A DNA stretch of 61,435 nucleotides, taken from Candidatus Yanofskybacteria bacterium. GTDB lineage: Bacteria > Patescibacteriota > Minisyncoccia > 2-02-FULL-40-12 > IGHO2-01-FULL-4-A. The notes under the pieces are model-generated. The model was given only the letters and a program-made list of their open reading frames with translations. It searched no databases and was not told the DNA's origin. This document shows positions 1 through 61,435 of the stretch, one piece after another. Made by a program: the position numbers and the translations under genes. The stretch lies in assembly GCA_903897805.1 (NCBI GenBank), contig CAIUCV010000021.1, positions 1 through 61,435 of the forward strand. The letters are read 5' to 3'. How positions within the stretch are numbered: the first letter of the stretch is position 1; each line of letters begins with the position of its first letter.

Positions 1-962
1 CCATTTTCAATTGTACCGCCGGAACAACTCCCGGAACCTTCTCTAATTCCTGCAAGCTCAACAAAATATCACCCGATGATTTCTGTGCCAGAACAGATGC
101 GATTAACAATCTTACGGTAGGGAACGCTCCTTCCGCCACTATTACCACCCCTAGCTCTTGTACCGCCCCATGCAATATAACTGCTAATTTCAGTTCTGCT
201 AATGTTTTTAACCGTCCTCCGCCAGTTATCGCTATTTGGAAAAACGGCAGCGTACAGTTGGGGGCTTTCACTGGAAATACCAGTGAAACCGGTTTTATCT
301 TAGAATACAGCCAACCAGTTGGAACATACCAATACTGTGTCCGTGCGGTTAAGGAAGACTGGTCGCAAACAGGGAATTTAGCGTGTTCAACCACCAATGT
401 TATCGCTCCTACCACTCCTACCCCTACCCCCACTCCCACCCCTGCCGCCGACATCAAGGCCAACGGCTCCGACGGCCCCATCAGCATTCCCTACAACACT
501 TCAGCCACCATCTCCTGGACCTCAACCAATACAACTTCCTGTTCGGTTTCGCCTTCTGGCTGGACCGGCACTTCCGGTTCTCAATCTAGCGGCAATCTGA
601 CTTTTTCCCGAACCTATACCCTGACCTGCACCGGTCCTGGCGGCACGGCTACCGATTCAGTGACGGTAAATATTTCAGGCACCTGCGTATCTCAGGGCTT
701 CGTCTCCGGCTCCGTCTCTCCCTCCACGGTCAATCCCGGCGGCTCCTATACCTTCTCCTGTGATTACGGGGTCTATACCAACGCGATTGATGCTGTCCCA
801 GGTTCCGGTACCTGCGCATACGACCATTTCTCTGGAACTACCGCCATTTTCAATTGTACCGCCGGAACAACTCCCGGAACCTTCTCTAATTCCTGCAAGC
901 TCAACAAAATATCACCCGATGATTTCTGTGCCAGAACAGATGCGATTAACAATCTTACGGTA
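1..962 (+). repeat. Exact in-frame direct repeat: 1-119 equals 844-962
   Basis: 119 bp are identical at an offset of 843 (281 codons). The first copy is cut by the window edge. Confidence 0.95.
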
Positions 963-1589
963 AACACCGTGGATAACCCTCCTACCGTTCCTTCCGTTAC
1001 AGTCACCGAACCTGATTACTGCGTTTCTGGTCCCTCTGCCTATATCAACTGGACCTATTCTGACCCTGAAAGCGACCCCCAGTCGGCCTATCAGGTTCAG
1101 ATAGATAACAACAGTTCTTTCAGCTCGCCCGAAGTTGATAGCGGAAAAGTATCTGACAGCGGCACAACATATTTTGCCGGCAGCGGCCTATCTTTTAATA
1201 TTACCTACAGAGCCCGCGTCCGTGTCTGGGATTCCCACGACAGCGTTTCCGGCTGGGCCGAGTCCAGTTCCTGGAAAACCCCCAAGCATGCCTATCCCTA
1301 CGTTGATTTCACTTATTCTCCCTCCACCGATATTCCTGTCAAACAGCCGGTGCAGTTTACCGACCAAACCACGTTTTATGGTGGTGGCGGCGGGACGAAA
1401 ACCTGGTCATGGCTTTTCGGCGACGGCGGTACGTCAACTCAACAAAGCCCGTCCCATACCTATAATCTGCCCGGTCTCTACAACGTATTTCTTACCGCAA
1501 CCGATAAAGACAATTATTCCTGTTCCCGCACCAAAGAACTCAATGTCGCCCAGCCCGTGCCGGTCTGGAAAGAAGTGAGTCCCCGTTAG
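3..1589 (+). CDS. Large Ser/Thr/Cys-rich secreted or surface protein with Ig/FN3-like and C-terminal PKD domains (5' partial)
   Basis: The frame is open from position 3 with no stop before the listed start at 258. It has a PTPTPT linker, a PKD signature (WSWLFGDGGTSTQQSPSHTY..PGLYNVFLT) and ends in PVWKEVSPR. Confidence 0.8.
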   Translation: MFNCTAGTTPGTFSNSCKLNKISPDDFCARTDAINNLTVGNAPSATITTPSSCTAPCNITANFSSANVFNRPPPVIAIWKNGSVQLGAFTGNTSETGFILEYSQPVGTYQYCVRAVKEDWSQTGNLACSTTNVIAPTTPTPTPTPTPAADIKANGSDGPISIPYNTSATISWTSTNTTSCSVSPSGWTGTSGSQSSGNLTFSRTYTLTCTGPGGTATDSVTVNISGTCVSQGFVSGSVSPSTVNPGGSYTFSCDYGVYTNAIDAVPGSGTCAYDHFSGTTAIFNCTAGTTPGTFSNSCKLNKISPDDFCARTDAINNLTVNTVDNPPTVPSVTVTEPDYCVSGPSAYINWTYSDPESDPQSAYQVQIDNNSSFSSPEVDSGKVSDSGTTYFAGSGLSFNITYRARVRVWDSHDSVSGWAESSSWKTPKHAYPYVDFTYSPSTDIPVKQPVQFTDQTTFYGGGGGTKTWSWLFGDGGTSTQQSPSHTYNLPGLYNVFLTATDKDNYSCSRTKELNVAQPVPVWKEVSPR

Positions 1590-1715
1590 AAAAATCCCCA
1601 TCAAATGGGGATTTTTCTTTGTCTCGTTTTTTGGACAAACAAAAACCCAGCATTGCTGCTGGGTGGAAGTGACCTTTGTGCCGTCGGGCTAGAGGTCAAC
1701 GCCGAAGTCGTACTG

Positions 1716-2603
1716 CTACTGGTTAACTATGATTTCCTTTTCTTCGTCGATGTAGGCAGAATATTCTGTGCCTCTTGTAGAGACAACATCCTTGCCTTTC
1801 ACAAGAACCGCCAATGGGCCCGCGAGGACAAACACCGCCACGGTCTTTCCTGTCTTATCGTCACCCTCGCGTGAAGCGGAGGCTCGGACACGTATGTTTT
1901 GGTTATCGACAGATTTCACATACTCCATGTGCATTATCAACTTACCGCCGCGGCCCAACATTCCTTTTTTCTTAGCTTCGGCAATGGTGCCGACGCCGGA
2001 AGCTCCTTTGCTGATAACGACAGCGTCGCCTACTTTGACGTCTTCGCCCACGGTAAAGTTAATCCGATCACCCGTGTTTGCTGTCGCTGACGAAATGTCA
2101 TCGCTTAGAAGCAGTCGGACCCTTTCGCCATCTCGAACCTTGACTGTTTGAGTCTGGCCGGATTTCGCGGCGGTAGCGGATTTATTAGCGTCCTCCGGAA
2201 GTTGATTGGGGATGGCAGGGGGTATTGCAATAGCTGGCGCTGGCGTTGGCGCAGCGACTGGTTGAGCTGTCGGGTCCATCAGAGTCCTGATGATGTTGTC
2301 GCTGGCGCCGGCTTTCTTCAGTTGCAGAAGCTGTTCTGTGCTCAAATCAAACGCCTTGCCATTCTTCCTGATTTTGGCGATGATCAGATCTTCTGCCAGG
2401 CCGGTTTGAACAAGCTGACAGACCTGCTCCACAGTCAACTCGTTTGCGATTGGTTGGGGTTTGGCCTGGGCTTGCGGCGCCACCGGTTTGCTGGACGCAA
2501 CAACCGACTTAATCGGTGCAGCGGCCGGCTTGTTAGCGGTTTGGGCATTCGCGAGAATGCCGGAGAGTACGACAATAGCTACAAAAGTCAACGTTTTGGT
2601 CAT
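1716..2603 (-). CDS. Secreted hypothetical protein (signal peptide, Pro/Ala linkers, helical domain, beta-rich C-terminal domain)
   Basis: ORF track 1716..2624. The likelier start is MTKTLTF at 2603 after AGGAG, followed by a signal peptide ending ANA-Q. Confidence 0.7.
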   Translation of the reverse strand: MTKTLTFVAIVVLSGILANAQTANKPAAAPIKSVVASSKPVAPQAQAKPQPIANELTVEQVCQLVQTGLAEDLIIAKIRKNGKAFDLSTEQLLQLKKAGASDNIIRTLMDPTAQPVAAPTPAPAIAIPPAIPNQLPEDANKSATAAKSGQTQTVKVRDGERVRLLLSDDISSATANTGDRINFTVGEDVKVGDAVVISKGASGVGTIAEAKKKGMLGRGGKLIMHMEYVKSVDNQNIRVRASASREGDDKTGKTVAVFVLAGPLAVLVKGKDVVSTRGTEYSAYIDEEKEIIVNQ

Positions 2604-2733
2604 TTCTTCTCCTTGTCTTGTCAATAAACCTTCGAACGAACCCTCGCTCGATACCCCTTAATTGTATCATATATCTACGCAATTGTCAAATTGGCTGTTT
2701 TTTATCTATATTTTATGCTAATTTAAGGTAATA

Positions 2734-4740
2734 GTGACCAAACAAGAAGCAAAAATAAGGTTGGTAAAATTGAGGGATTTGATAAACAAATACCGCTACC
2801 ACCGGCTGGTTTTGGATAAGCCGCTCATTGAGGAATCGGTGGAGGATTCGCTCAAAAAAGAGCTTTTTGACCTTGAGCAGGAGTTCCCCGATTTGGTAAC
2901 GCCCGACTCGCCGACCCAGCGCGTTGCCGGCAAGCCGCTCAAAAAATTTGAAAAATTCCCGCATCCCCAGAGAATGTTTTCATTCAACGACGCTTTTAGC
3001 CGGGAAGATATGAGCGATTGGGAAGAGCGGCTGAAGCGGCTTGACCCGAGAGCGACGGAATCCGGCTATTATTGTGAATTGAAAATTGACGGTCTGGCCA
3101 TAGAGCTGGTTTACAAAAACGGCGTTTTAGAGGTTGGGGCGACCCGTGGCGACGGGACGATAGGCGAAAATGTGACCCAGAACTTGAAAACCGTTGAGGC
3201 AATACCACTTTCTCTAAACCCTAAACCCCGTACCCTAACCCCTCAAAAATTGGTCGTCAGAGGCGAGGTTTTTTTGAGCAAAAAAGAGTTTGAAAAAATG
3301 AATAAAGAGCAAGAGAAAAAGGGCGGGGCGACTTATGCCAATCCGCGCAATCTTGCCGCCGGTTCAATACGCCAACTTGACCCGGCGATTATTGCTGCCC
3401 GGCGCCTTGACTCCTTCGCCTACTCGCTTGTTACCGATTTGGGGCAGAAGGTTCACGAGGACGAGCACAAGATTTTGAAAGACCTGGGTTTCAAAACAAA
3501 CCCCCACAATAAATATTGCAGGAACCTGGAAGAAGTCCAGAAGTTTCGGGATTATTGGGAAAAGCACCGCGAAAAACTCAATTATGAAATAGATGGGATA
3601 GTCGTGATACTGAACGACAATAAAATATTCGCGAAACTCGGCACGGTCGGCAAAGCCCCGCGGGCGGCAATCGCCTACAAATTCTCGCCCCGGGAATCCA
3701 CCACCAAAGTCAAAGACATTATTGTCAGTGTCGGCAGGACTGGCGTCCTGACACCTGTCGCGGTGCTAGAACCGGTTGAGATAGGAGGAACGACCGTAAG
3801 CCGCGCCACACTCCACAACGAAGACGAGATCCGCCGGTTGGAGGTAAGGATAGGGGATACGGTGGTAGTGGGCCGCGCCGGCGACGTGATTCCCGACGTC
3901 AAAAAAGTTTTGAAGGAATTACGTACCGGCAAGGAAAGGATATTTCATTTTCCGGCAAAATGCCCGGTATGTGGCGGACCGGTTAAAAGAATGCCCGGCG
4001 AAGCGGCGCATAAATGCGTCAACAAAAATTGCCCGGGCATAAAACGCAGAGCCATTTACCATTTCGTTTCAAAGGGCGCGATGGATATAGAAGAAATAGG
4101 GCCGAAGACCATTGACCAATTAATGGATGCCGGATTGATAAAAGATACAGCTGATTTCTACCTTCTCAAAAAGGAGGACTTATTGAATCTTGAAAGATTT
4201 GCTGAAAAATCAGCGGAGAACGCAGTAAGCGCCGTTCAGGCGCGCAAAAAGGTTTCTCTGGACAGGTTTATCTTTGCCCTCGGCATTCCCCATGTCGGTT
4301 CGGAGACCGCTCTGGATTTGGCCCGCCGGTTTGGAACGCTGGAAAAACTCGGAAGGACGGAGGAAGAGGAGTTGAGAAAAGTCAGAGATATTGGCGGCGT
4401 GGTGGCAAAAAGCATCTACAATTGGTTCCGCGCCGATTACAATAAGAAACTTTTGGAGAAGTTTGAAAGAGTTGGCGTGCGCGTATTAAAACAAGAAACA
4501 TCAGAGAAGTCGTCAAAACTAAAAGGATTGACATTTTTATTCACTGGCACGCTAGACGCACTTTCTCGCGAGAAGGCCGAAGAAGCGGTGCGGGAAAATG
4601 GGGGAGATGTGTCGTCCTCGGTCTCAAAAGAAACGGATTACGTAGTGGCCGGCGAGGAGCCCGGCTCTAAATACGACAAGGCCCAAAAACTTGGGGTAAA
4701 AGTCATTTCTGAAAAAGATTTCCTAAATATGGTAAAATAA
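2734..4740 (+). CDS. ligA: NAD-dependent DNA ligase
   Basis: ELKIDGLA adenylation motif, TRGDG, NPRNLAAGS, Zn finger, HhH and BRCT domains. Confidence 0.98.
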   Translation: MTKQEAKIRLVKLRDLINKYRYHRLVLDKPLIEESVEDSLKKELFDLEQEFPDLVTPDSPTQRVAGKPLKKFEKFPHPQRMFSFNDAFSREDMSDWEERLKRLDPRATESGYYCELKIDGLAIELVYKNGVLEVGATRGDGTIGENVTQNLKTVEAIPLSLNPKPRTLTPQKLVVRGEVFLSKKEFEKMNKEQEKKGGATYANPRNLAAGSIRQLDPAIIAARRLDSFAYSLVTDLGQKVHEDEHKILKDLGFKTNPHNKYCRNLEEVQKFRDYWEKHREKLNYEIDGIVVILNDNKIFAKLGTVGKAPRAAIAYKFSPRESTTKVKDIIVSVGRTGVLTPVAVLEPVEIGGTTVSRATLHNEDEIRRLEVRIGDTVVVGRAGDVIPDVKKVLKELRTGKERIFHFPAKCPVCGGPVKRMPGEAAHKCVNKNCPGIKRRAIYHFVSKGAMDIEEIGPKTIDQLMDAGLIKDTADFYLLKKEDLLNLERFAEKSAENAVSAVQARKKVSLDRFIFALGIPHVGSETALDLARRFGTLEKLGRTEEEELRKVRDIGGVVAKSIYNWFRADYNKKLLEKFERVGVRVLKQETSEKSSKLKGLTFLFTGTLDALSREKAEEAVRENGGDVSSSVSKETDYVVAGEEPGSKYDKAQKLGVKVISEKDFLNMVK

Positions 4741-4744
4741 AGAG

Positions 4745-5047
4745 ATGAGCAATATCACCGAAAAAGAGGTTGAACATATTGCCGGACTGGCGAGGATTAA
4801 GCTGACCGAAAAGGAAAAAGACAAGATGACCAAGGAATTGGGAGCGATTTTGGGTTACATAGATAAACTGAAAGAGGTAAATACCGAAGGCGTGGAACCG
4901 ATAGCCCATATTACGGGGCTGACCGATGTTTTTAGAAATGACGATAATCCCAGAGAGTCCGATCCTGAAAATATAAAACGCCTGTTGAAACAGGCGCCGG
5001 GCGAAAAGGATGGTTATGTAAAAGTTAAGAGCGTGTTTGAGGACTAG
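4745..5047 (+). CDS. gatC: Asp/Glu-tRNA amidotransferase subunit C
   Basis: ITEKEVEHIAGLARI...EVNTEGVEP, 100 aa, upstream of gatA. Confidence 0.95.
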   Translation: MSNITEKEVEHIAGLARIKLTEKEKDKMTKELGAILGYIDKLKEVNTEGVEPIAHITGLTDVFRNDDNPRESDPENIKRLLKQAPGEKDGYVKVKSVFED

Positions 5048-5375
5048 GCGAGGGTTCGTTTACTATTCTATAGATGTCTATGGGCGAGAAATCAACGATA
5101 GCTATCTTGCCCTCTTTTTCCAGTTCGTCGATTAAGGTTGGGCAGTAGTGGCAGCGGTAACGGTAGGCGGGTGCTATCAGCAGGTCAAGGACCGCTAAAA
5201 ACTGATCTACCGAGAAATAGCTGGCATTGTGCTTTTCTAGCGTTGACTTCATCCTAGCCAAAATTAACATTTTAATCTCTTCTTTTGTGCAGTTAATCGA
5301 GATCACTTCTTCGGCTGGAGCCTTGATGACGCCGAATAGCAAGATTTTGCCGACTATATCAGCTATTTGTGCCAT
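5025..5375 (-). CDS. Hypothetical protein lying antisense between gatC and gatA
   Basis: ATG at 5375 preceded by GGAGG. It overlaps the gatC 3' end by 23 nt. Confidence 0.55.
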
Positions 5376-5405
5376 TTTGATCCTCCCCTGATTTTCAAAG
5401 TAACC

Positions 5406-6827
5406 GTGACTAATATAGGCCATACAATTAAATCTGTCAAGCAAGGCCTTGAAAAAGGCGAATTTTCGGTTGAGGAAATTGCGGCGGAATATCGCAAGCG
5501 GATTGAAAAAGAAAATCCAAAATTAAACGCTTATCTTTCTGTTTTTGAGAATCAAAACCCTAAACCCTTAACCCTAAACCCTGGCCCTTTGTCTGGTATT
5601 CCGTGCGCGATTAAAGATAATATCTTGATTAACGGCGAAAAATGTACTGCCGGTTCAAAAATTTTAAAAAACTATGTCGCACCCTACGATGCTACGGTAA
5701 TTAACAAGCTCAAAAACGCAGGCGCAATCTTTTTGGGGAAGACAAATCTTGATGAGTTTGCAATGGGTACGACCGGAGAAAATTCCGCTTTCGGGCCAAC
5801 TTTAAATCCGCACGACCACACAAGAGTCGCCGGCGGCTCATCAAGCGGCTCCGGCGCGGCCGTCGCCGCCGACCTTGCGGTTTTCGCCCTCGGTTCCGAT
5901 ACCGGCGGTTCAATCCGTGCTCCGGCGTCTTTTTGCGGAGTGGTGGGTCTGAAACCGACCTATGGCGTGGTCTCCCGATATGGGCTGATAGCAATGGCTT
6001 CAAGTTTTGACCAGATAGGGCCAATTACCAAAACCGTAGAGGACGCAGCCATTATTTTGAACACCATTGCCGGCCGCGACCCGCTGGATTTCACTTCCGT
6101 ACCCGGAGACGTTCCCGATTATACCGCCAATCTCGGCAAGCCGATAAAAGGATTAAAGATCGGAGTCCCTAAAGAATTTATGGGCGAGGGGTTGGATTCT
6201 AAAATCAACGACTTGGTTCAAAAAGCACTTTCGGGATTGGAATCGCTCGGCGCGCATATTGACGAGATTAGCTTGCCGATGACCGATTACGCCCTAGCCG
6301 CTTATTACATAATCGTTCCGGCAGAAATTTCGGCGAATCTTGCCAGATATGACGGAATAAAATATGGATATTCAACTTTTGAAAAAGATAAGCGTCTTTT
6401 AGATGTTTATCTTGATTCCCGCGCCGGGGGACTTGGCGACGAAGTCAAAAGGCGGATTATGCTTGGCACCTATACTCTTTCAGCCGGATATTACGATGCC
6501 TACTATCTTAGGGCGCAAAAAGTCAGAGCGTTGATAAAGCGGGATTTTGAGAAAATTTTTGAGAAATACGATGCGGTCGTCGGCCCCACTATGTCTACAG
6601 TGGCGCCCAAAATTGGAGAACTAAGCGACCCCTTGTCGGCGTATATGGCAGACATTTACACTGTGCAGGTTAATATTGTTGGTTTGCCGGCCATTTCGGT
6701 GCCCTGCGGGTTTGTTGAAGTCGGTGGCGTCAAAATGCCCGCAGGATTGCAAATAATAGGAAAACATTTTGACGAAAGTAAAATTCTTCAAATCGCATAT
6801 GCATTTGAACAGAGCCGGGGATTATAA
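5406..6827 (+). CDS. gatA: Asp/Glu-tRNA amidotransferase subunit A
   Basis: Amidase signature GGSSSGS...[20 protein letters not shown] and [15 protein letters not shown] start at 5406 is probable. Confidence 0.97.
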
Positions 6828-6833
6828 TTGAAT

Positions 6834-7000
6834 TAGACAGGGCAAGTAATCGCTTTATAGCACCGTCAAAAGGGTGGATTGCACGGTTTGATTGAAGTAA
6901 AATATTTCTTCACTTCAATCAAAATCCACGCTTTTGACGGAATGCGGCAACCTCGCTGGGGTTGCAAGTGGTGATAGAAAGCGATTACTTGCCCTGTCTA
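6834..7000 (-). repeat. Long structured palindromic element, family A copy 1
   Basis: 23-bp terminal inverted repeat TAGACAGGGCAAGTAATCGCTTT. Its reverse complement shares core blocks with 30673-30828. Confidence 0.85.
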
Positions 7001-7014
7001 TCAGATAAATAATT

Positions 7015-7617
7015 ATGCCAATGGAAATTCCTACAATACCGGGTCTTACAAATCAGCCCCAGATAAAATATGGGGCTGATTTGAGCCCTTTGCTTGCCCA
7101 ATCCTACGATGCCATCGCTAAATATTTTCAGAGCCCCGGGTTTTTTAATCTGTTCGGGACCGTCAAGACGGTTTTGATGCTTTTATCAATTATTTTTGCG
7201 GTGATATTGGTGATAATAATAATTAAAATGGGCAATTTGATTAAGGAGGAAGTAACTGAACTGAAAGCGGAGCTGGCGCTGCCCGGAGAAGCGGTCGGTG
7301 CTTCCGACAATCGCTGGCAGGAGATTAAAAGCCACGTCAATTCGTTCAAGGAATCAGAGTGGAAATTTGCCGTCATTGAGGCGGACAAGCTGGTTGACGA
7401 TGTTTTAAAATCCGCCGGCTTTGCCGGCGAGTCAATGGGGGAGCGCCTGATGATCATAAAACCGGACCAGCTTATAAATCTGCAATATCTTTGGGATGCC
7501 CACAAATTTCGCAATCTCTTGGTTCACGACGTTAATTACCAGATGACTCACCGTCAGGCGATTTGGGCCATTGAGGCGTTTGAGAGCGTCTTGCGCGAAT
7601 TGGAAGCGCTCTCGTAG
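7015..7617 (+). CDS. Conserved hypothetical single-TM protein
   Basis: 200 aa, one hydrophobic helix, and AVIEADKLVD..L...G..GESMGERL...WDAHKFRN.LVH. Confidence 0.8.
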   Translation: MPMEIPTIPGLTNQPQIKYGADLSPLLAQSYDAIAKYFQSPGFFNLFGTVKTVLMLLSIIFAVILVIIIIKMGNLIKEEVTELKAELALPGEAVGASDNRWQEIKSHVNSFKESEWKFAVIEADKLVDDVLKSAGFAGESMGERLMIIKPDQLINLQYLWDAHKFRNLLVHDVNYQMTHRQAIWAIEAFESVLRELEALS

Positions 7618-7669
7618 GTAAACAAAAAACAGCCGTAAGCCGCTTGGTTGATAACTGAAGGAGGATTTT

Positions 7670-8051
7670 GAAAAATAAAAATCCCGGGGGAGTGGGAACC
7701 ACAACTGCGGCCACTCTACCCGGGGGTGCTGATTTTCATCCGGGATCGCACCTTCATCCCGAATATACCTGACTATCGCATCGAAGCCCGCCAGGAAGAC
7801 TCCGATAAACTTTATACGAACTTTTTTGCCCTGAACTTGTCGAAGGGCTAGCCCTAATTTCTTACTTGTTCCGGCAACTAAGGTCGGACTGTGGGCGGGG
7901 TTCGTAATCTTGTGAAAAGAGCGGGCCGAGAGGAGAAGGGCGCCTCATCCGGTCAGGCCTAGCCACCACAGGCATAGCCAGCCCCTTACCTCGGATGTCC
8001 CTTTCCTCTCAGCCTGTATCCAGTATAGCATAGTGCTTATATGTTTGTCAA
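7670..8051 (-). ncRNA. Putative orphan structured ncRNA unit (family N copy 1)
   Basis: On the minus strand: TTGACA-N18-TATACT (8051-8022), then ~340 nt of hairpin-rich sequence with no ORF of 60 aa or more, ending in a GC hairpin plus TTTTTATTTTT. Confidence 0.55.
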
Positions 8052-8175
8052 GTGCTTTATAAGAAATCCGTAAAAACCCCTTATTTTAAGCCGTTTTTTT
8101 GGCAGTATTCTATAATGAATGAAGCGAGGCCCATCCCCATTTTCGCGACATCGGAGCCAAGTAACATATTCTGTA

Positions 8176-8362
8176 GCAACCCGCCTGATTTTTCTGACTC
8201 TATCTGCCGACTAGCAAATTGACGAGTTGAGCGTATATTGTTCCGTATGAAATATGCGGGTCGCGAAGCAGGAATGGATAACCGCATATTTCCAGGAACA
8301 ATAGCTCAACGAGGATAATTTGCAGAAAGGCATGATACCGGAAGAAAAATCAGGGGGGTTGC
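8176..8362. repeat. Long imperfect rod-like palindrome upstream of comEC
   Basis: GCAACCCGCCTGATTTTTCT ... AGAAAAATCAGGGGGGTTGC with nested arms (GTTGAGC/GCTCAAC, GAAATATGCGG/CCGCATATTTC). Confidence 0.75.
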
Positions 8363-8373
8363 GGAAAGTTTTA

Positions 8374-9930
8374 ATGCCAGACAAATCACGCATATTTTTT
8401 TATTCATTGTTAGCTTTTGCCGGAGGAATCTTCGCTGGTTCCTTTTTTGACATCCCCAAGACCATTGTTTTGGCCGCCGCCCTCATTTGCGTATTGTTAA
8501 TCGCGGTATTTTTCAGAAAGGGTTCTCGGCTGGTGAATTTTAAAATAACCTTTGCCTCCTTTTTGGTCATCTTCTTTTTACTGGGTGTCGCACGCTATAA
8601 CGCCGTTCATTCAAAACAGCTCACTCTGACAAAAATAGCCGAGGCCTCCGCCCAGTTGATTGACCCAGCCCAAAAACACCCGATTCAGGTCGCGCTTTAC
8701 GGTTATGTCAGTGGAGAGCCGGTAACGAAAGGCGACAAACAGCAGTTCGTTTTTTTTGCGAAAGAGACGGATGCTCTTTCCCGCAGAATTGAAATTAACG
8801 AACGAGTGCTTATCACCGCCCGCCCGTATCCTAAATATGAATACGGGCAAAATTTGAAAGTTTTCGGCGAAATAAAACTTCCGCAGAATTCCGAAGATTT
8901 TGATTATCAATCATATCTGGCAAAAGACGATATTTTTACCGTTAGTTATTACCCGGAGGTATCACCGGGCAATCTCAACCTTGGTCCTTACGAGAAAATT
9001 AAAATTGGTTTTTTTCGCGGCATATTCAGGGTAAAGAATGCTTTTGAAGCGTCAATCAGCCGTTCCGTCCATGAGCCGAATGCAGCTTTTATCAACGGTA
9101 TTTTGCTCGGTTCCCGCGCCGAAATCCCGACGGATGTTAAGAACGACTTCAGCCGCACAAGCACGACCCACATTTTGGCGATATCGGGCTATAACATTAC
9201 CATAATCGCCATGATAATTTCGTGGTTCTTTCTTTTCTTTTTCCGCCGGCCGATCGCTTTCTGGTTTTCCGTCGCGGGCATTGCCATTTTCGCGATTTTG
9301 ACCGGCGCCCAGGCATCAGTGGTCAGGGCGGCGATTATGGGCGTTTTGGTTTTGTTGGCCCAGCGGGAGGGGAGATTAAGCGATCCCCGCAACGCACTGA
9401 TATTCACCGGCGCGCTGATGGTTTTTCTTAGCCCGCGGATTTTGAGATATGATGTTGGTTTTCAGTTGTCATTTGCGGCGACCATCGGGCTGATTTATGT
9501 AGCGCCTCTTATAAAAAGATATTTTGAAAAACTGCCGAGCTTTTTCAGTTTCCGCGAGACATTTGTGATGACGCTTTCAGCCCAGTTTTTCGTCTTGCCT
9601 CTCTTGATATACTATTTCAAAAATCTTTCACTGGTTTCCTTGCCCGCGAATATTATTGTTTTGCCGATAATACCCTTTGCGATGCTGCTTGGCGCCCTGA
9701 CCGGCGTTGCCGGACTGATTTTGCCGTTTCTCGGCCGACTGGTCGGCTATTTCGCTTGGCTGGTTTCGGCGTTTGAACTCGGCGTAATAAAACTTTTTGC
9801 CAAACCCAGTTGGGCCGCCGTTTCCGTCCAATTCAATTGGTACGCTGTCATTTTGGCCTACGCGGCGATTATCGGGTTTTTAATTTGGCTGAGCCGGAGA
9901 AGTAAGAAGAAAGAAAACGTGGGGCATTGA
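8374..9930 (+). CDS. comEC: ComEC/Rec2 competence protein (OB-fold plus membrane competence domain, no MBL domain)
   Basis: HILAISGYNI, GAQASVVRAAIM and DVGFQLSFAAT. The start MPDKS at 8374 is probable. Confidence 0.93.
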   Translation: MPDKSRIFFYSLLAFAGGIFAGSFFDIPKTIVLAAALICVLLIAVFFRKGSRLVNFKITFASFLVIFFLLGVARYNAVHSKQLTLTKIAEASAQLIDPAQKHPIQVALYGYVSGEPVTKGDKQQFVFFAKETDALSRRIEINERVLITARPYPKYEYGQNLKVFGEIKLPQNSEDFDYQSYLAKDDIFTVSYYPEVSPGNLNLGPYEKIKIGFFRGIFRVKNAFEASISRSVHEPNAAFINGILLGSRAEIPTDVKNDFSRTSTTHILAISGYNITIIAMIISWFFLFFFRRPIAFWFSVAGIAIFAILTGAQASVVRAAIMGVLVLLAQREGRLSDPRNALIFTGALMVFLSPRILRYDVGFQLSFAATIGLIYVAPLIKRYFEKLPSFFSFRETFVMTLSAQFFVLPLLIYYFKNLSLVSLPANIIVLPIIPFAMLLGALTGVAGLILPFLGRLVGYFAWLVSAFELGVIKLFAKPSWAAVSVQFNWYAVILAYAAIIGFLIWLSRRSKKKENVGH

Positions 9931-9998
9931 CAGATGCCAAGTATTGCCCCATTATTAGTTCCAGTTGCTTTTACAGGCAAAATAATCAGGAGACGCAA

Positions 9999-10451
9999 AT
10001 GTTGTCACGAACGAGAAACCTTTTTGAATTAACCGAGGATGAAAAGCGAGAGCTGGCTGGATTTGACCAAAAGATAGGCGAGCTTCAACGACAGAAGGAA
10101 TTAAAGTTGCGGAAATTAGCCAGACAAAAAGGCATATCAGCTCTGAAGCTGGAAGACCTCGAATCGGAATGCGGCCAACCGTTTGTTGAAGAAAAAGAAC
10201 ACAGCATTTATCGACGGGCGATGGCAAGAGATAAAACCGATTCCCTTCGCTTTGAATCTGCCTATCTATGCGCCTCACGATATGAAGCCCCCTCTAGGAC
10301 TGGAAATAAAGACACCTGCGGTTGGGTCAAGGGCGAACCGAGAGAAGAGCGATATGATAGTATAGGACCGCTTTGCGGTTCGGCCGGAATAAGATTTTAC
10401 TGCAGAATTTGCGGCAAAATGGTGGGAGAGCTTCAGGAGCGCGTATCATAA
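9999..10451 (+). CDS. Hypothetical protein with coiled coil and Cys motifs (possible Zn binding)
   Basis: AGGAG RBS before ATG 9999. Contains C...CGW...CRICG. Confidence 0.6.
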   Translation: MLSRTRNLFELTEDEKRELAGFDQKIGELQRQKELKLRKLARQKGISALKLEDLESECGQPFVEEKEHSIYRRAMARDKTDSLRFESAYLCASRYEAPSRTGNKDTCGWVKGEPREERYDSIGPLCGSAGIRFYCRICGKMVGELQERVS

Positions 10452-10493
10452 ATTTAACCGAGGAAACTCGGTTTTTATCTTTTTGAGGCAGAC

Positions 10494-11063
10494 CTAATCG
10501 TTAATAAAATCGGCGAATTCTTTCCAGGATTTAATCCTTCCGAAGCGCGTGACATGAGGAAATAAATTGTGGGCATCAAAGAGTATTTTATTTTCAATAT
10601 TGACCAGTTTTTCAAGGACGCCGAGTTCGTCGTCAATGTAGTGAGTTATGCCTAATTTCCGGCCTATTTCGTTTTTGTCCTCCGGTTTTATGACAAAAAA
10701 AGCATTATTTTCGTTAAAAAACTTGGGCCACAACCCCTTGAATTTTAAAATATGAATGGCCCATTGCGGATCTCTTCGCCTTGATACCAGAAAGTACGGA
10801 TATTTATTTTTTAGCTTTGCAAGCACGTTCTTTGCCCCTCTCGTCAGAGGCGACAGAAGCGATATTTTGGGGTCGTAATATAAAATATTTTGCAATTGAT
10901 CATAAATTGGCTCGGGAATAATATGTTTAAGTGTTTCTGATTGCGTTTGCTCGGGCTTTAATTCCCAGCCAAATTTTTTAGCCAATCTAATCTTATTCAT
11001 TGTATGGTCCAAGATAACCCCATCCAGGTCAAAACCGATGATTTTGTTTTTATAATTAGCCAT
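10494..11063 (-). CDS. HAD-superfamily hydrolase (5'-nucleotidase-like)
   Basis: IGFDLDGVI motif I and YIDD motif IV. Confidence 0.85.
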   Translation of the reverse strand: MANYKNKIIGFDLDGVILDHTMNKIRLAKKFGWELKPEQTQSETLKHIIPEPIYDQLQNILYYDPKISLLSPLTRGAKNVLAKLKNKYPYFLVSRRRDPQWAIHILKFKGLWPKFFNENNAFFVIKPEDKNEIGRKLGITHYIDDELGVLEKLVNIENKILFDAHNLFPHVTRFGRIKSWKEFADFIND

Positions 11064-11152
11064 ATTTTCACAAGTCAGTCCAGATTTACGCTTGGTTGCG
11101 ATTCGTTTATAATAACTCCAAATCAGAACTTTTAAAACAAGATGGAGCCGCG

Positions 11153-11888
11153 ATGGAACAAGCAATTAACGAAAATGTTTTTGAACAAAAAGCGCAAACC
11201 ATTCTAGCCTATCTTATAAAGCCACTTGCGTTACGACGATGGTTTTCTCCCGAGGCCGTTTTTCTTGGAGTTTACGGGCTCGCCCTCGGCGGGCAAGACT
11301 ACGACCATTACCGAACTTGATAAATTTTTGCGCAGGCAGGGCTTTAGAGTATTAAGGCCCCAGGAAGGCGCCGAGGTAATTCGCCACATTGAACGAAATA
11401 CCCCTCTCTATAATATCAGGACTGGCATATACGCCCTGACTCAGCTTATAGATTTTAGCGCCGGTCATCCTTATGACGTGGTTATCTTTGACCGATGCAT
11501 TTTCGACGCTTATTGCTGGATGATGTATTGGGTTGAAAAGGGCAAATTAAGCTCAGAGGAGAAGGATATAATTCAAGCCTTTTTCTTATCGCGTTTCTGG
11601 GCGAATAAAATAGATGTGGCATATTTTATGATTTGCGAGCCAGAGGTGGCCGCAGAACGGGAATTGAGGATTGCCTTAAGCCAAAAACTTGGCGAAACGA
11701 CAAGTCCGCAATCTATTCGTACTCTCGTAGAGCGCTATAAACAGACCCACGAGACGCTTTCCAGAGATTATAAACAGTTATTTTTGGTTAATACAACCCA
11801 TATGAGCGAAGAGGAGATGGTTAAATATATTGCCACACAAACCCTTGATATACTTGAACAAAAATCAAGGAACGGGGGACGGGGCTAA
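11153..11888 (+). pseudogene. P-loop nucleotide (thymidylate-kinase-like) kinase with an apparent +1 frameshift near 11217
   Basis: EFTGSPSAGKTT and VIFDRC lie in frame 11226..11888. An RBS-preceded ATG at 11153 is in another frame, and removing one base near 11217 fuses the two. Confidence 0.65.
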
Positions 11889-11959
11889 TCGTCTCACGAA
11901 AAAACACGCCGCAATTAAGCGGCTTTTGTTTTGCCAAATTTTGTGTTATTAAAATTCTG

Positions 11960-12832
11960 ATGCTTTCCGCCTCTCAACCAAGAAAAATCTCAAAACTTGA
12001 ATGGTCAATCTTTGCCATTCTCGTCATCTCGGCCGTTTTAAGTTTTATCGCTATCCCGGCGCTGGCCGGCGACGGCTTGCTCTATGTTTGGTTTCTTGAT
12101 GTCGGGCAGGGAGACGCAATATTTATCCAGGCGCCAAATGGCAATCAGATTCTCATTGACGGCGGGCCGGATAGTAAGGTTTTGCAGGAGCTCGGGCGGA
12201 TTATGCCCTTTTTTGACAGTTCAATTGACGCAGTTGTGCTTACTCATCCTCACGCCGACCATTTAAGAGGCCTGATTGAAGTTTTGAAAAATTACAGCGT
12301 TGGCAAGGTGCTGGAAAACAAAATACCGTGCGATTCTCCGGAATGCCTGGAATGGGACAAGGTGGAGCAAAAATCCGAAATGGTGCAGGCGGAAGCCGGT
12401 CAGATTGTTGATTTGGGAGGCGGTGCGGAGCTCAAAGTTATTTATGCCCGCCAACCCGATGCCAGGGCCAATGCCGCCAAGAACGCCCACGATTATATGC
12501 TTGTAACCGAGCTTGAATATGGCAGCGAGTCATTGCTTTTAATGGGCGATGCCGAAAAAAATATTGAGCAGACCCTAACCACCAGCAGTAATTTGCGGGC
12601 GCAATTTCTCAAAATTGGCCATCATGGCAGTAAAACCTCAACTACCGCCCAGTTCTTGGATGCCGTACGGCCGGAGCTGGCCTTTATGGAGCTGGGAGCG
12701 CAGAACTCGTATGGTTTTCCACACCCCGATGTTGTAAAGCGTCTTGATGACTTGGGAATAAAATATTATCGTACGGATATAGATGGTACCGTTGAATTGA
12801 CGCTGGACGGTGAAAATTATAAAATCAAGTAA
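11960..12832 (+). CDS. Metallo-beta-lactamase-fold protein of the ComEC C-terminal type
   Basis: FLDVGQGDA, LIDGG, THPHADH, KIGHHGSKTS, YGFPH and YRTD..G. Confidence 0.92.
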   Translation: MLSASQPRKISKLEWSIFAILVISAVLSFIAIPALAGDGLLYVWFLDVGQGDAIFIQAPNGNQILIDGGPDSKVLQELGRIMPFFDSSIDAVVLTHPHADHLRGLIEVLKNYSVGKVLENKIPCDSPECLEWDKVEQKSEMVQAEAGQIVDLGGGAELKVIYARQPDARANAAKNAHDYMLVTELEYGSESLLLMGDAEKNIEQTLTTSSNLRAQFLKIGHHGSKTSTTAQFLDAVRPELAFMELGAQNSYGFPHPDVVKRLDDLGIKYYRTDIDGTVELTLDGENYKIK

Positions 12833-12842
12833 AACCAAAACC

Positions 12843-13346
12843 ATGAATTTGCAGAGGACATTAATTTTGTTGAAACCCGACGCCCTAGACAGGGGTATCA
12901 CAGGAGAGATAATCTCCAGATTTGAGCGTGTTGGCGCCAAGATCGTTGGCATGAAGATGCTTGTTTCCGAGAAAGATACCGCGATGAAACATTATAGAGA
13001 GGAATTGGCCGAGAGACGGGGAGAGGCGATAAGGCAAAGAATGATTGATATGCTGATTTCCGGTCCGATCGTTGCTTTGGTGCTTGAGGGGATAGAAATG
13101 GTTGAGGTCGCAAGAAAAATGGTGGGTGCGACCGAACCCAAGGTGGCTGCCCCGGGCACTATTAGGGGGGACTATACCCATGTTTCGTATGGCTACGCGG
13201 AGGATAAAAAAATCGGGATTTTTAATTTAATCCACGCTTCGGCCTCGCCCGAAGAAGGAGAACTAGAAATTAACATTTGGTTTAGACCGGAGGAGCTGGT
13301 TGAGCATAAACCGTCTTATACGAAATTTACTTTAAAAGAAGATTAA
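12843..13346 (+). CDS. ndk: Nucleoside diphosphate kinase
   Basis: RTLILLKPDA, PGTIRGDY and NLIHAS. Confidence 0.95.
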   Translation: MNLQRTLILLKPDALDRGITGEIISRFERVGAKIVGMKMLVSEKDTAMKHYREELAERRGEAIRQRMIDMLISGPIVALVLEGIEMVEVARKMVGATEPKVAAPGTIRGDYTHVSYGYAEDKKIGIFNLIHASASPEEGELEINIWFRPEELVEHKPSYTKFTLKED

Positions 13347-13406
13347 TTCACCCAGTCAAATCCCCAAAGGGGAACTCCAAAGGAGTTATTTGACGGGGTA
13401 AAAAAT

Positions 13407-13877
13407 ATGGAACAAACACTAGACCCTCGTCTGCACTTCGTGGTCGCCACGGCAATCATCGTAAAAGATGGCAAGTTTTTGATTGCCAAGCGGGCGCCGC
13501 ACGAGAAGGCATTTCCTAACAAGTGGACAGTGCCCGGCGGCAAGCTGGTTTCTCATGAGTACGGCAAGCTACCCTATAAGACCGACTATCCGCAATGGTA
13601 CAACGTTGTAGATTGGGTTTTAAAAAAAGAAGTGAGAGAGGAAGTGGGTTTGGAAATAGAAAAACCGAATTATCTTTGCGATTTGGTTTTCGTCCGGCCC
13701 GATGGTTTCCCGGTGGTCACGCTTTCTTATTGGGCCAAGCACAAATCAGGGGAAGTTCAGCTTTGCAAAGATTTGACCGAACACGCCTGGGTAACCTTGG
13801 AAGAAGCAAAAAATTACGATTTAATTGACGGAATTTGGGATGAGTTAAAACTTGTAGCCGAGGCGGAGAATATTTAA
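13407..13877 (+). CDS. NUDIX hydrolase
   Basis: WTVPGGK...LKKEVREEVGL Nudix box. Confidence 0.9.
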   Translation: MEQTLDPRLHFVVATAIIVKDGKFLIAKRAPHEKAFPNKWTVPGGKLVSHEYGKLPYKTDYPQWYNVVDWVLKKEVREEVGLEIEKPNYLCDLVFVRPDGFPVVTLSYWAKHKSGEVQLCKDLTEHAWVTLEEAKNYDLIDGIWDELKLVAEAENI

Positions 13878-13899
13878 AAGTTTTTGGTTTTTAGCCAAG

Positions 13900-14244
13900 G
13901 TGCTACACTGGAAACAGTTCTTTGGCCATAAGGATTTGAGGAGGCCGCCCGTGGAAAATATTGTGGGCATCGGCTGCCGCGTCCGTACCAGGTACTTTAT
14001 GGGTCAGGGCCTTGGCAATAAAAGGCGTTACGAGCCGATTGGCGAAGAAACTTATGAAATCGGGGGTTACATCGTCCCGCCAAATAGCCCGCCAAATAGA
14101 GTTTCCTATGACTCGTGGATTGGAAGAGCACTTATGGGCGCTCGTGTTGGCCAAACCGTAAAGGTCAGCATGGGCGGAAGCGTAGATGGGATTTCAGTCG
14201 ACTTCTTGCTTGAAATCCTTGAAATAATCCAGCCACAACAATAA
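13900..14244 (+). CDS. GreA/GreB C-terminal-domain-like protein
   Basis: VGIGCRV...YEIGG...RVSYDSWIGRALMGARVGQTV...EILEI. It lacks the N-terminal coiled coil. Confidence 0.7.
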   Translation: MLHWKQFFGHKDLRRPPVENIVGIGCRVRTRYFMGQGLGNKRRYEPIGEETYEIGGYIVPPNSPPNRVSYDSWIGRALMGARVGQTVKVSMGGSVDGISVDFLLEILEIIQPQQ

Positions 14245-14290
14245 AGACGTCCTCGCGGCGTCTTTGTTTGTTTAGTTTAATTTCAAAACT

Positions 14291-14764
14291 TTATAAATGA
14301 ATTATCGTCTTTAAAATTAAATTGCCCAGAAGTTTGCTGGCAGCAATAACTATTAACGCAACTACCAAATGCCAAACTACTTCTCGCAAAGGATTTGTTT
14401 TCTTACTTTTTGCGATTAAATAGCTTAAGATAGCGAGCAAAACCAAACCCCAGATGGAGGAAACAATAAGGGCGGCGTGCGAAGAAAATAATAAAACTAT
14501 TAAAACGAAAGTGAATGCAAGAAATAATCTTACTATAAAATTTCCATATGTAAATGAATTGATATCCTGTCTGGAAGCTCCTTCCGACTCTTTATATATA
14601 TGGATACCTAATGAGTCAGAGATATTATCCGCGATCGCAATAATCAAAAGACCGGTAATTATACCTGTTTTTGCGCCGTCTCCTTGGGTCAGTCCCGCAA
14701 TTAACCCCATGCTGGTGATAATCGCCGCCGTAGCGCCCATACTAAATTTATTTATGTTTACCAT
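14291..14764 (-). CDS. VIT1/CCC1-like membrane transporter
   Basis: FSMGATAAIITSMGLI...IAIADNISDSLGIHI, with several TM helices. Confidence 0.75.
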   Translation of the reverse strand: MVNINKFSMGATAAIITSMGLIAGLTQGDGAKTGIITGLLIIAIADNISDSLGIHIYKESEGASRQDINSFTYGNFIVRLFLAFTFVLIVLLFSSHAALIVSSIWGLVLLAILSYLIAKSKKTNPLREVVWHLVVALIVIAASKLLGNLILKTIIHL

Positions 14765-14979
14765 TCTATTCAATATTACCAAAAAACCGCTCACAAGGCG
14801 ATTCTTTGTTGGATACCAACCGTATTGTCGGGCCGCCGGGCGATTGAAATGAACTGCTTCATTTCAATCCCGAATTTTAGTCCCGCCTTGTGCTAAACAC
14901 GGCGGGGCGTTAAAAAATTCGGTAGAACATCTGCTCCTTCGGAGCAGTTACATCCTCCGGGGAATTTTCGTTTCCTTAG

Positions 14980-15050
14980 TCGGGGTACCCGGATTCGAAC
15001 CGAGATTAAATCCACCCCATGGACTCGTGCTACCGTTGCACTATACCCCG
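14980..15050 (-). tRNA. tRNA-Pro(GGG)
   Basis: The reverse complement folds as a cloverleaf with CGGGGTA/TACCCCG-A acceptor, anticodon loop ATGGGGT and T-loop TTCGAAT. Confidence 0.93.
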
Positions 15051-15115
15051 ACCCAAGAAACGACGAAAACTTTCAGTTTTCTAAAATTCCCGTTGAGATA
15101 AAATCGTTTATCTCA

Positions 15116-15153
15116 ACCCCCATGGACGCGTACTACCGGCATACTCCGGCCCG
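15116..15153 (-). pseudogene. Degenerate 5' half of a second tRNA-Pro(GGG); matching 3' end at 14828-14840
   Basis: Minus strand reads CGGGCCG-GA-GTAT-GCCGGTA-GTAC-G-CGTCC-ATGGGGT. The complementary acceptor end CCCGG-CGGCCCG-A lies at 14840-14828. Confidence 0.65.
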
Positions 15154-15156
15154 GGC

Positions 15157-15678
15157 TTAAATCCTTTCCCCGAATATTTTAAACATCCAATTCTTCGCTT
15201 TTTGTCTCATTGCTTCAGCCGTCAGACCATAGATTTTTTCATCGCCCCGCCAAGAATTATCCAATCCCATGGCCTTCATTTTTCTAGATAAAATATTAAT
15301 TGAATCTATAAATCTATTATGAAGGGCATTTTCAATCGCATCAGCTCTTTTTACTTCGGCCTGATAGTCTTGAATGGTATGATACTCTTCGACTCTTTTT
15401 CTTTTTGCCGTTTCTTTGTGGGTAGTATAGGTGCTATTGTAATCTTTTAGCACCCTGACTAAGTCTTCAATTAAATCAAGAATCTCTTGCCTTTGCTCAC
15501 TTTTTAAATTATCCCAGCCCTCATTTATAGTTCTGAATATTTTTTGGAAAATCTGGTCGTCTTCAATTAAATAGGCGTGTTTTTCAAAAAGATCAGCGAT
15601 TCTCTTATCAACAAAACCTCGGGCCGTTTTCTCGGGCCTTATTGGGGGCAACCTTTTGGTTTCTGAAACCGATTTCAT
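15157..15678 (-). CDS. Helical hypothetical protein
   Basis: 173 aa ORF directly downstream of rpmB with typical codon usage. Confidence 0.7.
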   Translation of the reverse strand: MKSVSETKRLPPIRPEKTARGFVDKRIADLFEKHAYLIEDDQIFQKIFRTINEGWDNLKSEQRQEILDLIEDLVRVLKDYNSTYTTHKETAKRKRVEEYHTIQDYQAEVKRADAIENALHNRFIDSINILSRKMKAMGLDNSWRGDEKIYGLTAEAMRQKAKNWMFKIFGERI

Positions 15679-15682
15679 GCGG

Positions 15683-15865
15683 CTAAATTTTACTTTGCTT
15701 TTTGATGCAGGACGTGCAGATTTTTACCCGCCTACCGTTGACTTTTGCCCACTGGAGGTTGGGATATTTGCGGTAGCGATTTACGGGATTGTAATGGCCG
15801 CGCAGAAGTTTGCGCTTATTTGCCATCATTGATTTTTTGCCGCAGAGAGGACAGCGGGTAGCCAT
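15683..15865 (-). CDS. rpmB: 50S ribosomal protein L28
   Basis: MATRCPLCGK...RKYPNLQW...VKICTSCIK. Confidence 0.93.
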   Translation of the reverse strand: MATRCPLCGKKSMMANKRKLLRGHYNPVNRYRKYPNLQWAKVNGRRVKICTSCIKKQSKI

Positions 15866-15905
15866 GATGTTTACAGAGTATCAAAAAAATGATATTTTTA
15901 CAAGT

Positions 15906-16514
15906 ATGTTTTTGTGGTATATCCTTATAATACTTTTTTCGGTTGTTATTCATGAGGTCTCCCATGGAGTGATGGCAAATAGCTTGGGCGACCCTACGGC
16001 CAAAAATCTCGGCCGCATAACCCTTAATCCAATCAAGCATCTGGATTTGTTCGGGTCAATTTTATTGCCGTTCTTTCTTTTTGTGGTGGGCTCGCCTTTC
16101 GTATTTGCCTATGCCAAGCCGGTGCCCTATAACCCGGCCAATCTGAGAGACCGGAAATTCGGTCCGGCCAAAGTTGCGCTTGCTGGCCCCGCAGTCAATC
16201 TTGTGCTGGCGGTTCTTTTTGGACTGGTCTCGAGGTTTCTGCCGCACTCGCTTGGATCTACTCTTCTGCCGGATTTATTGAAACCGATAATCCAATTTAA
16301 CTTAATTCTTGCTATTTTTAATTTAGTTCCTATACCGCCGCTTGATGGCCACTGGCTGCTGTTTACTTTCTTGCCTGCTAAGTTTACCGCCTTCAAGCTG
16401 TTCCTGATGCATTACAGCTTAATTATTTTCATCGCATTCCTTATCTTTATATTCCCCTTTGTTTATCCCTTGATTAATTTTTTGTTTAGAGTTATAGTTG
16501 GAAGAAGCGCATAA
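15906..16514 (+). CDS. Site-2 protease (peptidase M50)
   Basis: HEVSH, GDPTA...GRITLNP, VALAGP and [11 protein letters not shown]. Confidence 0.93.
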
Positions 16515-16530
16515 TAGCCGCTTTTTATAT

Positions 16531-16944
16531 ATGCCTACTTTTAACCAGTTACTGAAAAGACCGAGAAAAAAAGCGAGGGCGAAAACAAAATCGCCGGCTT
16601 TGTCGTACAGTTTTAACAGCATTGAAAATCGTCCTGTTTTCCGCGGTTCGCCATTTAAGAGGGGGGTGGCGATAAAAGTTGGCACGATGACTCCTAAAAA
16701 GCCCAACTCGGCCCTGCGCAAATTCGCCCGCGTCCGGCTGACCAACGGAATGGAAGTAACCGCCTACATCCCGGGAGTGGGGCACAATCTTCAAGAACAC
16801 TCTGTGGTTACGATTCGCGGCGGCCGCGTCAAAGATTTGCCCGGAGTGAGATATCATGTAATCCGCGGCAGATTGGATGCCTCTGGCGTTGACAATAGAA
16901 GGCGTGGCAGGAGCAAGTACGGCGTTAAGATGCCTAAAAGCTAA
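16531..16944 (+). CDS. rpsL: 30S ribosomal protein S12
   Basis: [18 protein letters not shown] and [12 protein letters not shown]. Confidence 0.98.
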
Positions 16945-16958
16945 TAGTCAATTTATTT

Positions 16959-17426
16959 ATGCGCAAACCACTAAAGAAAAAAAATATAGTTGAGCCGGAT
17001 TTTAAATATTCATCGCCGCTGGTGGCCGTTTTTATCAACAAGATAATGAAGGAGGGGAAGAAAAGCGTTGCCGAAAGAATTGTCTATCACGCCCTGGAAA
17101 GGGCCGAAAAGGAATTGGGCAAACCGGCGCTGGAGGCGCTTGATACGGCAATAAATAATGCCGGTCCCCAGCTGGAATTAAAATCCCGCCGCATCGGCGG
17201 AGCCAATTATCAGATTCCCTATGAGGTGAAGGGCGAGCGAAAAATAGCTCTCGCGATGAGATGGATAATTGATGCGGCAAGAAGCGGGAAGGGCAAACCG
17301 ATGGAGGAAAAATTGGCGCAAGAAATCGTAAATGCCTGCAACAATACCGGGGCGGCGATTAAAAAGAAGACGGATACCCACAAGATGGCCGAAGCAAACA
17401 AGGCATTTGCACACTTTGCTTGGTAA
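16959..17426 (+). CDS. rpsG: 30S ribosomal protein S7
   Basis: SRRIGGANYQIP and HKMAEANKAFAHF. Confidence 0.98.
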   Translation: MRKPLKKKNIVEPDFKYSSPLVAVFINKIMKEGKKSVAERIVYHALERAEKELGKPALEALDTAINNAGPQLELKSRRIGGANYQIPYEVKGERKIALAMRWIIDAARSGKGKPMEEKLAQEIVNACNNTGAAIKKKTDTHKMAEANKAFAHFAW

Positions 17427-17640
17427 AAACCGAGGTATTGCCAATTTTTTCTTATGTTCTCTGCGCAGACAAATGTTATTCAAATTTTCTTATTTTCTGT
17501 GATAAAAAATCGTACCCCTTCCGTCCCTCGCTACGCTCGGGACTACGTCCCAATTTTTTATCAGAAGGAAAATATCAAAAATTTGAATACATTTGTAACT
17601 GCTCGTTCAGAAAAGAAAAAATTGGCAATACCTCGGTTTT
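17426..17640. repeat. Long palindromic element, family B copy 1
   Basis: Terminal IR AAAACCGAGGTATTGCCAATTTTTT. The 54-nt core 17504-17557 matches 52793-52846 at 51 of 54 positions. Confidence 0.88.
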
Positions 17641-17703
17641 AAAAAGGAAAAGCCCGCATTTCCACCGAAGTGTACTTTGCGGGCAGAGAGTGCCGCGCGC
17701 GGC

Positions 17704-17913
17704 CTAACTAGTGAGCTTGGCCACTGTGAAGCCGGCCGTGAGCAAGCCAGTGATGGCGAGAAGACCCAAGATCGTCGCCCATTTCTTTGCGGCTGGCAAG
17801 AGGGTCTTTTGTTCCTCCGGCCCGGCTTCGGCAAAAAGATAGAAGACCTTTCGAGCCTTTCTGGCCGCTAAGATCGTGGCCAGAAGAAGCGACATCGTGA
17901 TCCAAAACAGCAT
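17704..17913 (-). CDS. Small two-TM hypothetical protein lying antisense between rpsG and fusA
   Basis: AGGAGG RBS and a TTGACA-type promoter upstream on the minus strand. It has two hydrophobic segments. Confidence 0.6.
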   Translation of the reverse strand: MLFWITMSLLLATILAARKARKVFYLFAEAGPEEQKTLLPAAKKWATILGLLAITGLLTAGFTVAKLTS

Positions 17914-18075
17914 GGGGAATCCTCCTACTTTAATTATATCATATTTTATTAACCCTTGTCAAATTTAACCAAAAACCCTTGATTTCCCTAGCTTTTTAAC
18001 CGATTGACTTTTAGAAATTATTCGTGTCATTCGCATGCATTCGTAAATTGGCATCGCGGGTGAGCGTTAGCGAAT

Positions 18076-20184
18076 ATGGCCGACTACCCGATAGAAAAAA
18101 TCCGTAATATAGGCATTGTTGCCCACATTGACGCCGGAAAAACGACAACTACCGAGCGGGTTTTGTTTTACACGGGTTTGTCGCATAAGATCGGCGAGGT
18201 TCACGAAGGCGAGGCGATAATGGACTGGATGGAGCAGGAGCGCGAAAGGGGAATTACGATTACCTCAGCAGCGGTTACGGCCTATTGGCATAAAGTCGGT
18301 TTGCCGAAAACAAAGGAAAACGAATACCGGATTAATATCATTGACACGCCGGGCCATATTGATTTTACCGCGGAAGTGAAGAGGTCGTTGCGGGTGTTGG
18401 ACGGGGCGGTGGTGGTGTTTGACGGTGTTGCCGGCGTTGAGCCGCAGTCCGAAACAAACTGGCGTTATGCCGACGATTACAAAGTGCCGCGGGTTTGTTT
18501 CATCAACAAGCTTGACCGGCTGGGCGCATCTTTTGAAAAGTCGTTCAGGTCAATCCTTGAGCGGCTGACGCCCAATGCGGTCAGAATGCAGCTGCCGGAC
18601 GGAGAAGAGGATAAGTTTCAGGGGGTGGTGAATCTGTTGGAGATGAAATATTTCACATTTGAGGGTGAATACGGCGAGCGTATGGTGGAAGCTCCGATCC
18701 CGTCGGAGGACTTGAAGAAAAGAGCCGAGGTAGCTCGCGCCGAACTGGTAGAAAAAATAGTTGAGCAGGACGATGGCGCGATGGCGGAATTTCTTGACGG
18801 AAAGGAAATCCCCACCGAACGGCTTATGGCTATTTTGAGAAAGGCGACCATTGAAAACAAACTGGTCCCGGTTTATTGCGGCTCGGCTTTGCATAATCAA
18901 GGTGTCCAGTTTGTGCTTGACGGTGTTGTTGATTTCTTGCCGTCCCCGGTTGATAAAGAGGCCGTTAAGGGTATTGACCCCAAAACAGGGGAGGAATTAA
19001 TGCGTGAACCTGATGAAAACGCGCCCTTTGCCGCCTTGGCTTTTAAGGTGGCCACTGATCCTTACGTTGGCCAATTAACCTACTTTCGTGTTTATTCCGG
19101 CGTTTTGGCCGCCGGTTCCTATGTTCTCAACAGCGTAAACGGCCAGCAGGAAAGAATCGGGAGAATCTTACGGATGCGCGCGAACGACAGGGAAGAGATT
19201 AAAGAGGTTTATGCAGGAGGTATTGCCGCTACGGTGGGTCTTAAGGCGACCAAAACGGGGGACACGCTTTGCGCCGTCAATAATCCGATTATTCTTGAAA
19301 AAATCATTTTCCCTGAGCCGGTCATATCACTTCGCATTGAACCTAAGACCAAGGCCGACCAGGAAAAAATGAGCTTGGCCCTTAGGAAACTGTCAGATGA
19401 AGACCCGACCTTTAAGATAAAAACCGACGAAGAAACTGCCGAAACGATAATTTCAGGAATGGGCGAACTGCATCTGGACATCATAGTTGAAAGAATGAAG
19501 CGCGAGTTCGGTGTCGGCGCCAATGTCGGGCGGCCGCAAGTGGCTTATAAGGAAACAATCAAGGCAACGGCCGAAGCCGAAGGCAAGTATATCAAGCAAT
19601 CAGGTGGCCGCGGTCAGTACGGCCATGTCTGGTTAAGATTGGAGCCACAGGAACGGGGCAAGGGTTTTGAATTTGTGAACGCCATTAGAAGCGGCGTCAT
19701 TCCGCAGGAATTTATCCCGGCCGTAGAAAAGGGCGTACACGAAGCGTTGGACAAGGGAGTAGTCGCCGGCTTTCCGATGGTTGATATGAAGGCGACGCTT
19801 TATGACGGTACTTATCATGAAGTTGACTCTTCCGAAATTGCTTTTAAGATTGCCGCTGCAATGGCCATGCACGAAGGAGCGAAAAGAGCCAAGCCGATCT
19901 TGCTTGAGCCGATAATGAAAGTAGAAGTTATTGTGCCGGAGAGATTTTTAGGAGAGGCCACCGGAGATTTGAACTCGCGCCGGGGGCAGATAGAGAAAAT
20001 GAGCGACCGCTCGCCGCTTAATCTCAAAGTCATTGACGCAAAAGTTCCGCTCTCGGAAATGTTCGGTTACGCAACGACAATCCGTTCTCTCACGGAGGGC
20101 CGCGGGACTTTCAATATGGAATTTGACCATTACGAAGAGGCGCCGCAGAGTATTGCCCAGTTGATTATAGAGGGCAAGAAATAA
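18076..20184 (+). CDS. fusA: Elongation factor G
   Basis: [27 protein letters not shown] and GMGELHL. Confidence 0.99.
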
Positions 20185-20191
20185 CACTTCA

Positions 20192-20371
20192 GAACTCTCA
20201 TTTCCGCTTAGTCCTCGCCTGCGCTCATCAACTCATTCAAAACATGATTTGTAACCAAAATTTTAGGTAACCCTCATCTGCTCCGCGACGCTCTCGACCT
20301 AAAATTTTGGACAAATCCTGTTTTTCTGTTCGTTGATTCACTTGGCTGCGAGGTCGCGGAAATGAGAGTTC
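20192..20371. repeat. Long rod-like palindrome directly after fusA
   Basis: 16-bp terminal IR GAACTCTCATTTCCGC/GCGGAAATGAGAGTTC with nested arms CCAAAATTTTAGGT/ACCTAAAATTTTGG. Confidence 0.82.
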
Positions 20372-20554
20372 CTTCGTTACTGTTTAGGACGTTTTGTATC
20401 AGCGAAAAACTTCTAAAATTTCAATGAATTTGTTACCTGCCCAGCCACCGAGACGCAAAAAGTAATGAGGGCTTCGCTAGAATTGGGCTATTGACTTTTT
20501 GTTTGGTTCGGCATTATAATACAACCGGTATATTTACAACAAGGAGGATTCCTA

Positions 20555-20791
20555 GTGGTGATAAGAACAGAAAGCTCAAAAAGAACCCTTTTTCGCTGGT
20601 CACAAACTCTAATAGGTTTAATCGTGGCCCTGATTCCGATTTGGCTTTATATCTTGGCGAACTTTGTTTTTTCGCCTGAAGGTTTTTGGCAAAAGATTGT
20701 TTTGGGGGCAGTTTGTCTTTTCTTTTTGAGCGGTTTCCAGATCGTTCTTTTAGTTCTGTTCATTGTTTGGCTGTCCGTTGTTTGGGATTAG
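20555..20791 (+). CDS. Small membrane protein
   Basis: AGGAGG RBS and two TM helices. Confidence 0.6.
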   Translation: MVIRTESSKRTLFRWSQTLIGLIVALIPIWLYILANFVFSPEGFWQKIVLGAVCLFFLSGFQIVLLVLFIVWLSVVWD

Positions 20792-20858
20792 TAAGCCCTT
20801 GTCTCTTTTAATTTTTCCGCGGCCAATCGGCCGCTTTTTGTTTTTTAGGGGGGCGCTA

Positions 20859-21041
20859 TTGCACTTTTTAAATAAGGGGAGTATAATACAAGTATTGTAG
20901 GTGTTCTCAGGGCCATTAGCTGTAGGGTAACCTTAGCTTTACGCATCTCGGGAATAGGTCATCCTACAGCAGTACATTGGCGCAATTGGGCAGTGATACG
21001 CGAATGAATTCGCTTTTTATTTGTCTCTTTGCGTCGGATAA
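20859..21041 (+). promoter_or_regulatory. Sigma70-type promoter plus ~150 nt structured 5' leader of the RRM gene
   Basis: TTGCAC-N17-TATAAT (20859-20887) and a hairpin GCTGTAGG.../...CCTACAGC (20919-20970). Confidence 0.55.
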
Positions 21042-21368
21042 ATGGGTACAAAATTATATGTAGGCAGTCTGTCCTACGACACGACTGACGAGAGCTTGAA
21101 ACAGCATTTTTCCCAAGCGGGAAGCGTTGTTTCGGCTTCCGTCCTCGTTGATAGGATGTCTGGCCGTTCGCGCGGTTTCGGATTTGTTGAAATGTCAACT
21201 CCGGAAGAGGCCGCAAAAGCCATTGAGATGTTCAATGGCCAGGAATTGGACGGTAGGACCATCGTCGTCAACGAAGCCAAGCCCATGGAACCGAGAGCTC
21301 CACGTAGCGGCGGATTTAGCCGCGGCGGTGGCGGCGGACGCGGTTTCGGCGGCGGCAGAGATTACTAA
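21042..21368 (+). CDS. RRM (RNP-1) RNA-binding protein with Gly-rich tail
   Basis: KLYVGSL, RSRGFGFVEM and IVVNEAKP. A terminator AAAACCCCCCGCAAA/TTTGCGGGGGGTTTT follows. Confidence 0.95.
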   Translation: MGTKLYVGSLSYDTTDESLKQHFSQAGSVVSASVLVDRMSGRSRGFGFVEMSTPEEAAKAIEMFNGQELDGRTIVVNEAKPMEPRAPRSGGFSRGGGGGRGFGGGRDY

Positions 21369-21443
21369 ATTTTTTTAGGATCCTGTAAATCAAAACCCCC
21401 CGCAAATTTGCGGGGGGTTTTGATTTGAACTCTCGTTACTTGA

Positions 21444-21860
21444 CTAATGGGGCGGGCAAGAATAAATGGGAATGGGTGACGCGGTAGAACTTTGCAAATG
21501 GTCGGCAGGGTAGGGGGTTTGGTCGGAAAAAGCGTTGATTATTTTCCCGATTTGGGAGCCGATTATGCCTGTCTCGCCGTTTATCTTAGAAATTTCACCC
21601 AGAATATCTTTTGAATTTTCCAGCAGATTTTTACTGCTTTTAATCCCACTTTTTATGTCCGCAGCGGTTTTTTGTCCTCCGGCCTCATCTAAGTTTTGGC
21701 CGAGTTCATCTAGATTGGCCTTTAGTTCTCCGAGAAGACGTTCTTCTTTGACGGCAGGATTAATCGCCTCAATTACGCGCTCTTTTAGCGACGGAATTTG
21801 ATTTATAACAAAATAAGCCCCGACAGCCAGCACCATCAGAATAATTAAAAATTTGAGCAT
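21444..21860 (-). CDS. Membrane-anchored hypothetical protein
   Basis: N-terminal TM helix (MLKFLIIL...) followed by a coiled coil. Confidence 0.65.
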   Translation of the reverse strand: MLKFLIILMVLAVGAYFVINQIPSLKERVIEAINPAVKEERLLGELKANLDELGQNLDEAGGQKTAADIKSGIKSSKNLLENSKDILGEISKINGETGIIGSQIGKIINAFSDQTPYPADHLQSSTASPIPIYSCPPH

Positions 21861-21967
21861 CTTTTCTTTTAAATTATACCAAAAATCGAAAAACCTTACC
21901 GTTATTGACAAAAACTCAAAATTGCTCTACGTTGCTATGGAACAAGCACATTAAAAAACGAGGGAGT

Positions 21968-22717
21968 ATGGGCAAGACTGGACGCCTGTGTATAGCTGTT
22001 TGTATTTTGTTCAGCTTGGGCGGGCGTAACCCGACTTTTGGGCAAACACTGACCCCTGACGAAATTATAGCCAAATTTTTAGAGAAGGCCAGAAAGGACT
22101 TTTTGTATATTGGAGACAATTACATCCACGAAGAGTTGGAGATTACCGATAATCTCAAAAACGGCGTGGTGACGGAAAGAGGAGAGAAACTCTTTATTGT
22201 GAAGAAAGAGGAGGAGAGCTTTTATAAAAAACTGGTCGCTAAAGATGGAGTTCCGGCGGATGATTCCAAGTTTGAACTAAAAAGAGAGATTGTTTCCATA
22301 AGTCCCGGATTTTTCAAGAGGTACTTTTTCGCTCTTGAGAGAAGCGAGGTTTTTGAGGGGAGAAAGTGCTGGGTCTTGTCGTTTAAACCGAGGGGAAATT
22401 TCCCGGAGGAGAAGCGGGAAGACAGGATACTGAACAACTTAGCCGGAGAGATTTGGATAGTCCAAAATACTTTTGATTTGGCGAGAATCACATTCCGCCT
22501 GACAAGAGAGGTGAGCTATGCTTGGCCCGGTTTTGTGGGCGGCAAGGCGAGGAAAGTTGAGGGTGTTATAATCGGCGGCCTGATTAATGGTTATTTAGTT
22601 GTTAATTCCGTTCGGGTTGAGTACGAGTATTCTGTAAGAGCTTTATTCTGGCCTAAGAATGTGCATTTAATCAAAACGATCCGTTACCAAAACTATGAAA
22701 GGAGGAACCCCCGATGA
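21968..22717 (+). CDS. Secreted beta-rich protein (LolA/MucB-like fold suspected)
   Basis: Signal peptide and the pattern E.FEGRKCWVLSFKPR...GEIWI....F.LARI. The fold assignment is inference. Confidence 0.6.
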   Translation: MGKTGRLCIAVCILFSLGGRNPTFGQTLTPDEIIAKFLEKARKDFLYIGDNYIHEELEITDNLKNGVVTERGEKLFIVKKEEESFYKKLVAKDGVPADDSKFELKREIVSISPGFFKRYFFALERSEVFEGRKCWVLSFKPRGNFPEEKREDRILNNLAGEIWIVQNTFDLARITFRLTREVSYAWPGFVGGKARKVEGVIIGGLINGYLVVNSVRVEYEYSVRALFWPKNVHLIKTIRYQNYERRNPR

Positions 22718-22923
22718 AAAAGGCTTTCTGCTCGCTTTATTTTGCCGTTCTTTTTCTCTTGTTAGGTTGCGGTATCGCTAAGAGTTTTTTAAGTGATTTT
22801 TCACTATTTGAGGCGTCCCTTTGGTCTTATTTCTGGCCGCTTCTGTCTGCTTTCTTTTTTACCGTTTCAGGTATTCTCTTTTGGATCTTTGGGGAGAGAA
22901 TGGGCAAGAGGAAGGGACAATAA
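22714..22923 (+). CDS. Small two-TM protein
   Basis: ATGA overlap with the upstream gene and an AGGAGG RBS. Confidence 0.6.
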   Translation: MKKAFCSLYFAVLFLLLGCGIAKSFLSDFSLFEASLWSYFWPLLSAFFFTVSGILFWIFGERMGKRKGQ

Positions 22924-22990
22924 TAACACTCTCGGGCAACCGGGAGTTTTAATTTGTCTATGGACGCCACGCCGTGATATAATCGCATAA

Positions 22991-23254
22991 ATGGCTACCG
23001 GAAATCCAAAAATACCTAAGGCAAACAAGGTGGAGATATATTCCACCCCGTTTTGTGCTTATTGCAAAATGGCCAAGGAGTATTTTAGACAAAACAATGT
23101 GCCCTACACCGAATACGACGTCTCAAAAGATGTAGCGAAACAACAGGAGATGATAGTTAAAACTCATCAATATGGCGTGCCCGTTATCATCATCAATGGT
23201 CAAATTGTTCTCGGTTTTGATAGGGCGAAAATTAATCATATCCTCGGTCTCTGA
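22991..23254 (+). CDS. Glutaredoxin-like protein (NrdH/YruB type)
   Basis: YSTPFCAYC, GVPVIII and GFD. Confidence 0.92.
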   Translation: MATGNPKIPKANKVEIYSTPFCAYCKMAKEYFRQNNVPYTEYDVSKDVAKQQEMIVKTHQYGVPVIIINGQIVLGFDRAKINHILGL

Positions 23255-23281
23255 CTTGGCCCCAAGCCCATGGTGCCGGAT

Positions 23282-24688
23282 TTATTGCCAGCCGGGGAAC
23301 CAGGCCCTCAGGTGATAGGCGGAATTAGTAAGGGGCAGACCGTAAGTTAGCGGGGCGAAAAATATAAAAACAGCAACGCTCGCGATTAAAAGAGCTACGA
23401 ACGCTCTTTTTTTGTTTTCCAATTGGTCCAGAAGATAGACGAGCGCGATTATTGCAAATATCAGCCCGATCATATAGTGGTACAGAAACATTGCCCGGGT
23501 GATGCCGATGAATGGCAGCAAATTTAATAAATATGCTCCACCAAGCAAAGCCGGCAAGAACCTAATCTTATGTCTTGCGATATCGTAAGTTCGGATTTTG
23601 GACATCACAAGACCAAATATAGACAGGGCTAAACTGATAAGCAAATAAAGCATCGCTACCGTGGAGCTCCACCAGATGAGCGGATTGCCTAAGAAGTAAA
23701 TCCTAGAAGCAACGCCAGCACCCGCCTCAGTTTGTGATGAACCTGCCGAACCATACCAGTAGTAAATCGGGCGGGCCATAAGAGGCCAACTATACCATTT
23801 GCTCGAATAGGGATGACCGGCAGTCAAGGTCGCGTTTGATTTATACATCTGGATATTAAGCTCTTCAAATTTCTGGAAAAGATTAAGCGGTTTAGCGTCG
23901 GGGCTGTTTTGATAGTTGCTGCCGGCTAAAGTTTTTTGGAAGGCCGGTGTCATAAAGGCGTCGCCGGGACCGGATTTGGTCAGGAGACCAAGGTGAATAG
24001 CGAAAATGGAGAAGTAGATAGCGAGGGGAAGCAATATCAGAGCTATTAAATCTTTCAGCGCGCGACTCCAACTCCTTTCTCTAACGATTTTTATTATTTC
24101 CAGAATGATAATAAGAGCCAAAAATGTAGCGCCGGTCCATTTAACGGAAAGCGACAAAACGGCAAACACGCCGCTCAAAAACAAATAAAGAATTTTATTT
24201 TCTTGGGCATATTTAAAATATGCGAGCAGAGCCGAGAACCCAAAAAGAAGAAGAAACGAATCAAGCAGAATGAACCGCGATTGAGCCAAGATAGCGTTTT
24301 CAAAAACAACCAGCATGGCGGCCGAAAACGCGGCAAATCGCGAGAGCCCTAGCCGAAGGACGAGGAAGAAAATGATCAGAGGCAATAAAACGCCTGCTAA
24401 TGTCGGCAATAATCTTAACCAGAGATAAATATTGTCTGGAAATTTCTGGCCGATTTCGGCAAAACTAAAGCCGGGCTTAAAACCGGCGAGATAACCAGCT
24501 CCTGAAATGAGCAGCTTCCCCAACGGGGGATGAATGTCAAAGAAGTACTCGTGGGTAAAATAGCCGGAGATAAATTTGCCGAAATGAACCTCGTCAAAAA
24601 CCGTCTCGTTCGGATGGCCGAAAAACAAAAAATGCGTCAGCAAGCTCGCCAGAATGATTATGAAAATGTAAATCTTAGAACTGCTCAT
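23282..24688 (-). CDS. Protein O-mannosyltransferase-like glycosyltransferase (GT39/PMT)
   Basis: VFDEVHF...FFDIHPPLGK, SRFILLD, HPYSSKWYSWP, GNPLIWW and FLYHY. Confidence 0.92.
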   Translation of the reverse strand: MSSSKIYIFIIILASLLTHFLFFGHPNETVFDEVHFGKFISGYFTHEYFFDIHPPLGKLLISGAGYLAGFKPGFSFAEIGQKFPDNIYLWLRLLPTLAGVLLPLIIFFLVLRLGLSRFAAFSAAMLVVFENAILAQSRFILLDSFLLLFGFSALLAYFKYAQENKILYLFLSGVFAVLSLSVKWTGATFLALIIILEIIKIVRERSWSRALKDLIALILLPLAIYFSIFAIHLGLLTKSGPGDAFMTPAFQKTLAGSNYQNSPDAKPLNLFQKFEELNIQMYKSNATLTAGHPYSSKWYSWPLMARPIYYWYGSAGSSQTEAGAGVASRIYFLGNPLIWWSSTVAMLYLLISLALSIFGLVMSKIRTYDIARHKIRFLPALLGGAYLLNLLPFIGITRAMFLYHYMIGLIFAIIALVYLLDQLENKKRAFVALLIASVAVFIFFAPLTYGLPLTNSAYHLRAWFPGWQ

Positions 24689-24784
24689 CGTAAATTTGGC
24701 ATGGATAATTAAAAAATAGCAGAAATAGCGATAAAAAAGAAGAGGAGCATTTATACCAGCCCTAGGTTATGGTATAATTGATAC

Positions 24785-25711
24785 ATGTTAGACCTGATAA
24801 TTATCGGGGGTTCGGCGGCGGCGACGGCCGCCGGAATCTATGCTGCCCGCCGTGGTTTGAATTTTAAAATTATAACCAAGGACTTTGGCGGAGAAGTGGC
24901 CACTTCCGGCGAAATTGGCAATTGGCCGGGGACGATAAAGACCGACGGCATAGCGCTAGCCCAGCAATTTAAAGAGCATCTGAAATTTTATAGCGTTGAG
25001 CCGGAAGAGGGCATTGAGGTGGAAAAAATTACCCGGCTTGAAGACGGGACATTTTGCATTGCCGTTAAAGACAGCAAGGCCGGTAAATGTGATTACGCCG
25101 CAAAAGCGGTGATAGTCGCGACAGGCGTCCGCCCTAAAGAGTTGAATATTTCTGGCGAAAAAGAATTTCGCAATAAAGGCGTGACCTATTGCACCGTTTG
25201 CGATGGGCCGTTATTTGCCGGTAAGATTACGGCGGTCATCGGAGGAGGGAATTCTGCCCTTGAAGCGGGCTTAATGCTGGCCGATATTGCTGAAAAAGTC
25301 TATGTAATTAACAAAAACCCGATTTTTAAGGGCGATGCGATACTGCTTGATAATTTGAAAACCAGGAAGAATGTTGAGATAATTTATAATGCCAGAGCCA
25401 AAGAAGTTATCGGCAGTGAATTTGTGAACGGCCTGAAGTATAATGACGGGGCGGGCGATACCCAAGAGCTTAAAGTTAACGGCATTTTCATTCATATTGG
25501 TATGGTGCCGAATTCAACTCTTGTCCCGTCGGAAACAGAGAAAAACGCTTTTGGGGAAATTATAGTGAATAAGAATTGCGAGACCAACATTCCCGGTTTG
25601 TATGCCGCCGGTGATATGACGGATACGCCGTTTAAGCAGATCATAATAGCGGCAGGGCAGGGGACGACCGCGGCTCTTAACACCGTTAGTTATTTAAACA
25701 AACTAAAATGA
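24785..25711 (+). CDS. trxB: Thioredoxin reductase-like FAD-dependent oxidoreductase
   Basis: GVTYCTVCDG, VIGGGNSA and YAAGD...KQIIIAAGQG. Confidence 0.88.
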   Translation: MLDLIIIGGSAAATAAGIYAARRGLNFKIITKDFGGEVATSGEIGNWPGTIKTDGIALAQQFKEHLKFYSVEPEEGIEVEKITRLEDGTFCIAVKDSKAGKCDYAAKAVIVATGVRPKELNISGEKEFRNKGVTYCTVCDGPLFAGKITAVIGGGNSALEAGLMLADIAEKVYVINKNPIFKGDAILLDNLKTRKNVEIIYNARAKEVIGSEFVNGLKYNDGAGDTQELKVNGIFIHIGMVPNSTLVPSETEKNAFGEIIVNKNCETNIPGLYAAGDMTDTPFKQIIIAAGQGTTAALNTVSYLNKLK

Positions 25712-26151
25712 TTTACATAGGTGCTGACCATCGCGGATACGAATTGAAAGAGAAACTCAAGAAATTTCTTGAAGAGCTTGGCCATGATTATGAAGACATG
25801 GGTGCTTTTGAGTATAATAAAGATGACGATTATGTTGATTACGCCTCTCGGGTAGCCGAAAAAGTTGCCCAAGACCCAGACACGAACAGGGGAATATTAA
25901 TTTGCCGGAACGGCGCAGGAATGGATATTGTTGCCAATAAATTTAAAGGGACGCGTTCAGTGTTGGGTTTCAATGCAGAGCAAGTGCGTCTGGCGCGAAA
26001 TGATGATAATATGAACATTCTGGCCTTGCCCAGTGATTTTGTAAGCGAGAAAGAGGCAAAAGACGCGGTGGAGATGTTTTTGGACGCACCCTTCGAAGGT
26101 CACGAAAGGTTTGTGAGGAGAATCAATAAAATTAAGGAATTAGAAAAATGA
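25708..26151 (+). CDS. rpiB: Ribose-5-phosphate isomerase B
   Basis: IGADHRGYELK, GILIC.NG.G..IVANK and N.NILAL. Confidence 0.93.
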   Translation: MIYIGADHRGYELKEKLKKFLEELGHDYEDMGAFEYNKDDDYVDYASRVAEKVAQDPDTNRGILICRNGAGMDIVANKFKGTRSVLGFNAEQVRLARNDDNMNILALPSDFVSEKEAKDAVEMFLDAPFEGHERFVRRINKIKELEK

Positions 26152-27116
26152 GGATTTTTGTCACAAGACCGGTTCCCGAGGCGGGGATTAAAATGCTTCG
26201 CGATAAGGGATATGAAGTTTTGATCAATGAAGCGGCCAAAGACCGGGCCGCAACTTTGGACGAGCTAAAAGAGGGCGTCAAGGGCACCGATGCTGTTTTG
26301 GCCGTCTTGACCGATAAAATTACCGCGGAAGTTATGGATGCCGGTTTGCCGACGCTGAAAATAGTCGCTAATTTTGCGGTCGGCTATGACAATATTGATC
26401 TGGGGGCGGCGAAGCAAAAAAATATTATGGTAACGAATACCCCCGGAGTACTTACGGAGACCGTCGCCGAACATACATTCGCGCTGATGATGGCAATCGC
26501 CCGCAGAATTCCGGAGGCAGACAAATTTGCCCGGGCGGGGAAATTTACTGCCTGGGGGCCGGAGTTATTTTTGGGCACCGACTTGTGCCATAAAACCTTG
26601 GGTATAATAGGTCTCGGCCAAATTGGTTCTCGCGTTGCTCTCCATGCCGCGAAAGGTTTTGAGATGAGGGTTCTTTACTATGACCCAAAACCAAATCCGG
26701 ATTTTGAGAAAGAATTCGGAGCGGTCTATGTCGCGGATATAGATGAACTTTTGCCACAATGCGATTTTATTTCCATTCACGTGCCTCTGCTTGATTCAAC
26801 ACGCCATCTTATCAATGAGGAACGGCTAAAGAAGATGAAACCCTCCGCGTATCTGATAAATACCTCGCGAGGACCGGTGGTGGACGAGAAGGCCCTGGCC
26901 CAAGCCCTCAAAAACGGTGTAATCAGGGGAGCGGCGCTGGATGTATTTGAGTTTGAGCCGGAGATCACCCCGGAATTGAAAGAATTGGATAACATTGTCC
27001 TTACTCCGCACATTGCTTCGGCAACTATCGGGACGCGTTCCAAAATGGCCGAGCTTGCGGCAAATAATATAATTGAGGCTCTTGAGGGCAGAACGCCGCC
27101 TAATTTGGTTAAATAA
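26148..27116 (+). CDS. D-glycerate dehydrogenase/glyoxylate reductase (D-2-hydroxyacid dehydrogenase)
   Basis: VTNTPGVLT, GIIGLGQIG, INTSRGPVVDE and LTPHIASAT. Confidence 0.93.
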   Translation: MRIFVTRPVPEAGIKMLRDKGYEVLINEAAKDRAATLDELKEGVKGTDAVLAVLTDKITAEVMDAGLPTLKIVANFAVGYDNIDLGAAKQKNIMVTNTPGVLTETVAEHTFALMMAIARRIPEADKFARAGKFTAWGPELFLGTDLCHKTLGIIGLGQIGSRVALHAAKGFEMRVLYYDPKPNPDFEKEFGAVYVADIDELLPQCDFISIHVPLLDSTRHLINEERLKKMKPSAYLINTSRGPVVDEKALAQALKNGVIRGAALDVFEFEPEITPELKELDNIVLTPHIASATIGTRSKMAELAANNIIEALEGRTPPNLVK

Positions 27117-27758
27117 ATGCCAATAGAGATAATCCCTTCAATACTTGTCAAAACAAGGGAAGAATTAGTGGAAAAAATCATTGCGGTTGAACCGTATGCC
27201 GATAGTGTTCATCTTGATATTGCCGACGGTATTTTTGTTCCTAACATCACAATCCTTGGTTTTGAAGAGACGGAGACGGTTGAAACAGATTTGAAAATCG
27301 GAGTACATCTGATGGTTTCAAAACCGGAAAATCACATTGTCCGTTGGCTTGCGACGCCGGCCGACAAGTTTATTTTTCATATAGAGGCCACACAAAAGGC
27401 GCAGGAAATTATAGATACGATAAAAGAGGCCGATAAATTAGTGGGGATAGCAATTAATCCGCAGACCCCGACCGACAGTATAAAACCTTTTATAGATTTT
27501 ATTGATTTTGTACATTTCATGACGGTTGAGCCGGGGTTTTACGGCGGCGAGTTTGTGGAGAGTGTTTTGGATAAAATTGCCGACTTTCATTATTTTTATC
27601 CGGATAAGCCGATTGAAGTTGATGGGGGAATTAACCCCGAAACCGCGCCCAAATTAGTCAAGGCGGGAGCAAGCATACTGGTGGCCGGGAGTTATATTTG
27701 GGAGAGTAAAGACGTCGGCAAAGCGGTGGCAGAATTAAAATCAGTCGTTAGTGGTTAA
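27117..27758 (+). CDS. rpe: Ribulose-phosphate 3-epimerase
   Basis: HLDIADGIFVPN, VHLMV, MTVEPGFYG and EVDGGIN. Confidence 0.95.
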   Translation: MPIEIIPSILVKTREELVEKIIAVEPYADSVHLDIADGIFVPNITILGFEETETVETDLKIGVHLMVSKPENHIVRWLATPADKFIFHIEATQKAQEIIDTIKEADKLVGIAINPQTPTDSIKPFIDFIDFVHFMTVEPGFYGGEFVESVLDKIADFHYFYPDKPIEVDGGINPETAPKLVKAGASILVAGSYIWESKDVGKAVAELKSVVSG

Positions 27759-28737
27759 TTTTGTGTACGACATAATCACAATCGGTTCAGCAACTCGCGA
27801 TGTCCTTTTGGAGGCCGAAGGTTTTGAATTGCGCAAGCACGCGGATTCTCCCACTGGTGTGGAACAGTGTTTCCCCCTCGGTTCAAAAATTGAGATAAAA
27901 AAAATCGTTTTCACCACCGGCGGAGGAGGAACGAACGCGGCGGTAACATTTGGCAGGCAGGAATTTAAGACCGCATGTGTCGGAGTGATCGGCAGTGACA
28001 TAGCAGGCGAGGAAATTACTGAGGAATTAAAAAAGGAGGGAGTAGAGCCGTTATTTCAAAAACACAATGATGATTTTACCGCTTACTCAATTATTTTGGT
28101 ACATCCCAATGCCGAACGCACCATTTTAAGCTATAAAGGTGAAGGCCAGCATTTTGACGTAAACAGAGTGCCCTTCAATAAGCTCAAGGCCAAGTGGTTT
28201 TATATTGATTCCCTCGGAGGGCATTACGATCTATTTGAAGCCCTGGTCAACCATGCGGTTGAGAACGGGACAAAAATTGCTTTTAACCCCGGGGGGAAAG
28301 AGTTGGCGTTTGGACCGGACAAGCTCGGGCCGTTATTAAAGCATATTGATATTTTTGCCGCCAATAAAGAAGAGGCCGCCGAACTGGTCGGCATGAAATC
28401 GGAGGAGCAGGAAGAAACATTAAAAAAACTAGCCGAGATTTGCGGCGGGATTGTGGTTCTGACCGATGCTCACAATGGGGTTCAGGTTTTGGCTGATTCG
28501 GTTTTGTATTCGGCGGGCGTGCCAGATTCTCCGGTTGTTGAACGCACCGGGGCGGGGGACGCTTTTAATTCCGGGTTTGTTTGCGAATATATTAGAAGCG
28601 ATGATATAAAAAAAGCAATCCAGTTTGCGACGGCAAATGCGTCGTCGGTAGTGACGAAGTGGGGGGCGAAGGCCGGTATATTAAAAAAAGAGGATTGGGG
28701 CCCTTGGCCGTTGGTTGAAGTTGAGGAACGTAGGTGA
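27751..28737 (+). CDS. PfkB-family carbohydrate kinase
   Basis: GGGGTNAAV and RTGAGDAFNSGF. Confidence 0.92.
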   Translation: MVNFVYDIITIGSATRDVLLEAEGFELRKHADSPTGVEQCFPLGSKIEIKKIVFTTGGGGTNAAVTFGRQEFKTACVGVIGSDIAGEEITEELKKEGVEPLFQKHNDDFTAYSIILVHPNAERTILSYKGEGQHFDVNRVPFNKLKAKWFYIDSLGGHYDLFEALVNHAVENGTKIAFNPGGKELAFGPDKLGPLLKHIDIFAANKEEAAELVGMKSEEQEETLKKLAEICGGIVVLTDAHNGVQVLADSVLYSAGVPDSPVVERTGAGDAFNSGFVCEYIRSDDIKKAIQFATANASSVVTKWGAKAGILKKEDWGPWPLVEVEERR

Positions 28738-28778
28738 CGAAATACTGAAGCCGCCAGGTTGAATGTATTGAAAAATTT

Positions 28779-29156
28779 TGAAAAACAAAAAAAGGACCCC
28801 GGGGGAGATGGCAACGCCGTGCATGATGCACGCTCGCTGCGCGCCGTCTCCGGCCGGGGTATGCAGGTCCTCATCCTCTTCGTAACCTGGCCGTCTTTCA
28901 CAGCCGTCACAGTGACGGGGGACAAGACGGACTACGGGGAAATTCCGCCGGGCCGTTTCGAATCAGCCCCGACGTAGGCTAGGTTGCCGATCCCGCAATC
29001 GGCGTGGCGCCCGCCCCACGTGACACGTGATGGGGGCTGGACCCTACCTAGGAGGAGTTCCTTGCTGGAAACGATGGGTTGTTATCACTTCCACCAAGTA
29101 ACCCCTCCTATTCCTAACCAAATTCAAGTGTAGCAAAATGGTCTAGGCATTGTCAA
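28779..29156 (-). ncRNA. Putative orphan structured ncRNA unit (family N copy 2)
   Basis: On the minus strand: TTGACA-N18-TACACT (29156-29127), then ~340 nt of GC-rich hairpins ending GGACC...GGTCC-TTTTTTTGTTTTT. Confidence 0.55.
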
Positions 29157-29392
29157 GCCCCTAAGCTCAAACTATCAAAAACCATTGATTTTGCTGGTAA
29201 TTTTGCTGGATTTTTAAAAGTAAAAACCCCTCCCCGTTGATCCTTTCAGCTTCTATGCCTTGCGGTGCCTTGCGGCTCCGCGTAGCTCCACTTACTCGGG
29301 CGAGGAGGGGGTACTGCTGCGCTGGATACGGCCACCCAGAAACTACTCCGCATCCTCCTATAGGTTATCAAAGCCGCTCATACTTTGTCAAT

Positions 29393-30670
29393 ATGTCAGA
29401 AACCCACAAAAAGTTAGCGAGAGTATTTCGTACCAAGCCGGAAGTGCTTTTGGATTTGGAGAGAAAAATGGAAAAACTGACCGGTAAAAGCGGAGTGATG
29501 GAAAAAATAGTTGAAGAAAATGAAACCTTGATCGGGCAAACGCTTAAAGAGCTAGGTTTGCAGGAAAACAATCAAAGCGCCAAAGACGTCCATAATGTCT
29601 TGATCGGGTACATCAAGAATATAGATGAGCGTTTGTATGATTTTCTGGATAAACCAGATTTGTCCAAAATGTCAGGCAAATGCTGGAAGCTTTGCGAGAC
29701 AGCGCTGGCCCTTACTAAACCTAGTCCCGGCTTTTTTATAAAAAAAGAGAAGGCCGTTGAGATGCTTGAAAAATTTCCGCCGCAAAGCATGCTTGACTTT
29801 TTCGGCTGCAAAACCGCGGCCGAGCTGGTTGAGAAAAAAGGTTTATCGTCGGTTTTTAGCGCTCTGCGTTTTACCCAAAACACGGAATGGATGCATAAGT
29901 TTTTTGACGAAGCGTATAATGACCTCACTGCCGATGATTTTGAAGAACGTGAAGTTGAGTTGAAAGTTTTAGAGCCGGAATGGCTGGACGCGGCCGGGAA
30001 ATTTTTGGAGAAAAAATATCATAACCTTAGCCACCTCAAAGAGCTTGGCGTCATCTTCATAATCCCCATACAAATTGACACGCCAGGCGAGACCCTCCGC
30101 ATGTTCACGCTGCTCTTACACTATCTGAACGAAGTACCGTTTTATTCGGGGTTGTTCAAGAAATTTTCAAAAGAGCAGGATTTTGCCGGTAAAGTAAAAT
30201 CCCTGCTCCGCGGAGATGTGCCGGAGGATAAGCTGCCCGATTCGGAAAACATTGTTCTCAGGATCGTGCAAAGATATCTTGCCAAGGATGACCCAAATGA
30301 CTTTCGCTTGATGGAACCCCACATTAATCCCGAGGCGGAACATTGGTATAAAGCCGAAGGGGATTTGGCTGGGATTTCAAATATGCCCTCCTTCGCCGAG
30401 GTTTCGGACGGGCGAGCTTTTGCCTCTTGGCAAAAGCTCGATTTTGTCGGTGGTTTCTTCCCCAATGGCTTGACTGGAGTCGGCGACGAGGAATTGGTGA
30501 GTTTTGATTTGATAGACCTAACGATGTCGCTTGCCAAAAAGGGTGAAATTAAATACCTTTATCATCAGCAAGAAGCCCTCTGGAATAAGATTTTTATTGA
30601 ATATCTCGGCCGTGATAAACTTAATGAGTTGATAGAGGAAAATATTATAGATGGGTTTATAAAATTGTAG
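29393..30670 (+). CDS. Conserved hypothetical protein
   Basis: Long ORF. The start MSETHKK at 29393 is probable, and it contains HNLSHLKELG and LLHYLNE motifs. Confidence 0.8.
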   Translation: MSETHKKLARVFRTKPEVLLDLERKMEKLTGKSGVMEKIVEENETLIGQTLKELGLQENNQSAKDVHNVLIGYIKNIDERLYDFLDKPDLSKMSGKCWKLCETALALTKPSPGFFIKKEKAVEMLEKFPPQSMLDFFGCKTAAELVEKKGLSSVFSALRFTQNTEWMHKFFDEAYNDLTADDFEEREVELKVLEPEWLDAAGKFLEKKYHNLSHLKELGVIFIIPIQIDTPGETLRMFTLLLHYLNEVPFYSGLFKKFSKEQDFAGKVKSLLRGDVPEDKLPDSENIVLRIVQRYLAKDDPNDFRLMEPHINPEAEHWYKAEGDLAGISNMPSFAEVSDGRAFASWQKLDFVGGFFPNGLTGVGDEELVSFDLIDLTMSLAKKGEIKYLYHQQEALWNKIFIEYLGRDKLNELIEENIIDGFIKL

Positions 30671-30672
30671 GC

Positions 30673-30828
30673 GGATCGGCAATGCCTTCTATCACCACTT
30701 GAATCCCCAGCGAGGATTCTGCATTCCGTCAAAATTGTGGATTCTGGTTTTGTTGAAAAGAGATATTTTAACAAAACCAGACCGTGCAATCACACAATTT
30801 TGACGGTGCTATAAGGCATTGCCGATCC
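30673..30828 (+). repeat. Long structured palindromic element, family A copy 2
   Basis: 16-bp terminal IR GGATCGGCAATGCCTT/AAGGCATTGCCGATCC. Core blocks are shared with the reverse complement of 6834-7000. Confidence 0.85.
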
Positions 30829-30841
30829 TATACAGCCAAAT

Positions 30842-31705
30842 ATGAAGACGTTGCAACAATACTTCCAAGAAGCAAAAACCGGCAAATGGGCAATCGGGCA
30901 TTTTAATTTCTCAACGGCGGATCAGTTAAGGGCAATTGTGGAAGCGGCCGCCGAACTCAAAGTGCCGGTGATGGCGGCAACATCTGAAGGCGAAGCCGAT
31001 TTTGTCGGACGCGACCAAGCGGTGGCTCTCGTTCAATCTTATCAAAAGGAGGGTCACGACGTTTTTCTTAACGCCGACCATCATAAAAGCTGGGAAACGA
31101 TTAAGGCGGCGATTGATGCTGGTTACGACTCTGTTCTCATCGACGCTTCTAAATTGCCTTATGAAGAAAACATTGCTCTGACGAAAAAGGTGGTTGACTA
31201 TGCGCGGGAAGTTGCGAAATCAAGCGGAAGAGAAATTCCAGTAGAGGGGGAGCTGGGGTATTTGAAGGGCAGTTCCGAAGTCCAGAAAAAAGTTGAAATC
31301 AGCAGGGAGGATTATACGAAACCGGAGGAGGCAAAAGATTTTGTTACCCGCACAGGCATAGACCGGCTGGCAATAGTTTTCGGTAACATTCACGGCATTG
31401 TAACCGAGCAAGAGGAGCATTTGGACATTGAAACGCTGAAAAATGTTACTGCGGCCGTACCTGAAATGCCGCTAGTTTTGCATGGGGCTTCGGGGTTAAA
31501 AGACGAGGAAGTAAAAGATGCGATTGCGAACGGGATAAGCAATGTCCATATCAATACTGAATTGCGCGTAGCATATCATGAAGCGTTGGAAGGGGAGTTG
31601 GAAAAAGAACCCAGCCAGACCACGCCGTATAAATTCCTTGAGCCCTCGTACGAGGCGACTAAAAAGATAGTTTTGGAGAAACTCAAACTTTTTAATAATT
31701 TGTAG
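30842..31705 (+). CDS. fba: Class II fructose-bisphosphate aldolase
   Basis: ADH, VEGELG, FGNIHG, LVLHGASG and HINTELR. Confidence 0.93.
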   Translation: MKTLQQYFQEAKTGKWAIGHFNFSTADQLRAIVEAAAELKVPVMAATSEGEADFVGRDQAVALVQSYQKEGHDVFLNADHHKSWETIKAAIDAGYDSVLIDASKLPYEENIALTKKVVDYAREVAKSSGREIPVEGELGYLKGSSEVQKKVEISREDYTKPEEAKDFVTRTGIDRLAIVFGNIHGIVTEQEEHLDIETLKNVTAAVPEMPLVLHGASGLKDEEVKDAIANGISNVHINTELRVAYHEALEGELEKEPSQTTPYKFLEPSYEATKKIVLEKLKLFNNL

Positions 31706-31720
31706 AAAACAAAAGGCCGC

Positions 31721-32185
31721 CTAGTGGCGGTCCTCTCTTTCGGCCTTTTTAACCAGGGCGGCAAAGAAATCGCGCAAGTCATTTGCCGTTTTTTGGTCTT
31801 CCTCGCCCAGCGGAACTGAAGGTTGCTTGGCAAACCCCTCGTTTAATGGGACGGTGGGTTGGCTTTCTAAGCTTTCCAGAAATTTCGCGAATCTGCGAAA
31901 ATGACCATCGGCCTCTTTTCTCGTGTGAGTTCTCAAATCAGGGCAGTTATTCAGGACATTCCACGCAATAACATGAGCATTTAATTGGGCCGGCCAATTG
32001 TCAAAGTGAGAGCCAGTTTTCCGGCCCAAGACAACCTTGAAAAACAGCTGGGCGTCATGGAGTACGCCAAGAGGTATCTTTATCTTTTGGCCCTTTATAA
32101 TTTGATCAAGACGCATTTCCATGACCGCGGCCGGATATAACCAATGCTTTGCCCCAACCACGCCGACAGAAATAGTGCGCGACAT
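31721..32185 (-). CDS. Hypothetical protein
   Basis: AGGAGG RBS before ATG 32185, with its own TTGACA...TATACT promoter. Confidence 0.6.
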   Translation of the reverse strand: MSRTISVGVVGAKHWLYPAAVMEMRLDQIIKGQKIKIPLGVLHDAQLFFKVVLGRKTGSHFDNWPAQLNAHVIAWNVLNNCPDLRTHTRKEADGHFRRFAKFLESLESQPTVPLNEGFAKQPSVPLGEEDQKTANDLRDFFAALVKKAEREDRH

Positions 32186-32267
32186 CTCTTTCCTCCTTGT
32201 TTTCAAAAACCTGCCAGCAGTATAGAAAACTCCATCTCGGCTGTCAACACGGCACTTTTGGGCTCTA

Positions 32268-33335
32268 TCATATTTTTATTTCCACCACGTCTCCTTCTTG
32301 GATAATATAATCTCGGCCAACGGTGCGCATTTTCCCCAAACTTTTTGCTTGCGACCAGCCGCCGATTTTAAGCAATTCCTGCCAATTTATAACTTCAGCG
32401 CGGATGAATAATTTTTCAAAATCGGTGTGAATCGCCCGCGCCGCTTGAGGTATAGGCATACCTATTTTTGCCGTCCAGGCGCGGGTCTCATCTTCACCGG
32501 TCGTAAGGAAGGTGATAAGGCCAAGCGTGTGGTAGGCCCTTTTTATCAGCGCGTCCAACCGGCTTTCTTTTAATCCCGTTTCTTCAAGGTAGATTTGCTG
32601 TTCTTCGGGGTTTGATTCGGAAAGAAGCAACTCAAACGTACCGCACATTGCCACAAAATCATTTTCGCCGATTGCTTTTTTAAGATTCTCATCTGGCGAC
32701 CAATTCTCTTTGAGCTGAGCCTCGGAAACATTAAGGACATAAATGAATTTTTTGTTGGTCAGGAGATTTAATTCCCGGGCCGTTTCTTTTTCTTTTTCAT
32801 CCAGCTTTATATTTATTGCCAGAATGCCCGATTCAAGGCCCGATTTAAGTTTTTTCAGGGCCGAGATTTCACTTGCCGATTTTTGGTCTCCCTTTGGTGC
32901 TTTTTCAGCCCGCCGACCCACCGTTTCCAGGTCAGCTAATATCAATTCAGCGTCAATGATTTCTATGTCGTTGGCAGGATCTATTTTTTTGTGGACGTGA
33001 ACGATATTTTCATTTTCAAAAACTCTTACCACTTCAGCGATGGCGTCCACTTCGCGGATATTGGCAAGAAACTTATTACCCAACCCCTCGCCAGCCGCCG
33101 CCCCCTTGACTAGCCCCGCAATATCTATGAATTCAATTGCAGTCGGCACTATTTTTTTTGAACCGGACATTTTGACCAACGGCTCAAGCCGTTCGTCGGG
33201 CACGGCAACGACGCCGATATTCGGGTCAATCGTTGTGAAGGGATAATTTGAAATATCAACTTGTTTTTTTGTCAGGGCCTTGAAAAGCGTTGACTTTCCT
33301 ACATTAGGCAAACCGACTATTCCGATTTGTAGCAT
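32268..33335 (-). CDS. ychF: Redox-regulated ATPase YchF
   Basis: [40 protein letters not shown] and a TGS domain. Confidence 0.97.
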
Positions 33336-33383
33336 AGGCCAATAATATCAAAAAACCCAATAAAAACCAAGGTTTTTCTACAA

Positions 33384-33412
33384 TTGACAAATAAATATAA
33401 AAGGAGTATAAT
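33384..33412 (+). promoter_or_regulatory. Consensus sigma70 promoter of the DGR target gene
   Basis: TTGACA (33384-33389), N17, TATAAT (33407-33412). Confidence 0.8.
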
Positions 33413-33575
33413 TAAGGTATAACAATAAAGTTCTTTTATACTAAAACTTACAATTTTGCCACAGCAGAGAGCGCCTTGGGCGGACTTTCTCTGCTGTGGC
33501 AAAGCGAAGGCTGAGCCAAATCAAAACAGCGCAACGGACGTGTTCCGAAAGAACGTGTCCAAAGGAGAACGTGTC

Positions 33576-34253
33576 ATGTTTGACAAGTTTACTTTCAGTA
33601 GTGCCGGTGAAGTTCAAGAGGTAGAATTCGCTCTAGCTAGGGCGTGCTATACCCACCCCGAGGTCAAAGAGTTGTCGAAGGGCGATCTCTTGGGCCAGGT
33701 CCGCCAAATCATCCTTGGCCAAGCCGTAATCAAGCCGGTGGCCGAGGATGCCACTCGGGAGATCACTCTCAACGAAACCACGATCGTGGTGAACCTTGGT
33801 GCCGCACCTAAGCTACCATTCAATGGAGCAGAGGTCGAGAGCCACGCCGGCGAGGGTTGGGCTATCGTCGAGAAGAGTCCCGACGGATTGTATGTGAACG
33901 GCCGCAAGGTCGTATTGCATCTGTCCCGTCGGCAGCAGAATGGCAAGTCGCTCAAGGGCTACGAGCTTCGTGAAGAGCTGACGGGTAAGCCCGTACTCAA
34001 CGCGAATCTGCTCGACACGCTCGCAGACAACTCCCACCTCATACCCGAGGACTGGAAGAAGGACGAGCAGGGTAACACCCGCTACATCTTCTTCTGGGGC
34101 ACCATTTACCGCAGCTCGCGCGGCCACCTCTGTGTCCGCTATCTGTATTTCCACGTTGGGATGTGGGATCGGTACTACGACTGGCTTGACTACGACTGGC
34201 ACGGCAGCCGCCCCGCGGCTCTGCTCGCAAGTAGTAGGTCCTTGGACTTTTGA
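33576..34253 (+). CDS. DGR target (variable) protein with C-terminal VR; C-type-lectin-like fold suspected
   Basis: AAGGAG RBS before ATG 33576 gives 225 aa. The VR encodes YRSSRGHLCVRYLYFHVGMWDRYYDWLDYDWHGSRPAALLA at the C terminus. Confidence 0.92.
   Translation: MFDKFTFSSAGEVQEVEFALARACYTHPEVKELSKGDLLGQVRQIILGQAVIKPVAEDATREITLNETTIVVNLGAAPKLPFNGAEVESHAGEGWAIVEKSPDGLYVNGRKVVLHLSRRQQNGKSLKGYELREELTGKPVLNANLLDTLADNSHLIPEDWKKDEQGNTRYIFFWGTIYRSSRGHLCVRYLYFHVGMWDRYYDWLDYDWHGSRPAALLASSRSLDF
34107..34230 (+). repeat. DGR variable repeat (VR)
   Basis: 124-nt ungapped match to 34623-34746 with 16 mismatches, each opposite a TR adenine. The 3' 20 nt (CCCCGCGGCTCTGCTCGCAA) are identical. Confidence 0.98.
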
Positions 34254-34338
34254 ACCTTGGGTCCTCTTGGACCCTTGGAACTTGGTCCTTGGAGCCGGCA
34301 ATTTTGCCGAAACGCTTTCCAGATATGCGTTCAACTGG

Positions 34339-34378
34339 AACCCTGCATGAAGTCTTGTGCGGGGTTTTTACTTTTTGA
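34339..34378 (+). terminator. Probable intrinsic terminator after the DGR target gene
   Basis: AACCCTGCA...TGCGGGGTT followed by TTTACTTTTT. Confidence 0.55.
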
Positions 34379-34622
34379 TTTAATTTTGTGTTAAGATGTG
34401 TTTGGCAGTAGGCGAATATGTGGGAGATTACGGTTTCCTGCTGCCGAACCCAGTATCCATACATTGAGAATATCTCCGACCAAGGTTTGAGATAGAGTGA
34501 TGTATGCAGAAACTTCAAAAATGAAGCTACTTGGTATAGGATGCTAGGGCATTACGATGCCGAATACGATACAGCCTTGAGAGTTATTCAATGGGCAGTG
34601 GCAAGGAAGGCATTCTATACGC

Positions 34623-34746
34623 AACCGCAACTCGAACGGCAACCTCTATGTCCGCTATCTGTATTTCAACGATGGGATGTGGAATCGGAACTACAACTGG
34701 CTTGACAACGACTGGAACGGCAACAACCCCGCGGCTCTGCTCGCAA
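34623..34746 (+). ncRNA. DGR template repeat (TR)
   Basis: AAC-rich copy of the VR, with 12 AAC/AAT codons in the VR-equivalent frame. A hairpin CTCTCCC-TTATT-GGGAGAG follows at 34759-34777. Confidence 0.97.
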
Positions 34747-34752
34747 CTTACT

Positions 34753-35112
34753 TCATTTCTCTCCCTTATTGGGAGAGTTTTGTTTTTGTAGCTGGCCATA
34801 CCAGCCACCGAGCATCCTGCCAATCTCGTCTATTTTTACGGATAGAGCTATATATTTCTTATTGTCCAAAGACTTGGTTTCCCAGAGTATCATCAAGAAT
34901 ATTTTTAATGTATCAACTTTTCTTATTGCTAGGCGGACATACGGTAGCTTTTCTTCACGCACCAAGAAACTAGCGGTTGCCAGTGCTTCTATGATTTCAA
35001 CGAAGAGAGCATCAATTCTGACGCCAAGCGAGTGCCTATGTGTTTTGGGTATAATTTGATAATATTCATACCAAAGCAAATAAGCACTTTTTACTTTCTG
35101 AAGCAGAGGCAA
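34753..35112 (-). CDS. avd: Avd-like accessory variability determinant (four-helix bundle); true start may be ATG 35168 across a C12 tract
   Basis: Basic helical protein of ~120 aa with IPKTHRHSLGVRID and a C-terminal EIGRMLGGW motif, adjacent to TR and RT. Confidence 0.88.
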   Translation of the reverse strand: MPLLQKVKSAYLLWYEYYQIIPKTHRHSLGVRIDALFVEIIEALATASFLVREEKLPYVRLAIRKVDTLKIFLMILWETKSLDNKKYIALSVKIDEIGRMLGGWYGQLQKQNSPNKGEK

Positions 35113-35147
35113 GAGCTGGGGGGGGGGGGCTTAGAAGAGGTATTTTT

Positions 35148-36137
35148 ATGAAAATCCAATTGGCTCATAATTATGAGTATATCATTTCTCTTGAAAATCT
35201 CCTTAATGCATGGAAGGAGTTTATTAAAGATAAAAAATTAAGGAAAGATGTGCAAATTTTTGAACTGGATCTGATGGGCAATATCATTTCGCTCCACAAC
35301 GATCTTGCCGCCAAAATATATAAGCATTCACCGTATCAGCCATTCAATATCTCAGATCCCAAGCCAAGAAAAATACACAAAGCTAGCGTCAGGGATCGGC
35401 TATTGCACCACGCTATATATCGGGCACTCTATCCATTTTTTGACAGAACTTTTATATCCGATTCTTATTCTTGCAGACTAAACAAAGGGACGCACAAAGC
35501 CATAAATAGGTTCTGTAATTTTGCATATAAGGTATCACAAAATCATAAGAAAACTGTGTGGGTTCTCAAGTGCGATATTAAAAAGTTTTTTGCTTCAATT
35601 GACCAAGATATTCTAGCCGAAATCATTAGAGATTATATACCCGACCCAGATATTGTCTGGCTTATCTCTCGAATCATCAGGAGCTTTTACTCAACGAATA
35701 TTGGTGTCGGTTTGCCCTTGGGAAATCTAACCTCACAGCTTCTGGTTAATATCTATATGACTAGGTTTGACCAATTTGTGAAGCATACACTAAAGGCAAA
35801 ATACTATATCCGCTATGCTGACGACTTTGTTATTTTATCTCCAGACAAAAAATGGCCTGAGGAAACAATTCCAAAAATCAGAGATTTTTTATGGAATAAA
35901 CTTCATCTTCAGCTACATCCAGATAAAGTATCAATTCAAACACTAACATCTGGTGTCGATTTTCTCGGTTGGGTGCACTTTCCAAACTACAGGGTTTTGA
36001 GGACCACAACCAAAAAGAGAATGTTTAGGAATATAAAAAATAAACAAGGGAATATAAATACGGTGCAATCTTATCTTGGGCTTATTAGTCATGGAAACTC
36101 AAGAAGATTAGAAGCAAGATTAGGGATTACCGATTGA
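35148..36137 (+). CDS. DGR reverse transcriptase
   Basis: 329 aa with RDRLLHHA, SYSCR..KGTH, LKCDIKKFF.SI, GLPLGNLTSQ, YIRYADDF and GVDFLGW. No maturase or endonuclease tail. Confidence 0.97.
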   Translation: MKIQLAHNYEYIISLENLLNAWKEFIKDKKLRKDVQIFELDLMGNIISLHNDLAAKIYKHSPYQPFNISDPKPRKIHKASVRDRLLHHAIYRALYPFFDRTFISDSYSCRLNKGTHKAINRFCNFAYKVSQNHKKTVWVLKCDIKKFFASIDQDILAEIIRDYIPDPDIVWLISRIIRSFYSTNIGVGLPLGNLTSQLLVNIYMTRFDQFVKHTLKAKYYIRYADDFVILSPDKKWPEETIPKIRDFLWNKLHLQLHPDKVSIQTLTSGVDFLGWVHFPNYRVLRTTTKKRMFRNIKNKQGNINTVQSYLGLISHGNSRRLEARLGITD

Positions 36138-36169
36138 GAGCATAGAGTAGTATAATTATTAAAAACGCA

Positions 36170-36313
36170 GTCGTAATGCCTTTTGGGCATTCCAGCGAGC
36201 GGATTGCTTGGTTAATTTTTGATATAATGTTTCGGCATCAAAAATTAAATCCGTGAGCTGAAATAGCGTAGCCGCCGCTGGAGCGGCGGAGCGTGCCCAG
36301 AAGGCATTATGAC
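36170..36313. repeat. Long palindromic element directly downstream of the RT
   Basis: GTCGTAATGCCTTTTGGGCA ... TGCCCAGAAGGCATTATGAC with internal hairpins. Confidence 0.78.
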
Positions 36314-36337
36314 GGAGTTTGTAATTTAATTCAAGAA

Positions 36338-37606
36338 ATGAAGTTCAATCCCGAAATTTTTAGGGATTACGATATCAGGGGCGTCTATGGCAAAGATTTT
36401 GACGCCAGTTTCGCCTTTCAATTGGGCGGGGCCTTTGTCCGCTATTTAAACCGCAAGAAGTTTCTGGTGGCGCGGGACGGGCGGGATTTTTCTCAAGCGC
36501 TTGCGGAATCGTTGATCGAAGGTATTACAAGTGCTGGCGGAGACGTTGAATATATCGGGCTTGCCTCGCTCCCGTTTTTTTATTTTGTCCTGGAAAAGCT
36601 GGGAGTAGATGGGGGAGTGATGGTAACGGCATCGCACAATCCTCCGGAATATGGAGGTTTCAAACTTTTTCGCGGAGACGGTTCTCAAATAGATTCAGAA
36701 AGCGGCCTTTCTGTCGTGGAACAGCTATTGGCCACAGGCGGGGAAATTTCTAGGTACGGCGGCCGTGTCGGCAAAAGTCAGGCGGGAGAGCTCAAAAGAA
36801 AATACACCGAATATGCCAAAAAGGAATCCGGCTTCAATCCAGCCGACATTAAGGGCTTGAAAGTAAAAATTAAAGGGGAGGGAATAGGCGCCGAAGAGGC
36901 AAAGATCTTGTTGAGCGATATCGGAATTTCGCGCGATGAGGCACAATTTGACATTGCGTTTTCATTTGATGGCGATGCCGACAGATTGATTGTGCTGAAT
37001 GGAGCCGACGAACAAATACTGCCCGATTTCATATTGGGCCTCATCGTTAAGGATAAGAGAGGATTCTTTTCCAAACCAAAAGTGGTTCATGCCCTTAATT
37101 TTTCAAAAGGAGTGCTGGAAAAATTTGAGGGGTGGGGGGTTAAAACTTACGAATCAAAAGTCGGAAGGCCGCACATCAGAGAGCTTATGGTGAAACACCA
37201 CGCCGATTACGGCGGAGAATTATCGGGTCACATCTTATTTAAGAATAATAATTATTGCGAGTTGCCATTGGAGGCGATGCTGACGATTTTGAAAATTATA
37301 GCCAGGACGGACAAGGACATAGACCAACTCGTTGAAGAATTTAAAACCTGGTTTAATTCCGGTGAGATAAATATAGGATCAGAAAACCCGGGAAAAAATA
37401 TGGCGAACTTGGTACCACTATTAAAAGAAAAATATACCGACGGAAGATATAAAGAATTAGATGGATTGACCGTGGAATATCCTGACTGGTGGTTTAATTT
37501 GCGGCCATCCAACACAGAACCGATTTTGCGATTGGTCGTTGAAGCGAAAACAAAAAACCTTCTCAATGAGAAGGTGGGAGAAATAATGAAAATTGTGGAG
37601 GTCTAG
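36338..37606 (+). CDS. Phosphomannomutase/phosphoglucomutase
   Basis: IFRDYDIRG, VTASHNP, FDGDADR, GGELSGH and RPSNTEP. Confidence 0.95.
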   Translation: MKFNPEIFRDYDIRGVYGKDFDASFAFQLGGAFVRYLNRKKFLVARDGRDFSQALAESLIEGITSAGGDVEYIGLASLPFFYFVLEKLGVDGGVMVTASHNPPEYGGFKLFRGDGSQIDSESGLSVVEQLLATGGEISRYGGRVGKSQAGELKRKYTEYAKKESGFNPADIKGLKVKIKGEGIGAEEAKILLSDIGISRDEAQFDIAFSFDGDADRLIVLNGADEQILPDFILGLIVKDKRGFFSKPKVVHALNFSKGVLEKFEGWGVKTYESKVGRPHIRELMVKHHADYGGELSGHILFKNNNYCELPLEAMLTILKIIARTDKDIDQLVEEFKTWFNSGEINIGSENPGKNMANLVPLLKEKYTDGRYKELDGLTVEYPDWWFNLRPSNTEPILRLVVEAKTKNLLNEKVGEIMKIVEV

Positions 37607-37830
37607 AACCCCAAAGCTCCAATGAGCCGCGGGACAAATGGAGGCTGGTCGTATTTCTTCTTGCACTTTTCACATTGATAGCCGACAAGAAGTCCGGGGC
37701 CATATAAAAGTTCTCCGCTTTCAGTAAATCTCGCTTTTAATATTTCAACAATATCTCCGCCGCAGACATTACCAAGACCAAAGAATCTTTTTCTAGTGCA
37801 TTTACTGACTATTCTCGGGTAACAGCCCAT
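37603..37830 (-). CDS. Small Cys-containing hypothetical protein
   Basis: GGAGG RBS and C...CGG...CEKC, directly downstream of trpS. Confidence 0.55.
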   Translation of the reverse strand: MGCYPRIVSKCTRKRFFGLGNVCGGDIVEILKARFTESGELLYGPGLLVGYQCEKCKKKYDQPPFVPRLIGALGF

Positions 37831-37838
37831 GCTTCCTC

Positions 37839-38822
37839 CTATAGACCCATTTTTTGCTTGACCTCTGTCAAGGTACTGCTGGCTATAATTCTAGCTTTTT
37901 CTTCGCTTTCCATCAAGACATCCTCAACATAGGTCAAATCGCTCTCTAACTCTTTACGTTTTTCTTGGAAGGGTTTCAGGAAATTAACAACTACTTCAGC
38001 TAAGTCGTTTTTGAACTCTGAATAGTTTTTGCCGCCGTATTTTTTCTCAATTTCCTTGACGCTATTTTGTGATAACAAGTGATAAACCGTCATTAAGTTA
38101 GAAATTGCCGGCTTTTTGTCCGGATCAAAAACTATTTCTTTGCCGGAATCTGTCACCGCTTTTTTTATTTTCTCGCGAATCTCATCCGGGTTGTCGGAAA
38201 GCGCTATGCCCTCATCGCCGGTTTTAGACATTTTTTTAATTGGGTCTTGTAAAGACATAATCCGAGTCCCCATTGCCAAATACGGTTTTACCGGTTCAAA
38301 AGTTTGGCCGAACATTGAATTGAATTTTTTCGCGACCTCATTAGTTAAATCTATGTGCGGCAACTGATCCTCGCCTACGGGCACGAGATTTGACTTGTAA
38401 AGCAGAATATCAGCAGCCATCAAGATAGGGTAATCCAATATGCCCATATGATTATATCTTCCACCGGTTTCTCCCAGTTTCTCTTTGTAGGTCGGGAGGC
38501 GATCCAGCCAGCTTACCGGCGTAATTGTATTAAAAATCCATGCGAGCTCGGTATGCTCCGGGACTTTTGACTGGCGGATAAGCAGAGATTTTTTGGGGTC
38601 AATGCCAGCGGCGAGAAAATCCAAGGCCGTATCCATAATCTGTTGGTGATATGTTTTTGGGTCAAACGGCGTTGTAATGCCGTGATAATCCACTACGGCA
38701 AAAACTGCCCGTTCCGTATCCGGTTTATCCTGTAATTCTATCCAGTTTTTTATCGCCCCTAGGTAATTACCCAAATGCAGTTTCCCCGAAGGGCGAATCC
38801 CGGAAAAGATTTTATTTGGCAT
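37839..38822 (-). CDS. trpS: Tryptophan-tRNA ligase
   Basis: SGIRPSGKLHLGNY, YPILMAADIL, VPVGEDQ and KMSKT. Confidence 0.97.
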   Translation of the reverse strand: MPNKIFSGIRPSGKLHLGNYLGAIKNWIELQDKPDTERAVFAVVDYHGITTPFDPKTYHQQIMDTALDFLAAGIDPKKSLLIRQSKVPEHTELAWIFNTITPVSWLDRLPTYKEKLGETGGRYNHMGILDYPILMAADILLYKSNLVPVGEDQLPHIDLTNEVAKKFNSMFGQTFEPVKPYLAMGTRIMSLQDPIKKMSKTGDEGIALSDNPDEIREKIKKAVTDSGKEIVFDPDKKPAISNLMTVYHLLSQNSVKEIEKKYGGKNYSEFKNDLAEVVVNFLKPFQEKRKELESDLTYVEDVLMESEEKARIIASSTLTEVKQKMGL

Positions 38823-38935
38823 GATTTCATTGTAGCAGAAACTTGAGAGAAAGCCACCTATTAACAACTTGACAATGCCCGAAAAAATCCCATACTAAAG
38901 TTGAGTTGTTTAAAATATAGAGAGGGGGGATAATT

Positions 38936-39469
38936 ATGAGCTGGGCCGAGGATGCCAAATATAGGCAGGAAGTTTTTGATTTAATTTTGTTTATTGCTTC
39001 GGAAGAGGGGATGAAGCCGATACCGAGCGGCGAGACAGAAGTTTTGCTTGAAATGGCCACGGCTGTCAGCGAATATCTAGTGGGCGATACCAAGGGAATG
39101 CCGGGGCCCTATGATCTTATCTTGGGTCTTGATGATAGATGGACCGGGTGGGTTGACCAAAAAATAGAAGAAGTGTTACGGCAAAATAGCAAACACCTTA
39201 ACCCGGCATTAGTAGAAGCGATAAACGATTTGTTAAAGATAGAATGGCATCATGACCACGGCGATAGTTGGTGGGAAAGCGGAGTTAAGGGGCAATTGAT
39301 GTTTCGGCAGAAAGGATTTAGGGGAACCTTTTGTCTTACTGTGCTGGATGCCCAAGCAGCTCGCGAAAATCTGGAGAAACTGGATGCGGATACGGTAGAA
39401 CACTGCAAACAAATTGGTATCCTAATGAGAAAATATATCGCTAGGGACTTGAGCAAGGCCGCCAACTAG
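38936..39469 (+). CDS. Hypothetical protein
   Basis: 177 aa ORF with a purine-rich RBS and an upstream TTGACA...CATACT. Confidence 0.65.
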   Translation: MSWAEDAKYRQEVFDLILFIASEEGMKPIPSGETEVLLEMATAVSEYLVGDTKGMPGPYDLILGLDDRWTGWVDQKIEEVLRQNSKHLNPALVEAINDLLKIEWHHDHGDSWWESGVKGQLMFRQKGFRGTFCLTVLDAQAARENLEKLDADTVEHCKQIGILMRKYIARDLSKAAN

Positions 39470-39525
39470 CACAACGGGCCAAACCCCGTTTTTTGTTTTT
39501 ATGACGGGTCATGCGCGGGCGAGCG

Positions 39526-41424
39526 CTACACCTCGATAACAACCGGCAGTATCATTGGTCGTCTCTCGGTCTTCTGGAACAAAAACAAACCAATCTCATC
39601 GCGAATCAAATCTTTTAGATAAACCCAGTTAATCGGCCGCGTAGTTTTTTTCTCAATAACAAATCTGATTTTCTTGCGAACCTGCGCCAGAAGCTCTTTG
39701 TTCTCTTTCAAATAAACGAAGCCTCGGGAAATAATATCGGGACTGCCGCGGACCTTCCCGGTTTTTGAATCAATCAGGGCGACAATTACGAACATGCCGT
39801 CCTCGGCGAGAACCTGTCTGTCGCGTAAAACCACATTACCGATATCGCCGATGCCAAGGCCGTCCACCATCACGGTGTCCGACGGCGCAGTTTTCTTATC
39901 AAACCACCACTCATCGGGAGTGATGTGAATAATGGAACCGTTGTCGGCGATAATGACATTCTTTTCGGGAATGCCCTCCTTCTGTGCTAAATAGCCGTGA
40001 TTAACCATCATAGAATAGTGGCCGTGGATTGGCATAATGAATGCGGGCCTGATAAGGCGAATCATTTGTCTCAAGTCATCTCTGTAAGCATGGCCGCTGG
40101 CGTGAATATCCATCATGCCGTAGTGATAAACTCTGGCGCCGAGGCGGTAGAAAAGATCTTTCAACCGCTGAATCGTCCTTTCATTGCCTGGGATAACGGA
40201 AGAAGAGAAAATAACCGAATCGTTCTTTTTTAGCTGAATGTGACGATGTTCGCCGGAAGCGATGCGCATCAAAACTGCCTGTCCCTCTCCCTGCGCGCCC
40301 GTGCCTATGACCGTCACCTTCGCCCGTGGATAGCGGTCAATCTGGTCAATCGGTATCTGGGTGTCCTTTTTGATTTTGATTTGGTTGAGCTCCTTTGCGA
40401 TTTCAACATTGCTCTTTAAGCTGAAGCCGTCAAACACAACCTTGCGGCCGTATTTTTCCGACAAAGTGATCAGTTGCTGAATGCGGTTAATCAGAGATGA
40501 AAATGTGCCGGCGATTATCATGCTAGTGGCTTCCTTGAAGATAATTTCAAGGTTATCCTGAATAACGCTTTCCGAAACTGAAGGTCCGTCCTTTTCGGCG
40601 CCAGTTGAATCCGACATCAAAACCGTAACGCCTCTGTCACCGACGCTTTTTATAAATTCAAGATCGGCCGGTTCCTCATTTAACGGTTTGGGGTCAAATT
40701 TAAAATCTGCCGTGTGAACCACAATCCCGGCCGGAGTCGTAATAATGAGCGCGACGTCATCGGGAATATTGTGGTTCACGTGGAAAAATTCCACTTCAAA
40801 ATCGCCAAGGTGAATTTTTTCGCCAGAGTGGACAAGATTAATGTCTAGCTCCGGCAGGGAGTGGAATTCCAGATGGCGCCTTAAAACTATGCCCCTGGTA
40901 AGTTCTGTGGCGTAAATCGTGGGGTTGCCCAATCTCTGTATCAAGTAGGGCAGGCCGCCTATGTGATCCATGTGGCCATGGGTTATTATCAGGCCCTTAA
41001 TTTGGTCTTGTCTGCCGTCAAGATAATCTATATTGGGAAGCGTATAGTCAATTCCGGGCATATCATCTTCGGGGAAACCAAAACCGGCATCAATTACAAT
41101 AATGTCGTTTCCGTATTCAAGCACAGACATATTTCTGCCAACTTCGCCCAGCCCACCCAAGGGGATGATCTTCAGAGTGTTTCTTTTGCCTGACTCCTCG
41201 CTTTCTCTTTCGGGCCGTGGAATTGGCGCTAATCGCCGCGACCTCGGCAGGTCTCTGCGCCTGTCATTATAACGCGGCGGTTTACCTCGGTTTGAAAATC
41301 GTTGCGGGGCAACGGACAAACTGTCTGCTTGGCGGGTTCTGGTTTTCTGTGTACTTCTGTTGTCATTTCTGCGTTGGCCTTGCGTTCTCACGGACACCAA
41401 CCTCACTTTTGAATCATCAGTCAT
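39526..41424 (-). CDS. rnj: Ribonuclease J with Arg-rich N-terminal extension
   Basis: PLGGLGEVGRN, THGHMDHIG, HASGH and PIHG. Confidence 0.97.
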   Translation of the reverse strand: MTDDSKVRLVSVRTQGQRRNDNRSTQKTRTRQADSLSVAPQRFSNRGKPPRYNDRRRDLPRSRRLAPIPRPERESEESGKRNTLKIIPLGGLGEVGRNMSVLEYGNDIIVIDAGFGFPEDDMPGIDYTLPNIDYLDGRQDQIKGLIITHGHMDHIGGLPYLIQRLGNPTIYATELTRGIVLRRHLEFHSLPELDINLVHSGEKIHLGDFEVEFFHVNHNIPDDVALIITTPAGIVVHTADFKFDPKPLNEEPADLEFIKSVGDRGVTVLMSDSTGAEKDGPSVSESVIQDNLEIIFKEATSMIIAGTFSSLINRIQQLITLSEKYGRKVVFDGFSLKSNVEIAKELNQIKIKKDTQIPIDQIDRYPRAKVTVIGTGAQGEGQAVLMRIASGEHRHIQLKKNDSVIFSSSVIPGNERTIQRLKDLFYRLGARVYHYGMMDIHASGHAYRDDLRQMIRLIRPAFIMPIHGHYSMMVNHGYLAQKEGIPEKNVIIADNGSIIHITPDEWWFDKKTAPSDTVMVDGLGIGDIGNVVLRDRQVLAEDGMFVIVALIDSKTGKVRGSPDIISRGFVYLKENKELLAQVRKKIRFVIEKKTTRPINWVYLKDLIRDEIGLFLFQKTERRPMILPVVIEV

Positions 41425-41440
41425 ATTTTTTTTATTTAGA

Positions 41441-41941
41441 TTATTTGTCTAATTTTTTATTCCAAAAGATTTGTTCTACTTTGCGGACCGGCTGGCCGTT
41501 TTTTATGCCGTAAGTCCAGTGGTGCAAAATTGGCTGACCTTTCTTAAAAGGGGTGCTTATTGCTTTGTTTTTTTCTATGTAAAATCCGATATGCCTGTGG
41601 TGAGGATAAACATCCCCATCTTGATCAATGGTTTCTTTTTCTTCCCAAACCAACACGGCGCCAGGTCGGGGTTTTTCTATCTTCTTCCATTGAGCCAGCT
41701 CCATATCTTTTACCGCACCGTCAACTGTCACGTGCACGTCATTACATAATTTGAAAAGGTAAAGTATTGACGAGACAAATCTAGAACAAGAAAGGCTACC
41801 ATCTTTGGTCATGTCAATTTTTTTGCCATCAACATAGGCGTAAAGATTGCGGAACAAATTTGAACCTACGCTATTCTTGATAGCTTTGATATACGATTTA
41901 TTCAGAACGATCTTAACATCAAGCGATTTCTTGCTAATCAT
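41441..41941 (-). CDS. Hypothetical protein, NlpC/P60-like papain fold suspected
   Basis: SCSRFVSSIL...PRPGAVLVW...HIGFY pattern of Cys and His. Confidence 0.6.
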   Translation of the reverse strand: MISKKSLDVKIVLNKSYIKAIKNSVGSNLFRNLYAYVDGKKIDMTKDGSLSCSRFVSSILYLFKLCNDVHVTVDGAVKDMELAQWKKIEKPRPGAVLVWEEKETIDQDGDVYPHHRHIGFYIEKNKAISTPFKKGQPILHHWTYGIKNGQPVRKVEQIFWNKKLDK

Positions 41942-41965
41942 TTACTTTATGAGAAAGGATGAGAA

Positions 41966-42052
41966 TGGTGGGCGCGGAGGGATTTGAACCCTCAAGAGAT
42001 TGCTCTCATACGCTCCTGAAGCGTACGCGTATGCCAGTTCCGCCACGCGCCC
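41966..42052 (-). tRNA. tRNA-Leu(CAG), CCA encoded
   Basis: GGGCGCG acceptor, anticodon arm TACGC-TTCAGGA-GCGTA, long variable arm and TTCAAAT T-loop. Confidence 0.96.
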
Positions 42053-42125
42053 GCAGTGGCCAAAAACGAGATTCCCAATAAGAAATTCCATTATAGCACC
42101 ATTAGCATGGCGCTGTCAACTACCA

Positions 42126-43940
42126 CTACCGGCGCACTCGCTTTGTATTTATGTACCACTGATTAACTGTTGCAAATCTATCTGAAGGAATTGATACGAT
42201 GCTCGTATTATTATTTTTTATCTTGGCCGGTTGGGCGTAGAGATAGTCGGGGCTATAAAGGAAAACCGCCGGTACGTCTGTGGCTACAATTTTTTGGAAG
42301 TCATCATATTTGGACAGTCGTGCGGACTTATCCTGCGTCAATCTGGCATCCTCAAGCAATTTATCGGCATCCTTATTGTCATAAAGTGCGAGATTCAGGC
42401 CGGGGTCTCTTTTTTGGGACGAGTGCCAAAAACTAAGAGGATCCGGGTCAAGTCCTAAAACTTCCCCGAAAAGCAGGGCTTCGTAATCCCTGTCTCTGAT
42501 TACCTGTTGTAGCTCGGACAGGTCCAGCGTTTCTACGTTGACCCTCGCGCCCACGGCTTCCCATTGTTTCTTGATTTGGTTGGCAACCATAGTCAGTTCC
42601 GGCCAATTTGAAGTGGTGAGACGGATCTCAAGTTTTGTGGGCTCGGCGGGTTGGGCTCCTTTCTTGACGGGCGCCGCCGCTTTTTCTCTGACTCCGTCCG
42701 TTTCGGAAAACTTCCAGCCCGCATCGTCCAGGGTTTTCTTGGCCTTTTCAATATCAAAATTATATTTTTCCGCGTCGTCGGGGATATTAATAATGCCGGG
42801 CAGCATGGGGGAGTCAACAACTGTGCCATTATCGGATAAGATCTCCTTGAGAATTTCTTTCTTGTCTGTGGCATAACTTAGCGCCACGCGCACATTTTTA
42901 TCGGACAATTGTTTGCTCTGATTTTGATTAAAGAAAACAGCAAAGTATCTCGGCAATTTGAGTTTTTTAATTTTCAATTGGCCCAAAAAGCGGATTGAAT
43001 TTATTTTTAGGGGGGATACGGAACTGATACCATCTATGTCATTGCTGTTATACGCGCTTATTAACTCATCGTCGGAGGCGTAAAATTTGAAAATTATTTT
43101 TGATATATAGGGTTTTCCCGCGTAATATTTATCAAACGCTTCCAGTTCGAATGATTTTACATTACCGAGCGAATCCCGTTTTATTTTTGAAAACTTATAA
43201 GGTCCCGAACCGACCGCTGGCTTGATATTCATTTCCGATAGAGCGAAATTGGCAGCTTTTACGTTTTCCCATATGTGTTTTGGCAATATTCCGAGAGTTG
43301 TGTTGCTGAGAAACTGCGCATACCTGGTTTTGAGCTTAAACACAACCGTTTGCTCGTCCAGTTTACTGACATCCACGCCCTGCCAGTTTGGCATTTGGAA
43401 ACTGCCATAGTCGGTATTTTGGGCGGTTAGAACGGTGAATATGACATCATCGGCCGTTATCAGTTGGCCGTCATGCCATTTAAGGTTGTTTCTTAATTTG
43501 AAGGTGTAATTCAGGCCATCGTCGGATATATTGTAAGAGCCGGCAAGACCCGGCTCAAGCTCTCCATTGTCGCCATATCTCATCAGGCCAGAGTAAATCA
43601 AATTGGACAAATCTCTGTCCACGTCGCTTGCCTGCGCAAGCAAAGGATTAATATGCTTGGGCGCGCCAACGAGCCCTTCGGTAAAACTGCCGCCGTAATC
43701 CGGCGCCGATTTGGTGAAATGGTAGTAGGTGCTTATCGGGATGGCAAGCAGAGCGCAAATGGCTACTACACCCAAAACTAAAATCAGGTATCTTTCTCTT
43801 TTGGAGAGTACTTTTGGCAGATGGCGCAGCTGTTTTTTAGTCGGCAAGAGGTCGGTAAAGCGGTTTTTGCGTTCCCGCTCTTCTTTTTTTGGCGCCCTTA
43901 GCGATATAAAAAAATTATCTAATTGGTTTGGGTCACTCAT
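42126..43940 (-). CDS. ABC transporter peptide-binding protein (SBP family 5), membrane anchored
   Basis: LIYSGL, YTFKLR..LKWHDG..ITADDVIFT and VGSGPYK. Confidence 0.93.
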   Translation of the reverse strand: MSDPNQLDNFFISLRAPKKEERERKNRFTDLLPTKKQLRHLPKVLSKRERYLILVLGVVAICALLAIPISTYYHFTKSAPDYGGSFTEGLVGAPKHINPLLAQASDVDRDLSNLIYSGLMRYGDNGELEPGLAGSYNISDDGLNYTFKLRNNLKWHDGQLITADDVIFTVLTAQNTDYGSFQMPNWQGVDVSKLDEQTVVFKLKTRYAQFLSNTTLGILPKHIWENVKAANFALSEMNIKPAVGSGPYKFSKIKRDSLGNVKSFELEAFDKYYAGKPYISKIIFKFYASDDELISAYNSNDIDGISSVSPLKINSIRFLGQLKIKKLKLPRYFAVFFNQNQSKQLSDKNVRVALSYATDKKEILKEILSDNGTVVDSPMLPGIINIPDDAEKYNFDIEKAKKTLDDAGWKFSETDGVREKAAAPVKKGAQPAEPTKLEIRLTTSNWPELTMVANQIKKQWEAVGARVNVETLDLSELQQVIRDRDYEALLFGEVLGLDPDPLSFWHSSQKRDPGLNLALYDNKDADKLLEDARLTQDKSARLSKYDDFQKIVATDVPAVFLYSPDYLYAQPAKIKNNNTSIVSIPSDRFATVNQWYINTKRVRR

Positions 43941-44034
43941 GCGAGATTATCAGCGGACAACCAATCCCGCAAATCCCGCGGGTGTTCGCCTGCGCCCGCC
44001 CCCACACTCAAAATGAGTGTGGGGGCAAGGACAA

Positions 44035-44247
44035 TTAGTAGAGAATTATTCTCAAAAAAGAAATTCCGAAGAAAAGTACGGCAATTACGATGGTTGATAT
44101 GAATATAATCTTTTCGGCTCCGCGTCGCGTGGAATAAACACTGCCTTCGCCGCCGAAAGCACCCGAAAGCCCAGCTCCTCTTTGCTGCAAGAGGATGGCA
44201 ATAATAAGAAGCGACGCCAAGACTATCTGGATGATTGTTATAACCAT
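44035..44247 (-). CDS. secG: Preprotein translocase subunit SecG
   Basis: ILLQQRGAGLSGAFGG...TRRGAEK. Confidence 0.92.
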   Translation of the reverse strand: MVITIIQIVLASLLIIAILLQQRGAGLSGAFGGEGSVYSTRRGAEKIIFISTIVIAVLFFGISFLRIILY

Positions 44248-44254
44248 TTAGAAA

Positions 44255-44590
44255 TCATTTAAACCAATGGGCGATAAAATTAACCGCTGCGATAATTAAT
44301 GTTGCCCAAAGGAGGGCAATCAGATTTTCAATTATTATATAATGCGTCAGCTGTGCGGTAAACCATAATATTACCGCGTTTATAACTATCAGGAAAAGCC
44401 CGAGGGATATGATAATCAGAGGAGTGGAAATAATTTTCAAGATAGGCCTGACAATCAGGTTCAATATCCCCAAAACAAGGCCGGCTATCAAATACCCCTG
44501 CCAACCTCCGCTGACCGCAAAACCGGCAACCCAGAGATCGGCCAGATAGAGAGCCAAGACATTAGCTAAAAGGCCAATTATAATGCCCAT
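44255..44590 (-). CDS. Four-TM phage-holin-family (YvlD-like) membrane protein
   Basis: LGILNLIVRPIL..IS.PLIIISLGLFLIVINA. Confidence 0.85.
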   Translation of the reverse strand: MGIIIGLLANVLALYLADLWVAGFAVSGGWQGYLIAGLVLGILNLIVRPILKIISTPLIIISLGLFLIVINAVILWFTAQLTHYIIIENLIALLWATLIIAAVNFIAHWFK

Positions 44591-44638
44591 TTATTATGCT
44601 GTTCAAGTATAGCATCTTAGGCCTCTTTTTAGCAAATA

Positions 44639-45011
44639 TTGACATTACTATTGGGATATGCTATAATTGAAAGAGTCGGGTGGAAAGCGCCTTCTAGCTT
44701 AGAAAGGGCTAGAAAGCGTCCAGCCACCGACTCGGAAGTACAATGAAGTACGGCAATGAGGCCGAGAAGTAAGATCGGGGGTGGTAGAAGTGCGATTATG
44801 AAGCTATGCCGTTGCTCGTCAGTTACCAAGGCTGACAAGCAACAATTGAAAAAACAGGCGCGACGACGGTGATTTTGTGACTTTTGTCACCGGCGGGGAG
44901 GCCTAGTAAACGTCCCTGCAAAGTAAGCCCCGAAAGGGCCGAAAAGAAGTCTCCTCGGGTATGGAGGTAGATACCCAACGGACCCCAGTGGCCATTGCGC
45001 TGGGGTTCTTT
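44639..45011 (+). ncRNA. Putative orphan ~340 nt structured ncRNA with consensus promoter and terminator
   Basis: TTGACA-N17-TATAAT with TG extension (44639-44667), a 5' stem at 44673-44733, further hairpins and a terminator at 44980-45011. No plus-strand ORF of 60 aa or more. Confidence 0.6.
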
Positions 45012-46323
45012 AATTTTGGGCTTCCCGATGCAACTTTCTATAATATCCAATTGCGAACCTATGCGCCTCGGCATCTATTTGCAGAATGAGATTCCTGACT
45101 ACCGGCGGCAGTTTTTTTATTTTGATGGTGGCTTTTCTGGTTGTTGATAATATATGATCGCCGACATGTTTTTCGTTTTTGGTCAGAGCAATAATCGGAA
45201 TATTTAATTTGCGATTCTGATTTTTTTTGAAAATTGAAAATTGAAAATTGAAAATTGCTGAACGCGCAGCGTTCAGCTGTCCCTTGCCGCCATCTATTAA
45301 TATCAAATCGGGATATCGCCACTCGGGATGGTTGAATCGGCGCGTTAAAACCTCTTTTAACATGGCAACGTCATTTGATTTACCGGCAATCCTTATCTTG
45401 AATTTGCGGTATTCATTTTTATCCGGCCGGCCGTCAATAAAAACCACCATTGCGCTGGTGGCGAATTCGCCCTGTATATTGGAAACGTCATAACCCTCAA
45501 TACGCCTTGGCAGGGTGGACAGGTTGAGCGTCTTTTTTAAAGCATCAAGGCCGCGAGTGCCCTCTTTGTTTTTTAATTCGAGCTTGCGGATGATTTTAGA
45601 ATTTTCAAAAACGCTTTTAATCTTTTCCAACTGGTCACGCAACCCGATAGCCCTCTCAAAATCTTTTTTCTTAGCCGCTGAGGCCATATCTTTTTCCAGT
45701 TTTTTGATTAGCGATGTTTTGCGGCCGTTTAGCATTTCTTCAATTGCCACAATGTTCTTCTTGTACGAGTTTATTTCTTTGGCGCTTGCCTCTTTTTTAA
45801 GGCAGCAAAAGCCGGAGCAATTGCCGATGTGATAATTCAGGCAATAATTATTATGTTTTTGTTTGCAGGTGCAGTAGGGGAATATCCTGCGGAGCAACTT
45901 CAGGGTTACGCGCAGAGCCGTTCCGTCGGTAAACGGGCCGATAAAACTAGGGTATAGGGTATGGGGTTTAGGGTGTGAGGGTTGATGAGTAACAATCAGT
46001 TTTGGAAAATCTTCTTTCGTGAAGCCGATATAGAAATACTGCTTGTCATCGCGAAGCATTATATTAAACGGCGGCCGACACTTTTTAATTAATTGCGATT
46101 CCAGTATCAGGGCCTCTATCTCCGAACCTGTTTCTTGCCAATCAATGCTCTTGGCTGTCTCCAGCATTTTCTGAAGGCGGGGGTTGCCCAGATTTTTGTT
46201 GAAATACGAATTAAGGCGATTTTTCAGATTAGCCGCTTTGCCGATATACAAAACCCGCCGATTTTTATCTCGGAAGAAGTAAACCCCGGAATTTTTCGGA
46301 ATTTTTTTGACGTTTCTAATCAT
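45010..46323 (-). CDS. uvrC: UvrC-like excinuclease (GIY-YIG, UVR and RNase H-like domains; no HhH tail)
   Basis: GVYFF..LYIGKA.NLKNRLNSY, RIEGYDVSN, PDLILIDGGKGQ and EAHRFAI. Confidence 0.9.
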   Translation of the reverse strand: MIRNVKKIPKNSGVYFFRDKNRRVLYIGKAANLKNRLNSYFNKNLGNPRLQKMLETAKSIDWQETGSEIEALILESQLIKKCRPPFNIMLRDDKQYFYIGFTKEDFPKLIVTHQPSHPKPHTLYPSFIGPFTDGTALRVTLKLLRRIFPYCTCKQKHNNYCLNYHIGNCSGFCCLKKEASAKEINSYKKNIVAIEEMLNGRKTSLIKKLEKDMASAAKKKDFERAIGLRDQLEKIKSVFENSKIIRKLELKNKEGTRGLDALKKTLNLSTLPRRIEGYDVSNIQGEFATSAMVVFIDGRPDKNEYRKFKIRIAGKSNDVAMLKEVLTRRFNHPEWRYPDLILIDGGKGQLNAARSAIFNFQFSIFKKNQNRKLNIPIIALTKNEKHVGDHILSTTRKATIKIKKLPPVVRNLILQIDAEAHRFAIGYYRKLHREAQN

Positions 46324-46383
46324 GGGCCGACATTGATTTTAGGTTAATATTATGCCATAGTTTCTGCATAATTTCCAGCGAAA

Positions 46384-47373
46384 ATGTATTGGAGAAACAA
46401 TGTCCTAGCCACTCTTGCCTATTATGATGTTTTTGATTTTCCGCTGAAGGAGGAAGAGGTCTTCAAATTCCTCTTTAATTTTGAGCATCTTTCAGCATCC
46501 GGGGACGGACGAGCGCCGGATCTCGGCGAGATAAAAGCCGAGCTGGAAACATTGAAAAGCAATGGCGCCGTTAATTTTTACGACGGCTTTTATTTTTTGT
46601 TTGACCGCGATTATCTTATACCATTGCGATTGAGGCGCGAGAAAATAGCGAATAAGAAGTGGAAAAAAATTTACCGTGCAGTTTGGTGGCTAAAATTTTT
46701 GCCGTATGTAAAAGTTGTTTTTGCATCCGGTTCCCTAGCGATGAGCAACGCGGAAGAACTGGGGGATTTGGACATTTTAGTTGTCGTGAAGCACGGCCGT
46801 ATATGGTTATCGCGCCTGCTTATCTCGGGCCTATTATCACTAATCGGAATCCGTCGCAGATATAACCAAAAAATCGCGCCGGATAAGATCTGCCTTAATC
46901 ACTATATCACTAATAAATCCCTGCTGATCCCTTACAAGAGCATCTATACCGCCCAGACGTATATCAATCTCAAGCCGGTTTTTGTTTCCGACCCGCAGAT
47001 TATTGCCGAGTTTTACAAAGCCAATTCCTGGCTTGCCAATTTCGTTTTAAATTTTAATATTTCTTCTCGCCGGCACGAAGGAAAAAAGATTTTGGGGCGT
47101 AATTTTTTAGCCAAAATTAAATCAACGGCCTGGGAGATGATTTTGAATTCCAAATTAGGCGATTGGCTGGAGGACTGGGCGAAACGGTGGCAGATAAAAA
47201 GAATTGAGAAGCATAAAAAACAAGATCCGCCGGGCGGGCGGGTAATTTATACTGACGAGCAGTTAGAATTTCATCCAGGCTCGGTGGAGAAAGAAATAAT
47301 AGAAAAATATAATCAGCGCCTGATTGCTCTGGGCCTGGACGAATTTGCCGTGGAAAAAAAATCAGAGACTTGA
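46384..47373 (+). CDS. Nucleotidyltransferase-domain hypothetical protein
   Basis: LPYVKVVFASGSLAM.N.EELGDLDILVV, the GS...DxD signature. Confidence 0.75.
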   Translation: MYWRNNVLATLAYYDVFDFPLKEEEVFKFLFNFEHLSASGDGRAPDLGEIKAELETLKSNGAVNFYDGFYFLFDRDYLIPLRLRREKIANKKWKKIYRAVWWLKFLPYVKVVFASGSLAMSNAEELGDLDILVVVKHGRIWLSRLLISGLLSLIGIRRRYNQKIAPDKICLNHYITNKSLLIPYKSIYTAQTYINLKPVFVSDPQIIAEFYKANSWLANFVLNFNISSRRHEGKKILGRNFLAKIKSTAWEMILNSKLGDWLEDWAKRWQIKRIEKHKKQDPPGGRVIYTDEQLEFHPGSVEKEIIEKYNQRLIALGLDEFAVEKKSET

Positions 47374-47405
47374 CACCCTTTTTTATTTGAGTAATATGGG
47401 GGTAG

Positions 47406-47432
47406 CTGGCACTCTGGGGTCGGAAGTGCTAA
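47406..47432 (+). promoter_or_regulatory. CIRCE element (HrcA operator) upstream of groES
   Basis: CTGGCACTC-N9-AAGTGCTAA against the consensus TTAGCACTC-N9-GAGTGCTAA, with TTGACA at 47370. Confidence 0.8.
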
Positions 47433-47511
47433 TATCTGATGTTAGGTGTTGGATTTTAGGTGTTAGATGGTTTCTAAAACCTAGAAATCAAAACCTAAAA
47501 ACTAAAGAAAT

Positions 47512-49432
<1,921 letters not shown>

Positions 49433-49545
49433 AAAAGATAATCAATCACAAAAGCCCCGCAGGGGGCTTTTGTGATTAGAAAGAGCGCTTAACCTTGACT
49501 TTGACGAGACATGTCTAGTAAAATAAATCCAGACCTTTTCAAAAA

Positions 49546-50061
49546 TTGGGGAGGAATCAAATGTCGCCAATATCGCCTTTTTGTGGTCTAAATAGTTGGG
49601 ATGTGCAAGTACCTGATTACAACGAAAAATGTCCAATCTGCGGAAGCGTCCTTGAGGATGTATGGGGAACCATAGGCGGTTTTCCCGGCCATGAGCATGT
49701 TCATCCCTCATCGGTTGTGGGGTATAGGTGTAATAAGTGCATTCGCTATTTCCCGCTCGGAGAATTCCTGATGTTGAAATTGGAAAAAGAAAAAAAGCGC
49801 GAAGAAGCGCATTCCGATTTCGCAAAAAATTATTGGCAGGGCGTCCGCGCTATTTTCAAAAATCCTTATCTATATCTTATTGTAGTCGGGTTCATGTTGA
49901 TTAGCCGCAACTTTTGGGTAGGGATCTTAGCCGGGGTTGTTATTGTTCTCTTGATGCCGCTTCTGGCGAAATGTCTTGAGATAGTTTTCACACCGCTTGG
50001 CAGATTGGTCAGGAAAATCCTGCCCTCCGATAAATCGCCGGATAATCCTAAAACCCCATAA
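49546..50061 (+). CDS. Zn-ribbon plus TM hypothetical protein
   Basis: CPICG...CNKC followed by two TM helices. The start is uncertain (ATG 49561 follows GGGAGG). Confidence 0.6.
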   Translation: MGRNQMSPISPFCGLNSWDVQVPDYNEKCPICGSVLEDVWGTIGGFPGHEHVHPSSVVGYRCNKCIRYFPLGEFLMLKLEKEKKREEAHSDFAKNYWQGVRAIFKNPYLYLIVVGFMLISRNFWVGILAGVVIVLLMPLLAKCLEIVFTPLGRLVRKILPSDKSPDNPKTP

Positions 50062-50145
50062 GGGGTTTTTCTTTTATTTTGCCTTGACAAACCTTCGTCT
50101 TAGGATTAAAATAACGGAAGCTGTTTTGTTACAAGGAGATAACCA

Positions 50146-50334
50146 ATGCCAGGTACCGCCAGCGATTCCCAAGAAAAAAGACCCTGCCTCGTTTCCCTCC
50201 CCGTTCCCTGCTTCGATCCTTCTGAGGATTGCGAAATAGGTCGCACGGAAATATTTGAATCATTGCCGCCTGACATGCGGGAGGCGATACTGGAAGCCAA
50301 CATGGAAAATTATTTGACGAATGGCGGCTATTGA
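50146..50334 (+). CDS. Small hypothetical protein
   Basis: AAGGAG RBS and an upstream TTGACA, 62 aa. Confidence 0.4.
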   Translation: MPGTASDSQEKRPCLVSLPVPCFDPSEDCEIGRTEIFESLPPDMREAILEANMENYLTNGGY

Positions 50335-50478
50335 ATTCTGTTTCCACCCCCATCTCACTGGGGGTTTATTGTGGGCTTGTGATTGATGGACAATCCTTGA
50401 TGTGTTAAAATTAATCCAATAATTAACCTAAAAAACTACCAATTTTCTTCATAAAATAGGTGTTTTTTGAATAAATAT

Positions 50479-51036
50479 ATGCCAATTGTTTTAATTGTCA
50501 TTCTGGCGATGGCCGTTGTTTTGGTATTGTGGGTTGCAGGGTCATTCAATTCTCTGGTGCGGTCGCGAAACCGTGTAAAGGAATCCTGGTCGGATATTGA
50601 TGTGCAGTTGAAAAGACGGCACGACCTGATACCAAATCTGGTTGAGACCGTGAAGGGCTATGCCGCTCACGAGAAGGATGTTTTTGAAAGAGTGATAAAA
50701 GCACGGTCGGCGGCGATGGGAGCAAAAACAGTAGGGGAAAAAGGTGAAGCCGAAAATATACTTTCCGGTGCGTTGAAAAATCTATTCGCGCTGGCCGAGG
50801 CATATCCGACTCTGCGGGCATCGGAGAATTTTTCAAAGCTTCAGGATGAATTGACCGACACCGAGGACAAAATCCAAGCCGCGAGGAGATTTTATAATTC
50901 AAATGTTCTCGTTCTCAATACCAAAGTTGAACAATTCCCGACGAATGTCGTAGCTTCAGCGTTCGGTTTTAAGAAAGAAGCGTTTTTCGAACTTAGTTTG
51001 GCAGAAGAAAAAGAGCCCGTGAAGGTTAAGTTCTAA
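50479..51036 (+). CDS. lemA: LemA family protein
   Basis: [28 protein letters not shown] and EAYP.L. Confidence 0.96.
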
Positions 51037-51052
51037 TTTTGGCCGACTGATT

Positions 51053-52702
51053 ATGGTGAAAACAAAATACATCTTTGTTGCTGGCGGAGTAATGTCTGGC
51101 GTAGGCAAGGGTGTGGCGACAGCGTCAATCGGCCGTATTCTCAAAGAATACGGCTATTCTGTAACTGCGGTTAAAATAGATCCCTACATAAATGTAGATG
51201 CCGGCACGATGAATCCGATTGAGCACGGAGAGGTTTTTGTGACGGAAGACGGACTTGAATGCGATCAGGATATAGGCAATTATGAAAGGTTTCTAGATTG
51301 TAACATTTTGAAAAGCAACTATATGACCACGGGTTCGGTTTATCAGGCGGTGATCCAACGCGAGCGAAATCTTGAATACGGCGGCCGCTGCGTTGAGGTT
51401 GTGCCGGATATCCCAAATGAAGTCATAAGCCGCATCAAAAGCGCCGGCAAAATCAATAAAGCCGATTTCGTGCTGGTGGAGATCGGCGGCACGGTAGGGG
51501 AATACCAGAATGTGATTTTTCTTGAGGCGGCGAGAATGCTGAAACTTGCCGAGCCGGAAAACGTGATGTTCGTTATGGTGAGTTATTTGCCGGTGCCGAA
51601 TATGATTGGCGAGATGAAAACTAAACCGACCCAGTATGCTGTCAGGACGCTGAATGCCGCCGGTATCCAGCCAGACATGATTATTGCCAGATCTTCCGTG
51701 CCGTTGGACGGTTCCCGCAAGAGAAAAATATCCGTTTTTTGCAATGTTGCCGAAAAAGACGTCGTTTCCGCACCGGACGTCGCTACGATTTATGAGATTC
51801 CGATTAATTTTGAAAAAGATAAGCTTGGCCGGAGAATTCTGGCGCATTTCGGATTTAGGATCAGAAAAAAAGATTTTAGAAGATGGAATGCTTTGGTTAA
51901 AAAAGCGCGTGACGGAGATTTAAAGACCGTAAAAATCGGTATTGTGGGTAAGTATTTTACAAGCGGCAATTTTGTGCTTGCGGATTCGTACATCTCGGTA
52001 ATTGAAGCGGTTAAGCACGCTGCTTGGGCTTGCAACCGGAAACCGGTGATTACCTGGCTTGATGCCGAAGAATACGAAAGAAATTCAGCCGCCCTTTTAG
52101 GGTTGAAGAAGTTTAACGGCATAATTGTGCCTGGCGGTTTTGGTTCGCGCGGCATTGAAGGCAAAATGAAGGTTATTGGATTTGTCCGTAAAAATAATAT
52201 CCCGTTTCTCGGCCTTTGCTACGGTTTACAGCTCGCTGTGATAGAGTTTTCCAGAAATGCCTGCGGGCTTAAGAATGCCCATACGACGGAAGTGCGCTAC
52301 GATACGCCCCATCCTGTGATTTGCACGATGCAGGAACAGCTGGCGAATATTATCAATAAAAATATGGGCGGGACCATGCGGCTTGGCGGATATGTTTGTG
52401 AATTAAAAGAGGGTTCATTGGCCAGGAAACTTTATGGTTCTAATTTGATTTCCGAACGCCACCGCCACCGCTACGAGGTCAATAACAAATACTTACCCGA
52501 TCTTGAAAAACGCGGTTTACTGGTGTCGGGCGTTAACCCAAATAAAAACCTGGTTGAAATCATTGAACTGCCGAAACATAAATTTTTTATGGCGACCCAA
52601 TTCCACCCCGAACTTAAATCGCGGCCCCTGAACCCGCACCCGATCTTTAAGGGGTTTATCGCGGCTGCAGCTGGGTTTGGCGGAAGAGAAGGAGCCGGTT
52701 AG
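51053..52702 (+). CDS. pyrG: CTP synthase
   Basis: GGVMSGVGKG, KIDPYINVDAGTMNP, GLCYGLQ, ERHRHRYE and QFHPE. Confidence 0.98.
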   Translation: MVKTKYIFVAGGVMSGVGKGVATASIGRILKEYGYSVTAVKIDPYINVDAGTMNPIEHGEVFVTEDGLECDQDIGNYERFLDCNILKSNYMTTGSVYQAVIQRERNLEYGGRCVEVVPDIPNEVISRIKSAGKINKADFVLVEIGGTVGEYQNVIFLEAARMLKLAEPENVMFVMVSYLPVPNMIGEMKTKPTQYAVRTLNAAGIQPDMIIARSSVPLDGSRKRKISVFCNVAEKDVVSAPDVATIYEIPINFEKDKLGRRILAHFGFRIRKKDFRRWNALVKKARDGDLKTVKIGIVGKYFTSGNFVLADSYISVIEAVKHAAWACNRKPVITWLDAEEYERNSAALLGLKKFNGIIVPGGFGSRGIEGKMKVIGFVRKNNIPFLGLCYGLQLAVIEFSRNACGLKNAHTTEVRYDTPHPVICTMQEQLANIINKNMGGTMRLGGYVCELKEGSLARKLYGSNLISERHRHRYEVNNKYLPDLEKRGLLVSGVNPNKNLVEIIELPKHKFFMATQFHPELKSRPLNPHPIFKGFIAAAAGFGGREGAG

Positions 52703-52723
52703 GATTAGTTTTTAAGAAGCTTT

Positions 52724-52922
52724 GCCAATCTCTGATTTCCTTTCAGCATTTCGCAGGCAAATAATATTCTGATTTTCTCATTTTTCTGGATGAAAAAATC
52801 GTACCCCTTCCGTCCCTCGACAAGCTCGGGACTACGTCCCAATTTTGTTCATCAGCGAAAAATTTCGAAAATCATCATTTATTTGCACTGCTCTATTTGA
52901 ATGACGGAAATCAGAAATTGGC
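52724..52922. repeat. Long palindromic element, family B copy 2
   Basis: Terminal arms GCCAATCTCTGATTTCC/GGAAATCAGAAATTGGC. The core 52793-52846 is near-identical to 17504-17557. Confidence 0.88.
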
Positions 52923-52937
52923 TCCGCTACGTAAAAT

Positions 52938-53303
52938 TAAAAATAAAAAAGCCGGGGTTACGTCACAACGTCCCGGCTACGAGCTGCAAAGATCCCCGCC
53001 TTTACTGCGCGAGGCCCACTAGAGAGGCCACCTAAGTGGACTGTCTACTTGGGAGTCATGTCCCGGGCTGCCGTCGCAGTCCTGACTCATCCATGCAACC
53101 TGGCCATGATTGCGTATATAAAACGGTATAATTAGTAAAGAGCCGGCCGGAGGAGGAGTGGGGTAAGGTGGGCATGAGCCGAATCCCCGCCCGCATCCGA
53201 AGGAAAGGAGCACGTTCTGGCCTGCAGTTCCTCGCGATGGTCGAGCCCCCAGTTCCTCCTCTAGCCTGTTTTAAGTATAGCATAATCGGCTAGGCATTGT
53301 CAA
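52938..53303 (-). ncRNA. Putative orphan structured ncRNA unit (family N copy 3)
   Basis: On the minus strand: TTGACA-N18-TATACT (53303-53274), a 5' stem similar to copy 1, and an end of AGCCGGG...CCCGGCT-TTTTTATTTTT. Confidence 0.55.
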
Positions 53304-53368
53304 GCCCTCGGTTGAAAATTGCCAAAAACCCTTGATTTTGCAAGGATTTTGAGGTATTTTGAGAAAAT

Positions 53369-54271
53369 ATGAACCTATATACCCAAAAAGATGCGAATAT
53401 TAGGCGGACGTGGTTATTAATGACCGTGTTTTTGGTGTTGGTGATAGCGTTGGGGTGGGTGATCGGGTATATTTTGCAATCACCAAGCATTTTGTATTTT
53501 GCCGTTATACTGGCCGTTGCAATGAATCTCGTAGCTTATTGGAATTCCGACAAAATCGCCTTGGCGATGTCGGGCGCGAGGCCGATCGGCCACAATGATA
53601 ACCAAAATCTTTATCATATAATTGAAAATCTTTGCATCACCGCCGGTCTGCCGATGCCTAAAGTTTATGTAATCGGCTCGCCCCAGATAAACGCTTTTGC
53701 AACCGGGCGCGACCCGAAACATGCGGCAATCGCCGTAACCGAGGGCGCGCTTGCCAAGCTCAATAAAAACGAACTTGAGGGCGTGATTGCCCACGAGCTA
53801 TCGCATATCGGCAACAGAGACATTCTGGTTTCCACGGTAATAGTGGTTCTTGCCGGAATCATCGCGATTATGGCTGATTGGGCGTTGCGGGTAAGTTTTT
53901 TTGGCGGAGGGCGCAGCAGAGACAGCGATAACAATTCGGGCGGAGCGCTAATTTTAATTATTGGACTTGTAGTTGCGGTTCTCGCGCCTCTGGCTTCTAC
54001 ATTGATTCGTTTGGCGGTTTCCCGAAAAAGAGAATATCTTGCCGATGCTTCGGGCGTTCTTTTGACCCGCTACCCCGAAGGTCTTGCCGGCGCCCTCGAA
54101 AAAATTAGAGACGACGACAATCAACTTCGCACGGCGACAAATGCAACAGCGCATCTTTTCATCTCATCGCCATTTAAGGGGAAACAAAAAACCGGCTGGC
54201 TGGTTTCGTTGTTCAACACCCATCCGCCGATTGAAGAGAGGATAAGAATATTGCGGGGAATGCGGATTTAG
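53369..54271 (+). CDS. htpX: Zinc metalloprotease HtpX (M48)
   Basis: INAFATGR, GVIAHELSH, SRKREYLADA and THPPIEERI. Confidence 0.96.
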   Translation: MNLYTQKDANIRRTWLLMTVFLVLVIALGWVIGYILQSPSILYFAVILAVAMNLVAYWNSDKIALAMSGARPIGHNDNQNLYHIIENLCITAGLPMPKVYVIGSPQINAFATGRDPKHAAIAVTEGALAKLNKNELEGVIAHELSHIGNRDILVSTVIVVLAGIIAIMADWALRVSFFGGGRSRDSDNNSGGALILIIGLVVAVLAPLASTLIRLAVSRKREYLADASGVLLTRYPEGLAGALEKIRDDDNQLRTATNATAHLFISSPFKGKQKTGWLVSLFNTHPPIEERIRILRGMRI

Positions 54272-54290
54272 AATAAAGTATAGAGAAACT

Positions 54291-54377
54291 GGAAGGGTGC
54301 AGGAGTGGTTTAACTGGCGGTCCTGGAAAGACCGTGTGCCAGAAATGGTACCGCGAGTTCGAATCTCGCCCCTTCCG
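54291..54377 (+). tRNA. tRNA-Ser(GGA)
   Basis: GGAAGGG/CCCTTCC-G acceptor, anticodon arm CGGTC-CTGGAAA-GACCG, long variable arm and TTCGAAT. Confidence 0.96.
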
Positions 54378-54550
54378 CACAAGCTCCGCGAAGTGCGGAA
54401 GGGAGTAAAGCGCCTGCGCGCTTTGCGAGTGAGATGAGAACAGCGGAGCAATATTTCGCAAGCAGACGGCGAGCGAAATTGCGAGCAGGTGGCTAGGCCA
54501 AGCGAGCGGAAGCGAGCTTGAGCCGAAGCCGAATCTCGCCCCTTCCGCCA
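54360..54550 (+). mobile_element. 170-bp element bounded by a 19-bp direct repeat of the tRNA-Ser 3' end
   Basis: CGAATCTCGCCCCTTCCGC occurs at 54360-54378 and 54530-54548. The second copy ends in CCA. Confidence 0.7.
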
Positions 54551-54578
54551 GTTAATAATAAATCTGACCTGCTTTTTT

Positions 54579-55094
54579 ATGATCAGAACCGGTGAATTTC
54601 CTAAAAAACTGTTTAATCTTTCGGACTATTTTGGCCGTGATTTTAACCGTAACTTGACGCCTCATGAGAGGGGAGCGCTTACGCCGTCTCAAGGCGAGTT
54701 CGTTAAAGCGGTAAATAATCTTGACTTTAGTTATGCCGAAGAGCGTATCCCGCCGGAAGACCAGAGAATTATCGGAGAGGCCCACTCTATTGTCAAGCGC
54801 GAACTTTCGGAGCTTGCGGGTCTTATCCCGGAAATGGAAGAGGGGGGATTCCAAATCTCTGTTTTTGCGGAAAAATGCGATCCCGGCGGACTCGGATGCA
54901 TTCCTTCTGTCTCGGTGGTTCTCAAGAGGAATGGCAGATTTGATACTGTTTATGAGAGGACTTTCGGGCCAAGAGATCTTGCCGGAATCATTAAAGATCA
55001 GTGGAGCAAAGACCGTTTTCTTCTTGCTATCCGCAAGGCAAAGGCGAAGATAGAAAAAGAAGAGAAGGGGGAGACAAAAAAGAGTACAAATTAG
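54579..55094 (+). CDS. Hypothetical protein
   Basis: 171 aa ORF. Confidence 0.55.
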   Translation: MIRTGEFPKKLFNLSDYFGRDFNRNLTPHERGALTPSQGEFVKAVNNLDFSYAEERIPPEDQRIIGEAHSIVKRELSELAGLIPEMEEGGFQISVFAEKCDPGGLGCIPSVSVVLKRNGRFDTVYERTFGPRDLAGIIKDQWSKDRFLLAIRKAKAKIEKEEKGETKKSTN

Positions 55095-55106
55095 ACGTTG
55101 TCTTAT

Positions 55107-55451
55107 ATGAGCACAAGAGGGAAAATTTTTCTAATTTCTTTTTTGCACTGGGCTTTTTCTCTTCTTTTCATGGCGTTTTATTGCGTTTCTTTTAAATTTG
55201 ATTATTTTTATAACTGGTTTCTTTTCTTAACAATTGCAGCCGTTTTTTCTTGGCTTCCATATAAGGCGTGCCCCTTTACGGTATGGGAGAATAAATTGCG
55301 CGAGAGGGCTGGCATCCCTAAACGTCGGCTTTTCGGTTTAACCGAGATGTTTGATCGAGGATTGAAAAAAGTATTTGGAATCGGTTTGCCGAAGGGTTCA
55401 ACCTTTTCCCTCATTATTTCTATGGTTCTTGTTCGAATCTGGGTTGATTAA
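55107..55451 (+). CDS. DUF2784-like membrane protein
   Basis: LH...TM helices...CPFTVWENKLRERAG. Confidence 0.7.
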   Translation: MSTRGKIFLISFLHWAFSLLFMAFYCVSFKFDYFYNWFLFLTIAAVFSWLPYKACPFTVWENKLRERAGIPKRRLFGLTEMFDRGLKKVFGIGLPKGSTFSLIISMVLVRIWVD

Positions 55452-55564
55452 ATTTTCCAAAAAGTTTACCGCTCTGACATCTCTGGCATAGTTTCCTTTA
55501 TTTTGATATGATCTGCGACATAAATACTGTTGCTTTAAAATAACGAAAACAGGGGGCAATCATT

Positions 55565-56260
55565 ATGAATGACGCCGAGCGGAAATATCTTGCCAAATTT
55601 ATTTACGAATCCGATGCCATTGAGAATATAAGAGACGACGTTGATCTACTGGAAAGGCAAATCGCCGAGGGCAAGAAGGACGGCCATGTTGGAGCTATGC
55701 TTTTATTGGAATCGCTGGCGCAGAGGGGAAACGGCGACAGTTTGGTTAACAAAGGGCTCATTTGCCAAATCCAAGGCCTCATTACCGCCGAACAGCATCT
55801 AAAACCCGGCGGGCCGAGATTGCCGAAGGAAAAGGTCGGAAAATACAGGAAGACAAACGTATTGGTATTGAATGGCAGCGGGGGCGGCAGAAAATGTCCC
55901 AATCTCGAATCAGTTCCTACCCTGATGAACACCTTGCTTAAGGAAATTCGCAAGTGGCAGAAGGGTGTCAAGAATTGCAAGTCGGGATCTAATATCTGCA
56001 CCGTGGCGGATTTTCACTTTATTTTTGAGTCGATACATCCCTTTGCCGATGGTAACGGCAGAACCGGCCGCGCCCTGGTTTGGTATCTTTTCAAGTATGC
56101 CGGCATCAAGCCGTTCATTTTTACCAATTGCGACAAGCACGAAACGTATTATCTGTGTTTTGAAAAATACGAGGCGATGCGCAGATATTTTATGAGGAAA
56201 ATGGGCTTTGGCATCCGGACCTTGCCCATTCGACATACTCAGGGCGAGCCTGCCCAATGA
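55565..56260 (+). CDS. Fic-domain protein
   Basis: Canonical HPFADGNGRTGR, plus N-terminal IYESDAIEN resembling the (S/T)xxxE(G/N) inhibitory motif. Confidence 0.93.
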   Translation: MNDAERKYLAKFIYESDAIENIRDDVDLLERQIAEGKKDGHVGAMLLLESLAQRGNGDSLVNKGLICQIQGLITAEQHLKPGGPRLPKEKVGKYRKTNVLVLNGSGGGRKCPNLESVPTLMNTLLKEIRKWQKGVKNCKSGSNICTVADFHFIFESIHPFADGNGRTGRALVWYLFKYAGIKPFIFTNCDKHETYYLCFEKYEAMRRYFMRKMGFGIRTLPIRHTQGEPAQ

Positions 56261-56602
56261 TAAGGGGGAATAACCCTCTTTTATTTTTGTAAAAACCTCA
56301 TTTAAACATCAAAAAGCGATGCTATATTAAGAGAGCCGACTTGTTTAAATTCGGATTAATTAGTCGTAAAATGGCCCAAAATAGCCATTTTTAAGTGCTT
56401 GACAAAGGGGTTAGAATTTGCTATAATTAAGTTATCAAGATGAGGTCAGATATTTAACAAGAATAAGCCATAAAAAAGCCAGTTAAATACGCTTGTGAGG
56501 ATTAAATTGGTAGCCACTAGTTTGGTTACTAATTTAATCCTCACAAGTCCCCAAGCTCAAGGGCGTAGTAGATGGGACAAATGTGAGAAAGGAGAGAAGA
56601 AG

Positions 56603-57337
56603 ATGTCGAAATTAGGAAGGATAGTTTTGGTTTCGATGGTGGTGCTACTGGTGCTCACCACGTTGGTGCTGTTGTTTCACAAGGCAGTTGCCGACGGTCG
56701 GGCTCAAAAAGAGGCCGTACAGCAAGTTGCCGAACTGCAGAAGCAGCTCGATGCCTGCAAGGCGACGGCTGCGAAGCCGACTTCGGTGATTGTGGTTCCA
56801 GTAAGGCCGACTCTGGCCCCGACAAAGCCGGCGCCGGCCAAGAAAGTGACCGTTCCGCCGCCGACTGCTCCAGTAGTGGCTGTGCCGGAATCACTGGCTC
56901 CTAACACTTTGGTATCTGGCGACTTTAGCCAGTTCAAGACCGAGGCGGCGAGATTGGCCACGCTCTATGGAGTGGTGGCCGACAAACATCGCCTATTCTT
57001 CTCGCAAGAGAGCAACAACGGGCACTACCTTGTGAGGTCGGGAGTCGTGCCGGCGACGCTGGCATATGACGACTTAGTGAGTGATTGGGCCGATGTTGTG
57101 GCCCAGCGAGACAAGGTGATAAGTGTTTCCCGGCAGGTCATCTCCGGTCCCTTCGCCAGCAATGGCGAGAAGGATAAGGTGATCGATTTCGTCGGCAAGA
57201 TGAGCAACTGGCCGGCCAAGACGAGATTTGTATCTTGCGCAAACTCGGCCACTGGGGCAATCGACCCCGGTGATTTCAAGAGGATTCAAGATTCCGCGAA
57301 GGAAGCGGAACTGGAATCCAAAGCTCTAGCCAAGTAA
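56603..57337 (+). CDS. Membrane-anchored extracellular hypothetical protein with Pro/Ala linker
   Basis: AAGGAG RBS, N-terminal TM helix, coiled coil and a PT/PA-rich linker. Confidence 0.7.
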   Translation: MSKLGRIVLVSMVVLLVLTTLVLLFHKAVADGRAQKEAVQQVAELQKQLDACKATAAKPTSVIVVPVRPTLAPTKPAPAKKVTVPPPTAPVVAVPESLAPNTLVSGDFSQFKTEAARLATLYGVVADKHRLFFSQESNNGHYLVRSGVVPATLAYDDLVSDWADVVAQRDKVISVSRQVISGPFASNGEKDKVIDFVGKMSNWPAKTRFVSCANSATGAIDPGDFKRIQDSAKEAELESKALAK

Positions 57338-57500
57338 CTCGCTATGCGCGGTTTGGATGATCCGCGCGCCACCAATTAAGATCATCTAGGGTTGTGATCG
57401 GCAAGATCCAATCCAGGCACGTCTCCGGACGTGTCCTTTTTTTGAAAAAATTTAGGACAGGGGCTTTTAATTTTGATTTAATCGGAGTACAATTTGTTCA

Positions 57501-59285
57501 ATGGCTGGTGTTGTGGATCAAATCAAGGATCGCGTTGACATTGTCGACCTGATTTCGGGTTATTTAAAACTGAATAAGTCGGGCGTGAATTACAAAGCTA
57601 GATGCCCATTTCATAACGAAAAATCGGCTTCTTTTTTTGTTTCGCCGGAAAGGCAGATCTGGCACTGTTTCGGCTGTTCGGCCGGTGGTGACGTCTTCGG
57701 TTTCGTAAAACAGATTGAGGGCATAGAATTTGCGGACGCCTTGAGGATATTAGCAGGCCGGGCAGGGATTGAGCTTCACCGCCAAAGCCCGGAATACCAG
57801 CAATACCAGACCGCCAAAACTAAACTTTATGAGATCTGCGGTTTAGCAACGAGGTTTTTTGAAAAACAACTCCGCGAGTCAAACGCCGGCAGAAAAGCTC
57901 TTGCCTATTTACACGACAGGGGATTGGCCGACGAGTCAATAAAGAATTTCCGTCTCGGCTATGCGCCGGATTCCTGGAACGCTCTCGGCGATTTTCTGGA
58001 AAGGAATTATGAGAGCAAGGATATATTTGATGCCGGCTTGGTGGTGAAAAAAGACGGCGGAGGCCATTACGACCGTTTTCGCTCCCGAATCATGTTCCCG
58101 ATTTTTGATTTGAACGGTCAGGTTGTAGGATTTGCCGGCAGAGTTTTCGGCGATTTGGCGAAAGATGCCGAAGCCGCAAAATATGTAAACACCCCGCAAA
58201 CGGCCATTTACGACAAAAGCCGGGTTCTTTACGGCTTGGATAAGGCCAAACTGGCCGTCAGGCGCAAAAACAAATGTCTTGTGGTGGAGGGTAATATGGA
58301 TGTGATTATGTCGCATCAGGCCGGAGCGACAAATGTGGTCGCATCTTCCGGTACGGCCTTGACTGACGGGCATCTGAAGATCATCAAAAGATACACCGAT
58401 AATCTTGACCTGTGTTTTGACGCCGACAACGCCGGTACGTTAGCGACCGAAAGAGGCGTGGATTTGGCGCTCGCGCGGGGATTCAATGTCGGGATTGTTG
58501 CGATAGATGAACCGGAGCTGAAAGACCCGGCTGATTATGTAAAAAAATACGGCTCAAAATGGTCGGAGTATTCGCAAAGTTCGCGGCCGTTTCTGGAATT
58601 CTATTTTGAGACCGCCAAAAAAACTCTGGATGTAACAACTGCTCTGGGCAAAAAATTGCTGGCCCAAAAGATTTTGCCGTTTCTGGCCTCAATGGTCAAT
58701 AAAGTTGAGCAGGCGCACTGGGTGAGCGAAATTGCCTTGGCTCTGAAGCTGAAAGACGACATTTTATTTCAAGAGATTGCCGCGGCTAAACCGAAGGGCT
58801 TGGAGATTCAGGACGAAGAGCCAAATCAAGTCGAACCACCGAAGGAGAACTTTGATGTGCTGGAAGAAGGACTGCTCGCTTTGCTCATGAAAAAACCTGA
58901 CCTTGTTTTGGACATTCAGCCGGAGGATAAAGAATTTTTGTCCGGCCGAATGGCGGTTTTGGTGAAAGACATCGGCCTTTCTCTCAATGAAACCCGCGAA
59001 GACAGCAAAAAAATGATGGCCCAGCTGACATCCGCGGCGGGGCCTGAATCGGCGATGAATTTGGAATTTATATATTTGAAATCACAGGAACTGTGGAAAG
59101 ACATTGAAGACGATGAACTGGCCGGCGAATTTAAAAAAATACTCGGGCAGATGAAACGGCGCAAGATCTTAGCCCAGCTGGAAGGTTTAGAGTTTGACAT
59201 TAAAACTGCCGAGAAAAATAGGGAGAAGGAAAAATTAGTGACCCTGACGGTTGAATTTTCAAAAATTTCCAAGCAACTTTTATAA
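57501..59285 (+). CDS. dnaG: DNA primase
   Basis: [32 protein letters not shown] and VVEGNMDV. Confidence 0.98.
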
Positions 59286-59298
59286 ATTTACATTTACT

Positions 59299-60534
59299 AT
59301 GCCTAAAAAAATGAAAAAGGGTAAAAAATCGTCCAAGAAAAAACCTTTGAAAAAGAAGGTCGGTTTGAAATCGGCCAGAAAGAAAGTGGCCGGCCGCGGC
59401 AGGCCCAAAATTAAGCGTGCCAAAGTCGTAAAAGCAAGAGTTGCTAAAGTTTCAAAACCTTTTTCCGAAGACAAAATCCTGAAGCTGATAGAAAAAGGTC
59501 GTCATCGCGGGTTCATCACCGAGGCGGAAATTTTGCATACCTTCCCAAACGTTGAAAAAAATATAGAGGGGCTTGAACGGCTTTATGAGCGGTTGGAGGC
59601 GGCAAATATAAATATCATTGACGCGGGCAAGGTTTTTTCCGAGGAACAGACGAAAGAGCATGAGGAAAAAAAGAAACTGGAAACGGAGCAGATAGAAGCT
59701 GGTTCCGATTCCGTCCAGATGTATCTGCGGGAAATCGGTCAGTATCCGCTACTTCGCGGCGAAGAAGAGGGGGAGCTTGCCAAAAGGATTGAAAAAGGGG
59801 ACGAGTCCGCCAGGCAAAAGCTTATGCTTTCAAACTTGCGATTGGTCGTTTCCATCGCCAAAAAATACGTCGGCCGTTCCGCGAACCTAACCCTCCTGGA
59901 TTTGATCCAGGAGGGCAACATCGGGCTTTCGCGCGCGGCGGAGAAATTTGATTATAGGAGGGGATATAAATTTTCAACATATGCCACTTGGTGGATAAGG
60001 CAGGCAGTTACAAGGGCCTTGGCCGACCAAGCGCGCACTATCCGCATTCCGGTGCACATGATTGAAACGATAAACAAGTACCAGCAAGTCGTGAGGCGAT
60101 TGGTACAGGATTTGGGGCGCGAGCCGTTGCCGGAGGAAGTGGCGGCAGAGATGGGAGTTAATGTGGAAAAAATCAGGCATATACAGAAAATCTCGCAGGA
60201 CACCGTATCACTGGAAGCGCCCGTGGGGAGCGACGATGAGGAAAGCTCGCTTCTGGCTGATTTCATCGCCGACGAGGATTCGGCAACTCCCGAAACCATG
60301 GCTGGCCGCAGGATATTAAGAGACCATTTGCAGGAAATTATCAGCGAGTTGTCAATGCGCGAGCAGAAGATTTTGGAAATGCGGTTCGGGCTGAAAGACG
60401 GAGTAACTCATACGCTTGAAGAGGTGGGTAAGGTGTTCGGCGTAACCCGCGAGAGGATCAGGCAGATTGAAGCGAAGGCGCTTGAGAAAATCAGACAGCA
60501 CCACAAGATTGATAAGTTGAAAGGGTACTATTGA
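59299..60534 (+). CDS. rpoD: Primary sigma70 factor with Lys-rich N-terminal extension
   Basis: [36 protein letters not shown] and [10 protein letters not shown]. Confidence 0.97.
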
Positions 60535-60606
60535 TAAAATTGAAGATAGAAATTTTAAGAGGGCGCCCTGGTTATAAAAACAAAAACTCCACTTCCGCAG
60601 AGTTCT

Positions 60607-61230
60607 CTACTCAATGTCAGGAATTTTGTGGCACGTCCGGCAGCGGGCCTCGTAAAGCTCCGCATCGCCGATCTCAATCCGTTCACTCGTTCCGCCCTTT
60701 TTTTGCGTGTAAACTGCCGGACCAAATTTACCGTGGCATACAAAACATACGGCCGCTTCTTTTCTTATCTCGTCAGCCATTGCCATTAGCGCGGGCATAG
60801 GGTCGAACGGCTTTCTCCAAGCGTCAAGGTCAAGCCCCGCCGCTATTATTAGAAGTTCGCCTCTCGGTGCCTCTCCGGCATGATTTGGTGCCGCCCTCAT
60901 TTTCATTAACAGTTCCAGAAAATCGACTATCCAATTTCCGAAAAGTTGGGCTTCGTCTATGCCGACAACCTCTGGTCTTTTCTCTATGATTAGATTTCTT
61001 AATTCTTCTTCGCTTCCAATCGGAATGGCTTCCAATTCGTCATGCGGCTCAAATCCCAAACCCTCGGCTTTTTGCTGTCTGGCTATGATTTTATTTTCAG
61101 TCCTTTTATCAGTTTTAGGTTTTATAACCAGAATCCTCTTTTGGCCGTGTTGGGCCTTCCTTAACCTTTTTATCAATTCCTCGCTTTTCCCCGAAAACAT
61201 CGGACCGGTGATGACTTCCAGACGCACCAT
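60607..61230 (-). CDS. tdk: Thymidine kinase
   Basis: GPMFSGKSEEL, IDEAQ, AGLDLD and YEARCRTCH. Confidence 0.95.
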   Translation of the reverse strand: MVRLEVITGPMFSGKSEELIKRLRKAQHGQKRILVIKPKTDKRTENKIIARQQKAEGLGFEPHDELEAIPIGSEEELRNLIIEKRPEVVGIDEAQLFGNWIVDFLELLMKMRAAPNHAGEAPRGELLIIAAGLDLDAWRKPFDPMPALMAMADEIRKEAAVCFVCHGKFGPAVYTQKKGGTSERIEIGDAELYEARCRTCHKIPDIE

Positions 61231-61344
61231 ATTCGTCTCCTCGGTTTTTAAGCAACTTCCGGCATTATATAGCAATCGTTTAAAAATTCAACCGGGGTTG
61301 AATTCCCGCCGATTTTCTGTTAAAATATCTTTACAATTAAATAT

Positions 61345-61416
61345 TCCGGGGTAGCTCAATGGTAGAGCGGCTCCCTGTTAAGGAGATGGTTCCAGGTTCG
61401 AGTCCTGGCCCCGGAG
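61345..61416 (+). tRNA. tRNA-Asn(GTT)
   Basis: TCCGGGG/CCCCGGA-G acceptor, anticodon loop CTGTTAA and TTCGAGT T-loop. Confidence 0.95.
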
Positions 61417-61435
61417 CAAGGTTGGACAGACCGAG

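Follow-up and report, generated by a model that had tools for sequence, protein, structure and literature searches.

The question raised by the 61,435-nt stretch of DNA analysed here (the window, from a groundwater-type, Yanofskybacteria-like Patescibacteria genome of approximately 0.62 Mb) is whether three dispersed non-coding units on its minus strand form one paralogous family of structured RNAs, as a sequence-only reading had proposed. Ultra-small Patescibacteria genomes are thought to hold little beyond essentials; by contrast, this 61-kb window carries five strongly promoted antisense cassettes in conserved gene strings, including rpsG–fusA. The best explanation, held here with moderate confidence, is that the three units are separate accessory small-RNA genes, with unrelated bodies in a shared chassis of promoter, 5′ hairpin, and terminator, lying antisense between housekeeping genes and predicted to be expressed. 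The units consist of the following parts:

8052..8095, minus strand: A/T-rich UP-like element of copy 1 (AAAATAAGGGGTTTTTA), from sequence reading
8022..8051, minus strand: copy 1 promoter, TTGACA, an 18-nt spacer ending in TGC, and TATACT (pattern match)
7924..8014, minus strand: 5′ hairpin domain (P1) of copy 1, with GGCU.../...GGCC as closing pairs (fold and comparison)
7811..7922, minus strand: copy 1 linker GCUCUUU (7916–7922) and family A core (homologue comparison)
7672..7810, minus strand: 3′ module of copy 1 with its intrinsic terminator, CCCGGG...CCCGGG and then a U run (fold, BLAST)
29127..29156, minus strand: copy 2 promoter TTGACAATGCCTAGACCATTTTGCTACACT (pattern match, 18-mer)
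28788..29121, minus strand: predicted copy 2 transcript of approximately 333 nt, "family C" (fold, comparison with L164)
53274..53303, minus strand: copy 3 promoter TTGACAATGCCTAGCCGATTATGCTATACT (pattern match, 18-mer)
53137..53266, minus strand: copy 3 domain P1 (53145–53266) and linker GCUCUUU (53137–53143) (fold)
52942..53136, minus strand: copy 3 orphan body and terminator (fold, BLAST, site comparison)

The promoter is the most uniform part of the chassis. The pattern TTGACA-N15-TGN-TAYACT has exactly three matches in the window (8022–8051, 29127–29156, and 53274–53303), all on the minus strand, and none in 100 shuffles, which bears out the claim that TTGACA, an 18-nt spacer ending in TGC, and TATACT or TACACT head each unit, perfectly in three of three. 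Similarly, the 18 identical promoter bases claimed for copies 2 and 3 (CTAGGCATTGTCAAGCCC) were found at 29143–29160 and 53290–53307 and in no shuffle; the spacer ATGCCTAG is conserved in these two copies within a near-consensus extended −10 promoter, and a longer ATGCCTAG version heads five metagenomic units with three different kinds of body. Matches to TTGACAA-N14-TGMTAYAMT number 35 and are spread over 16 of the 26 family genomes (reversed control, 0). The 16S promoter belongs to another type. Related versions of an A/T-rich UP-like element, whose function as such is suggested by its sequence, lie upstream of copies 1–3, of the promoter at 17962, and of the units of relatives.

Downstream of the promoter, a long hairpin begins approximately 5–7 nt past the predicted start site, with closing pairs GGCU/AGCC in copies 1–3. 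The pairing described earlier, of a purine-rich 5′ arm with a downstream pyrimidine arm, is present in all three RNA folds: GGCUGAGAGGAAAGGG with CCCUUCUCCUCUCGGCC in copy 1 (folding z = −2.86 vs. shuffles), UAGGAGGGGUU with AACUCCUCCUA inside GGUUAGG/CCUAGCC in copy 2 (z = −4.54), and GGCU.AGAGGAGG with CCUCCUCC.GGCC in copy 3, which folds weakly (z = −1.96; 4 of 100 shuffles fold equally well). A helix (G)GCU...AGC(C) closes the 5′ domain directly before the linker in nine of 13 folded segments and in copy 1, and the linker GCUCUUU itself is found in copies 1 and 3. The 5′ hairpins are 90–230 nt long with hypervariable interiors, their stem sequences vary between units, and the P1 interior of copy 1 varies among relatives. 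Two relatives have tRNA-like inserts inside these hairpins (38.6 and 24.1 bits), and the window's copies have none; the 5′ module was not found at RNase P RNA or tmRNA, both on other contigs. Every unit closes, as had been stated, with a CCGG or CCCGGG hairpin followed by a U tract. This chassis would drive high transcription, and its 5′-proximal and terminator hairpins may shield the RNA ends from RNase J and RNase III, the stabilizing role of the 5′ hairpin being proposed by analogy with what 5′ stem-loops do against RNase J in Bacillus. By Pfam, the window itself contains an RNase J gene, and an RNase III signature is present in the genome.

The units are not recognizable as known RNAs. At gathering thresholds, Rfam reports three tRNAs only in the window; with Rfam 15 at E ≤ 10, the three unit regions give chance-level matches only, and the loci of six relatives give tRNA-like matches only. 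What was accessible of the literature on Patescibacteria/CPR noncoding or structured RNA and SRP apparently describes none of them. That one unit is a diverged 6S or SRP RNA is scarcely probable: RF00013, RF00169, and RF01854 do give zero matches in the genome, which would leave room for such an RNA, but no Rfam signal appears over the three regions even at E ≤ 10, the units are accessory, lineage-restricted, and absent from most relatives, one genome (G022) has lost family A, the folds are multi-branched rather than a 6S-like rod with a central bubble, and the Ffh M domain (SRP_SPB) is found in 0 of 26 genomes, so that an SRP RNA would have no partner to bind. As an observation on the SRP of this group, neither of the two SRP RNA models matches in the genome, nor does SRP_SPB in any of the 26.

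The absence of a credible ORF was likewise upheld: the only ORFs are short or start within the promoter, and Pfam matches none of them. Each unit has its own promoter and intrinsic terminator, is intergenic, and contains no conserved ORF, so the description as independent non-coding units running from promoter to terminator holds for their anatomy as read from sequence. It is highly improbable that they are mRNAs of small proteins or type I toxin-like transcripts with a sequestered SD-like 5′ arm. Their purine-rich, SD-like arms do pair with CCUCC-like arms, and a sister cassette encodes a 66-aa hydrophobic peptide; however, none of the ORFs begins at a suitable distance from an SD, Pfam matches are absent, the only SD-led ORF of copy 2 (a 17-codon frame) is broken by a 1-nt indel in its homologue L164, and in G017 the family A hairpin is absent as a 25-nt, non-triplet block. 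A riboswitch or cis-regulatory leader was rejected because the terminator of each unit points at the 3′ end of an opposite-strand gene.

Whether the three units are one family depends on their bodies. A three-way MAFFT alignment retains the promoter, the first ~15 bases of the transcript, and the tail of the terminator, and nothing else; whole-genome BLAST with each copy matches the others only in promoter or terminator pieces and shows the bodies to be single-copy; and in an all-vs-all BLAST of 19 units, copy 1 matches family A only, copy 2 matches L164 only, and copy 3 matches none. An alignable common structure was therefore not found by any of these comparisons. The CAGGT...GGATGA block is indeed present, as GGCCAGGTT-N7-GGATGAG at 28870–28892 in copy 2 and GGCCAGGTT-N4-GGATGAG at ~53086–53105 in copy 3, but the homologues of copies 1 and 2 do not retain it, and it is thus not counted as a shared element. 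A single paralogous family of ~340-nt RNAs with a 5′ arm, this block, and a terminator could draw on the promoter common to all, the 5′ helix common to copies 1 and 3, the similar lengths, the GGCCAGGTT...GGATGAG common to copies 2 and 3, and six GGATG motifs in the three units against ~1.2 expected. Against this, the bodies cannot be aligned, the block is lost in L164 and in the relatives of copy 1, GGATG is not enriched in 15 of 16 relatives' units tested, and the GGAUGA of copy 1 belongs to a covarying stem that reads GGCUAA in G041. With no common body, the one-family reading is largely refuted and now improbable; what stood of it is the shared chassis. By alignment and BLAST, the chassis is the paralogous part, and the RNA bodies are not.

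Under the preferred reading of separate small-RNA genes, the body of each unit would be its cargo, different in each case. Copy 1, approximately 345 nt long, carries the core of family A, in which a 13-nt loop is exposed. CGAACC/GGUUCG and GCCCC/GGGGC form helices of this core, which also contains two hairpins and the conserved loop CAAGUAAGnnAUU (7856–7868 in copy 1). The family A model R1 finds exactly one match per genome in nine of 105 genomes of the order, distributed over this genome's own genus (2/2), g6 (6/7), and g3 (1/2); outside the order, it matches three Patescibacteria records and, probably by chance, one Lysobacterales record. In an alignment of 10 sequences, 90.7% of cells pair, compared with 22–48% in slid controls, and helix 4 has double changes at four of five pairs with a covariation score unmatched in 500 shuffles; helices 1 and 2 are nearly invariant and therefore say little for or against the structure. 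The 3′ module has 75% identity over 97 nt with the family A unit of one relative and is missing from the same-genus homologue.

The sites of family A are variable. In the hyp200–comEC gap, G022 retains only the promoter, 60 nt, and the terminator, and G017 has a different RNA of ~125 nt; G022 lacks family A, which is dispensable there. Similarly, pfkB and its neighbor are adjacent in the same-genus genome and most others, while five relatives have family A units at this position. The exposed loop suggests that copy 1 probably binds a protein or another RNA. A perfect 15-nt complement of the loop lies inside a thyX-like gene on contig C17; this gene was rejected as a conserved target, since the same-genus genome does not keep the complement and four of five relatives searched, all carriers of family A, yielded no such gene.

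Copy 2 carries a separate conserved fold, with an outer helix GGUUAGG/CCUAGCC, variable hairpins, and the terminator. BLAST against the 104 other genomes of the order gave no match, and one syntenic metagenomic homologue, L164, is known. Between the two, a block of ~67 nt (about 29039–29105) is nearly invariant, and seven of 82 predicted pairs show compensatory double changes. As far as sequence comparison can tell, no fewer than two RNAs, those of family A and of copy 2 with its homologue, are conserved, structured, and undescribed.

Copy 3 (approximately 326 nt) carries an orphan body, which would have replaced the "family B" RNA of the sister species. BLAST against 40 relatives gave terminator-sized matches only; the same site holds this different body in the sister species (L161/L139), whose terminator resembles that of copy 3. 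The spacing between pyrG and htpX is ~18 nt, with no insert, in five close relatives, and in a ~92%-identical relative one contig joins the two genes without an insert, though one side of this single contig spans only 25 nt. With no homologue, a fold barely above shuffles, and a relative lacking the insert, copy 3 may be non-functional. The proposal of structured RNAs is supported for copies 1 and 2, which have homologues with conserved blocks and compensatory changes.

Two further cassettes and two foldback repeats complete the setting:

17714..17962, minus strand: sister cassette with the same promoter type, a UP-like element, and a 66-aa hydrophobic ORF (promoter match, ORF)
38869..39500, plus strand: sister cassette in which a TTGACAATGCC...CATACT promoter precedes an orphan ORF of 177 aa and a terminator (promoter, ORF, Pfam)
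8183..8319, no strand assigned: foldback repeat R1, separating the copy 1 promoter region from comEC (repeat comparison)
52710..52936, no strand assigned: foldback repeat R2, with pyrG on one side and the copy 3 terminator on the other (31-nt inverted arms)

The first cassette is an antisense insert between rpsG and fusA; the second has RNase J on one side and a class I Trp/Tyr-type tRNA synthetase gene (Pfam tRNA-synt_1b) on the other, antisense to both, and its slot is occupied by an RNA unit in two metagenomic relatives. Consequently, all five cassettes of the window (three RNA and two small-protein) are antisense inserts between housekeeping genes. Three of the five adjoin multi-copy foldback repeats, R1 having three other copies in the genome (88–99% identical) and R2 further copies at 17464–17582 and on five contigs besides this one. 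L193, from one genome of the order, has the 5′ hairpin with GCUCUUUCACAAGGAGG before a start codon, as an mRNA leader. Because orphan protein genes are also under this type of promoter and the 5′ module occurs in this leader, the chassis is not RNA-specific, and some bodies could therefore be decayed genes.

This setting leaves a minor but real chance that the units are debris, namely, decaying strain-specific cassettes (former small-protein genes or pile-ups of structured repeats) whose RNAs are functionless by-products of the remaining promoter and terminator. The orphan status of copy 3 and its absence from closer relatives, the 60-nt stub in G022, the multi-copy repeats R1 and R2 within the islands, the orphan ORFs in the same slots under the same promoter, and the L193 leader would all fit such decay. 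It does not account for a family A core kept at one copy per genome over three genera with compensatory changes, nor for the almost unchanged ~67-nt block of copy 2 among compensatorily varying hairpins, and the unit bodies are single-copy, contrary to repeats. It is less likely still that the cassettes act in cis as insulators, through a bidirectional terminator, a new downstream promoter region, and an antisense block of read-through, with the RNA sequence irrelevant. Such a role would agree with the orientation of five of five cassettes, antisense to both neighbors, with the A/T-rich divergent regions separating each promoter from the next gene, and with terminators abutting the 3′ ends of upstream genes, but the conserved, covarying RNA cores are left unexplained and most relatives have no insert at these junctions.

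In the mechanism proposed for separate small-RNA genes, the promoter and terminator would stay in place while bodies are swapped or vanish among relatives, probably via recombination at the shared ends. A stronger version, which we regard as possible but doubtful, is that the cassettes are fixed expression slots between housekeeping genes, composed of a UP element, a promoter with a palindromic GCCTAGGC-type spacer, the 5′ hairpin with linker, and the terminator, into which RNAs and orphan genes recombine. The GCCTAGGC-type spacer could then be an operator; no other promoter in this genome has a GCCTAGGC-like spacer, so a regulon cannot be shown from this genome alone. If the slots are real, they would constitute an RNA-gene cassette system supplying a minimal genome with a co-regulated, fast-turnover set of abundant RNAs. 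If expressed, the family A and copy 2 RNAs would probably rank, ribosomal RNA aside, with the most abundant RNAs in these cells, and they would be candidates for lineage-specific regulation or host interaction. The new point, as the sequences suggest it, is the unrelatedness of bodies under one conserved promoter and 5′ module, with mutual replacement at the same sites; the reuse of one module in this way may represent a route for the birth, testing, and loss of new RNA genes and small genes when genomes are reduced.

Among known systems, stand-alone bacterial sRNA genes have their own sigma-70 promoter and intrinsic terminator, and some are island-encoded and lineage-specific. The units resemble them in being intergenic, non-coding, delimited by promoter and terminator, strain-variable, and stably folded, but they are longer than most sRNAs (~326–345 nt), one chassis serves unrelated RNA bodies and small-protein genes, all lie antisense inside conserved housekeeping gene strings, and an Hfq or CsrA signature is absent from this genome according to a crude motif scan (for CsrA, over the six-frame translation). 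CsrB/RsmZ-type RNAs are protein sponges with many GGA motifs. Like them, the three units are RNAs of comparable length that align poorly, have strong promoters and terminators, and contain GGAUG motifs; unlike them, GGA does not exceed dinucleotide-shuffle expectation in any of 19 units, GGAUG is lost in relatives and enriched in this genome's copies only, and the CsrA-like signature is lacking in the same scan, on which grounds a sponge of this type was rejected. REP/REPIN-type repeats and Rickettsia palindromic elements are resembled by R1 and R2, which do occur in many copies and lie beside the units, and by the patchwork islands; the units themselves differ in their single-copy bodies, promoters, terminators, and covarying stems, and a REP/REPIN identity was likewise rejected. 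The tRNA-like module of Y RNA/YrlA is absent from the window's copies, its only counterpart being the tRNA-like inserts in the 5′ hairpins of two relatives. The 5′ stem-loops of Gram-positive transcripts block 5′-end-dependent decay by RNase J, and the E. coli ompA 5′ hairpin is comparable. The hairpins described here are similarly positioned a few nucleotides from the predicted 5′ end, with an RNase J gene in the window, but they are 90–230 nt long, hypervariable inside, and followed by the conserved GCUCUUU linker.

Five cassettes with the same promoter type, three RNA units and two ORF cassettes, are present in the window, each antisense to both of its neighbours, and multi-copy foldback repeats (R1 and R2) directly adjoin three of the five:

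about 7670-8051, minus strand: copy 1, between the gene of a 200-aa hypothetical protein (hyp200) and comEC, both on the plus strand
about 28779-29156, minus strand: copy 2, between pfkB and a 425-477-aa gene, both on the plus strand
about 52938-53303, minus strand: copy 3, between pyrG and htpX, both on the plus strand
17427-18075, antisense: rpsG/fusA cassette, an insert of ~650 nt with the same promoter type and a 66-aa hydrophobic ORF (17714-17911)
38869-39500, plus strand, antisense: cassette of a 177-aa orphan ORF, with a TTGACAATGCC...CATACT promoter and a terminator
8183-8319: R1, four copies at 88-99% identity
52710-52936 and 17464-17582: R2, at least seven copies at 74-88% identity, with 31-nt inverted arms

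The sequence-only reading had described copies 1 to 3 as promoter-driven, structured and non-coding, and this description holds. TTGACA, an 18-nt spacer ending in TGC, and TATACT or TACACT lie on the minus strand of all three gaps; the exact pattern has three matches in the window vs none in 100 shuffles, and the whole 622-kb assembly (G000) has only seven promoters of this type, five of them on the window contig. The 18-mer common to copies 2 and 3 was verified. RNA folding gives each unit the long 5' hairpin and the terminal hairpin with a U run that had been proposed (z-scores of -2.86, -4.54 and -1.96 for copies 1, 2 and 3, respectively). None of the ORFs is convincing: the longest begin within the -10 box or cross the terminator, and none has a match in Pfam. 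Rfam has no family for any of the three regions, either at gathering thresholds or when each region is scanned at E <= 10. The ORF listed from 29237 (TTG; window 29237-29392) is probably over-extended, as alignment within the genus points to an ATG start near 29393; the gap around copy 2 is thus about 655 nt.

The three units had also been proposed to be paralogues, of which the shared chassis (UP-like element, promoter, 5' hairpin and terminator) stands but the relatedness of the RNA bodies does not. As judged from the alignments, the units do not form a single RNA family. When all three are aligned, conservation is limited to the promoter, about 15 transcribed bases and the terminator tail, and BLAST of each unit against its own genome matches the others only in promoter-sized or terminator-sized pieces. 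Similarly, when 19 units from this genome and its relatives are compared with each other by BLAST, copy 1 matches only units of its own family (family A), copy 2 only L164, a relative's locus, and copy 3 none. The internal CAGGT...GGATGA block is present in the sequence, but neither copy 1's nor copy 2's homologues retain it; the three units contain GGATG six times vs about 1.2 expected. Of 16 units from relatives, 15 lack this enrichment, and none of the units is enriched in plain GGA.

The chassis itself is widespread. The pattern TTGACAA-N14-TGMTAYAMT has 35 matches, spread over 16 of 26 genomes of the family, vs 0 for the reversed control, and among the 32 of these sites viewed by eye, 14 head non-coding units of this type and the others protein genes or unclear transcripts. 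The 5' segments fold into a structure closed by a helix with a (G)GCU start and an AGC(C) end in 9 of 13 cases, plus copy 1, the other four being either mis-cut by the motif picker or of a different fold; the stem sequences vary by unit, and C-N-GCUCUUU comes next. The start motif TATAMT-N4-AYANGCTRR has 27 occurrences in 20 of 105 genomes vs 7 control matches. The 5' module is therefore a general leader and not an RNA-family signature, since in other families this motif also heads mRNA leaders, one of which is GCUCUUUCACAAGGAGG followed by the start codon. Two relatives' units have tRNA-like inserts within the 5' hairpin (L138:338-407, minus strand, 38.6 bits against Rfam tRNA; L147:1553-1607, plus strand, 24.1 bits, below threshold), both with an extended acceptor stem and the former without U33. 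RNase J is encoded in the window; given what is generally known of this enzyme and of 5' stem-loops, the 5' hairpin may act as a stabiliser. A crude motif scan also gave an RNase III signature and found no Hfq-like or CsrA-like motifs.

Copy 1 is a member of a genuine and conserved RNA family. Five relatives have minus-strand units 3' of pfkB with the same promoter type, 5' hairpin, GCUCUUU linker and a ~110-nt core that aligns to 7811-7922. Nine of the order's 105 genomes each contain exactly one match to the covariance model of this core, and they are limited to three genera (2/2 in its own genus, 6/7 in g6 and 1/2 in g3), and one metagenomic contig also has it. In a 10-sequence alignment tested with 500 shuffles and slid controls, 90.7% of the cells are paired vs 22-48% in the slid controls, one hairpin has double changes in four of five pairs, and the covariation score was reached by none of the shuffles; the two outer helices are uninformative because they are nearly invariant. 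The pair table includes about 14 G-U cells, which are consistent with the minus strand as the RNA strand, and the most conserved unpaired element is a 13-nt loop, CAAGUAAGnnAUU. Searched as a pattern against about 185,000 species genomes, the core turned up only in three Patescibacteria records (titled Paceibacteria, Patescibacteria group and Yanofskybacteria); one further match is probably due to chance. The family A RNA is not essential, since a 92% complete relative (G022) has no match; its site syntenic to copy 1 has only the promoter, about 60 nt and the terminator. The 3' third of copy 1 is common to one g6 genome and missing from the same-genus homologue. A thyX-like (PF02511) gene of G000 contains a perfect 15-nt complement to the conserved loop (contig C17:10508-10522); this candidate target was rejected, as the same-genus genome has not kept the complement.

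When metagenome contigs were searched with the 30-nt ATGCCTAG promoter, five loci were returned, of which L164 is syntenic with copy 2. The two have in common a ~67-nt block that hardly varies and other blocks with variable hairpins between them, with compensatory double changes in 7 of 82 predicted pairs. BLAST of copy 2 against 104 other genomes of the order gave no matches.

Copy 3 has only the chassis in common with the other units. Its site is occupied in L161 and the same-genus L139, with flanks 82-89% identical to 52671-52945 and 53299-53877. Their promoter, 5' helix and terminator resemble those of copy 3, but the body differs and comprises an RNA 'module D' and the family B core (GGGGUGAAAUUCCCC ... 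CUGGACGGCCCCGCC). Family B is a second conserved RNA core (GGGGUGAAAUUCCCC ... ACUGGACGGYCCCGCC ... UAUGGCGCA hairpin) and follows the same promoter and 5' module. It occurs in five genomes, which belong to genera g1, g3 and g6 (L134, L138, L139/L161, L158 and L199), has no Rfam match and was not found in the G000 assembly. The pyrG-htpX distance is about 18 nt in five closer relatives, and in a contig of an organism with ~92% identity, 52668 is followed directly by 53407, with 738 nt omitted; this is weak evidence, as there is only one such contig and one of its sides is short. Another study has a DNA contig identical over 52464-53411. The main alternative, in which some units would be remnants without a function, copy 3 most of all, is considered unlikely. 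In the L139 genome (85% complete), pyrG was not found, and an R2-like repeat and the RNA unit directly follow lemA.

The SRP pathway is not detectable in G000 and its relatives. SRP RNA was absent from 6/6 genomes for RF00169 and 5/5 for RF01854, none of 26 genomes of the order (22 of high quality) has a detectable Ffh M domain (PF02978) vs 14/14 controls, and G000 has neither a PF00448 SRP-GTPase domain nor a G1+DTAGR signature in six-frame translation. Either true loss or extreme divergence could account for this, and no paper on it appeared among the literature results listed.

Variable contents are not limited to the copy 3 site. Most relatives have tight hyp200-comEC, pfkB and pyrG junctions, and where a junction is occupied, its contents differ. 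The 177-aa ORF, which has no Pfam match, has as its neighbours RNase J and a class I tRNA synthetase gene of the Trp/Tyr type (Pfam tRNA-synt_1b), and two metagenomic loci (L163, L165) have a non-coding module D unit in its slot. In the rpsG/fusA insert, a terminator and the R2 copy come after the 66-aa ORF, and the same-genus genome (L154) has kept the cassette with its ORF.

Taken together, we lean, with modest confidence, towards accessory, strongly transcribed and end-protected small RNAs whose bodies would act in trans as protein or RNA binders. A full-text literature search, judged from its result listings, returned no description of these RNAs. The stand-alone sRNA gene is a known kind of element, and the RNA families here are not in Rfam; what is new is a shared conserved chassis with unrelated bodies that replace each other at fixed sites.

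Follow-up and report, generated by a model that had tools for sequence, protein, structure and literature searches.

The diversity-generating retroelement (DGR) described here lies within a 61,435-nucleotide stretch of Candidatus Yanofskybacteria DNA (hereafter, the window). It is an ordinary DGR of the Patescibacteria/CPR type, in which a target gene bearing the variable repeat (VR) is followed by the template repeat (TR), avd on the reverse strand, and the reverse transcriptase (RT) gene. The evidence as a whole is probably best explained by an ordinary CPR DGR that makes its TR RNA from a gene of its own, shares approximately 36 nt between this RNA gene and avd, and may gate Avd through the length of a G tract.

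Components of the DGR and their arrangement in relatives

The target gene (33456..34253, + strand) is a 265-aa ORF without a Pfam family and is preceded by a sigma-70-like promoter (33384..33412, + strand; TTGACA-17-TATAAT, 12/12). The VR (34108..34230, + strand; 123 nt) lies inside this ORF at its 3' end and stops 23 nt before the stop codon. The TR (34624..34746, + strand) is a 123-nt direct repeat of the VR, with 88% identity over this length. All 15 mismatches between the two copies have A in the TR copy; these A-site differences show past mutagenic activity only. The whole 621,693-base assembly contains just these two copies of the repeat. A terminator-like hairpin and T-run (34337..34368, + strand) are located after the target gene and before the TR RNA unit.

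The RT (35148..36137, + strand; 329 aa, with its ATG at 35148) matched Pfam RVT_1 (E 1.2e-22). Its closest PDB entry was 8ub7_A (E 4.3e-41), aligned over residues 10-311, which is nearly the full length; the title of 8ub7 describes a DGR ribonucleoprotein reverse transcriptase. LGNLTSQ and YADD, which are hallmarks of DGR RTs, both occur in the protein. The locus combines the features by which a DGR is recognized: an RT of the DGR lineage, TR/VR differences at TR adenines, and a VR at the 3' end of the target gene.

avd (34753..35112, - strand) encodes 119 aa from a TTG at 35112, and its stop appears as TCA on the + strand at 34753-34755. The earlier note had placed this stop 7 nt beyond the TR 3' end, which agrees with the six bases (34747-34752) between the stop and the last base homologous between TR and VR. 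The ORF matched Pfam bAvd (PF22296; E 7.7e-11) with 42.9 bits, above the cut-off of 40. Its AlphaFold2 model (pLDDT 93) is a predicted four-helix bundle, and the top PDB match of the model was 4dwl_C, the Avd of the Bordetella phage DGR (TM 0.85/0.91, rmsd 1.5 A). Since a profile of the Avd alignment found nothing at E <= 1 among PDB sequences, the tie to solved structures comes from fold comparison, and Pfam provides the link in sequence. The proposal that this minus-strand ORF is a real Avd was confirmed by the bAvd match and by a model that folds like Avd (4dwl, TM 0.85).

Our survey of relatives covered RT identities of 60-73% only. avd was on the reverse strand directly upstream of the RT gene in all 75 Avd matches (74 relatives and the window). 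The order and orientation were the same in 74/74 relatives with DNA upstream of the RT and, therefore, the layout is not due to chance. Among loci passing the A-biased-repeat filter, TR and VR were both on the + strand and upstream of avd in 56/56, and the gap from the TR end to the avd stop had a median of 12 nt (range, -24 to 44). The RT has at least 559 relatives. Wu et al. (2018; NAR 46:11, PMC5758913) reported that an architecture termed B3, "TR-(avd)-RT", accounts for 90% of their CPR set, and the window has this order with a reversed avd. Roux et al. (2021; PMC8144416) described a DGR clade 2 restricted to Patescibacteria and included 972 clade-2 DGRs in one analysis. The reversed avd is thus standard and not a special layout, as indicated by the 74/74 relatives and the published B3 architecture.

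The candidate TR RNA gene

The TR is most likely produced as its own small RNA of approximately 385 nt, extending roughly from 34404 to 34788. In the predicted order, a -10 box (34389-34397) is followed by a leader of approximately 220 nt and the 123-nt template, and then by the closing helix and a stem-loop with a U-tract. The candidate promoter is an extended -10-like box (TGTTAAGAT, 34389..34397, + strand; family consensus TGnTAnAAT). In an alignment of 56 VR-TR spacers, the TGnTAnAAT box was accompanied by conserved blocks up to the TR. The conserved, structured 5' leader (34404..34620, + strand) comprises hairpins at 34411-34445 and 34462-34502 and a domain at 34534-34620. Compensatory changes were present in 47 of the 52 predicted pairs of the leader. 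Canonical cells amounted to 93.9%, a share that fell to 37-47% when the partners were slid and to 71.0 +/- 0.6% when they were shuffled. In Rfam, positions 34250-35200 matched no family; the only two matches, both to miRNAs (E 0.19 and 0.48), were at chance level and far below gathering. Judged from sequence, the extended -10 box, the covarying leader of approximately 220 nt, and the hairpin described below appear to mark a self-contained TR RNA gene.

A 7-bp hairpin followed by a T-run (34759..34787, + strand) lies 3' of the TR, opposite avd residues ~109-118. It consists of CTCTCCC (34759-34765), the loop TTATT, and GGGAGAG (34771-34777), with TTTTGTTTTT directly after it at 34778-34787; the hairpin claimed at 34759-34777 was, thus, present. 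It has the composition of an intrinsic terminator, namely, a G+C-containing 7-bp stem (3-5 G-C pairs) and then a U-tract. We infer that transcription may terminate here, so that this stem-loop and U-tract would form the 3' end of the TR RNA. A hairpin-anchored scan detected a hairpin and T-run in 64/72 loci, versus 249/3600 dinucleotide shuffles. The outer stems of the matching loci comprised 40 distinct sequences, and the stem covaries. Eight of the 72 regions had no match under the rules of the scan; their printed sequences revealed a hairpin and T-rich tail beyond these rules in five, one was clipped by the end of the region, and no hairpin was seen by eye in the remaining two (L066 and L070).

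In 30 loci, the avd stop was inside the hairpin; in another 27, the ORF contained the entire hairpin, and in seven, the two did not overlap. Because the position relative to the avd stop varies in this manner, the hairpin appears to be kept independently of the avd frame. The U-run, read antisense, encodes the conserved "K-x-N-S-P" tail of Avd; therefore, part of the conservation of the U-run could be at the protein level. A role for the hairpin as a bidirectional terminator that also serves avd was rejected, since the minus strand has no U-run and the minus-strand scan was empty in the window. RNAalifold predicted 0 pairs for the 72 TR-flank regions as aligned by MAFFT, in which variable loops had put the stems out of register, and the hairpin-anchored scan with shuffles was used instead. 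Folding of 34600-34830 alone was uninformative (z = -0.34).

An 8-bp long-range helix would tie the 3' flank of the TR back to the leader. Its 5' strand (AAATGAAG, 34519..34526, + strand) and 3' strand (CTTCATTT, 34751..34758, + strand) form an inverted repeat that brackets the TR, and the 3' strand holds the avd stop TCA (34753-34755). Complementarity in 50 loci was 7.05 within the own locus versus 5.94 +/- 0.17 when leaders and flanks were permuted among these loci, and 0/1000 permutations reached 7.05. L008, L016, L038, and L032 are examples in which the helix covaries.

The hairpin and this helix might be protein-binding parts of an RNP, instead of or besides a terminator, a reading that we can put forward only tentatively. 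In that case, and equally tentatively, they would correspond to two elements of the Bordetella DGR RNA, the stem-loop that binds Avd and the "cPRT Stop" duplex. Handa et al. (10.1101/2023.10.23.563531) predicted a stem-loop downstream of the TR together with an upstream:downstream duplex in 207/278 Avd-bearing DGRs, and read stem-loops directly 3' of TRs as Avd-binding elements. In the present loci, the TR 3' flank is likewise connected to the leader by a covarying helix, and the base of the hairpin stem is nearly fixed (C-G, T-A, and C-G in 58, 49, and 50 of 64), which suggests sequence-specific recognition. However, a binding site alone does not need the U-run, which is kept in 64/72 loci. 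Furthermore, the order found here (duplex strand, then stem-loop) differs from that described for BPP-1, and the upstream strand is ~95 nt from the TR, unlike in BPP-1 (10.1101/2023.10.23.563531). Binding and terminator roles of the hairpin can coexist.

The overlap with avd and the head-to-head starts

avd would converge on the TR RNA gene, with its stop and last ~12 codons opposite the helix strand, the stem-loop, and the U-tract. The earlier note described the stretch directly 3' of the TR as dual-use, and the avd stop and last ~12 codons are indeed located on the conserved helix strand, hairpin, and T-run. The excess synonymous conservation for which it proposed a test at the avd 3' end was also found. 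In 65 sequences, the observed/expected ratio was 1.33-1.59 only at residues 106-114 and 109-117, i.e., in the last ~12 codons, versus 0.93-1.15 for all segments within residues 1-105. The sequence shared by avd and the TR RNA is, by this estimate, approximately 36 nt at their 3' ends, not the whole gene, and the two transcripts are predicted to overlap by at least ~36 nt.

It had also been proposed that a TR-RT transcript is antisense to avd mRNA and thereby controls mutagenesis. A co-transcript of TR and RT with a BPP-1-like spacer would run antisense through the whole of avd. Support for this may be seen in the position of avd between TR and RT on the opposite strand and in BPP-1 itself, in which the 140 nt that follow the TR are indispensable and provide the site of priming (10.1101/2023.10.23.563531). 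Moreover, the RT subfamily of the window has no clear -10 directly before the ATG and, therefore, a promoter further upstream is possible. However, the terminator-like hairpin and U-run, 12 nt after the TR, are kept in 64/72 loci, which argues against a co-transcript reaching through avd. Since the synonymous excess is limited to the last ~12 codons, read-through antisense to all of avd is unlikely; the absence of an excess at residues 1-105 means that no conserved RNA is encoded there, and the conserved, covarying RNA is instead upstream of the TR. A long BPP-1-like spacer opposite avd is thus not apparent. In addition, ~20 relatives carry a G-run, a TAGAAT-like hexamer, 7 nt, and then the ATG, which suggests that the RT has its own promoter. 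We consider the co-transcript to be highly improbable, as is its pairing or collision with avd mRNA, and favor a separate TR RNA gene that meets avd at the 3' ends.

avd itself may be a source of antisense RNA. In the 450 nt beyond the avd stop, the minus strand of the window has no terminator-like site, and 8/63 loci only have one; therefore, avd transcripts may run antisense into the TR. avd mRNA that continues past the hairpin and across the TR and leader could couple the Avd level to the template-RNA level, either by pairing of its 3' portion with the TR RNA or by polymerase collision. The convergent arrangement in 74/74 relatives and the short gap between the TR and avd stop (median 12 nt) are consistent with this coupling. 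However, a hairpin without a U-run can still stop transcription or stabilize a 3' end, and Rho-dependent termination is invisible in sequence. The conservation of the layout may also be plain inheritance, since Wu et al. (PMC5758913) found DGR cassette architectures to be stably inherited. We regard this coupling as unlikely, in either of its two modes. Antisense control of mutagenesis is, thus, a proposal only, and some antisense interplay between avd and the TR RNA may occur. Among the matches listed in a literature search on DGR, antisense, and avd, a reversed avd was absent from titles and abstracts.

At the other end of avd, a slippery G12 tract lies between the starts of RT and avd, which are head to head. 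The 35-nt gap between the RT ATG (35148) and the in-frame avd TTG (35112) holds this G12/C12 homopolymer (35118..35129), a candidate slippage switch located after a conserved antisense ATG and ahead of the Avd body. The ATG (35166..35168, - strand) is opposite RT codon 7 (CAT), has TATACT ahead of it (35181-35176), and is likely the original avd start. An avd start at 35168 overlaps RT codons 1-7 and, at G12, does not share the frame of the Avd body. The earlier note stated that the avd start abuts or overlaps the RT start; abutment across the 35-nt gap stands, and the overlap would be true only at another length of the G tract.

A tract of at least seven G was present in 60/75 loci, with lengths of 7-14, and all 578,025 nt of these loci contain 66 G or C runs of at least seven. 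RT codon 7 was CAT in 62/75 loci and never CAC, versus 632 CAT and 434 CAC elsewhere in the same RT genes. In 37/48 loci, the antisense ATG was preceded by a TAnnnT hexamer at a distance of exactly 7 nt. Of the antisense ATGs of 48 loci, 10 were in frame with the Avd body, 16 were at +1, and 22 were at +2. In most relatives, the G tract separates the conserved antisense ATG from the Avd body, and its length in the window places the ATG out of frame. We speculate that the length of the tract gates Avd. An ATG that is mostly out of frame (10/48 in frame) fits a switch that is mostly "off", and also fits a non-coding tract.

The G tract may instead sit in the RT 5' leader or promoter. A TAnnnT hexamer ended 4-12 nt before the RT ATG in 27/60 loci, exactly 7 nt before it in 14, and was not found there in the window. 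The tract as a promoter spacer (-35-like TGGCAA, G-run, TAGAAT, 7 nt, ATG) fits another subfamily, not that of the window, and was retained as a secondary possibility only.

Homopolymer contingency loci are known in Neisseria, Haemophilus, and Campylobacter. The tract of the window and its relatives would resemble these in being a G/C run of 7-14 that differs in length among relatives and is placed such that one base shifts the frame of a gene. In literature on DGRs, phase variation, and homopolymeric tracts, no DGR switch was among the matches listed. We propose the poly-G tract as a better candidate switch than antisense control. A broader reading, to which we give little credence in any of its parts, is that the reversed avd gates mutagenesis twice. 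At the 5' end, the poly-G/C tract would set the frame of a leaderless avd mRNA starting from the ATG at 35168. At the 3' end, avd transcripts would converge on the TR RNA gene and, having no terminator, read into it, such that the two RNAs pair or collide. The reversed orientation would then have been kept for this coupling and not by inheritance alone.

Comparison with known systems

The CPR B3 cassettes (Wu et al. 2018, PMC5758913; clade 2 of Roux et al., PMC8144416), as described in the text of these studies, resemble the window in order, orientation, the presence of Avd, chromosomal location, and a Patescibacteria host, and also in having a single target with a C-terminal VR and without a recognizable domain. 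The layout is identical in every respect. Therefore, nothing about the layout of the window is new, since published CPR DGRs, a clade with hundreds to thousands of members, have it as standard, and an "antisense avd" in Patescibacteria DNA can be taken as ordinary. The text of Wu et al. and Roux et al. does not mention an own TR RNA promoter, 5' leader, closing helix, or terminator-like hairpin in the avd tail; Table S1 of Wu et al. and Table S3 of Handa et al. may already list such stem-loops. The useful part of the present study is a testable map of the TR RNA, which is predicted to start near 34404, to contain a covarying leader and a closing helix, and to finish with a terminator-like element. 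The RNA needed for the in vitro reconstitution of a CPR DGR is defined by this map.

In Trichodesmium erythraeum, the TR has a promoter of its own and yields a discrete RNA of 265 nt (Pfreundt et al. 2014, PMC4143802). This resembles our proposal in that the TR forms a discrete small RNA apart from the RT mRNA. The Trichodesmium RNA was detected by dRNA-seq and Northern blotting, whereas that of the window is predicted from sequence. The two systems also differ in phylum and in the many targets of Trichodesmium, for which the cited article does not report an overlap with a reversed avd.

The DGR of BPP-1 resembles the window in its RT (8ub7_A, E 4.3e-41), Avd fold (4dwl, TM 0.85), and adenine-specific TR/VR differences. 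Similarly, the flanks of the template in the BPP-1 DGR RNA pair upstream with downstream sequences (10.1101/2023.10.23.563531). In BPP-1 (mtd-avd-TR-brt), avd precedes the TR in the same orientation, whereas in the window it is reversed and follows the TR. Furthermore, BPP-1 has a 140-nt spacer downstream of the TR, whereas only ~40 nt follow the TR in the window and a structured ~220 nt precede it. This leader may take the role of the Bordetella spacer RNA. The map, thus, suggests an RNA scaffold upstream of the template, not downstream as in the Bordetella model.

The retroelement and its layout among relatives

A complete diversity-generating retroelement (DGR) is present in this region. 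The two copies of a 123-nt direct repeat (34108-34230 and 34624-34746) are 88% identical, and since the downstream copy carries A at all 15 mismatches, we assigned it as the template repeat (TR) and the upstream copy as the variable repeat (VR). The VR sits at the 3' end of the target gene (ORF 33456..34253, plus strand), and no third copy was found in the 621,693-base, 23-contig assembly. The reverse transcriptase (RT) gene (35148..36137, plus strand) matched Pfam RVT_1 (E 1.2e-22), and its best solved relative was 8ub7_A (E 4.3e-41, residues 10-311), the entry title of which is DGR ribonucleoprotein reverse transcriptase. The accessory gene avd (34753..35112, minus strand) encodes 119 aa and matched Pfam bAvd with 42.9 bits against a gathering score of 40. 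Avd was predicted to be a four-helix bundle (pLDDT 93, from 32 aligned family members), and the best PDB match of the model was 4dwl_C, the Avd of the Bordetella phage DGR (TM 0.85/0.91, rmsd 1.5 A). A sequence-profile search of the PDB with Avd gave no match; therefore, fold connects this protein to the solved Avd structures, and the sequence link is Pfam.

The geometry at avd is as the earlier note drew it. The avd stop codon (34753-34755) is 6 bases from the last TR base and is followed on the plus strand by a hairpin at 34759-34777, while the in-frame TTG start of avd (35112) is separated from the RT ATG (35148) by 35 nt, which include a run of 12 G (35118-35129).

A scan for RT relatives, with one genome per species, returned at least 599 matching stretches, and an RT relative is encoded in at least 559 of them. 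We used the 80 best (60-73% identity), whose loci are designated by L numbers. Most are labelled as Patescibacteria (CPR) lineages, many as "uncultured Candidatus Saccharibacteria" and several only as "bacterium". Despite being labelled Gammaproteobacteria and Bacteroidota, respectively, the loci L018 and L075 also have the CPR-type cassette; binning or labelling is the probable cause. Using a family HMM built from the window's Avd, we found an Avd ORF in 75 of the 81 sources (80 loci and the window), each time immediately ahead of RT and on the minus strand (75/75). In the loci with no Avd match (L009, L027, L033, L073, L078, and L082), the RT ORF begins at locus bases 2-16, with no upstream DNA. 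A repeat pair with at least 80% of its mismatches at A of one copy was detected in 56 of the 75 loci, always in the order VR(+), TR(+), avd(-), RT(+) (56/56), and the gap from the TR end to the avd stop had a median of 12 nt (range -24 to 44, n=56). Among the 19 loci without such a pair, 14 were too short upstream and L011 had approximately 1.5 kb there; L004, L048, L050, and L051 had more than 3 kb upstream and no repeat pair passing the A-bias filter. The reversed-avd layout is not unusual; it is already known and standard, being Architecture B3, "TR-(avd)-RT" with parentheses for the reverse strand, in Wu et al. (2018, PMC5758913). The earlier note had conceded that a catalogued, common layout would be less novel, and this is the case here. 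Roux et al. (2021, PMC8144416) describe DGR clade 2 as restricted to Patescibacteria.

We also noted an inverted repeat (33455-33503) whose 16-bp arms match perfectly around a 17-nt loop. It is located between a promoter-like site matching at 12 of 12 positions (33384-33412) and the probable target gene start; because of this position, a strong hairpin would form in the target mRNA leader. Just past the VR, across the target gene stop codon, the motif CTTGG occurs in approximately six copies (34240-34295), amid which lies a G+C-rich 6-bp hairpin, GGGTCC TCTT GGACCC (34259-34274). Several columns of this zone are conserved in the 56-locus spacer alignment, and it is possibly a target-site recognition element downstream of the VR.

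The proposed TR RNA and its 3' hairpin

The VR-TR spacer is 393 nt in the window and 239-431 nt in 55 relatives. The alignment of 56 spacers revealed a conserved TGnTAnAAT box (TGTTAAGAT in the window, 34389-34397) and conserved blocks reaching the TR. Directly upstream of the TR is a structured leader of approximately 220 nt (34404-34620), for which RNAalifold predicted 52 pairs, 47 with compensatory changes, from 53 non-redundant rows. Of all cells, 93.9% hold canonical pairs; this share fell to 37-47% when the 3' partner was shifted by 1-3 columns and to 71.0 ± 0.6% when partners were shuffled. No Rfam family matched the leader. Within the leader, the conserved segment AAATGAAG (34519-34526) shows complementarity to the linker that joins the TR to the hairpin, CTTCATTT (34751-34758); the avd stop codon lies in this linker. 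Across 50 loci, this complementarity had an own-locus mean of 7.05 versus 5.94 ± 0.17 after leaders and flanks had been permuted, and none of 1000 permutations reached 7.05. Double changes in the long-range helix include ATAAAG/CTTTAT (L008 and L054), ACGAAG/CTTCGT (L016 and L038), and AACAGC/GCTGTT (L032). Based on the conserved box, the covarying leader, the closing helix, and terminator-like elements, including one after the target gene (34337-34368), the region reads as a separate TR RNA gene with a putative promoter, leader, TR, closing helix, and terminator. The leader sequence CTTCA-AAAA-TGAAG (34512-34526) is shared by the window and many relatives but not conserved in all loci. Its TGAAG could thus form either a local hairpin with the nearby CTTCA or the long-range helix with the CTTCA in the 3' flank of the TR, a possible alternative-pairing switch.

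The hairpin 3' of the TR (CTCTCCC/TTATT/GGGAGAG, 34759-34777, plus strand) is directly followed by TTTTGTTTTT and has the form of a plus-strand intrinsic terminator; read on the minus strand, it lacks a U-run. L036, L053, and L068 of the 75 loci were left out (contig end); in the other 72, the sequence continued for 35 nt or more past the avd stop. At the same place, 64 of these 72 carry a hairpin followed by a T-run, versus 249 of 3600 dinucleotide shuffles of the same regions; a stricter scan found 52/72, the background being 0.088 sites per 105 nt. By inspection of their printed sequences, 5 of the 8 misses have a hairpin and T-rich tail that do not fit the scan rules, L066 and L070 have no such element, and in L030 the region end cut it off. 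The three outer stem pairs are nearly fixed (C-G 58, T-A 49, and C-G 50 of 64), and the inner pairs vary on both arms (40 distinct outer-7 arms; 4-6 pair types at positions 4-7). Relative to the hairpin, the avd stop is internal in 30 loci; in 27 the ORF contains the whole hairpin, and in 7 the hairpin is entirely past the stop. Since the stop position varies in this manner, the element is maintained for its own sake, with the avd end floating over it. For 207 of 278 Avd-bearing DGRs, Handa et al. (10.1101/2023.10.23.563531) predicted a stem-loop just 3' of the TR as well as pairing between the sequences on either side of the TR; by analogy, the hairpin may also be an RNP element.

The earlier note regarded the TR 3' spacer as dual-use sequence. 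In a codon alignment of 65 of 70 avd genes, we asked how often two genes encoding the same residue also used the same codon, and set this against the frequency expected from codon usage (85% protein-identity filter; L064 dropped as an aberrant match and L065 skipped for a stop or ambiguous residue). The observed/expected ratio was 1.07 overall and 0.93-1.15 in 9-residue windows within residues 1-105. The excess of synonymous conservation sought at the 3' end of avd was found at the tail only (1.33 in residues 106-114 and 1.59 in 109-117), where QKQNSPNK is the antisense of the U-run and hairpin. Dual use is real but short and does not extend over the whole gene; the interpretation in the earlier note is thus borne out in part.

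The junction between avd and RT

Of 75 loci, 60 carry at least 7 consecutive G where avd and RT meet (7-14 G, mode 10), whereas all loci together hold only 66 G or C runs of this length in 578,025 nt. Given this recurrence, the G run of the window is no assembly artefact. RT codon 7 has a minus-strand ATG opposite it (at 35168 in the window); the codon is CAT in 62/75 loci and CAC in none; elsewhere in those RT genes, His is encoded by 632 CAT and 434 CAC. This antisense ATG is synonymously conserved. A TAnnnT hexamer precedes it; of 48 loci, 37 have the hexamer end exactly 7 nt away and 45 within 4-12 nt, a spacing that would fit a leaderless avd mRNA.

The G tract lies between the antisense ATG and the Avd body, and the frame from ATG to tract is open in 48/48 loci. 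Relative to the Avd body, this ATG is in frame in 10 loci, off by one in 16, and off by two in 22, including the window, where its frame reads MSQLDFHKNTSSKPPPP with a stop soon after; gaining one G or losing two would join the frames. The tract may be non-coding. Alternatively, the pattern fits a candidate on/off slippage switch of Avd, mostly caught "off".

Proposed antisense control and comparison with known DGRs

The earlier note envisaged a TR-RT transcript antisense to avd, with built-in control of mutagenesis. Such a co-transcript through avd is disfavoured because the terminator-like element is conserved and avd shows no nucleotide constraint across its length. An overlap of TR RNA and avd of approximately 36 nt at both 3' ends would remain. 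Minus-strand terminator-like sites within 450 nt past the avd stop are rare (8/63 loci), and the window has none within this distance; therefore, avd transcripts may run into the TR. Interplay in the opposite sense, from the avd transcript to the TR, may thus have room. Antisense control itself is hypothetical, and the anatomy can be explained without it.

The Bordetella DGR requires a 140-nt spacer downstream of the TR, according to Handa et al. (10.1101/2023.10.23.563531). In contrast, the synonymous ratios of residues 1-105 do not point to any long conserved RNA on the strand facing the avd body. For the proposed separate TR RNA gene there is a precedent: in Trichodesmium, experiments demonstrated a self-standing TR RNA of 265 nt with its own promoter (PMC4143802).

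What the first reader, a model, noticed from the sequence alone, without database searches (positions are those of the whole stretch)
35091..35168. G12/C12 homopolymer as a candidate phase-variable ON/OFF switch for the DGR
Seen: 12 Gs at 35118-35129. On the minus strand, ATG 35168 reads MSQLDFHKNTSSK-PPPP and, with C12, ends after 25 aa at TAA (35093-35091). With C13 or C10 it fuses in frame to the Avd body (..PPPQLLPLLQKVKSAYLLW..). The avd frame itself is closed by TAA at 35133-35131, leaving only a TTG start with no RBS. The tract is also 18 nt upstream of the RT ATG. Inference: slipped-strand mispairing toggles Avd, and so hypermutation, in a subpopulation, and this assembly shows the OFF state. 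Ribosomal or transcriptional slippage is an alternative.
Basis: partly seen in the sequence, partly recalled or inferred. Interest (0 to 1): 0.85.

Follow-up and report, generated by a model that had tools for sequence, protein, structure and literature searches.

The report
Slippery repeat gating a DGR's Avd
A run of 12 G/C bases sits inside the true start of the helper gene (avd) of a targeted-mutation machine in a tiny groundwater-type bacterium and puts it out of frame here, and most related elements carry a slippery repeat at this spot, which suggests they use it as a random on/off switch for self-mutation.

Summary
G12 at 35118-35129 is the longest homopolymer of any base in the 621,693-bp genome (next longest 8). 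It lies between a minus-strand avd and a plus-strand RT of a bona fide DGR (TR/VR: 15 of 15 mismatches at TR adenines).

Comparison of 135 non-redundant related Patescibacteria loci shows the tract is a family-wide design:
- 96 carry poly-C of 8 or more at this site, and 15 carry di- or tetranucleotide repeats (never tri- or hexanucleotide).
- The minus-strand ATG is the antisense of RT codon His7. That codon is CAT in 109 of 109 His cases, against 41-79% CAT at 12 other conserved His columns.
- The ATG frame is open up to the repeat in 108 of 109 loci.
- 68 of 69 out-of-frame repeat loci are one repeat unit from an intact ATG-to-Avd ORF.
- Loci without a repeat are mostly in frame.
- Frame state shows no phylogenetic signal.
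- Two assemblies identical over 844 nt differ only by C9 versus C10.

Best reading: a slipped-strand contingency switch in a disordered Avd leader gates DGR activity, and this genome's consensus is OFF.

Not shown: length heterogeneity within this population. Only contigs were available, and three samples all give 12 nt. I found no paper describing this.

The parts
35118..35129 (-). Simple sequence repeat: C12 on the avd strand (G12 on +), inside the Avd leader ORF and 18 nt upstream of the RT ATG
   Evidence: It is the unique longest homopolymer in the genome. A homologous repeat is present in 111 of 135 related loci.
35091..35168 (-). Leader ORF from ATG 35168-35166 to TAA 35093-35091 (25 codons). 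In this assembly it is 1 nt out of phase with avd (needs +1 or -2 nt).
   Evidence: The homologous ATG frame is open up to the repeat in 108 of 109 loci.
35166..35168 (-). Proposed true avd start codon ATG, the exact antisense of RT codon 7 (His, CAT)
   Evidence: CAT at 35166-35168 on +. CAT in 109 of 109 His cases; one search's MAFFT column counts 108:0 because one row aligns elsewhere. The other 73 conserved two-fold columns have purity 0.50-0.87.
35131..35133 (-). TAA that closes the avd frame just upstream of the tract in this length state
34753..35112 (-). avd body (119 codons from TTG 35112), a four-helix-bundle Avd
   Evidence: Pfam bAvd PF22296 E=7.7e-11. NCBIfam DivGenRetAVD E=1.8e-18, 66.7 bits, below its 80-bit cut-off, covering model positions 1-103 of 104. 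It is the single avd in the genome. In the AlphaFold model of homologue P0012 the fold starts at the residue equivalent to PLLQK.
35148..36137 (+). DGR reverse transcriptase. Its first 7 codons overlap the avd leader on the opposite strand.
   Evidence: RVT_1 E=1.2e-22. LGNLTSQ at residue 191 and YADD at 223.
34624..34746 (+). Template repeat (TR)
   Evidence: 15 of 15 mismatches to the VR are at TR adenines.
34108..34230 (+). Variable repeat (VR) at the 3' end of the target ORF 33456-34253

Best explanation
The G12/C12 tract is a hypermutable simple sequence repeat placed inside the real 5' coding region of avd. In this clade of Patescibacteria DGRs (architecture TR-(avd)-RT), Avd is translated from an ATG embedded antisense in RT codon 7. 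Translation passes through a short leader of about 18-22 residues that is predicted to be disordered and contains the repeat, and then enters the four-helix bundle. Replication slippage changes the repeat length, probably uncorrected because no MutS or MutL was found. That moves the ATG in or out of frame with the Avd body. In frame, full Avd is made and the RT-Avd complex can make mutagenic cDNA. Out of frame, translation ends after 25 codons and the DGR is silent or nearly so. The consensus here (C12) is OFF, and +1 or -2 nt restores it. Shown: the anatomy, the family-wide conservation of ATG, open leader and repeat, and length differences between near-identical assemblies. Inferred: the switching rate, the effect on Avd protein level and the effect on retrohoming.
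For: (1) The antisense ATG is under selection. RT residue 7 is His in 109 of 135 loci and is always CAT. The background in the same genes is 1089 CAT to 765 CAC (binomial p=9e-26). Among 74 conserved two-fold-degenerate columns it is the only one with purity 1.0 (others 0.50-0.87). (2) The ATG frame is open up to the repeat in 108 of 109 loci, against 15 and 11 for the other two frames. Within the RT 5'-UTR part alone the figures are 92 of 93 against 78 and 35. (3) A repeat occupies the site in 111 of 135 loci: poly-C of 8-14 in 96, and CA/GA/CT or tetranucleotide units in 15, with no unit of 3 or 6. It is the unique longest G/C run in 94 of 96 homopolymer loci. (4) 68 of 69 out-of-frame repeat loci have both flanking frames open, so they are one unit from fusion. 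(5) 46 of 101 OFF loci have no ATG/GTG/TTG in the avd frame between the upstream stop and Avd residue 6, so the upstream ATG is their only start. (6) Loci without a repeat are mostly in frame: 10 of 16 against 24 of 93 (Fisher p=0.0068). With a threshold of 7 the figures are 10 of 13 against 24 of 96 (p=4e-4). With RT aligned from residue 3 or earlier they are 7 of 7 against 23 of 89 (p=1.7e-4). (7) Frame state needs 43 changes on the RT tree, against 43.6 +/- 2.6 for shuffled labels, so there is no phylogenetic signal. (8) L041 and L122 are identical over 844 nt apart from C9 versus C10. L035 and L110 (94.9% identical) carry (CA) tracts of 21 and 15 nt. (9) Natural homologues such as P0002, P0012 and P0016 carry the same leader in frame. 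In the model of P0012 residues 1-13 have pLDDT below 50 and the first helix starts at residue 20. (10) No MutS_V or MutL DNA_mis_repair domain was found in the 90%-complete genome. (11) From the abstract of PMC6182149: bRT, Avd and DGR RNA are necessary and sufficient for cDNA synthesis in the Bordetella phage DGR.
Against: No length heterogeneity was seen for this strain. Contigs of three samples all give 12 nt without indels, and no raw reads were on offer. The ON share among repeat loci (24 of 93, 26%) does not differ from 1/3 (p=0.15), so the frames carry no sign of selection for ON. The Fisher tests are not corrected for phylogeny. The independent-pairs test had no power: 6 pairs, same way in 1.3, opposite in 0.0, no difference in 4.7, median p=1. 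With a threshold of 9 the contrast vanishes (12 of 29 against 22 of 80, p=0.24). TTG is enriched at Avd codon 1 (39 of 105 Leu codons against 17.9% background, p=2.6e-6) and is present in the window, so a downstream fallback start may make OFF leaky. No Shine-Dalgarno-like sequence precedes either start by eye. The promoter scan gave nothing above chance (6 found, 3.9 +/- 1.8 expected). Homopolymer lengths in short-read MAGs can be off by one.
Confidence: 0.68

Rival explanations
1. Non-heritable slippage rather than a DNA switch. RNA polymerase stuttering or ribosomal -1/+1 slippage on the C run (C_CCC_CCC, four Pro codons) produces a small constant fraction of in-frame Avd whatever the DNA length. 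The tract would then be an attenuator that keeps Avd scarce, not an ON/OFF switch.
For: Most repeat loci are out of frame in the consensus (69 of 93), as if out-of-frame were a tolerated working state. The window's 12-nt length is the same in three samples. Homopolymer runs of 9 or more are known slippage sites for RNA polymerase, and CCC-C is a known +1 site (recalled, not checked here).
Against: The frame relation is not fixed: ON 24, frame +1 35, frame +2 34. It is random on the tree, unlike programmed recoding sites that keep one direction. 15 loci use di- or tetranucleotide repeats, for which I know of no report of RNA or ribosome slippage (recalled) whereas DNA slippage is. DNA length differs between otherwise identical assemblies. 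This rival can coexist with the DNA switch as a source of leakiness.
Confidence: 0.15
2. Avd really starts downstream of the tract, at TTG 35112 or by reinitiation after the leader ORF. The leader is then a regulatory upstream ORF, or the repeat mainly acts on the plus strand in the RT 5'-UTR or the TR-RT RNA.
For: The 119-aa ORF already covers NCBIfam Avd model positions 1-103 of 104, and the modelled fold begins at that point. TTG is enriched at codon 1. The tract is 18 nt upstream of the RT ATG, next to its GAGG. In this genome two G8 runs lie 4-5 nt upstream of an ATG and resemble ribosome-binding sites.
Against: Codon 1 is TTA or CTN in 66 of 105 Leu cases, so it cannot be a general start. 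46 of 101 OFF loci have no start codon at all in that frame. The invariance of the antisense ATG and the stop-free leader are unexplained if the leader only needs to exist as RNA. Repeat units are 1, 2 or 4 nt and never 3 or 6, which fits frame control and not spacing. (TG)n, (TC)n and tetranucleotide units on the plus strand cannot act as a G-rich ribosome-binding site.
Confidence: 0.1
3. Assembly or sequencing artefact: the true tract is 13 or 10 and avd is simply intact.
For: Poly-G is error-prone on Illumina. Logan contigs show base substitutions inside the tract in X1 and X3, and contig breaks at it in X3 and X5, at depths of 3.6-11.
Against: A second assembler gives 12 nt with no indel in three samples, and X2 matches exactly. 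Out-of-frame consensus occurs in 69 of 93 independent repeat loci, including di- and tetranucleotide repeats that are not error-prone.
Confidence: 0.05

Closest known systems
SSR-driven phase-variable (contingency) genes of Campylobacter, Neisseria and Haemophilus: poly-G/C tracts and tetranucleotide repeats in 5' coding regions
   Same: A homopolymeric G/C tract of 8-14, or a di- or tetranucleotide repeat, lies just after the start codon. Both flanking frames are open. Frame state varies among relatives. No mismatch repair genes were detected. Comparison papers appeared only in the search listing (PMC6321876, PMC5084427, PMC11868660), and I saw their abstracts only.
   Different: The known cases mostly gate surface structures, restriction-modification or receptors. 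Here the gated gene is the accessory factor of a targeted hypermutation machine. The host is a Patescibacteria organism, and this tract is the only long repeat in its genome.
DGR architecture B3, TR-(avd)-RT, of CPR bacteria (Wu et al. 2018, PMC5758913)
   Same: Same gene order and inverted avd. [quoted passage not shown] 146 of 146 loci with both genes here are divergent.
   Different: In the passages returned 'homopolymer' occurs 0 times, and none of the passages shown mention a repeat or an avd start inside RT. Only 12 of 22 and 7 of 7 hit places were displayed. Its supplementary tables could not be opened.
Bordetella phage BPP-1 DGR (bRT-Avd complex; Handa et al. 2018, PMC6182149)
   Same: RT, Avd and a TR/VR pair with adenine-specific differences. 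Per the abstract, Avd is needed with RT for cDNA synthesis.
   Different: In BPP-1 the order is avd-TR-brt on one strand (order as stated in the PMC5758913 passages). That BPP-1 has no repeat in avd was not checked here. The window's avd is on the opposite strand, overlaps the RT start and carries the tract.
Switchable general mutators (repeat-mediated or prophage-mediated on/off of mutS/mutL; recalled, not checked here)
   Same: The concept is a stochastic genetic switch that turns a mutagenesis state on and off.
   Different: Those switches raise genome-wide mutation. This one would gate mutagenesis aimed at a single 123-nt variable region.

Membership tests
Diversity-generating retroelement (DGR) | TR/VR repeat pair whose differences fall at template adenines | tested here: met
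   123-nt repeat at 34624-34746 (TR) and 34108-34230 (VR). 15 of 15 mismatches are TR-A to VR-N.
Diversity-generating retroelement (DGR) | Reverse transcriptase with the DGR-type [ILV]GxxxSQ motif and YxDD (motif definition recalled) | tested here: met
   RVT_1 E=1.2e-22. LGNLTSQ at residue 191 and YADD at 223.
Diversity-generating retroelement (DGR) | Accessory protein Avd | tested here: met
   Pfam bAvd 42.9 bits, over the 40-bit cut-off. NCBIfam DivGenRetAVD 66.7 bits, under its 80-bit cut-off. Four-helix bundle in the model of homologue P0012, pLDDT 85.4.
Diversity-generating retroelement (DGR) | Ongoing mutagenic retrohoming (VR variants within a population) | not testable with these tools
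   Only Logan contigs were available, no raw reads.
SSR-mediated phase-variable (contingency) locus | Simple repeat of mutable length inside the 5' coding region, with open frames on both sides | tested here: met
   C12 lies after codon 13 of the ATG ORF. 68 of 69 out-of-frame relatives are one unit from fusion.
SSR-mediated phase-variable (contingency) locus | The start codon upstream of the repeat is the real one | tested here: met
   The antisense ATG is kept by RT His7 CAT in 109 of 109 cases, against 41-79% at 12 other His columns. The leader is stop-free in 108 of 109 loci. No protein-level proof.
SSR-mediated phase-variable (contingency) locus | Tract length differs between closely related strains | tested here: met
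   In relatives: L041 versus L122, 844 nt with 0 mismatches, C9 versus C10; L035 versus L110, (CA) tracts of 21 versus 15 nt. For the window's own strain, three samples all show 12 nt, so it was not seen there.
SSR-mediated phase-variable (contingency) locus | Length heterogeneity within one population, and reversible ON/OFF expression | not testable with these tools
   All 17 runs found are kept as contigs only. No expression data.
Programmed recoding site (fixed transcriptional or ribosomal frameshift) | The same frame offset is conserved across homologues | tested here: not met
   Offsets among 93 repeat loci are 24 in frame, 35 at +1 and 34 at +2. They are random on the RT tree: 43 changes against 43.6 +/- 2.6 when shuffled.

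The most novel reading that the evidence does not exclude
A large clade of Patescibacteria DGRs (111 of 135 sampled loci) gates targeted hypermutation with a contingency repeat. The avd start codon is hidden antisense inside RT codon 7, and a disposable disordered leader carries a poly-C, dinucleotide or tetranucleotide repeat whose slippage stochastically turns Avd, and so retrohoming, on and off. It would be a hypermutable switch controlling a hypermutator, giving near regulator-free cells bursts of diversification separated by quiescence.
Probability: 0.6. Interest if true: 0.85.

Novelty: new variant of a known kind. Interest (0 to 1): 0.8.

Why it matters
How cells restrain DGRs is an open question. 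A 2024 preprint (10.1101/2024.11.15.621889, passages seen) says it is unknown how hosts balance the benefit and cost of retrohoming, and expects bursts separated by quiescence. A repeat-based switch on Avd would be a concrete, sequence-readable mechanism for that in the lineages richest in DGRs.

It also changes annotation. Many avd genes of this clade are called from an internal TTG or as 'short forms', and the RT and avd starts overlap on opposite strands.

It makes DGR activity predictable from tract phase in metagenomes. Because the VR and the tract lie within about 1.1 kb, single long reads can link switch state to VR haplotypes.

The seven searches returned no paper linking DGRs or Avd to simple repeats or slipped-strand switching in their listings and abstract starts.

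Tried and rejected
Raw-read tract lengths: the look-up of sequencing runs found 17 runs, all kept as Logan contigs. Read laying on X1, X2, X3 and X5 gave no indels, so it could not measure heterogeneity. X5 has no cover between 35084 and 35229, and no conclusion is drawn from that.

Promoters: the consensus scan found 6 sites against 3.9 +/- 1.8 expected. The minus-strand TTTTCA-16-CATAAT ends 1 nt before the ATG, too close to serve it. I rejected it as evidence.

Rfam: only two chance-level miRNA hits (E=0.35 and 0.62).

Phylogenetically independent pairs for 'no repeat goes with ON': 6 pairs and no power (median p=1). The association rests on uncorrected Fisher tests.

G-quadruplex or ribosome-binding role of poly-G on the plus strand: considered and set aside, because other loci carry (TG)n, (TC)n or tetranucleotide units at the same site.

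My first regex for Avd found only 22 of 80 loci. I replaced it with tblastn.

Rows dropped: 60 of 206 loci had no Avd hit, either because upstream DNA was missing or because they are distant phage DGRs. 11 of 146 were skipped: 8 exact duplicates, 1 at a contig edge and 2 with N. Each collection scan reported over 550 relatives but kept only the best 80.

Papers: Paul et al. 2017 was not held under its DOI or under a PMC id that I recalled. Supplements of Wu et al. 2018 were not opened and may list features I could not see.

Full report
THE OBSERVATION

The window has 12 G at 35118-35129, then 18 nt, then the ATG of a reverse transcriptase at 35148. On the minus strand the ATG at 35168 opens MSQLDFHKNTSSKPPPPSSCLCFRK and stops at TAA 35093-35091. 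The neighbouring frame is closed by TAA 35133-35131 and then reads APPPQL-LPLLQKVK..., which is the body of avd. That ORF is called from TTG 35112 as 119 aa. One more C or two fewer would join the two frames.

The tract is not chance. It is the longest homopolymer of any base in the 621,693-bp, 23-contig genome, and the next longest is 8. No di- to hexanucleotide repeat in the genome exceeds 12 nt.

CONTEXT

This is a real DGR. A 123-nt repeat pair (VR 34108-34230 at the end of ORF 33456-34253; TR 34624-34746) differs at 15 positions, and all 15 are TR adenines. The minus-strand ORF matches Pfam bAvd (E=7.7e-11) and NCBIfam DivGenRetAVD (E=1.8e-18; 66.7 bits, under its 80-bit cut-off). The plus-strand ORF is an RVT_1 reverse transcriptase with LGNLTSQ and YADD.

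The order TR-(avd)-RT is the 'B3' architecture. Wu et al. 2018 (PMC5758913; passages seen) report it for 90% of their CPR set. Those passages do not mention a homopolymer or repeat in avd.

The genome has a single avd. It has no match to MutS_V or to the MutL DNA_mis_repair domain, at 90% estimated completeness.

RELATIVES

Avd homologues are abundant: 2210 at E<=1e-3, of which the best 120 were listed. They come as short forms starting near PLLQK and as long forms. The long forms have an N-terminus like the window's leader joined in frame, for example P0002 MNKLDFHKNTSSNPPPQL-LPLLQ and P0012 MTELDFHKNYSSKPPPQL-LPLLQ.

I fetched 80 loci from species-representative genomes (all Patescibacteria-type MAGs by title), 80 from metagenomes and 45 from IMG/VR. 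Of the 206 loci (the window included), 146 have both genes, and all 146 have avd on the strand opposite RT. After dropping 8 exact duplicates, 1 edge case and 2 with N, 135 loci were analysed, the window among them.

A REPEAT AT THE SAME SITE ACROSS THE FAMILY

Between RT and the Avd body, the counts are as follows:
- 96 of 135 loci carry poly-C of 8 or more on the avd strand. Lengths: 8 in 14 loci, 9 in 23, 10 in 38, 11 in 17, 12 in 2 and 14 in 2.
- 15 carry other simple repeats: (CA)n in 6, (GA)n in 2, (CT)n in 1, and six tetranucleotide repeats (ACGA, GCCA, GTCA, CAGC, AGCC, AACC) of 26-52 nt.
- 24 carry none, and several of these have C7.
- No repeat has a unit of 3 or 6 nt. Every unit length seen (1, 2, 4) shifts the reading frame.

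In 94 of 96 homopolymer loci the tract is the unique longest G/C run in the fetched locus (454 kb in total), and the second-longest run is at most 7 in 95 of 96. What is conserved at this site is therefore repeat-ness, not a particular sequence.

THE UPSTREAM ATG IS A SELECTED START CODON

The minus-strand ATG is the exact antisense of RT codon 7.
- That residue is His in 109 of 135 loci and is CAT in all 109. Elsewhere in the same RT genes His is 1089 CAT to 765 CAC (binomial p=9e-26).
- In a column-by-column control, 12 other conserved His columns have 41-79% CAT.
- Among 74 conserved two-fold-degenerate columns, His7 is the only one with synonymous purity 1.0. The others range from 0.50 to 0.87.
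- From this ATG to the repeat the frame is stop-free in 108 of 109 loci, against 15 and 11 for the other two frames.
- Counting only the part that is non-coding for RT, the figures are 92 of 93 against 78 and 35.
- RT codons 2-7 also avoid TTA and CTA, which would be antisense stops: 9 of 69 Leu codons against a 29.8% background (p=0.0015).

FRAME STATES

Among ATG-bearing loci with a repeat, 24 of 93 are in frame and open, 35 are offset by one and 34 by two. In 68 of the 69 out-of-frame loci both flanking frames are open up to the repeat, so a single repeat unit gained or lost gives an uninterrupted ATG-to-Avd ORF.

46 of 101 OFF loci have no ATG, GTG or TTG in the avd frame between the upstream stop and Avd residue 6. 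They cannot make a whole Avd by ordinary initiation in that frame.

Loci without a long repeat are mostly in frame:
- Threshold 8: 10 of 16 against 24 of 93 (Fisher p=0.0068).
- Threshold 7: 10 of 13 against 24 of 96 (p=4e-4).
- RT aligned from residue 3 or earlier: 7 of 7 against 23 of 89 (p=1.7e-4).

These tests ignore phylogeny. At threshold 9 the contrast is gone (p=0.24). The independent-pairs test had only 6 usable pairs and no power.

On an RT tree built without the overlapping first nine residues, frame state needs 43 changes, against 43.6 +/- 2.6 for shuffled labels (155 of 300 shuffles reach it). That means no phylogenetic signal. Repeat class needs 29 changes against 36.4 +/- 1.6, so it is weakly inherited but changes often.

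The two closest non-identical pairs both differ at the repeat. L041 (=L121) and L122 (=L123) have 844 nt with 0 mismatches and one gap, C9 against C10. L035 and L110 are 94.9% identical, with (CA) tracts of 21 and 15 nt.

THE LEADER IS DISPOSABLE

An AlphaFold2 model of the natural long form P0012 was built with 40 long forms as the alignment (mean pLDDT 85.4, pTM 0.77). It shows four helices at 20-36, 41-67, 70-96 and 102-130. Residues 1-13 have pLDDT below 50. The fold thus starts exactly where the window's 119-aa ORF starts.

This explains why the Avd family models are fully covered without the leader. It also explains why a leader of variable length and composition (PPP, TNER, QPAS, THTH) can be tolerated.

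THE WINDOW'S OWN STATE

C12 puts the ATG ORF 1 nt out of phase, so it needs +1 or -2 nt. Logan contigs from three samples of one study give a 12-nt tract with no indel. X2 is identical. X1, which may be the source, has G>A at 35126. X3 has G>T at 35127 and its contig ends at 35163. A fourth sample from another study breaks on both sides of the tract.

The consensus OFF state is therefore reproducible and not an assembler slip. Contigs cannot show minority lengths, and no raw reads were on offer.

MECHANISM AND RIVALS

The simplest reading is a contingency switch. Slipped-strand mispairing at the repeat, probably unopposed by mismatch repair, moves the avd start in and out of frame. That gates Avd, which in the Bordetella system is needed with RT and DGR RNA for cDNA synthesis (abstract of PMC6182149).

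RNA-polymerase or ribosome slippage on the C run may add leakiness. It cannot be the family-wide principle, because the frame offset is not fixed and because di- and tetranucleotide repeats serve at the same site.

A downstream start at TTG 35112 remains possible as a leak. TTG is enriched at that codon family-wide (39 of 105 against 17.9%). It cannot be the general start, since 66 of 105 Leu codons there are TTA or CTN.

An effect of the tract on RT translation or on the TR-RT RNA is not excluded. It does not explain the invariant antisense ATG, the stop-free leader or the absence of 3- and 6-nt units.

NOVELTY

Phase variation by simple repeats and DGRs are each well known. A repeat switch built into avd, and an avd start codon embedded antisense in RT, did not turn up in seven full-text searches. 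They were also absent from the passages I read of Wu et al. 2018 and of the 2024 Bacteroides DGR preprint. The preprint states that DGR regulation is largely unknown.

I rate this a new variant of a known kind. The comparative support is strong, but no direct demonstration of switching exists.

Noticed in passing
window 34757-34777 (+), tail to 34787: A terminator-like hairpin (TTCTCTCC...GGGAGAG followed by TTTTGTTTTT) lies directly after the TR on the plus strand and overlaps the last avd codons. The Avd C-terminal tail KQNSPxKGEK is nearly invariant in 40 homologues, although its last three residues (135-137) have pLDDT below 50 and no helix is predicted after 130. The conservation may therefore belong to an RNA hairpin downstream of the TR, not to the protein.
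   Followed up: partly
G000 C16:40861-40868 and C17:67413-67420: Two of the three G8 runs in the genome lie 4-5 nt upstream of an ATG (GGGGGGGGATTTATG and GGGGGGGGTGTTTATG). They look like G-run ribosome-binding sites.
   Followed up: no
whole genome G000: No MutS_V or MutL DNA_mis_repair domain was found in a genome estimated 90% complete. Mismatch repair may be absent, which would raise slippage rates at any repeat.
   Followed up: partly
L041, L122 (loci): In this lineage the ATG antisense to RT codon 7 is lost (ATT there), and a different ATG sits directly before the poly-C (ATGAAC followed by the C run). The start codon moved, but the layout of an ATG followed by a repeat was kept.
   Followed up: partly
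L043, L088, L099, L023, L019, L025: A clade with 72-75% Avd identity to the window has replaced poly-C with tetranucleotide repeats of four different unit sequences (ACGA, CCAG-type, GTCA, AACC) of 26-52 nt at the same site.
   Followed up: yes
window 36158-36189 / 36294-36325: A 32-nt inverted repeat, 84% complementary with 104 nt between the arms, lies just downstream of the RT stop and spans the start of the next ORF.
   Followed up: no
window 35148-35168, both strands: The RT and avd coding regions overlap head-to-head by 21 nt, so the promoter of each gene must lie inside the other gene. The avd mRNA and the TR-RT RNA would be antisense to each other over avd. The consensus promoter scan did not resolve this.
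   Followed up: partly
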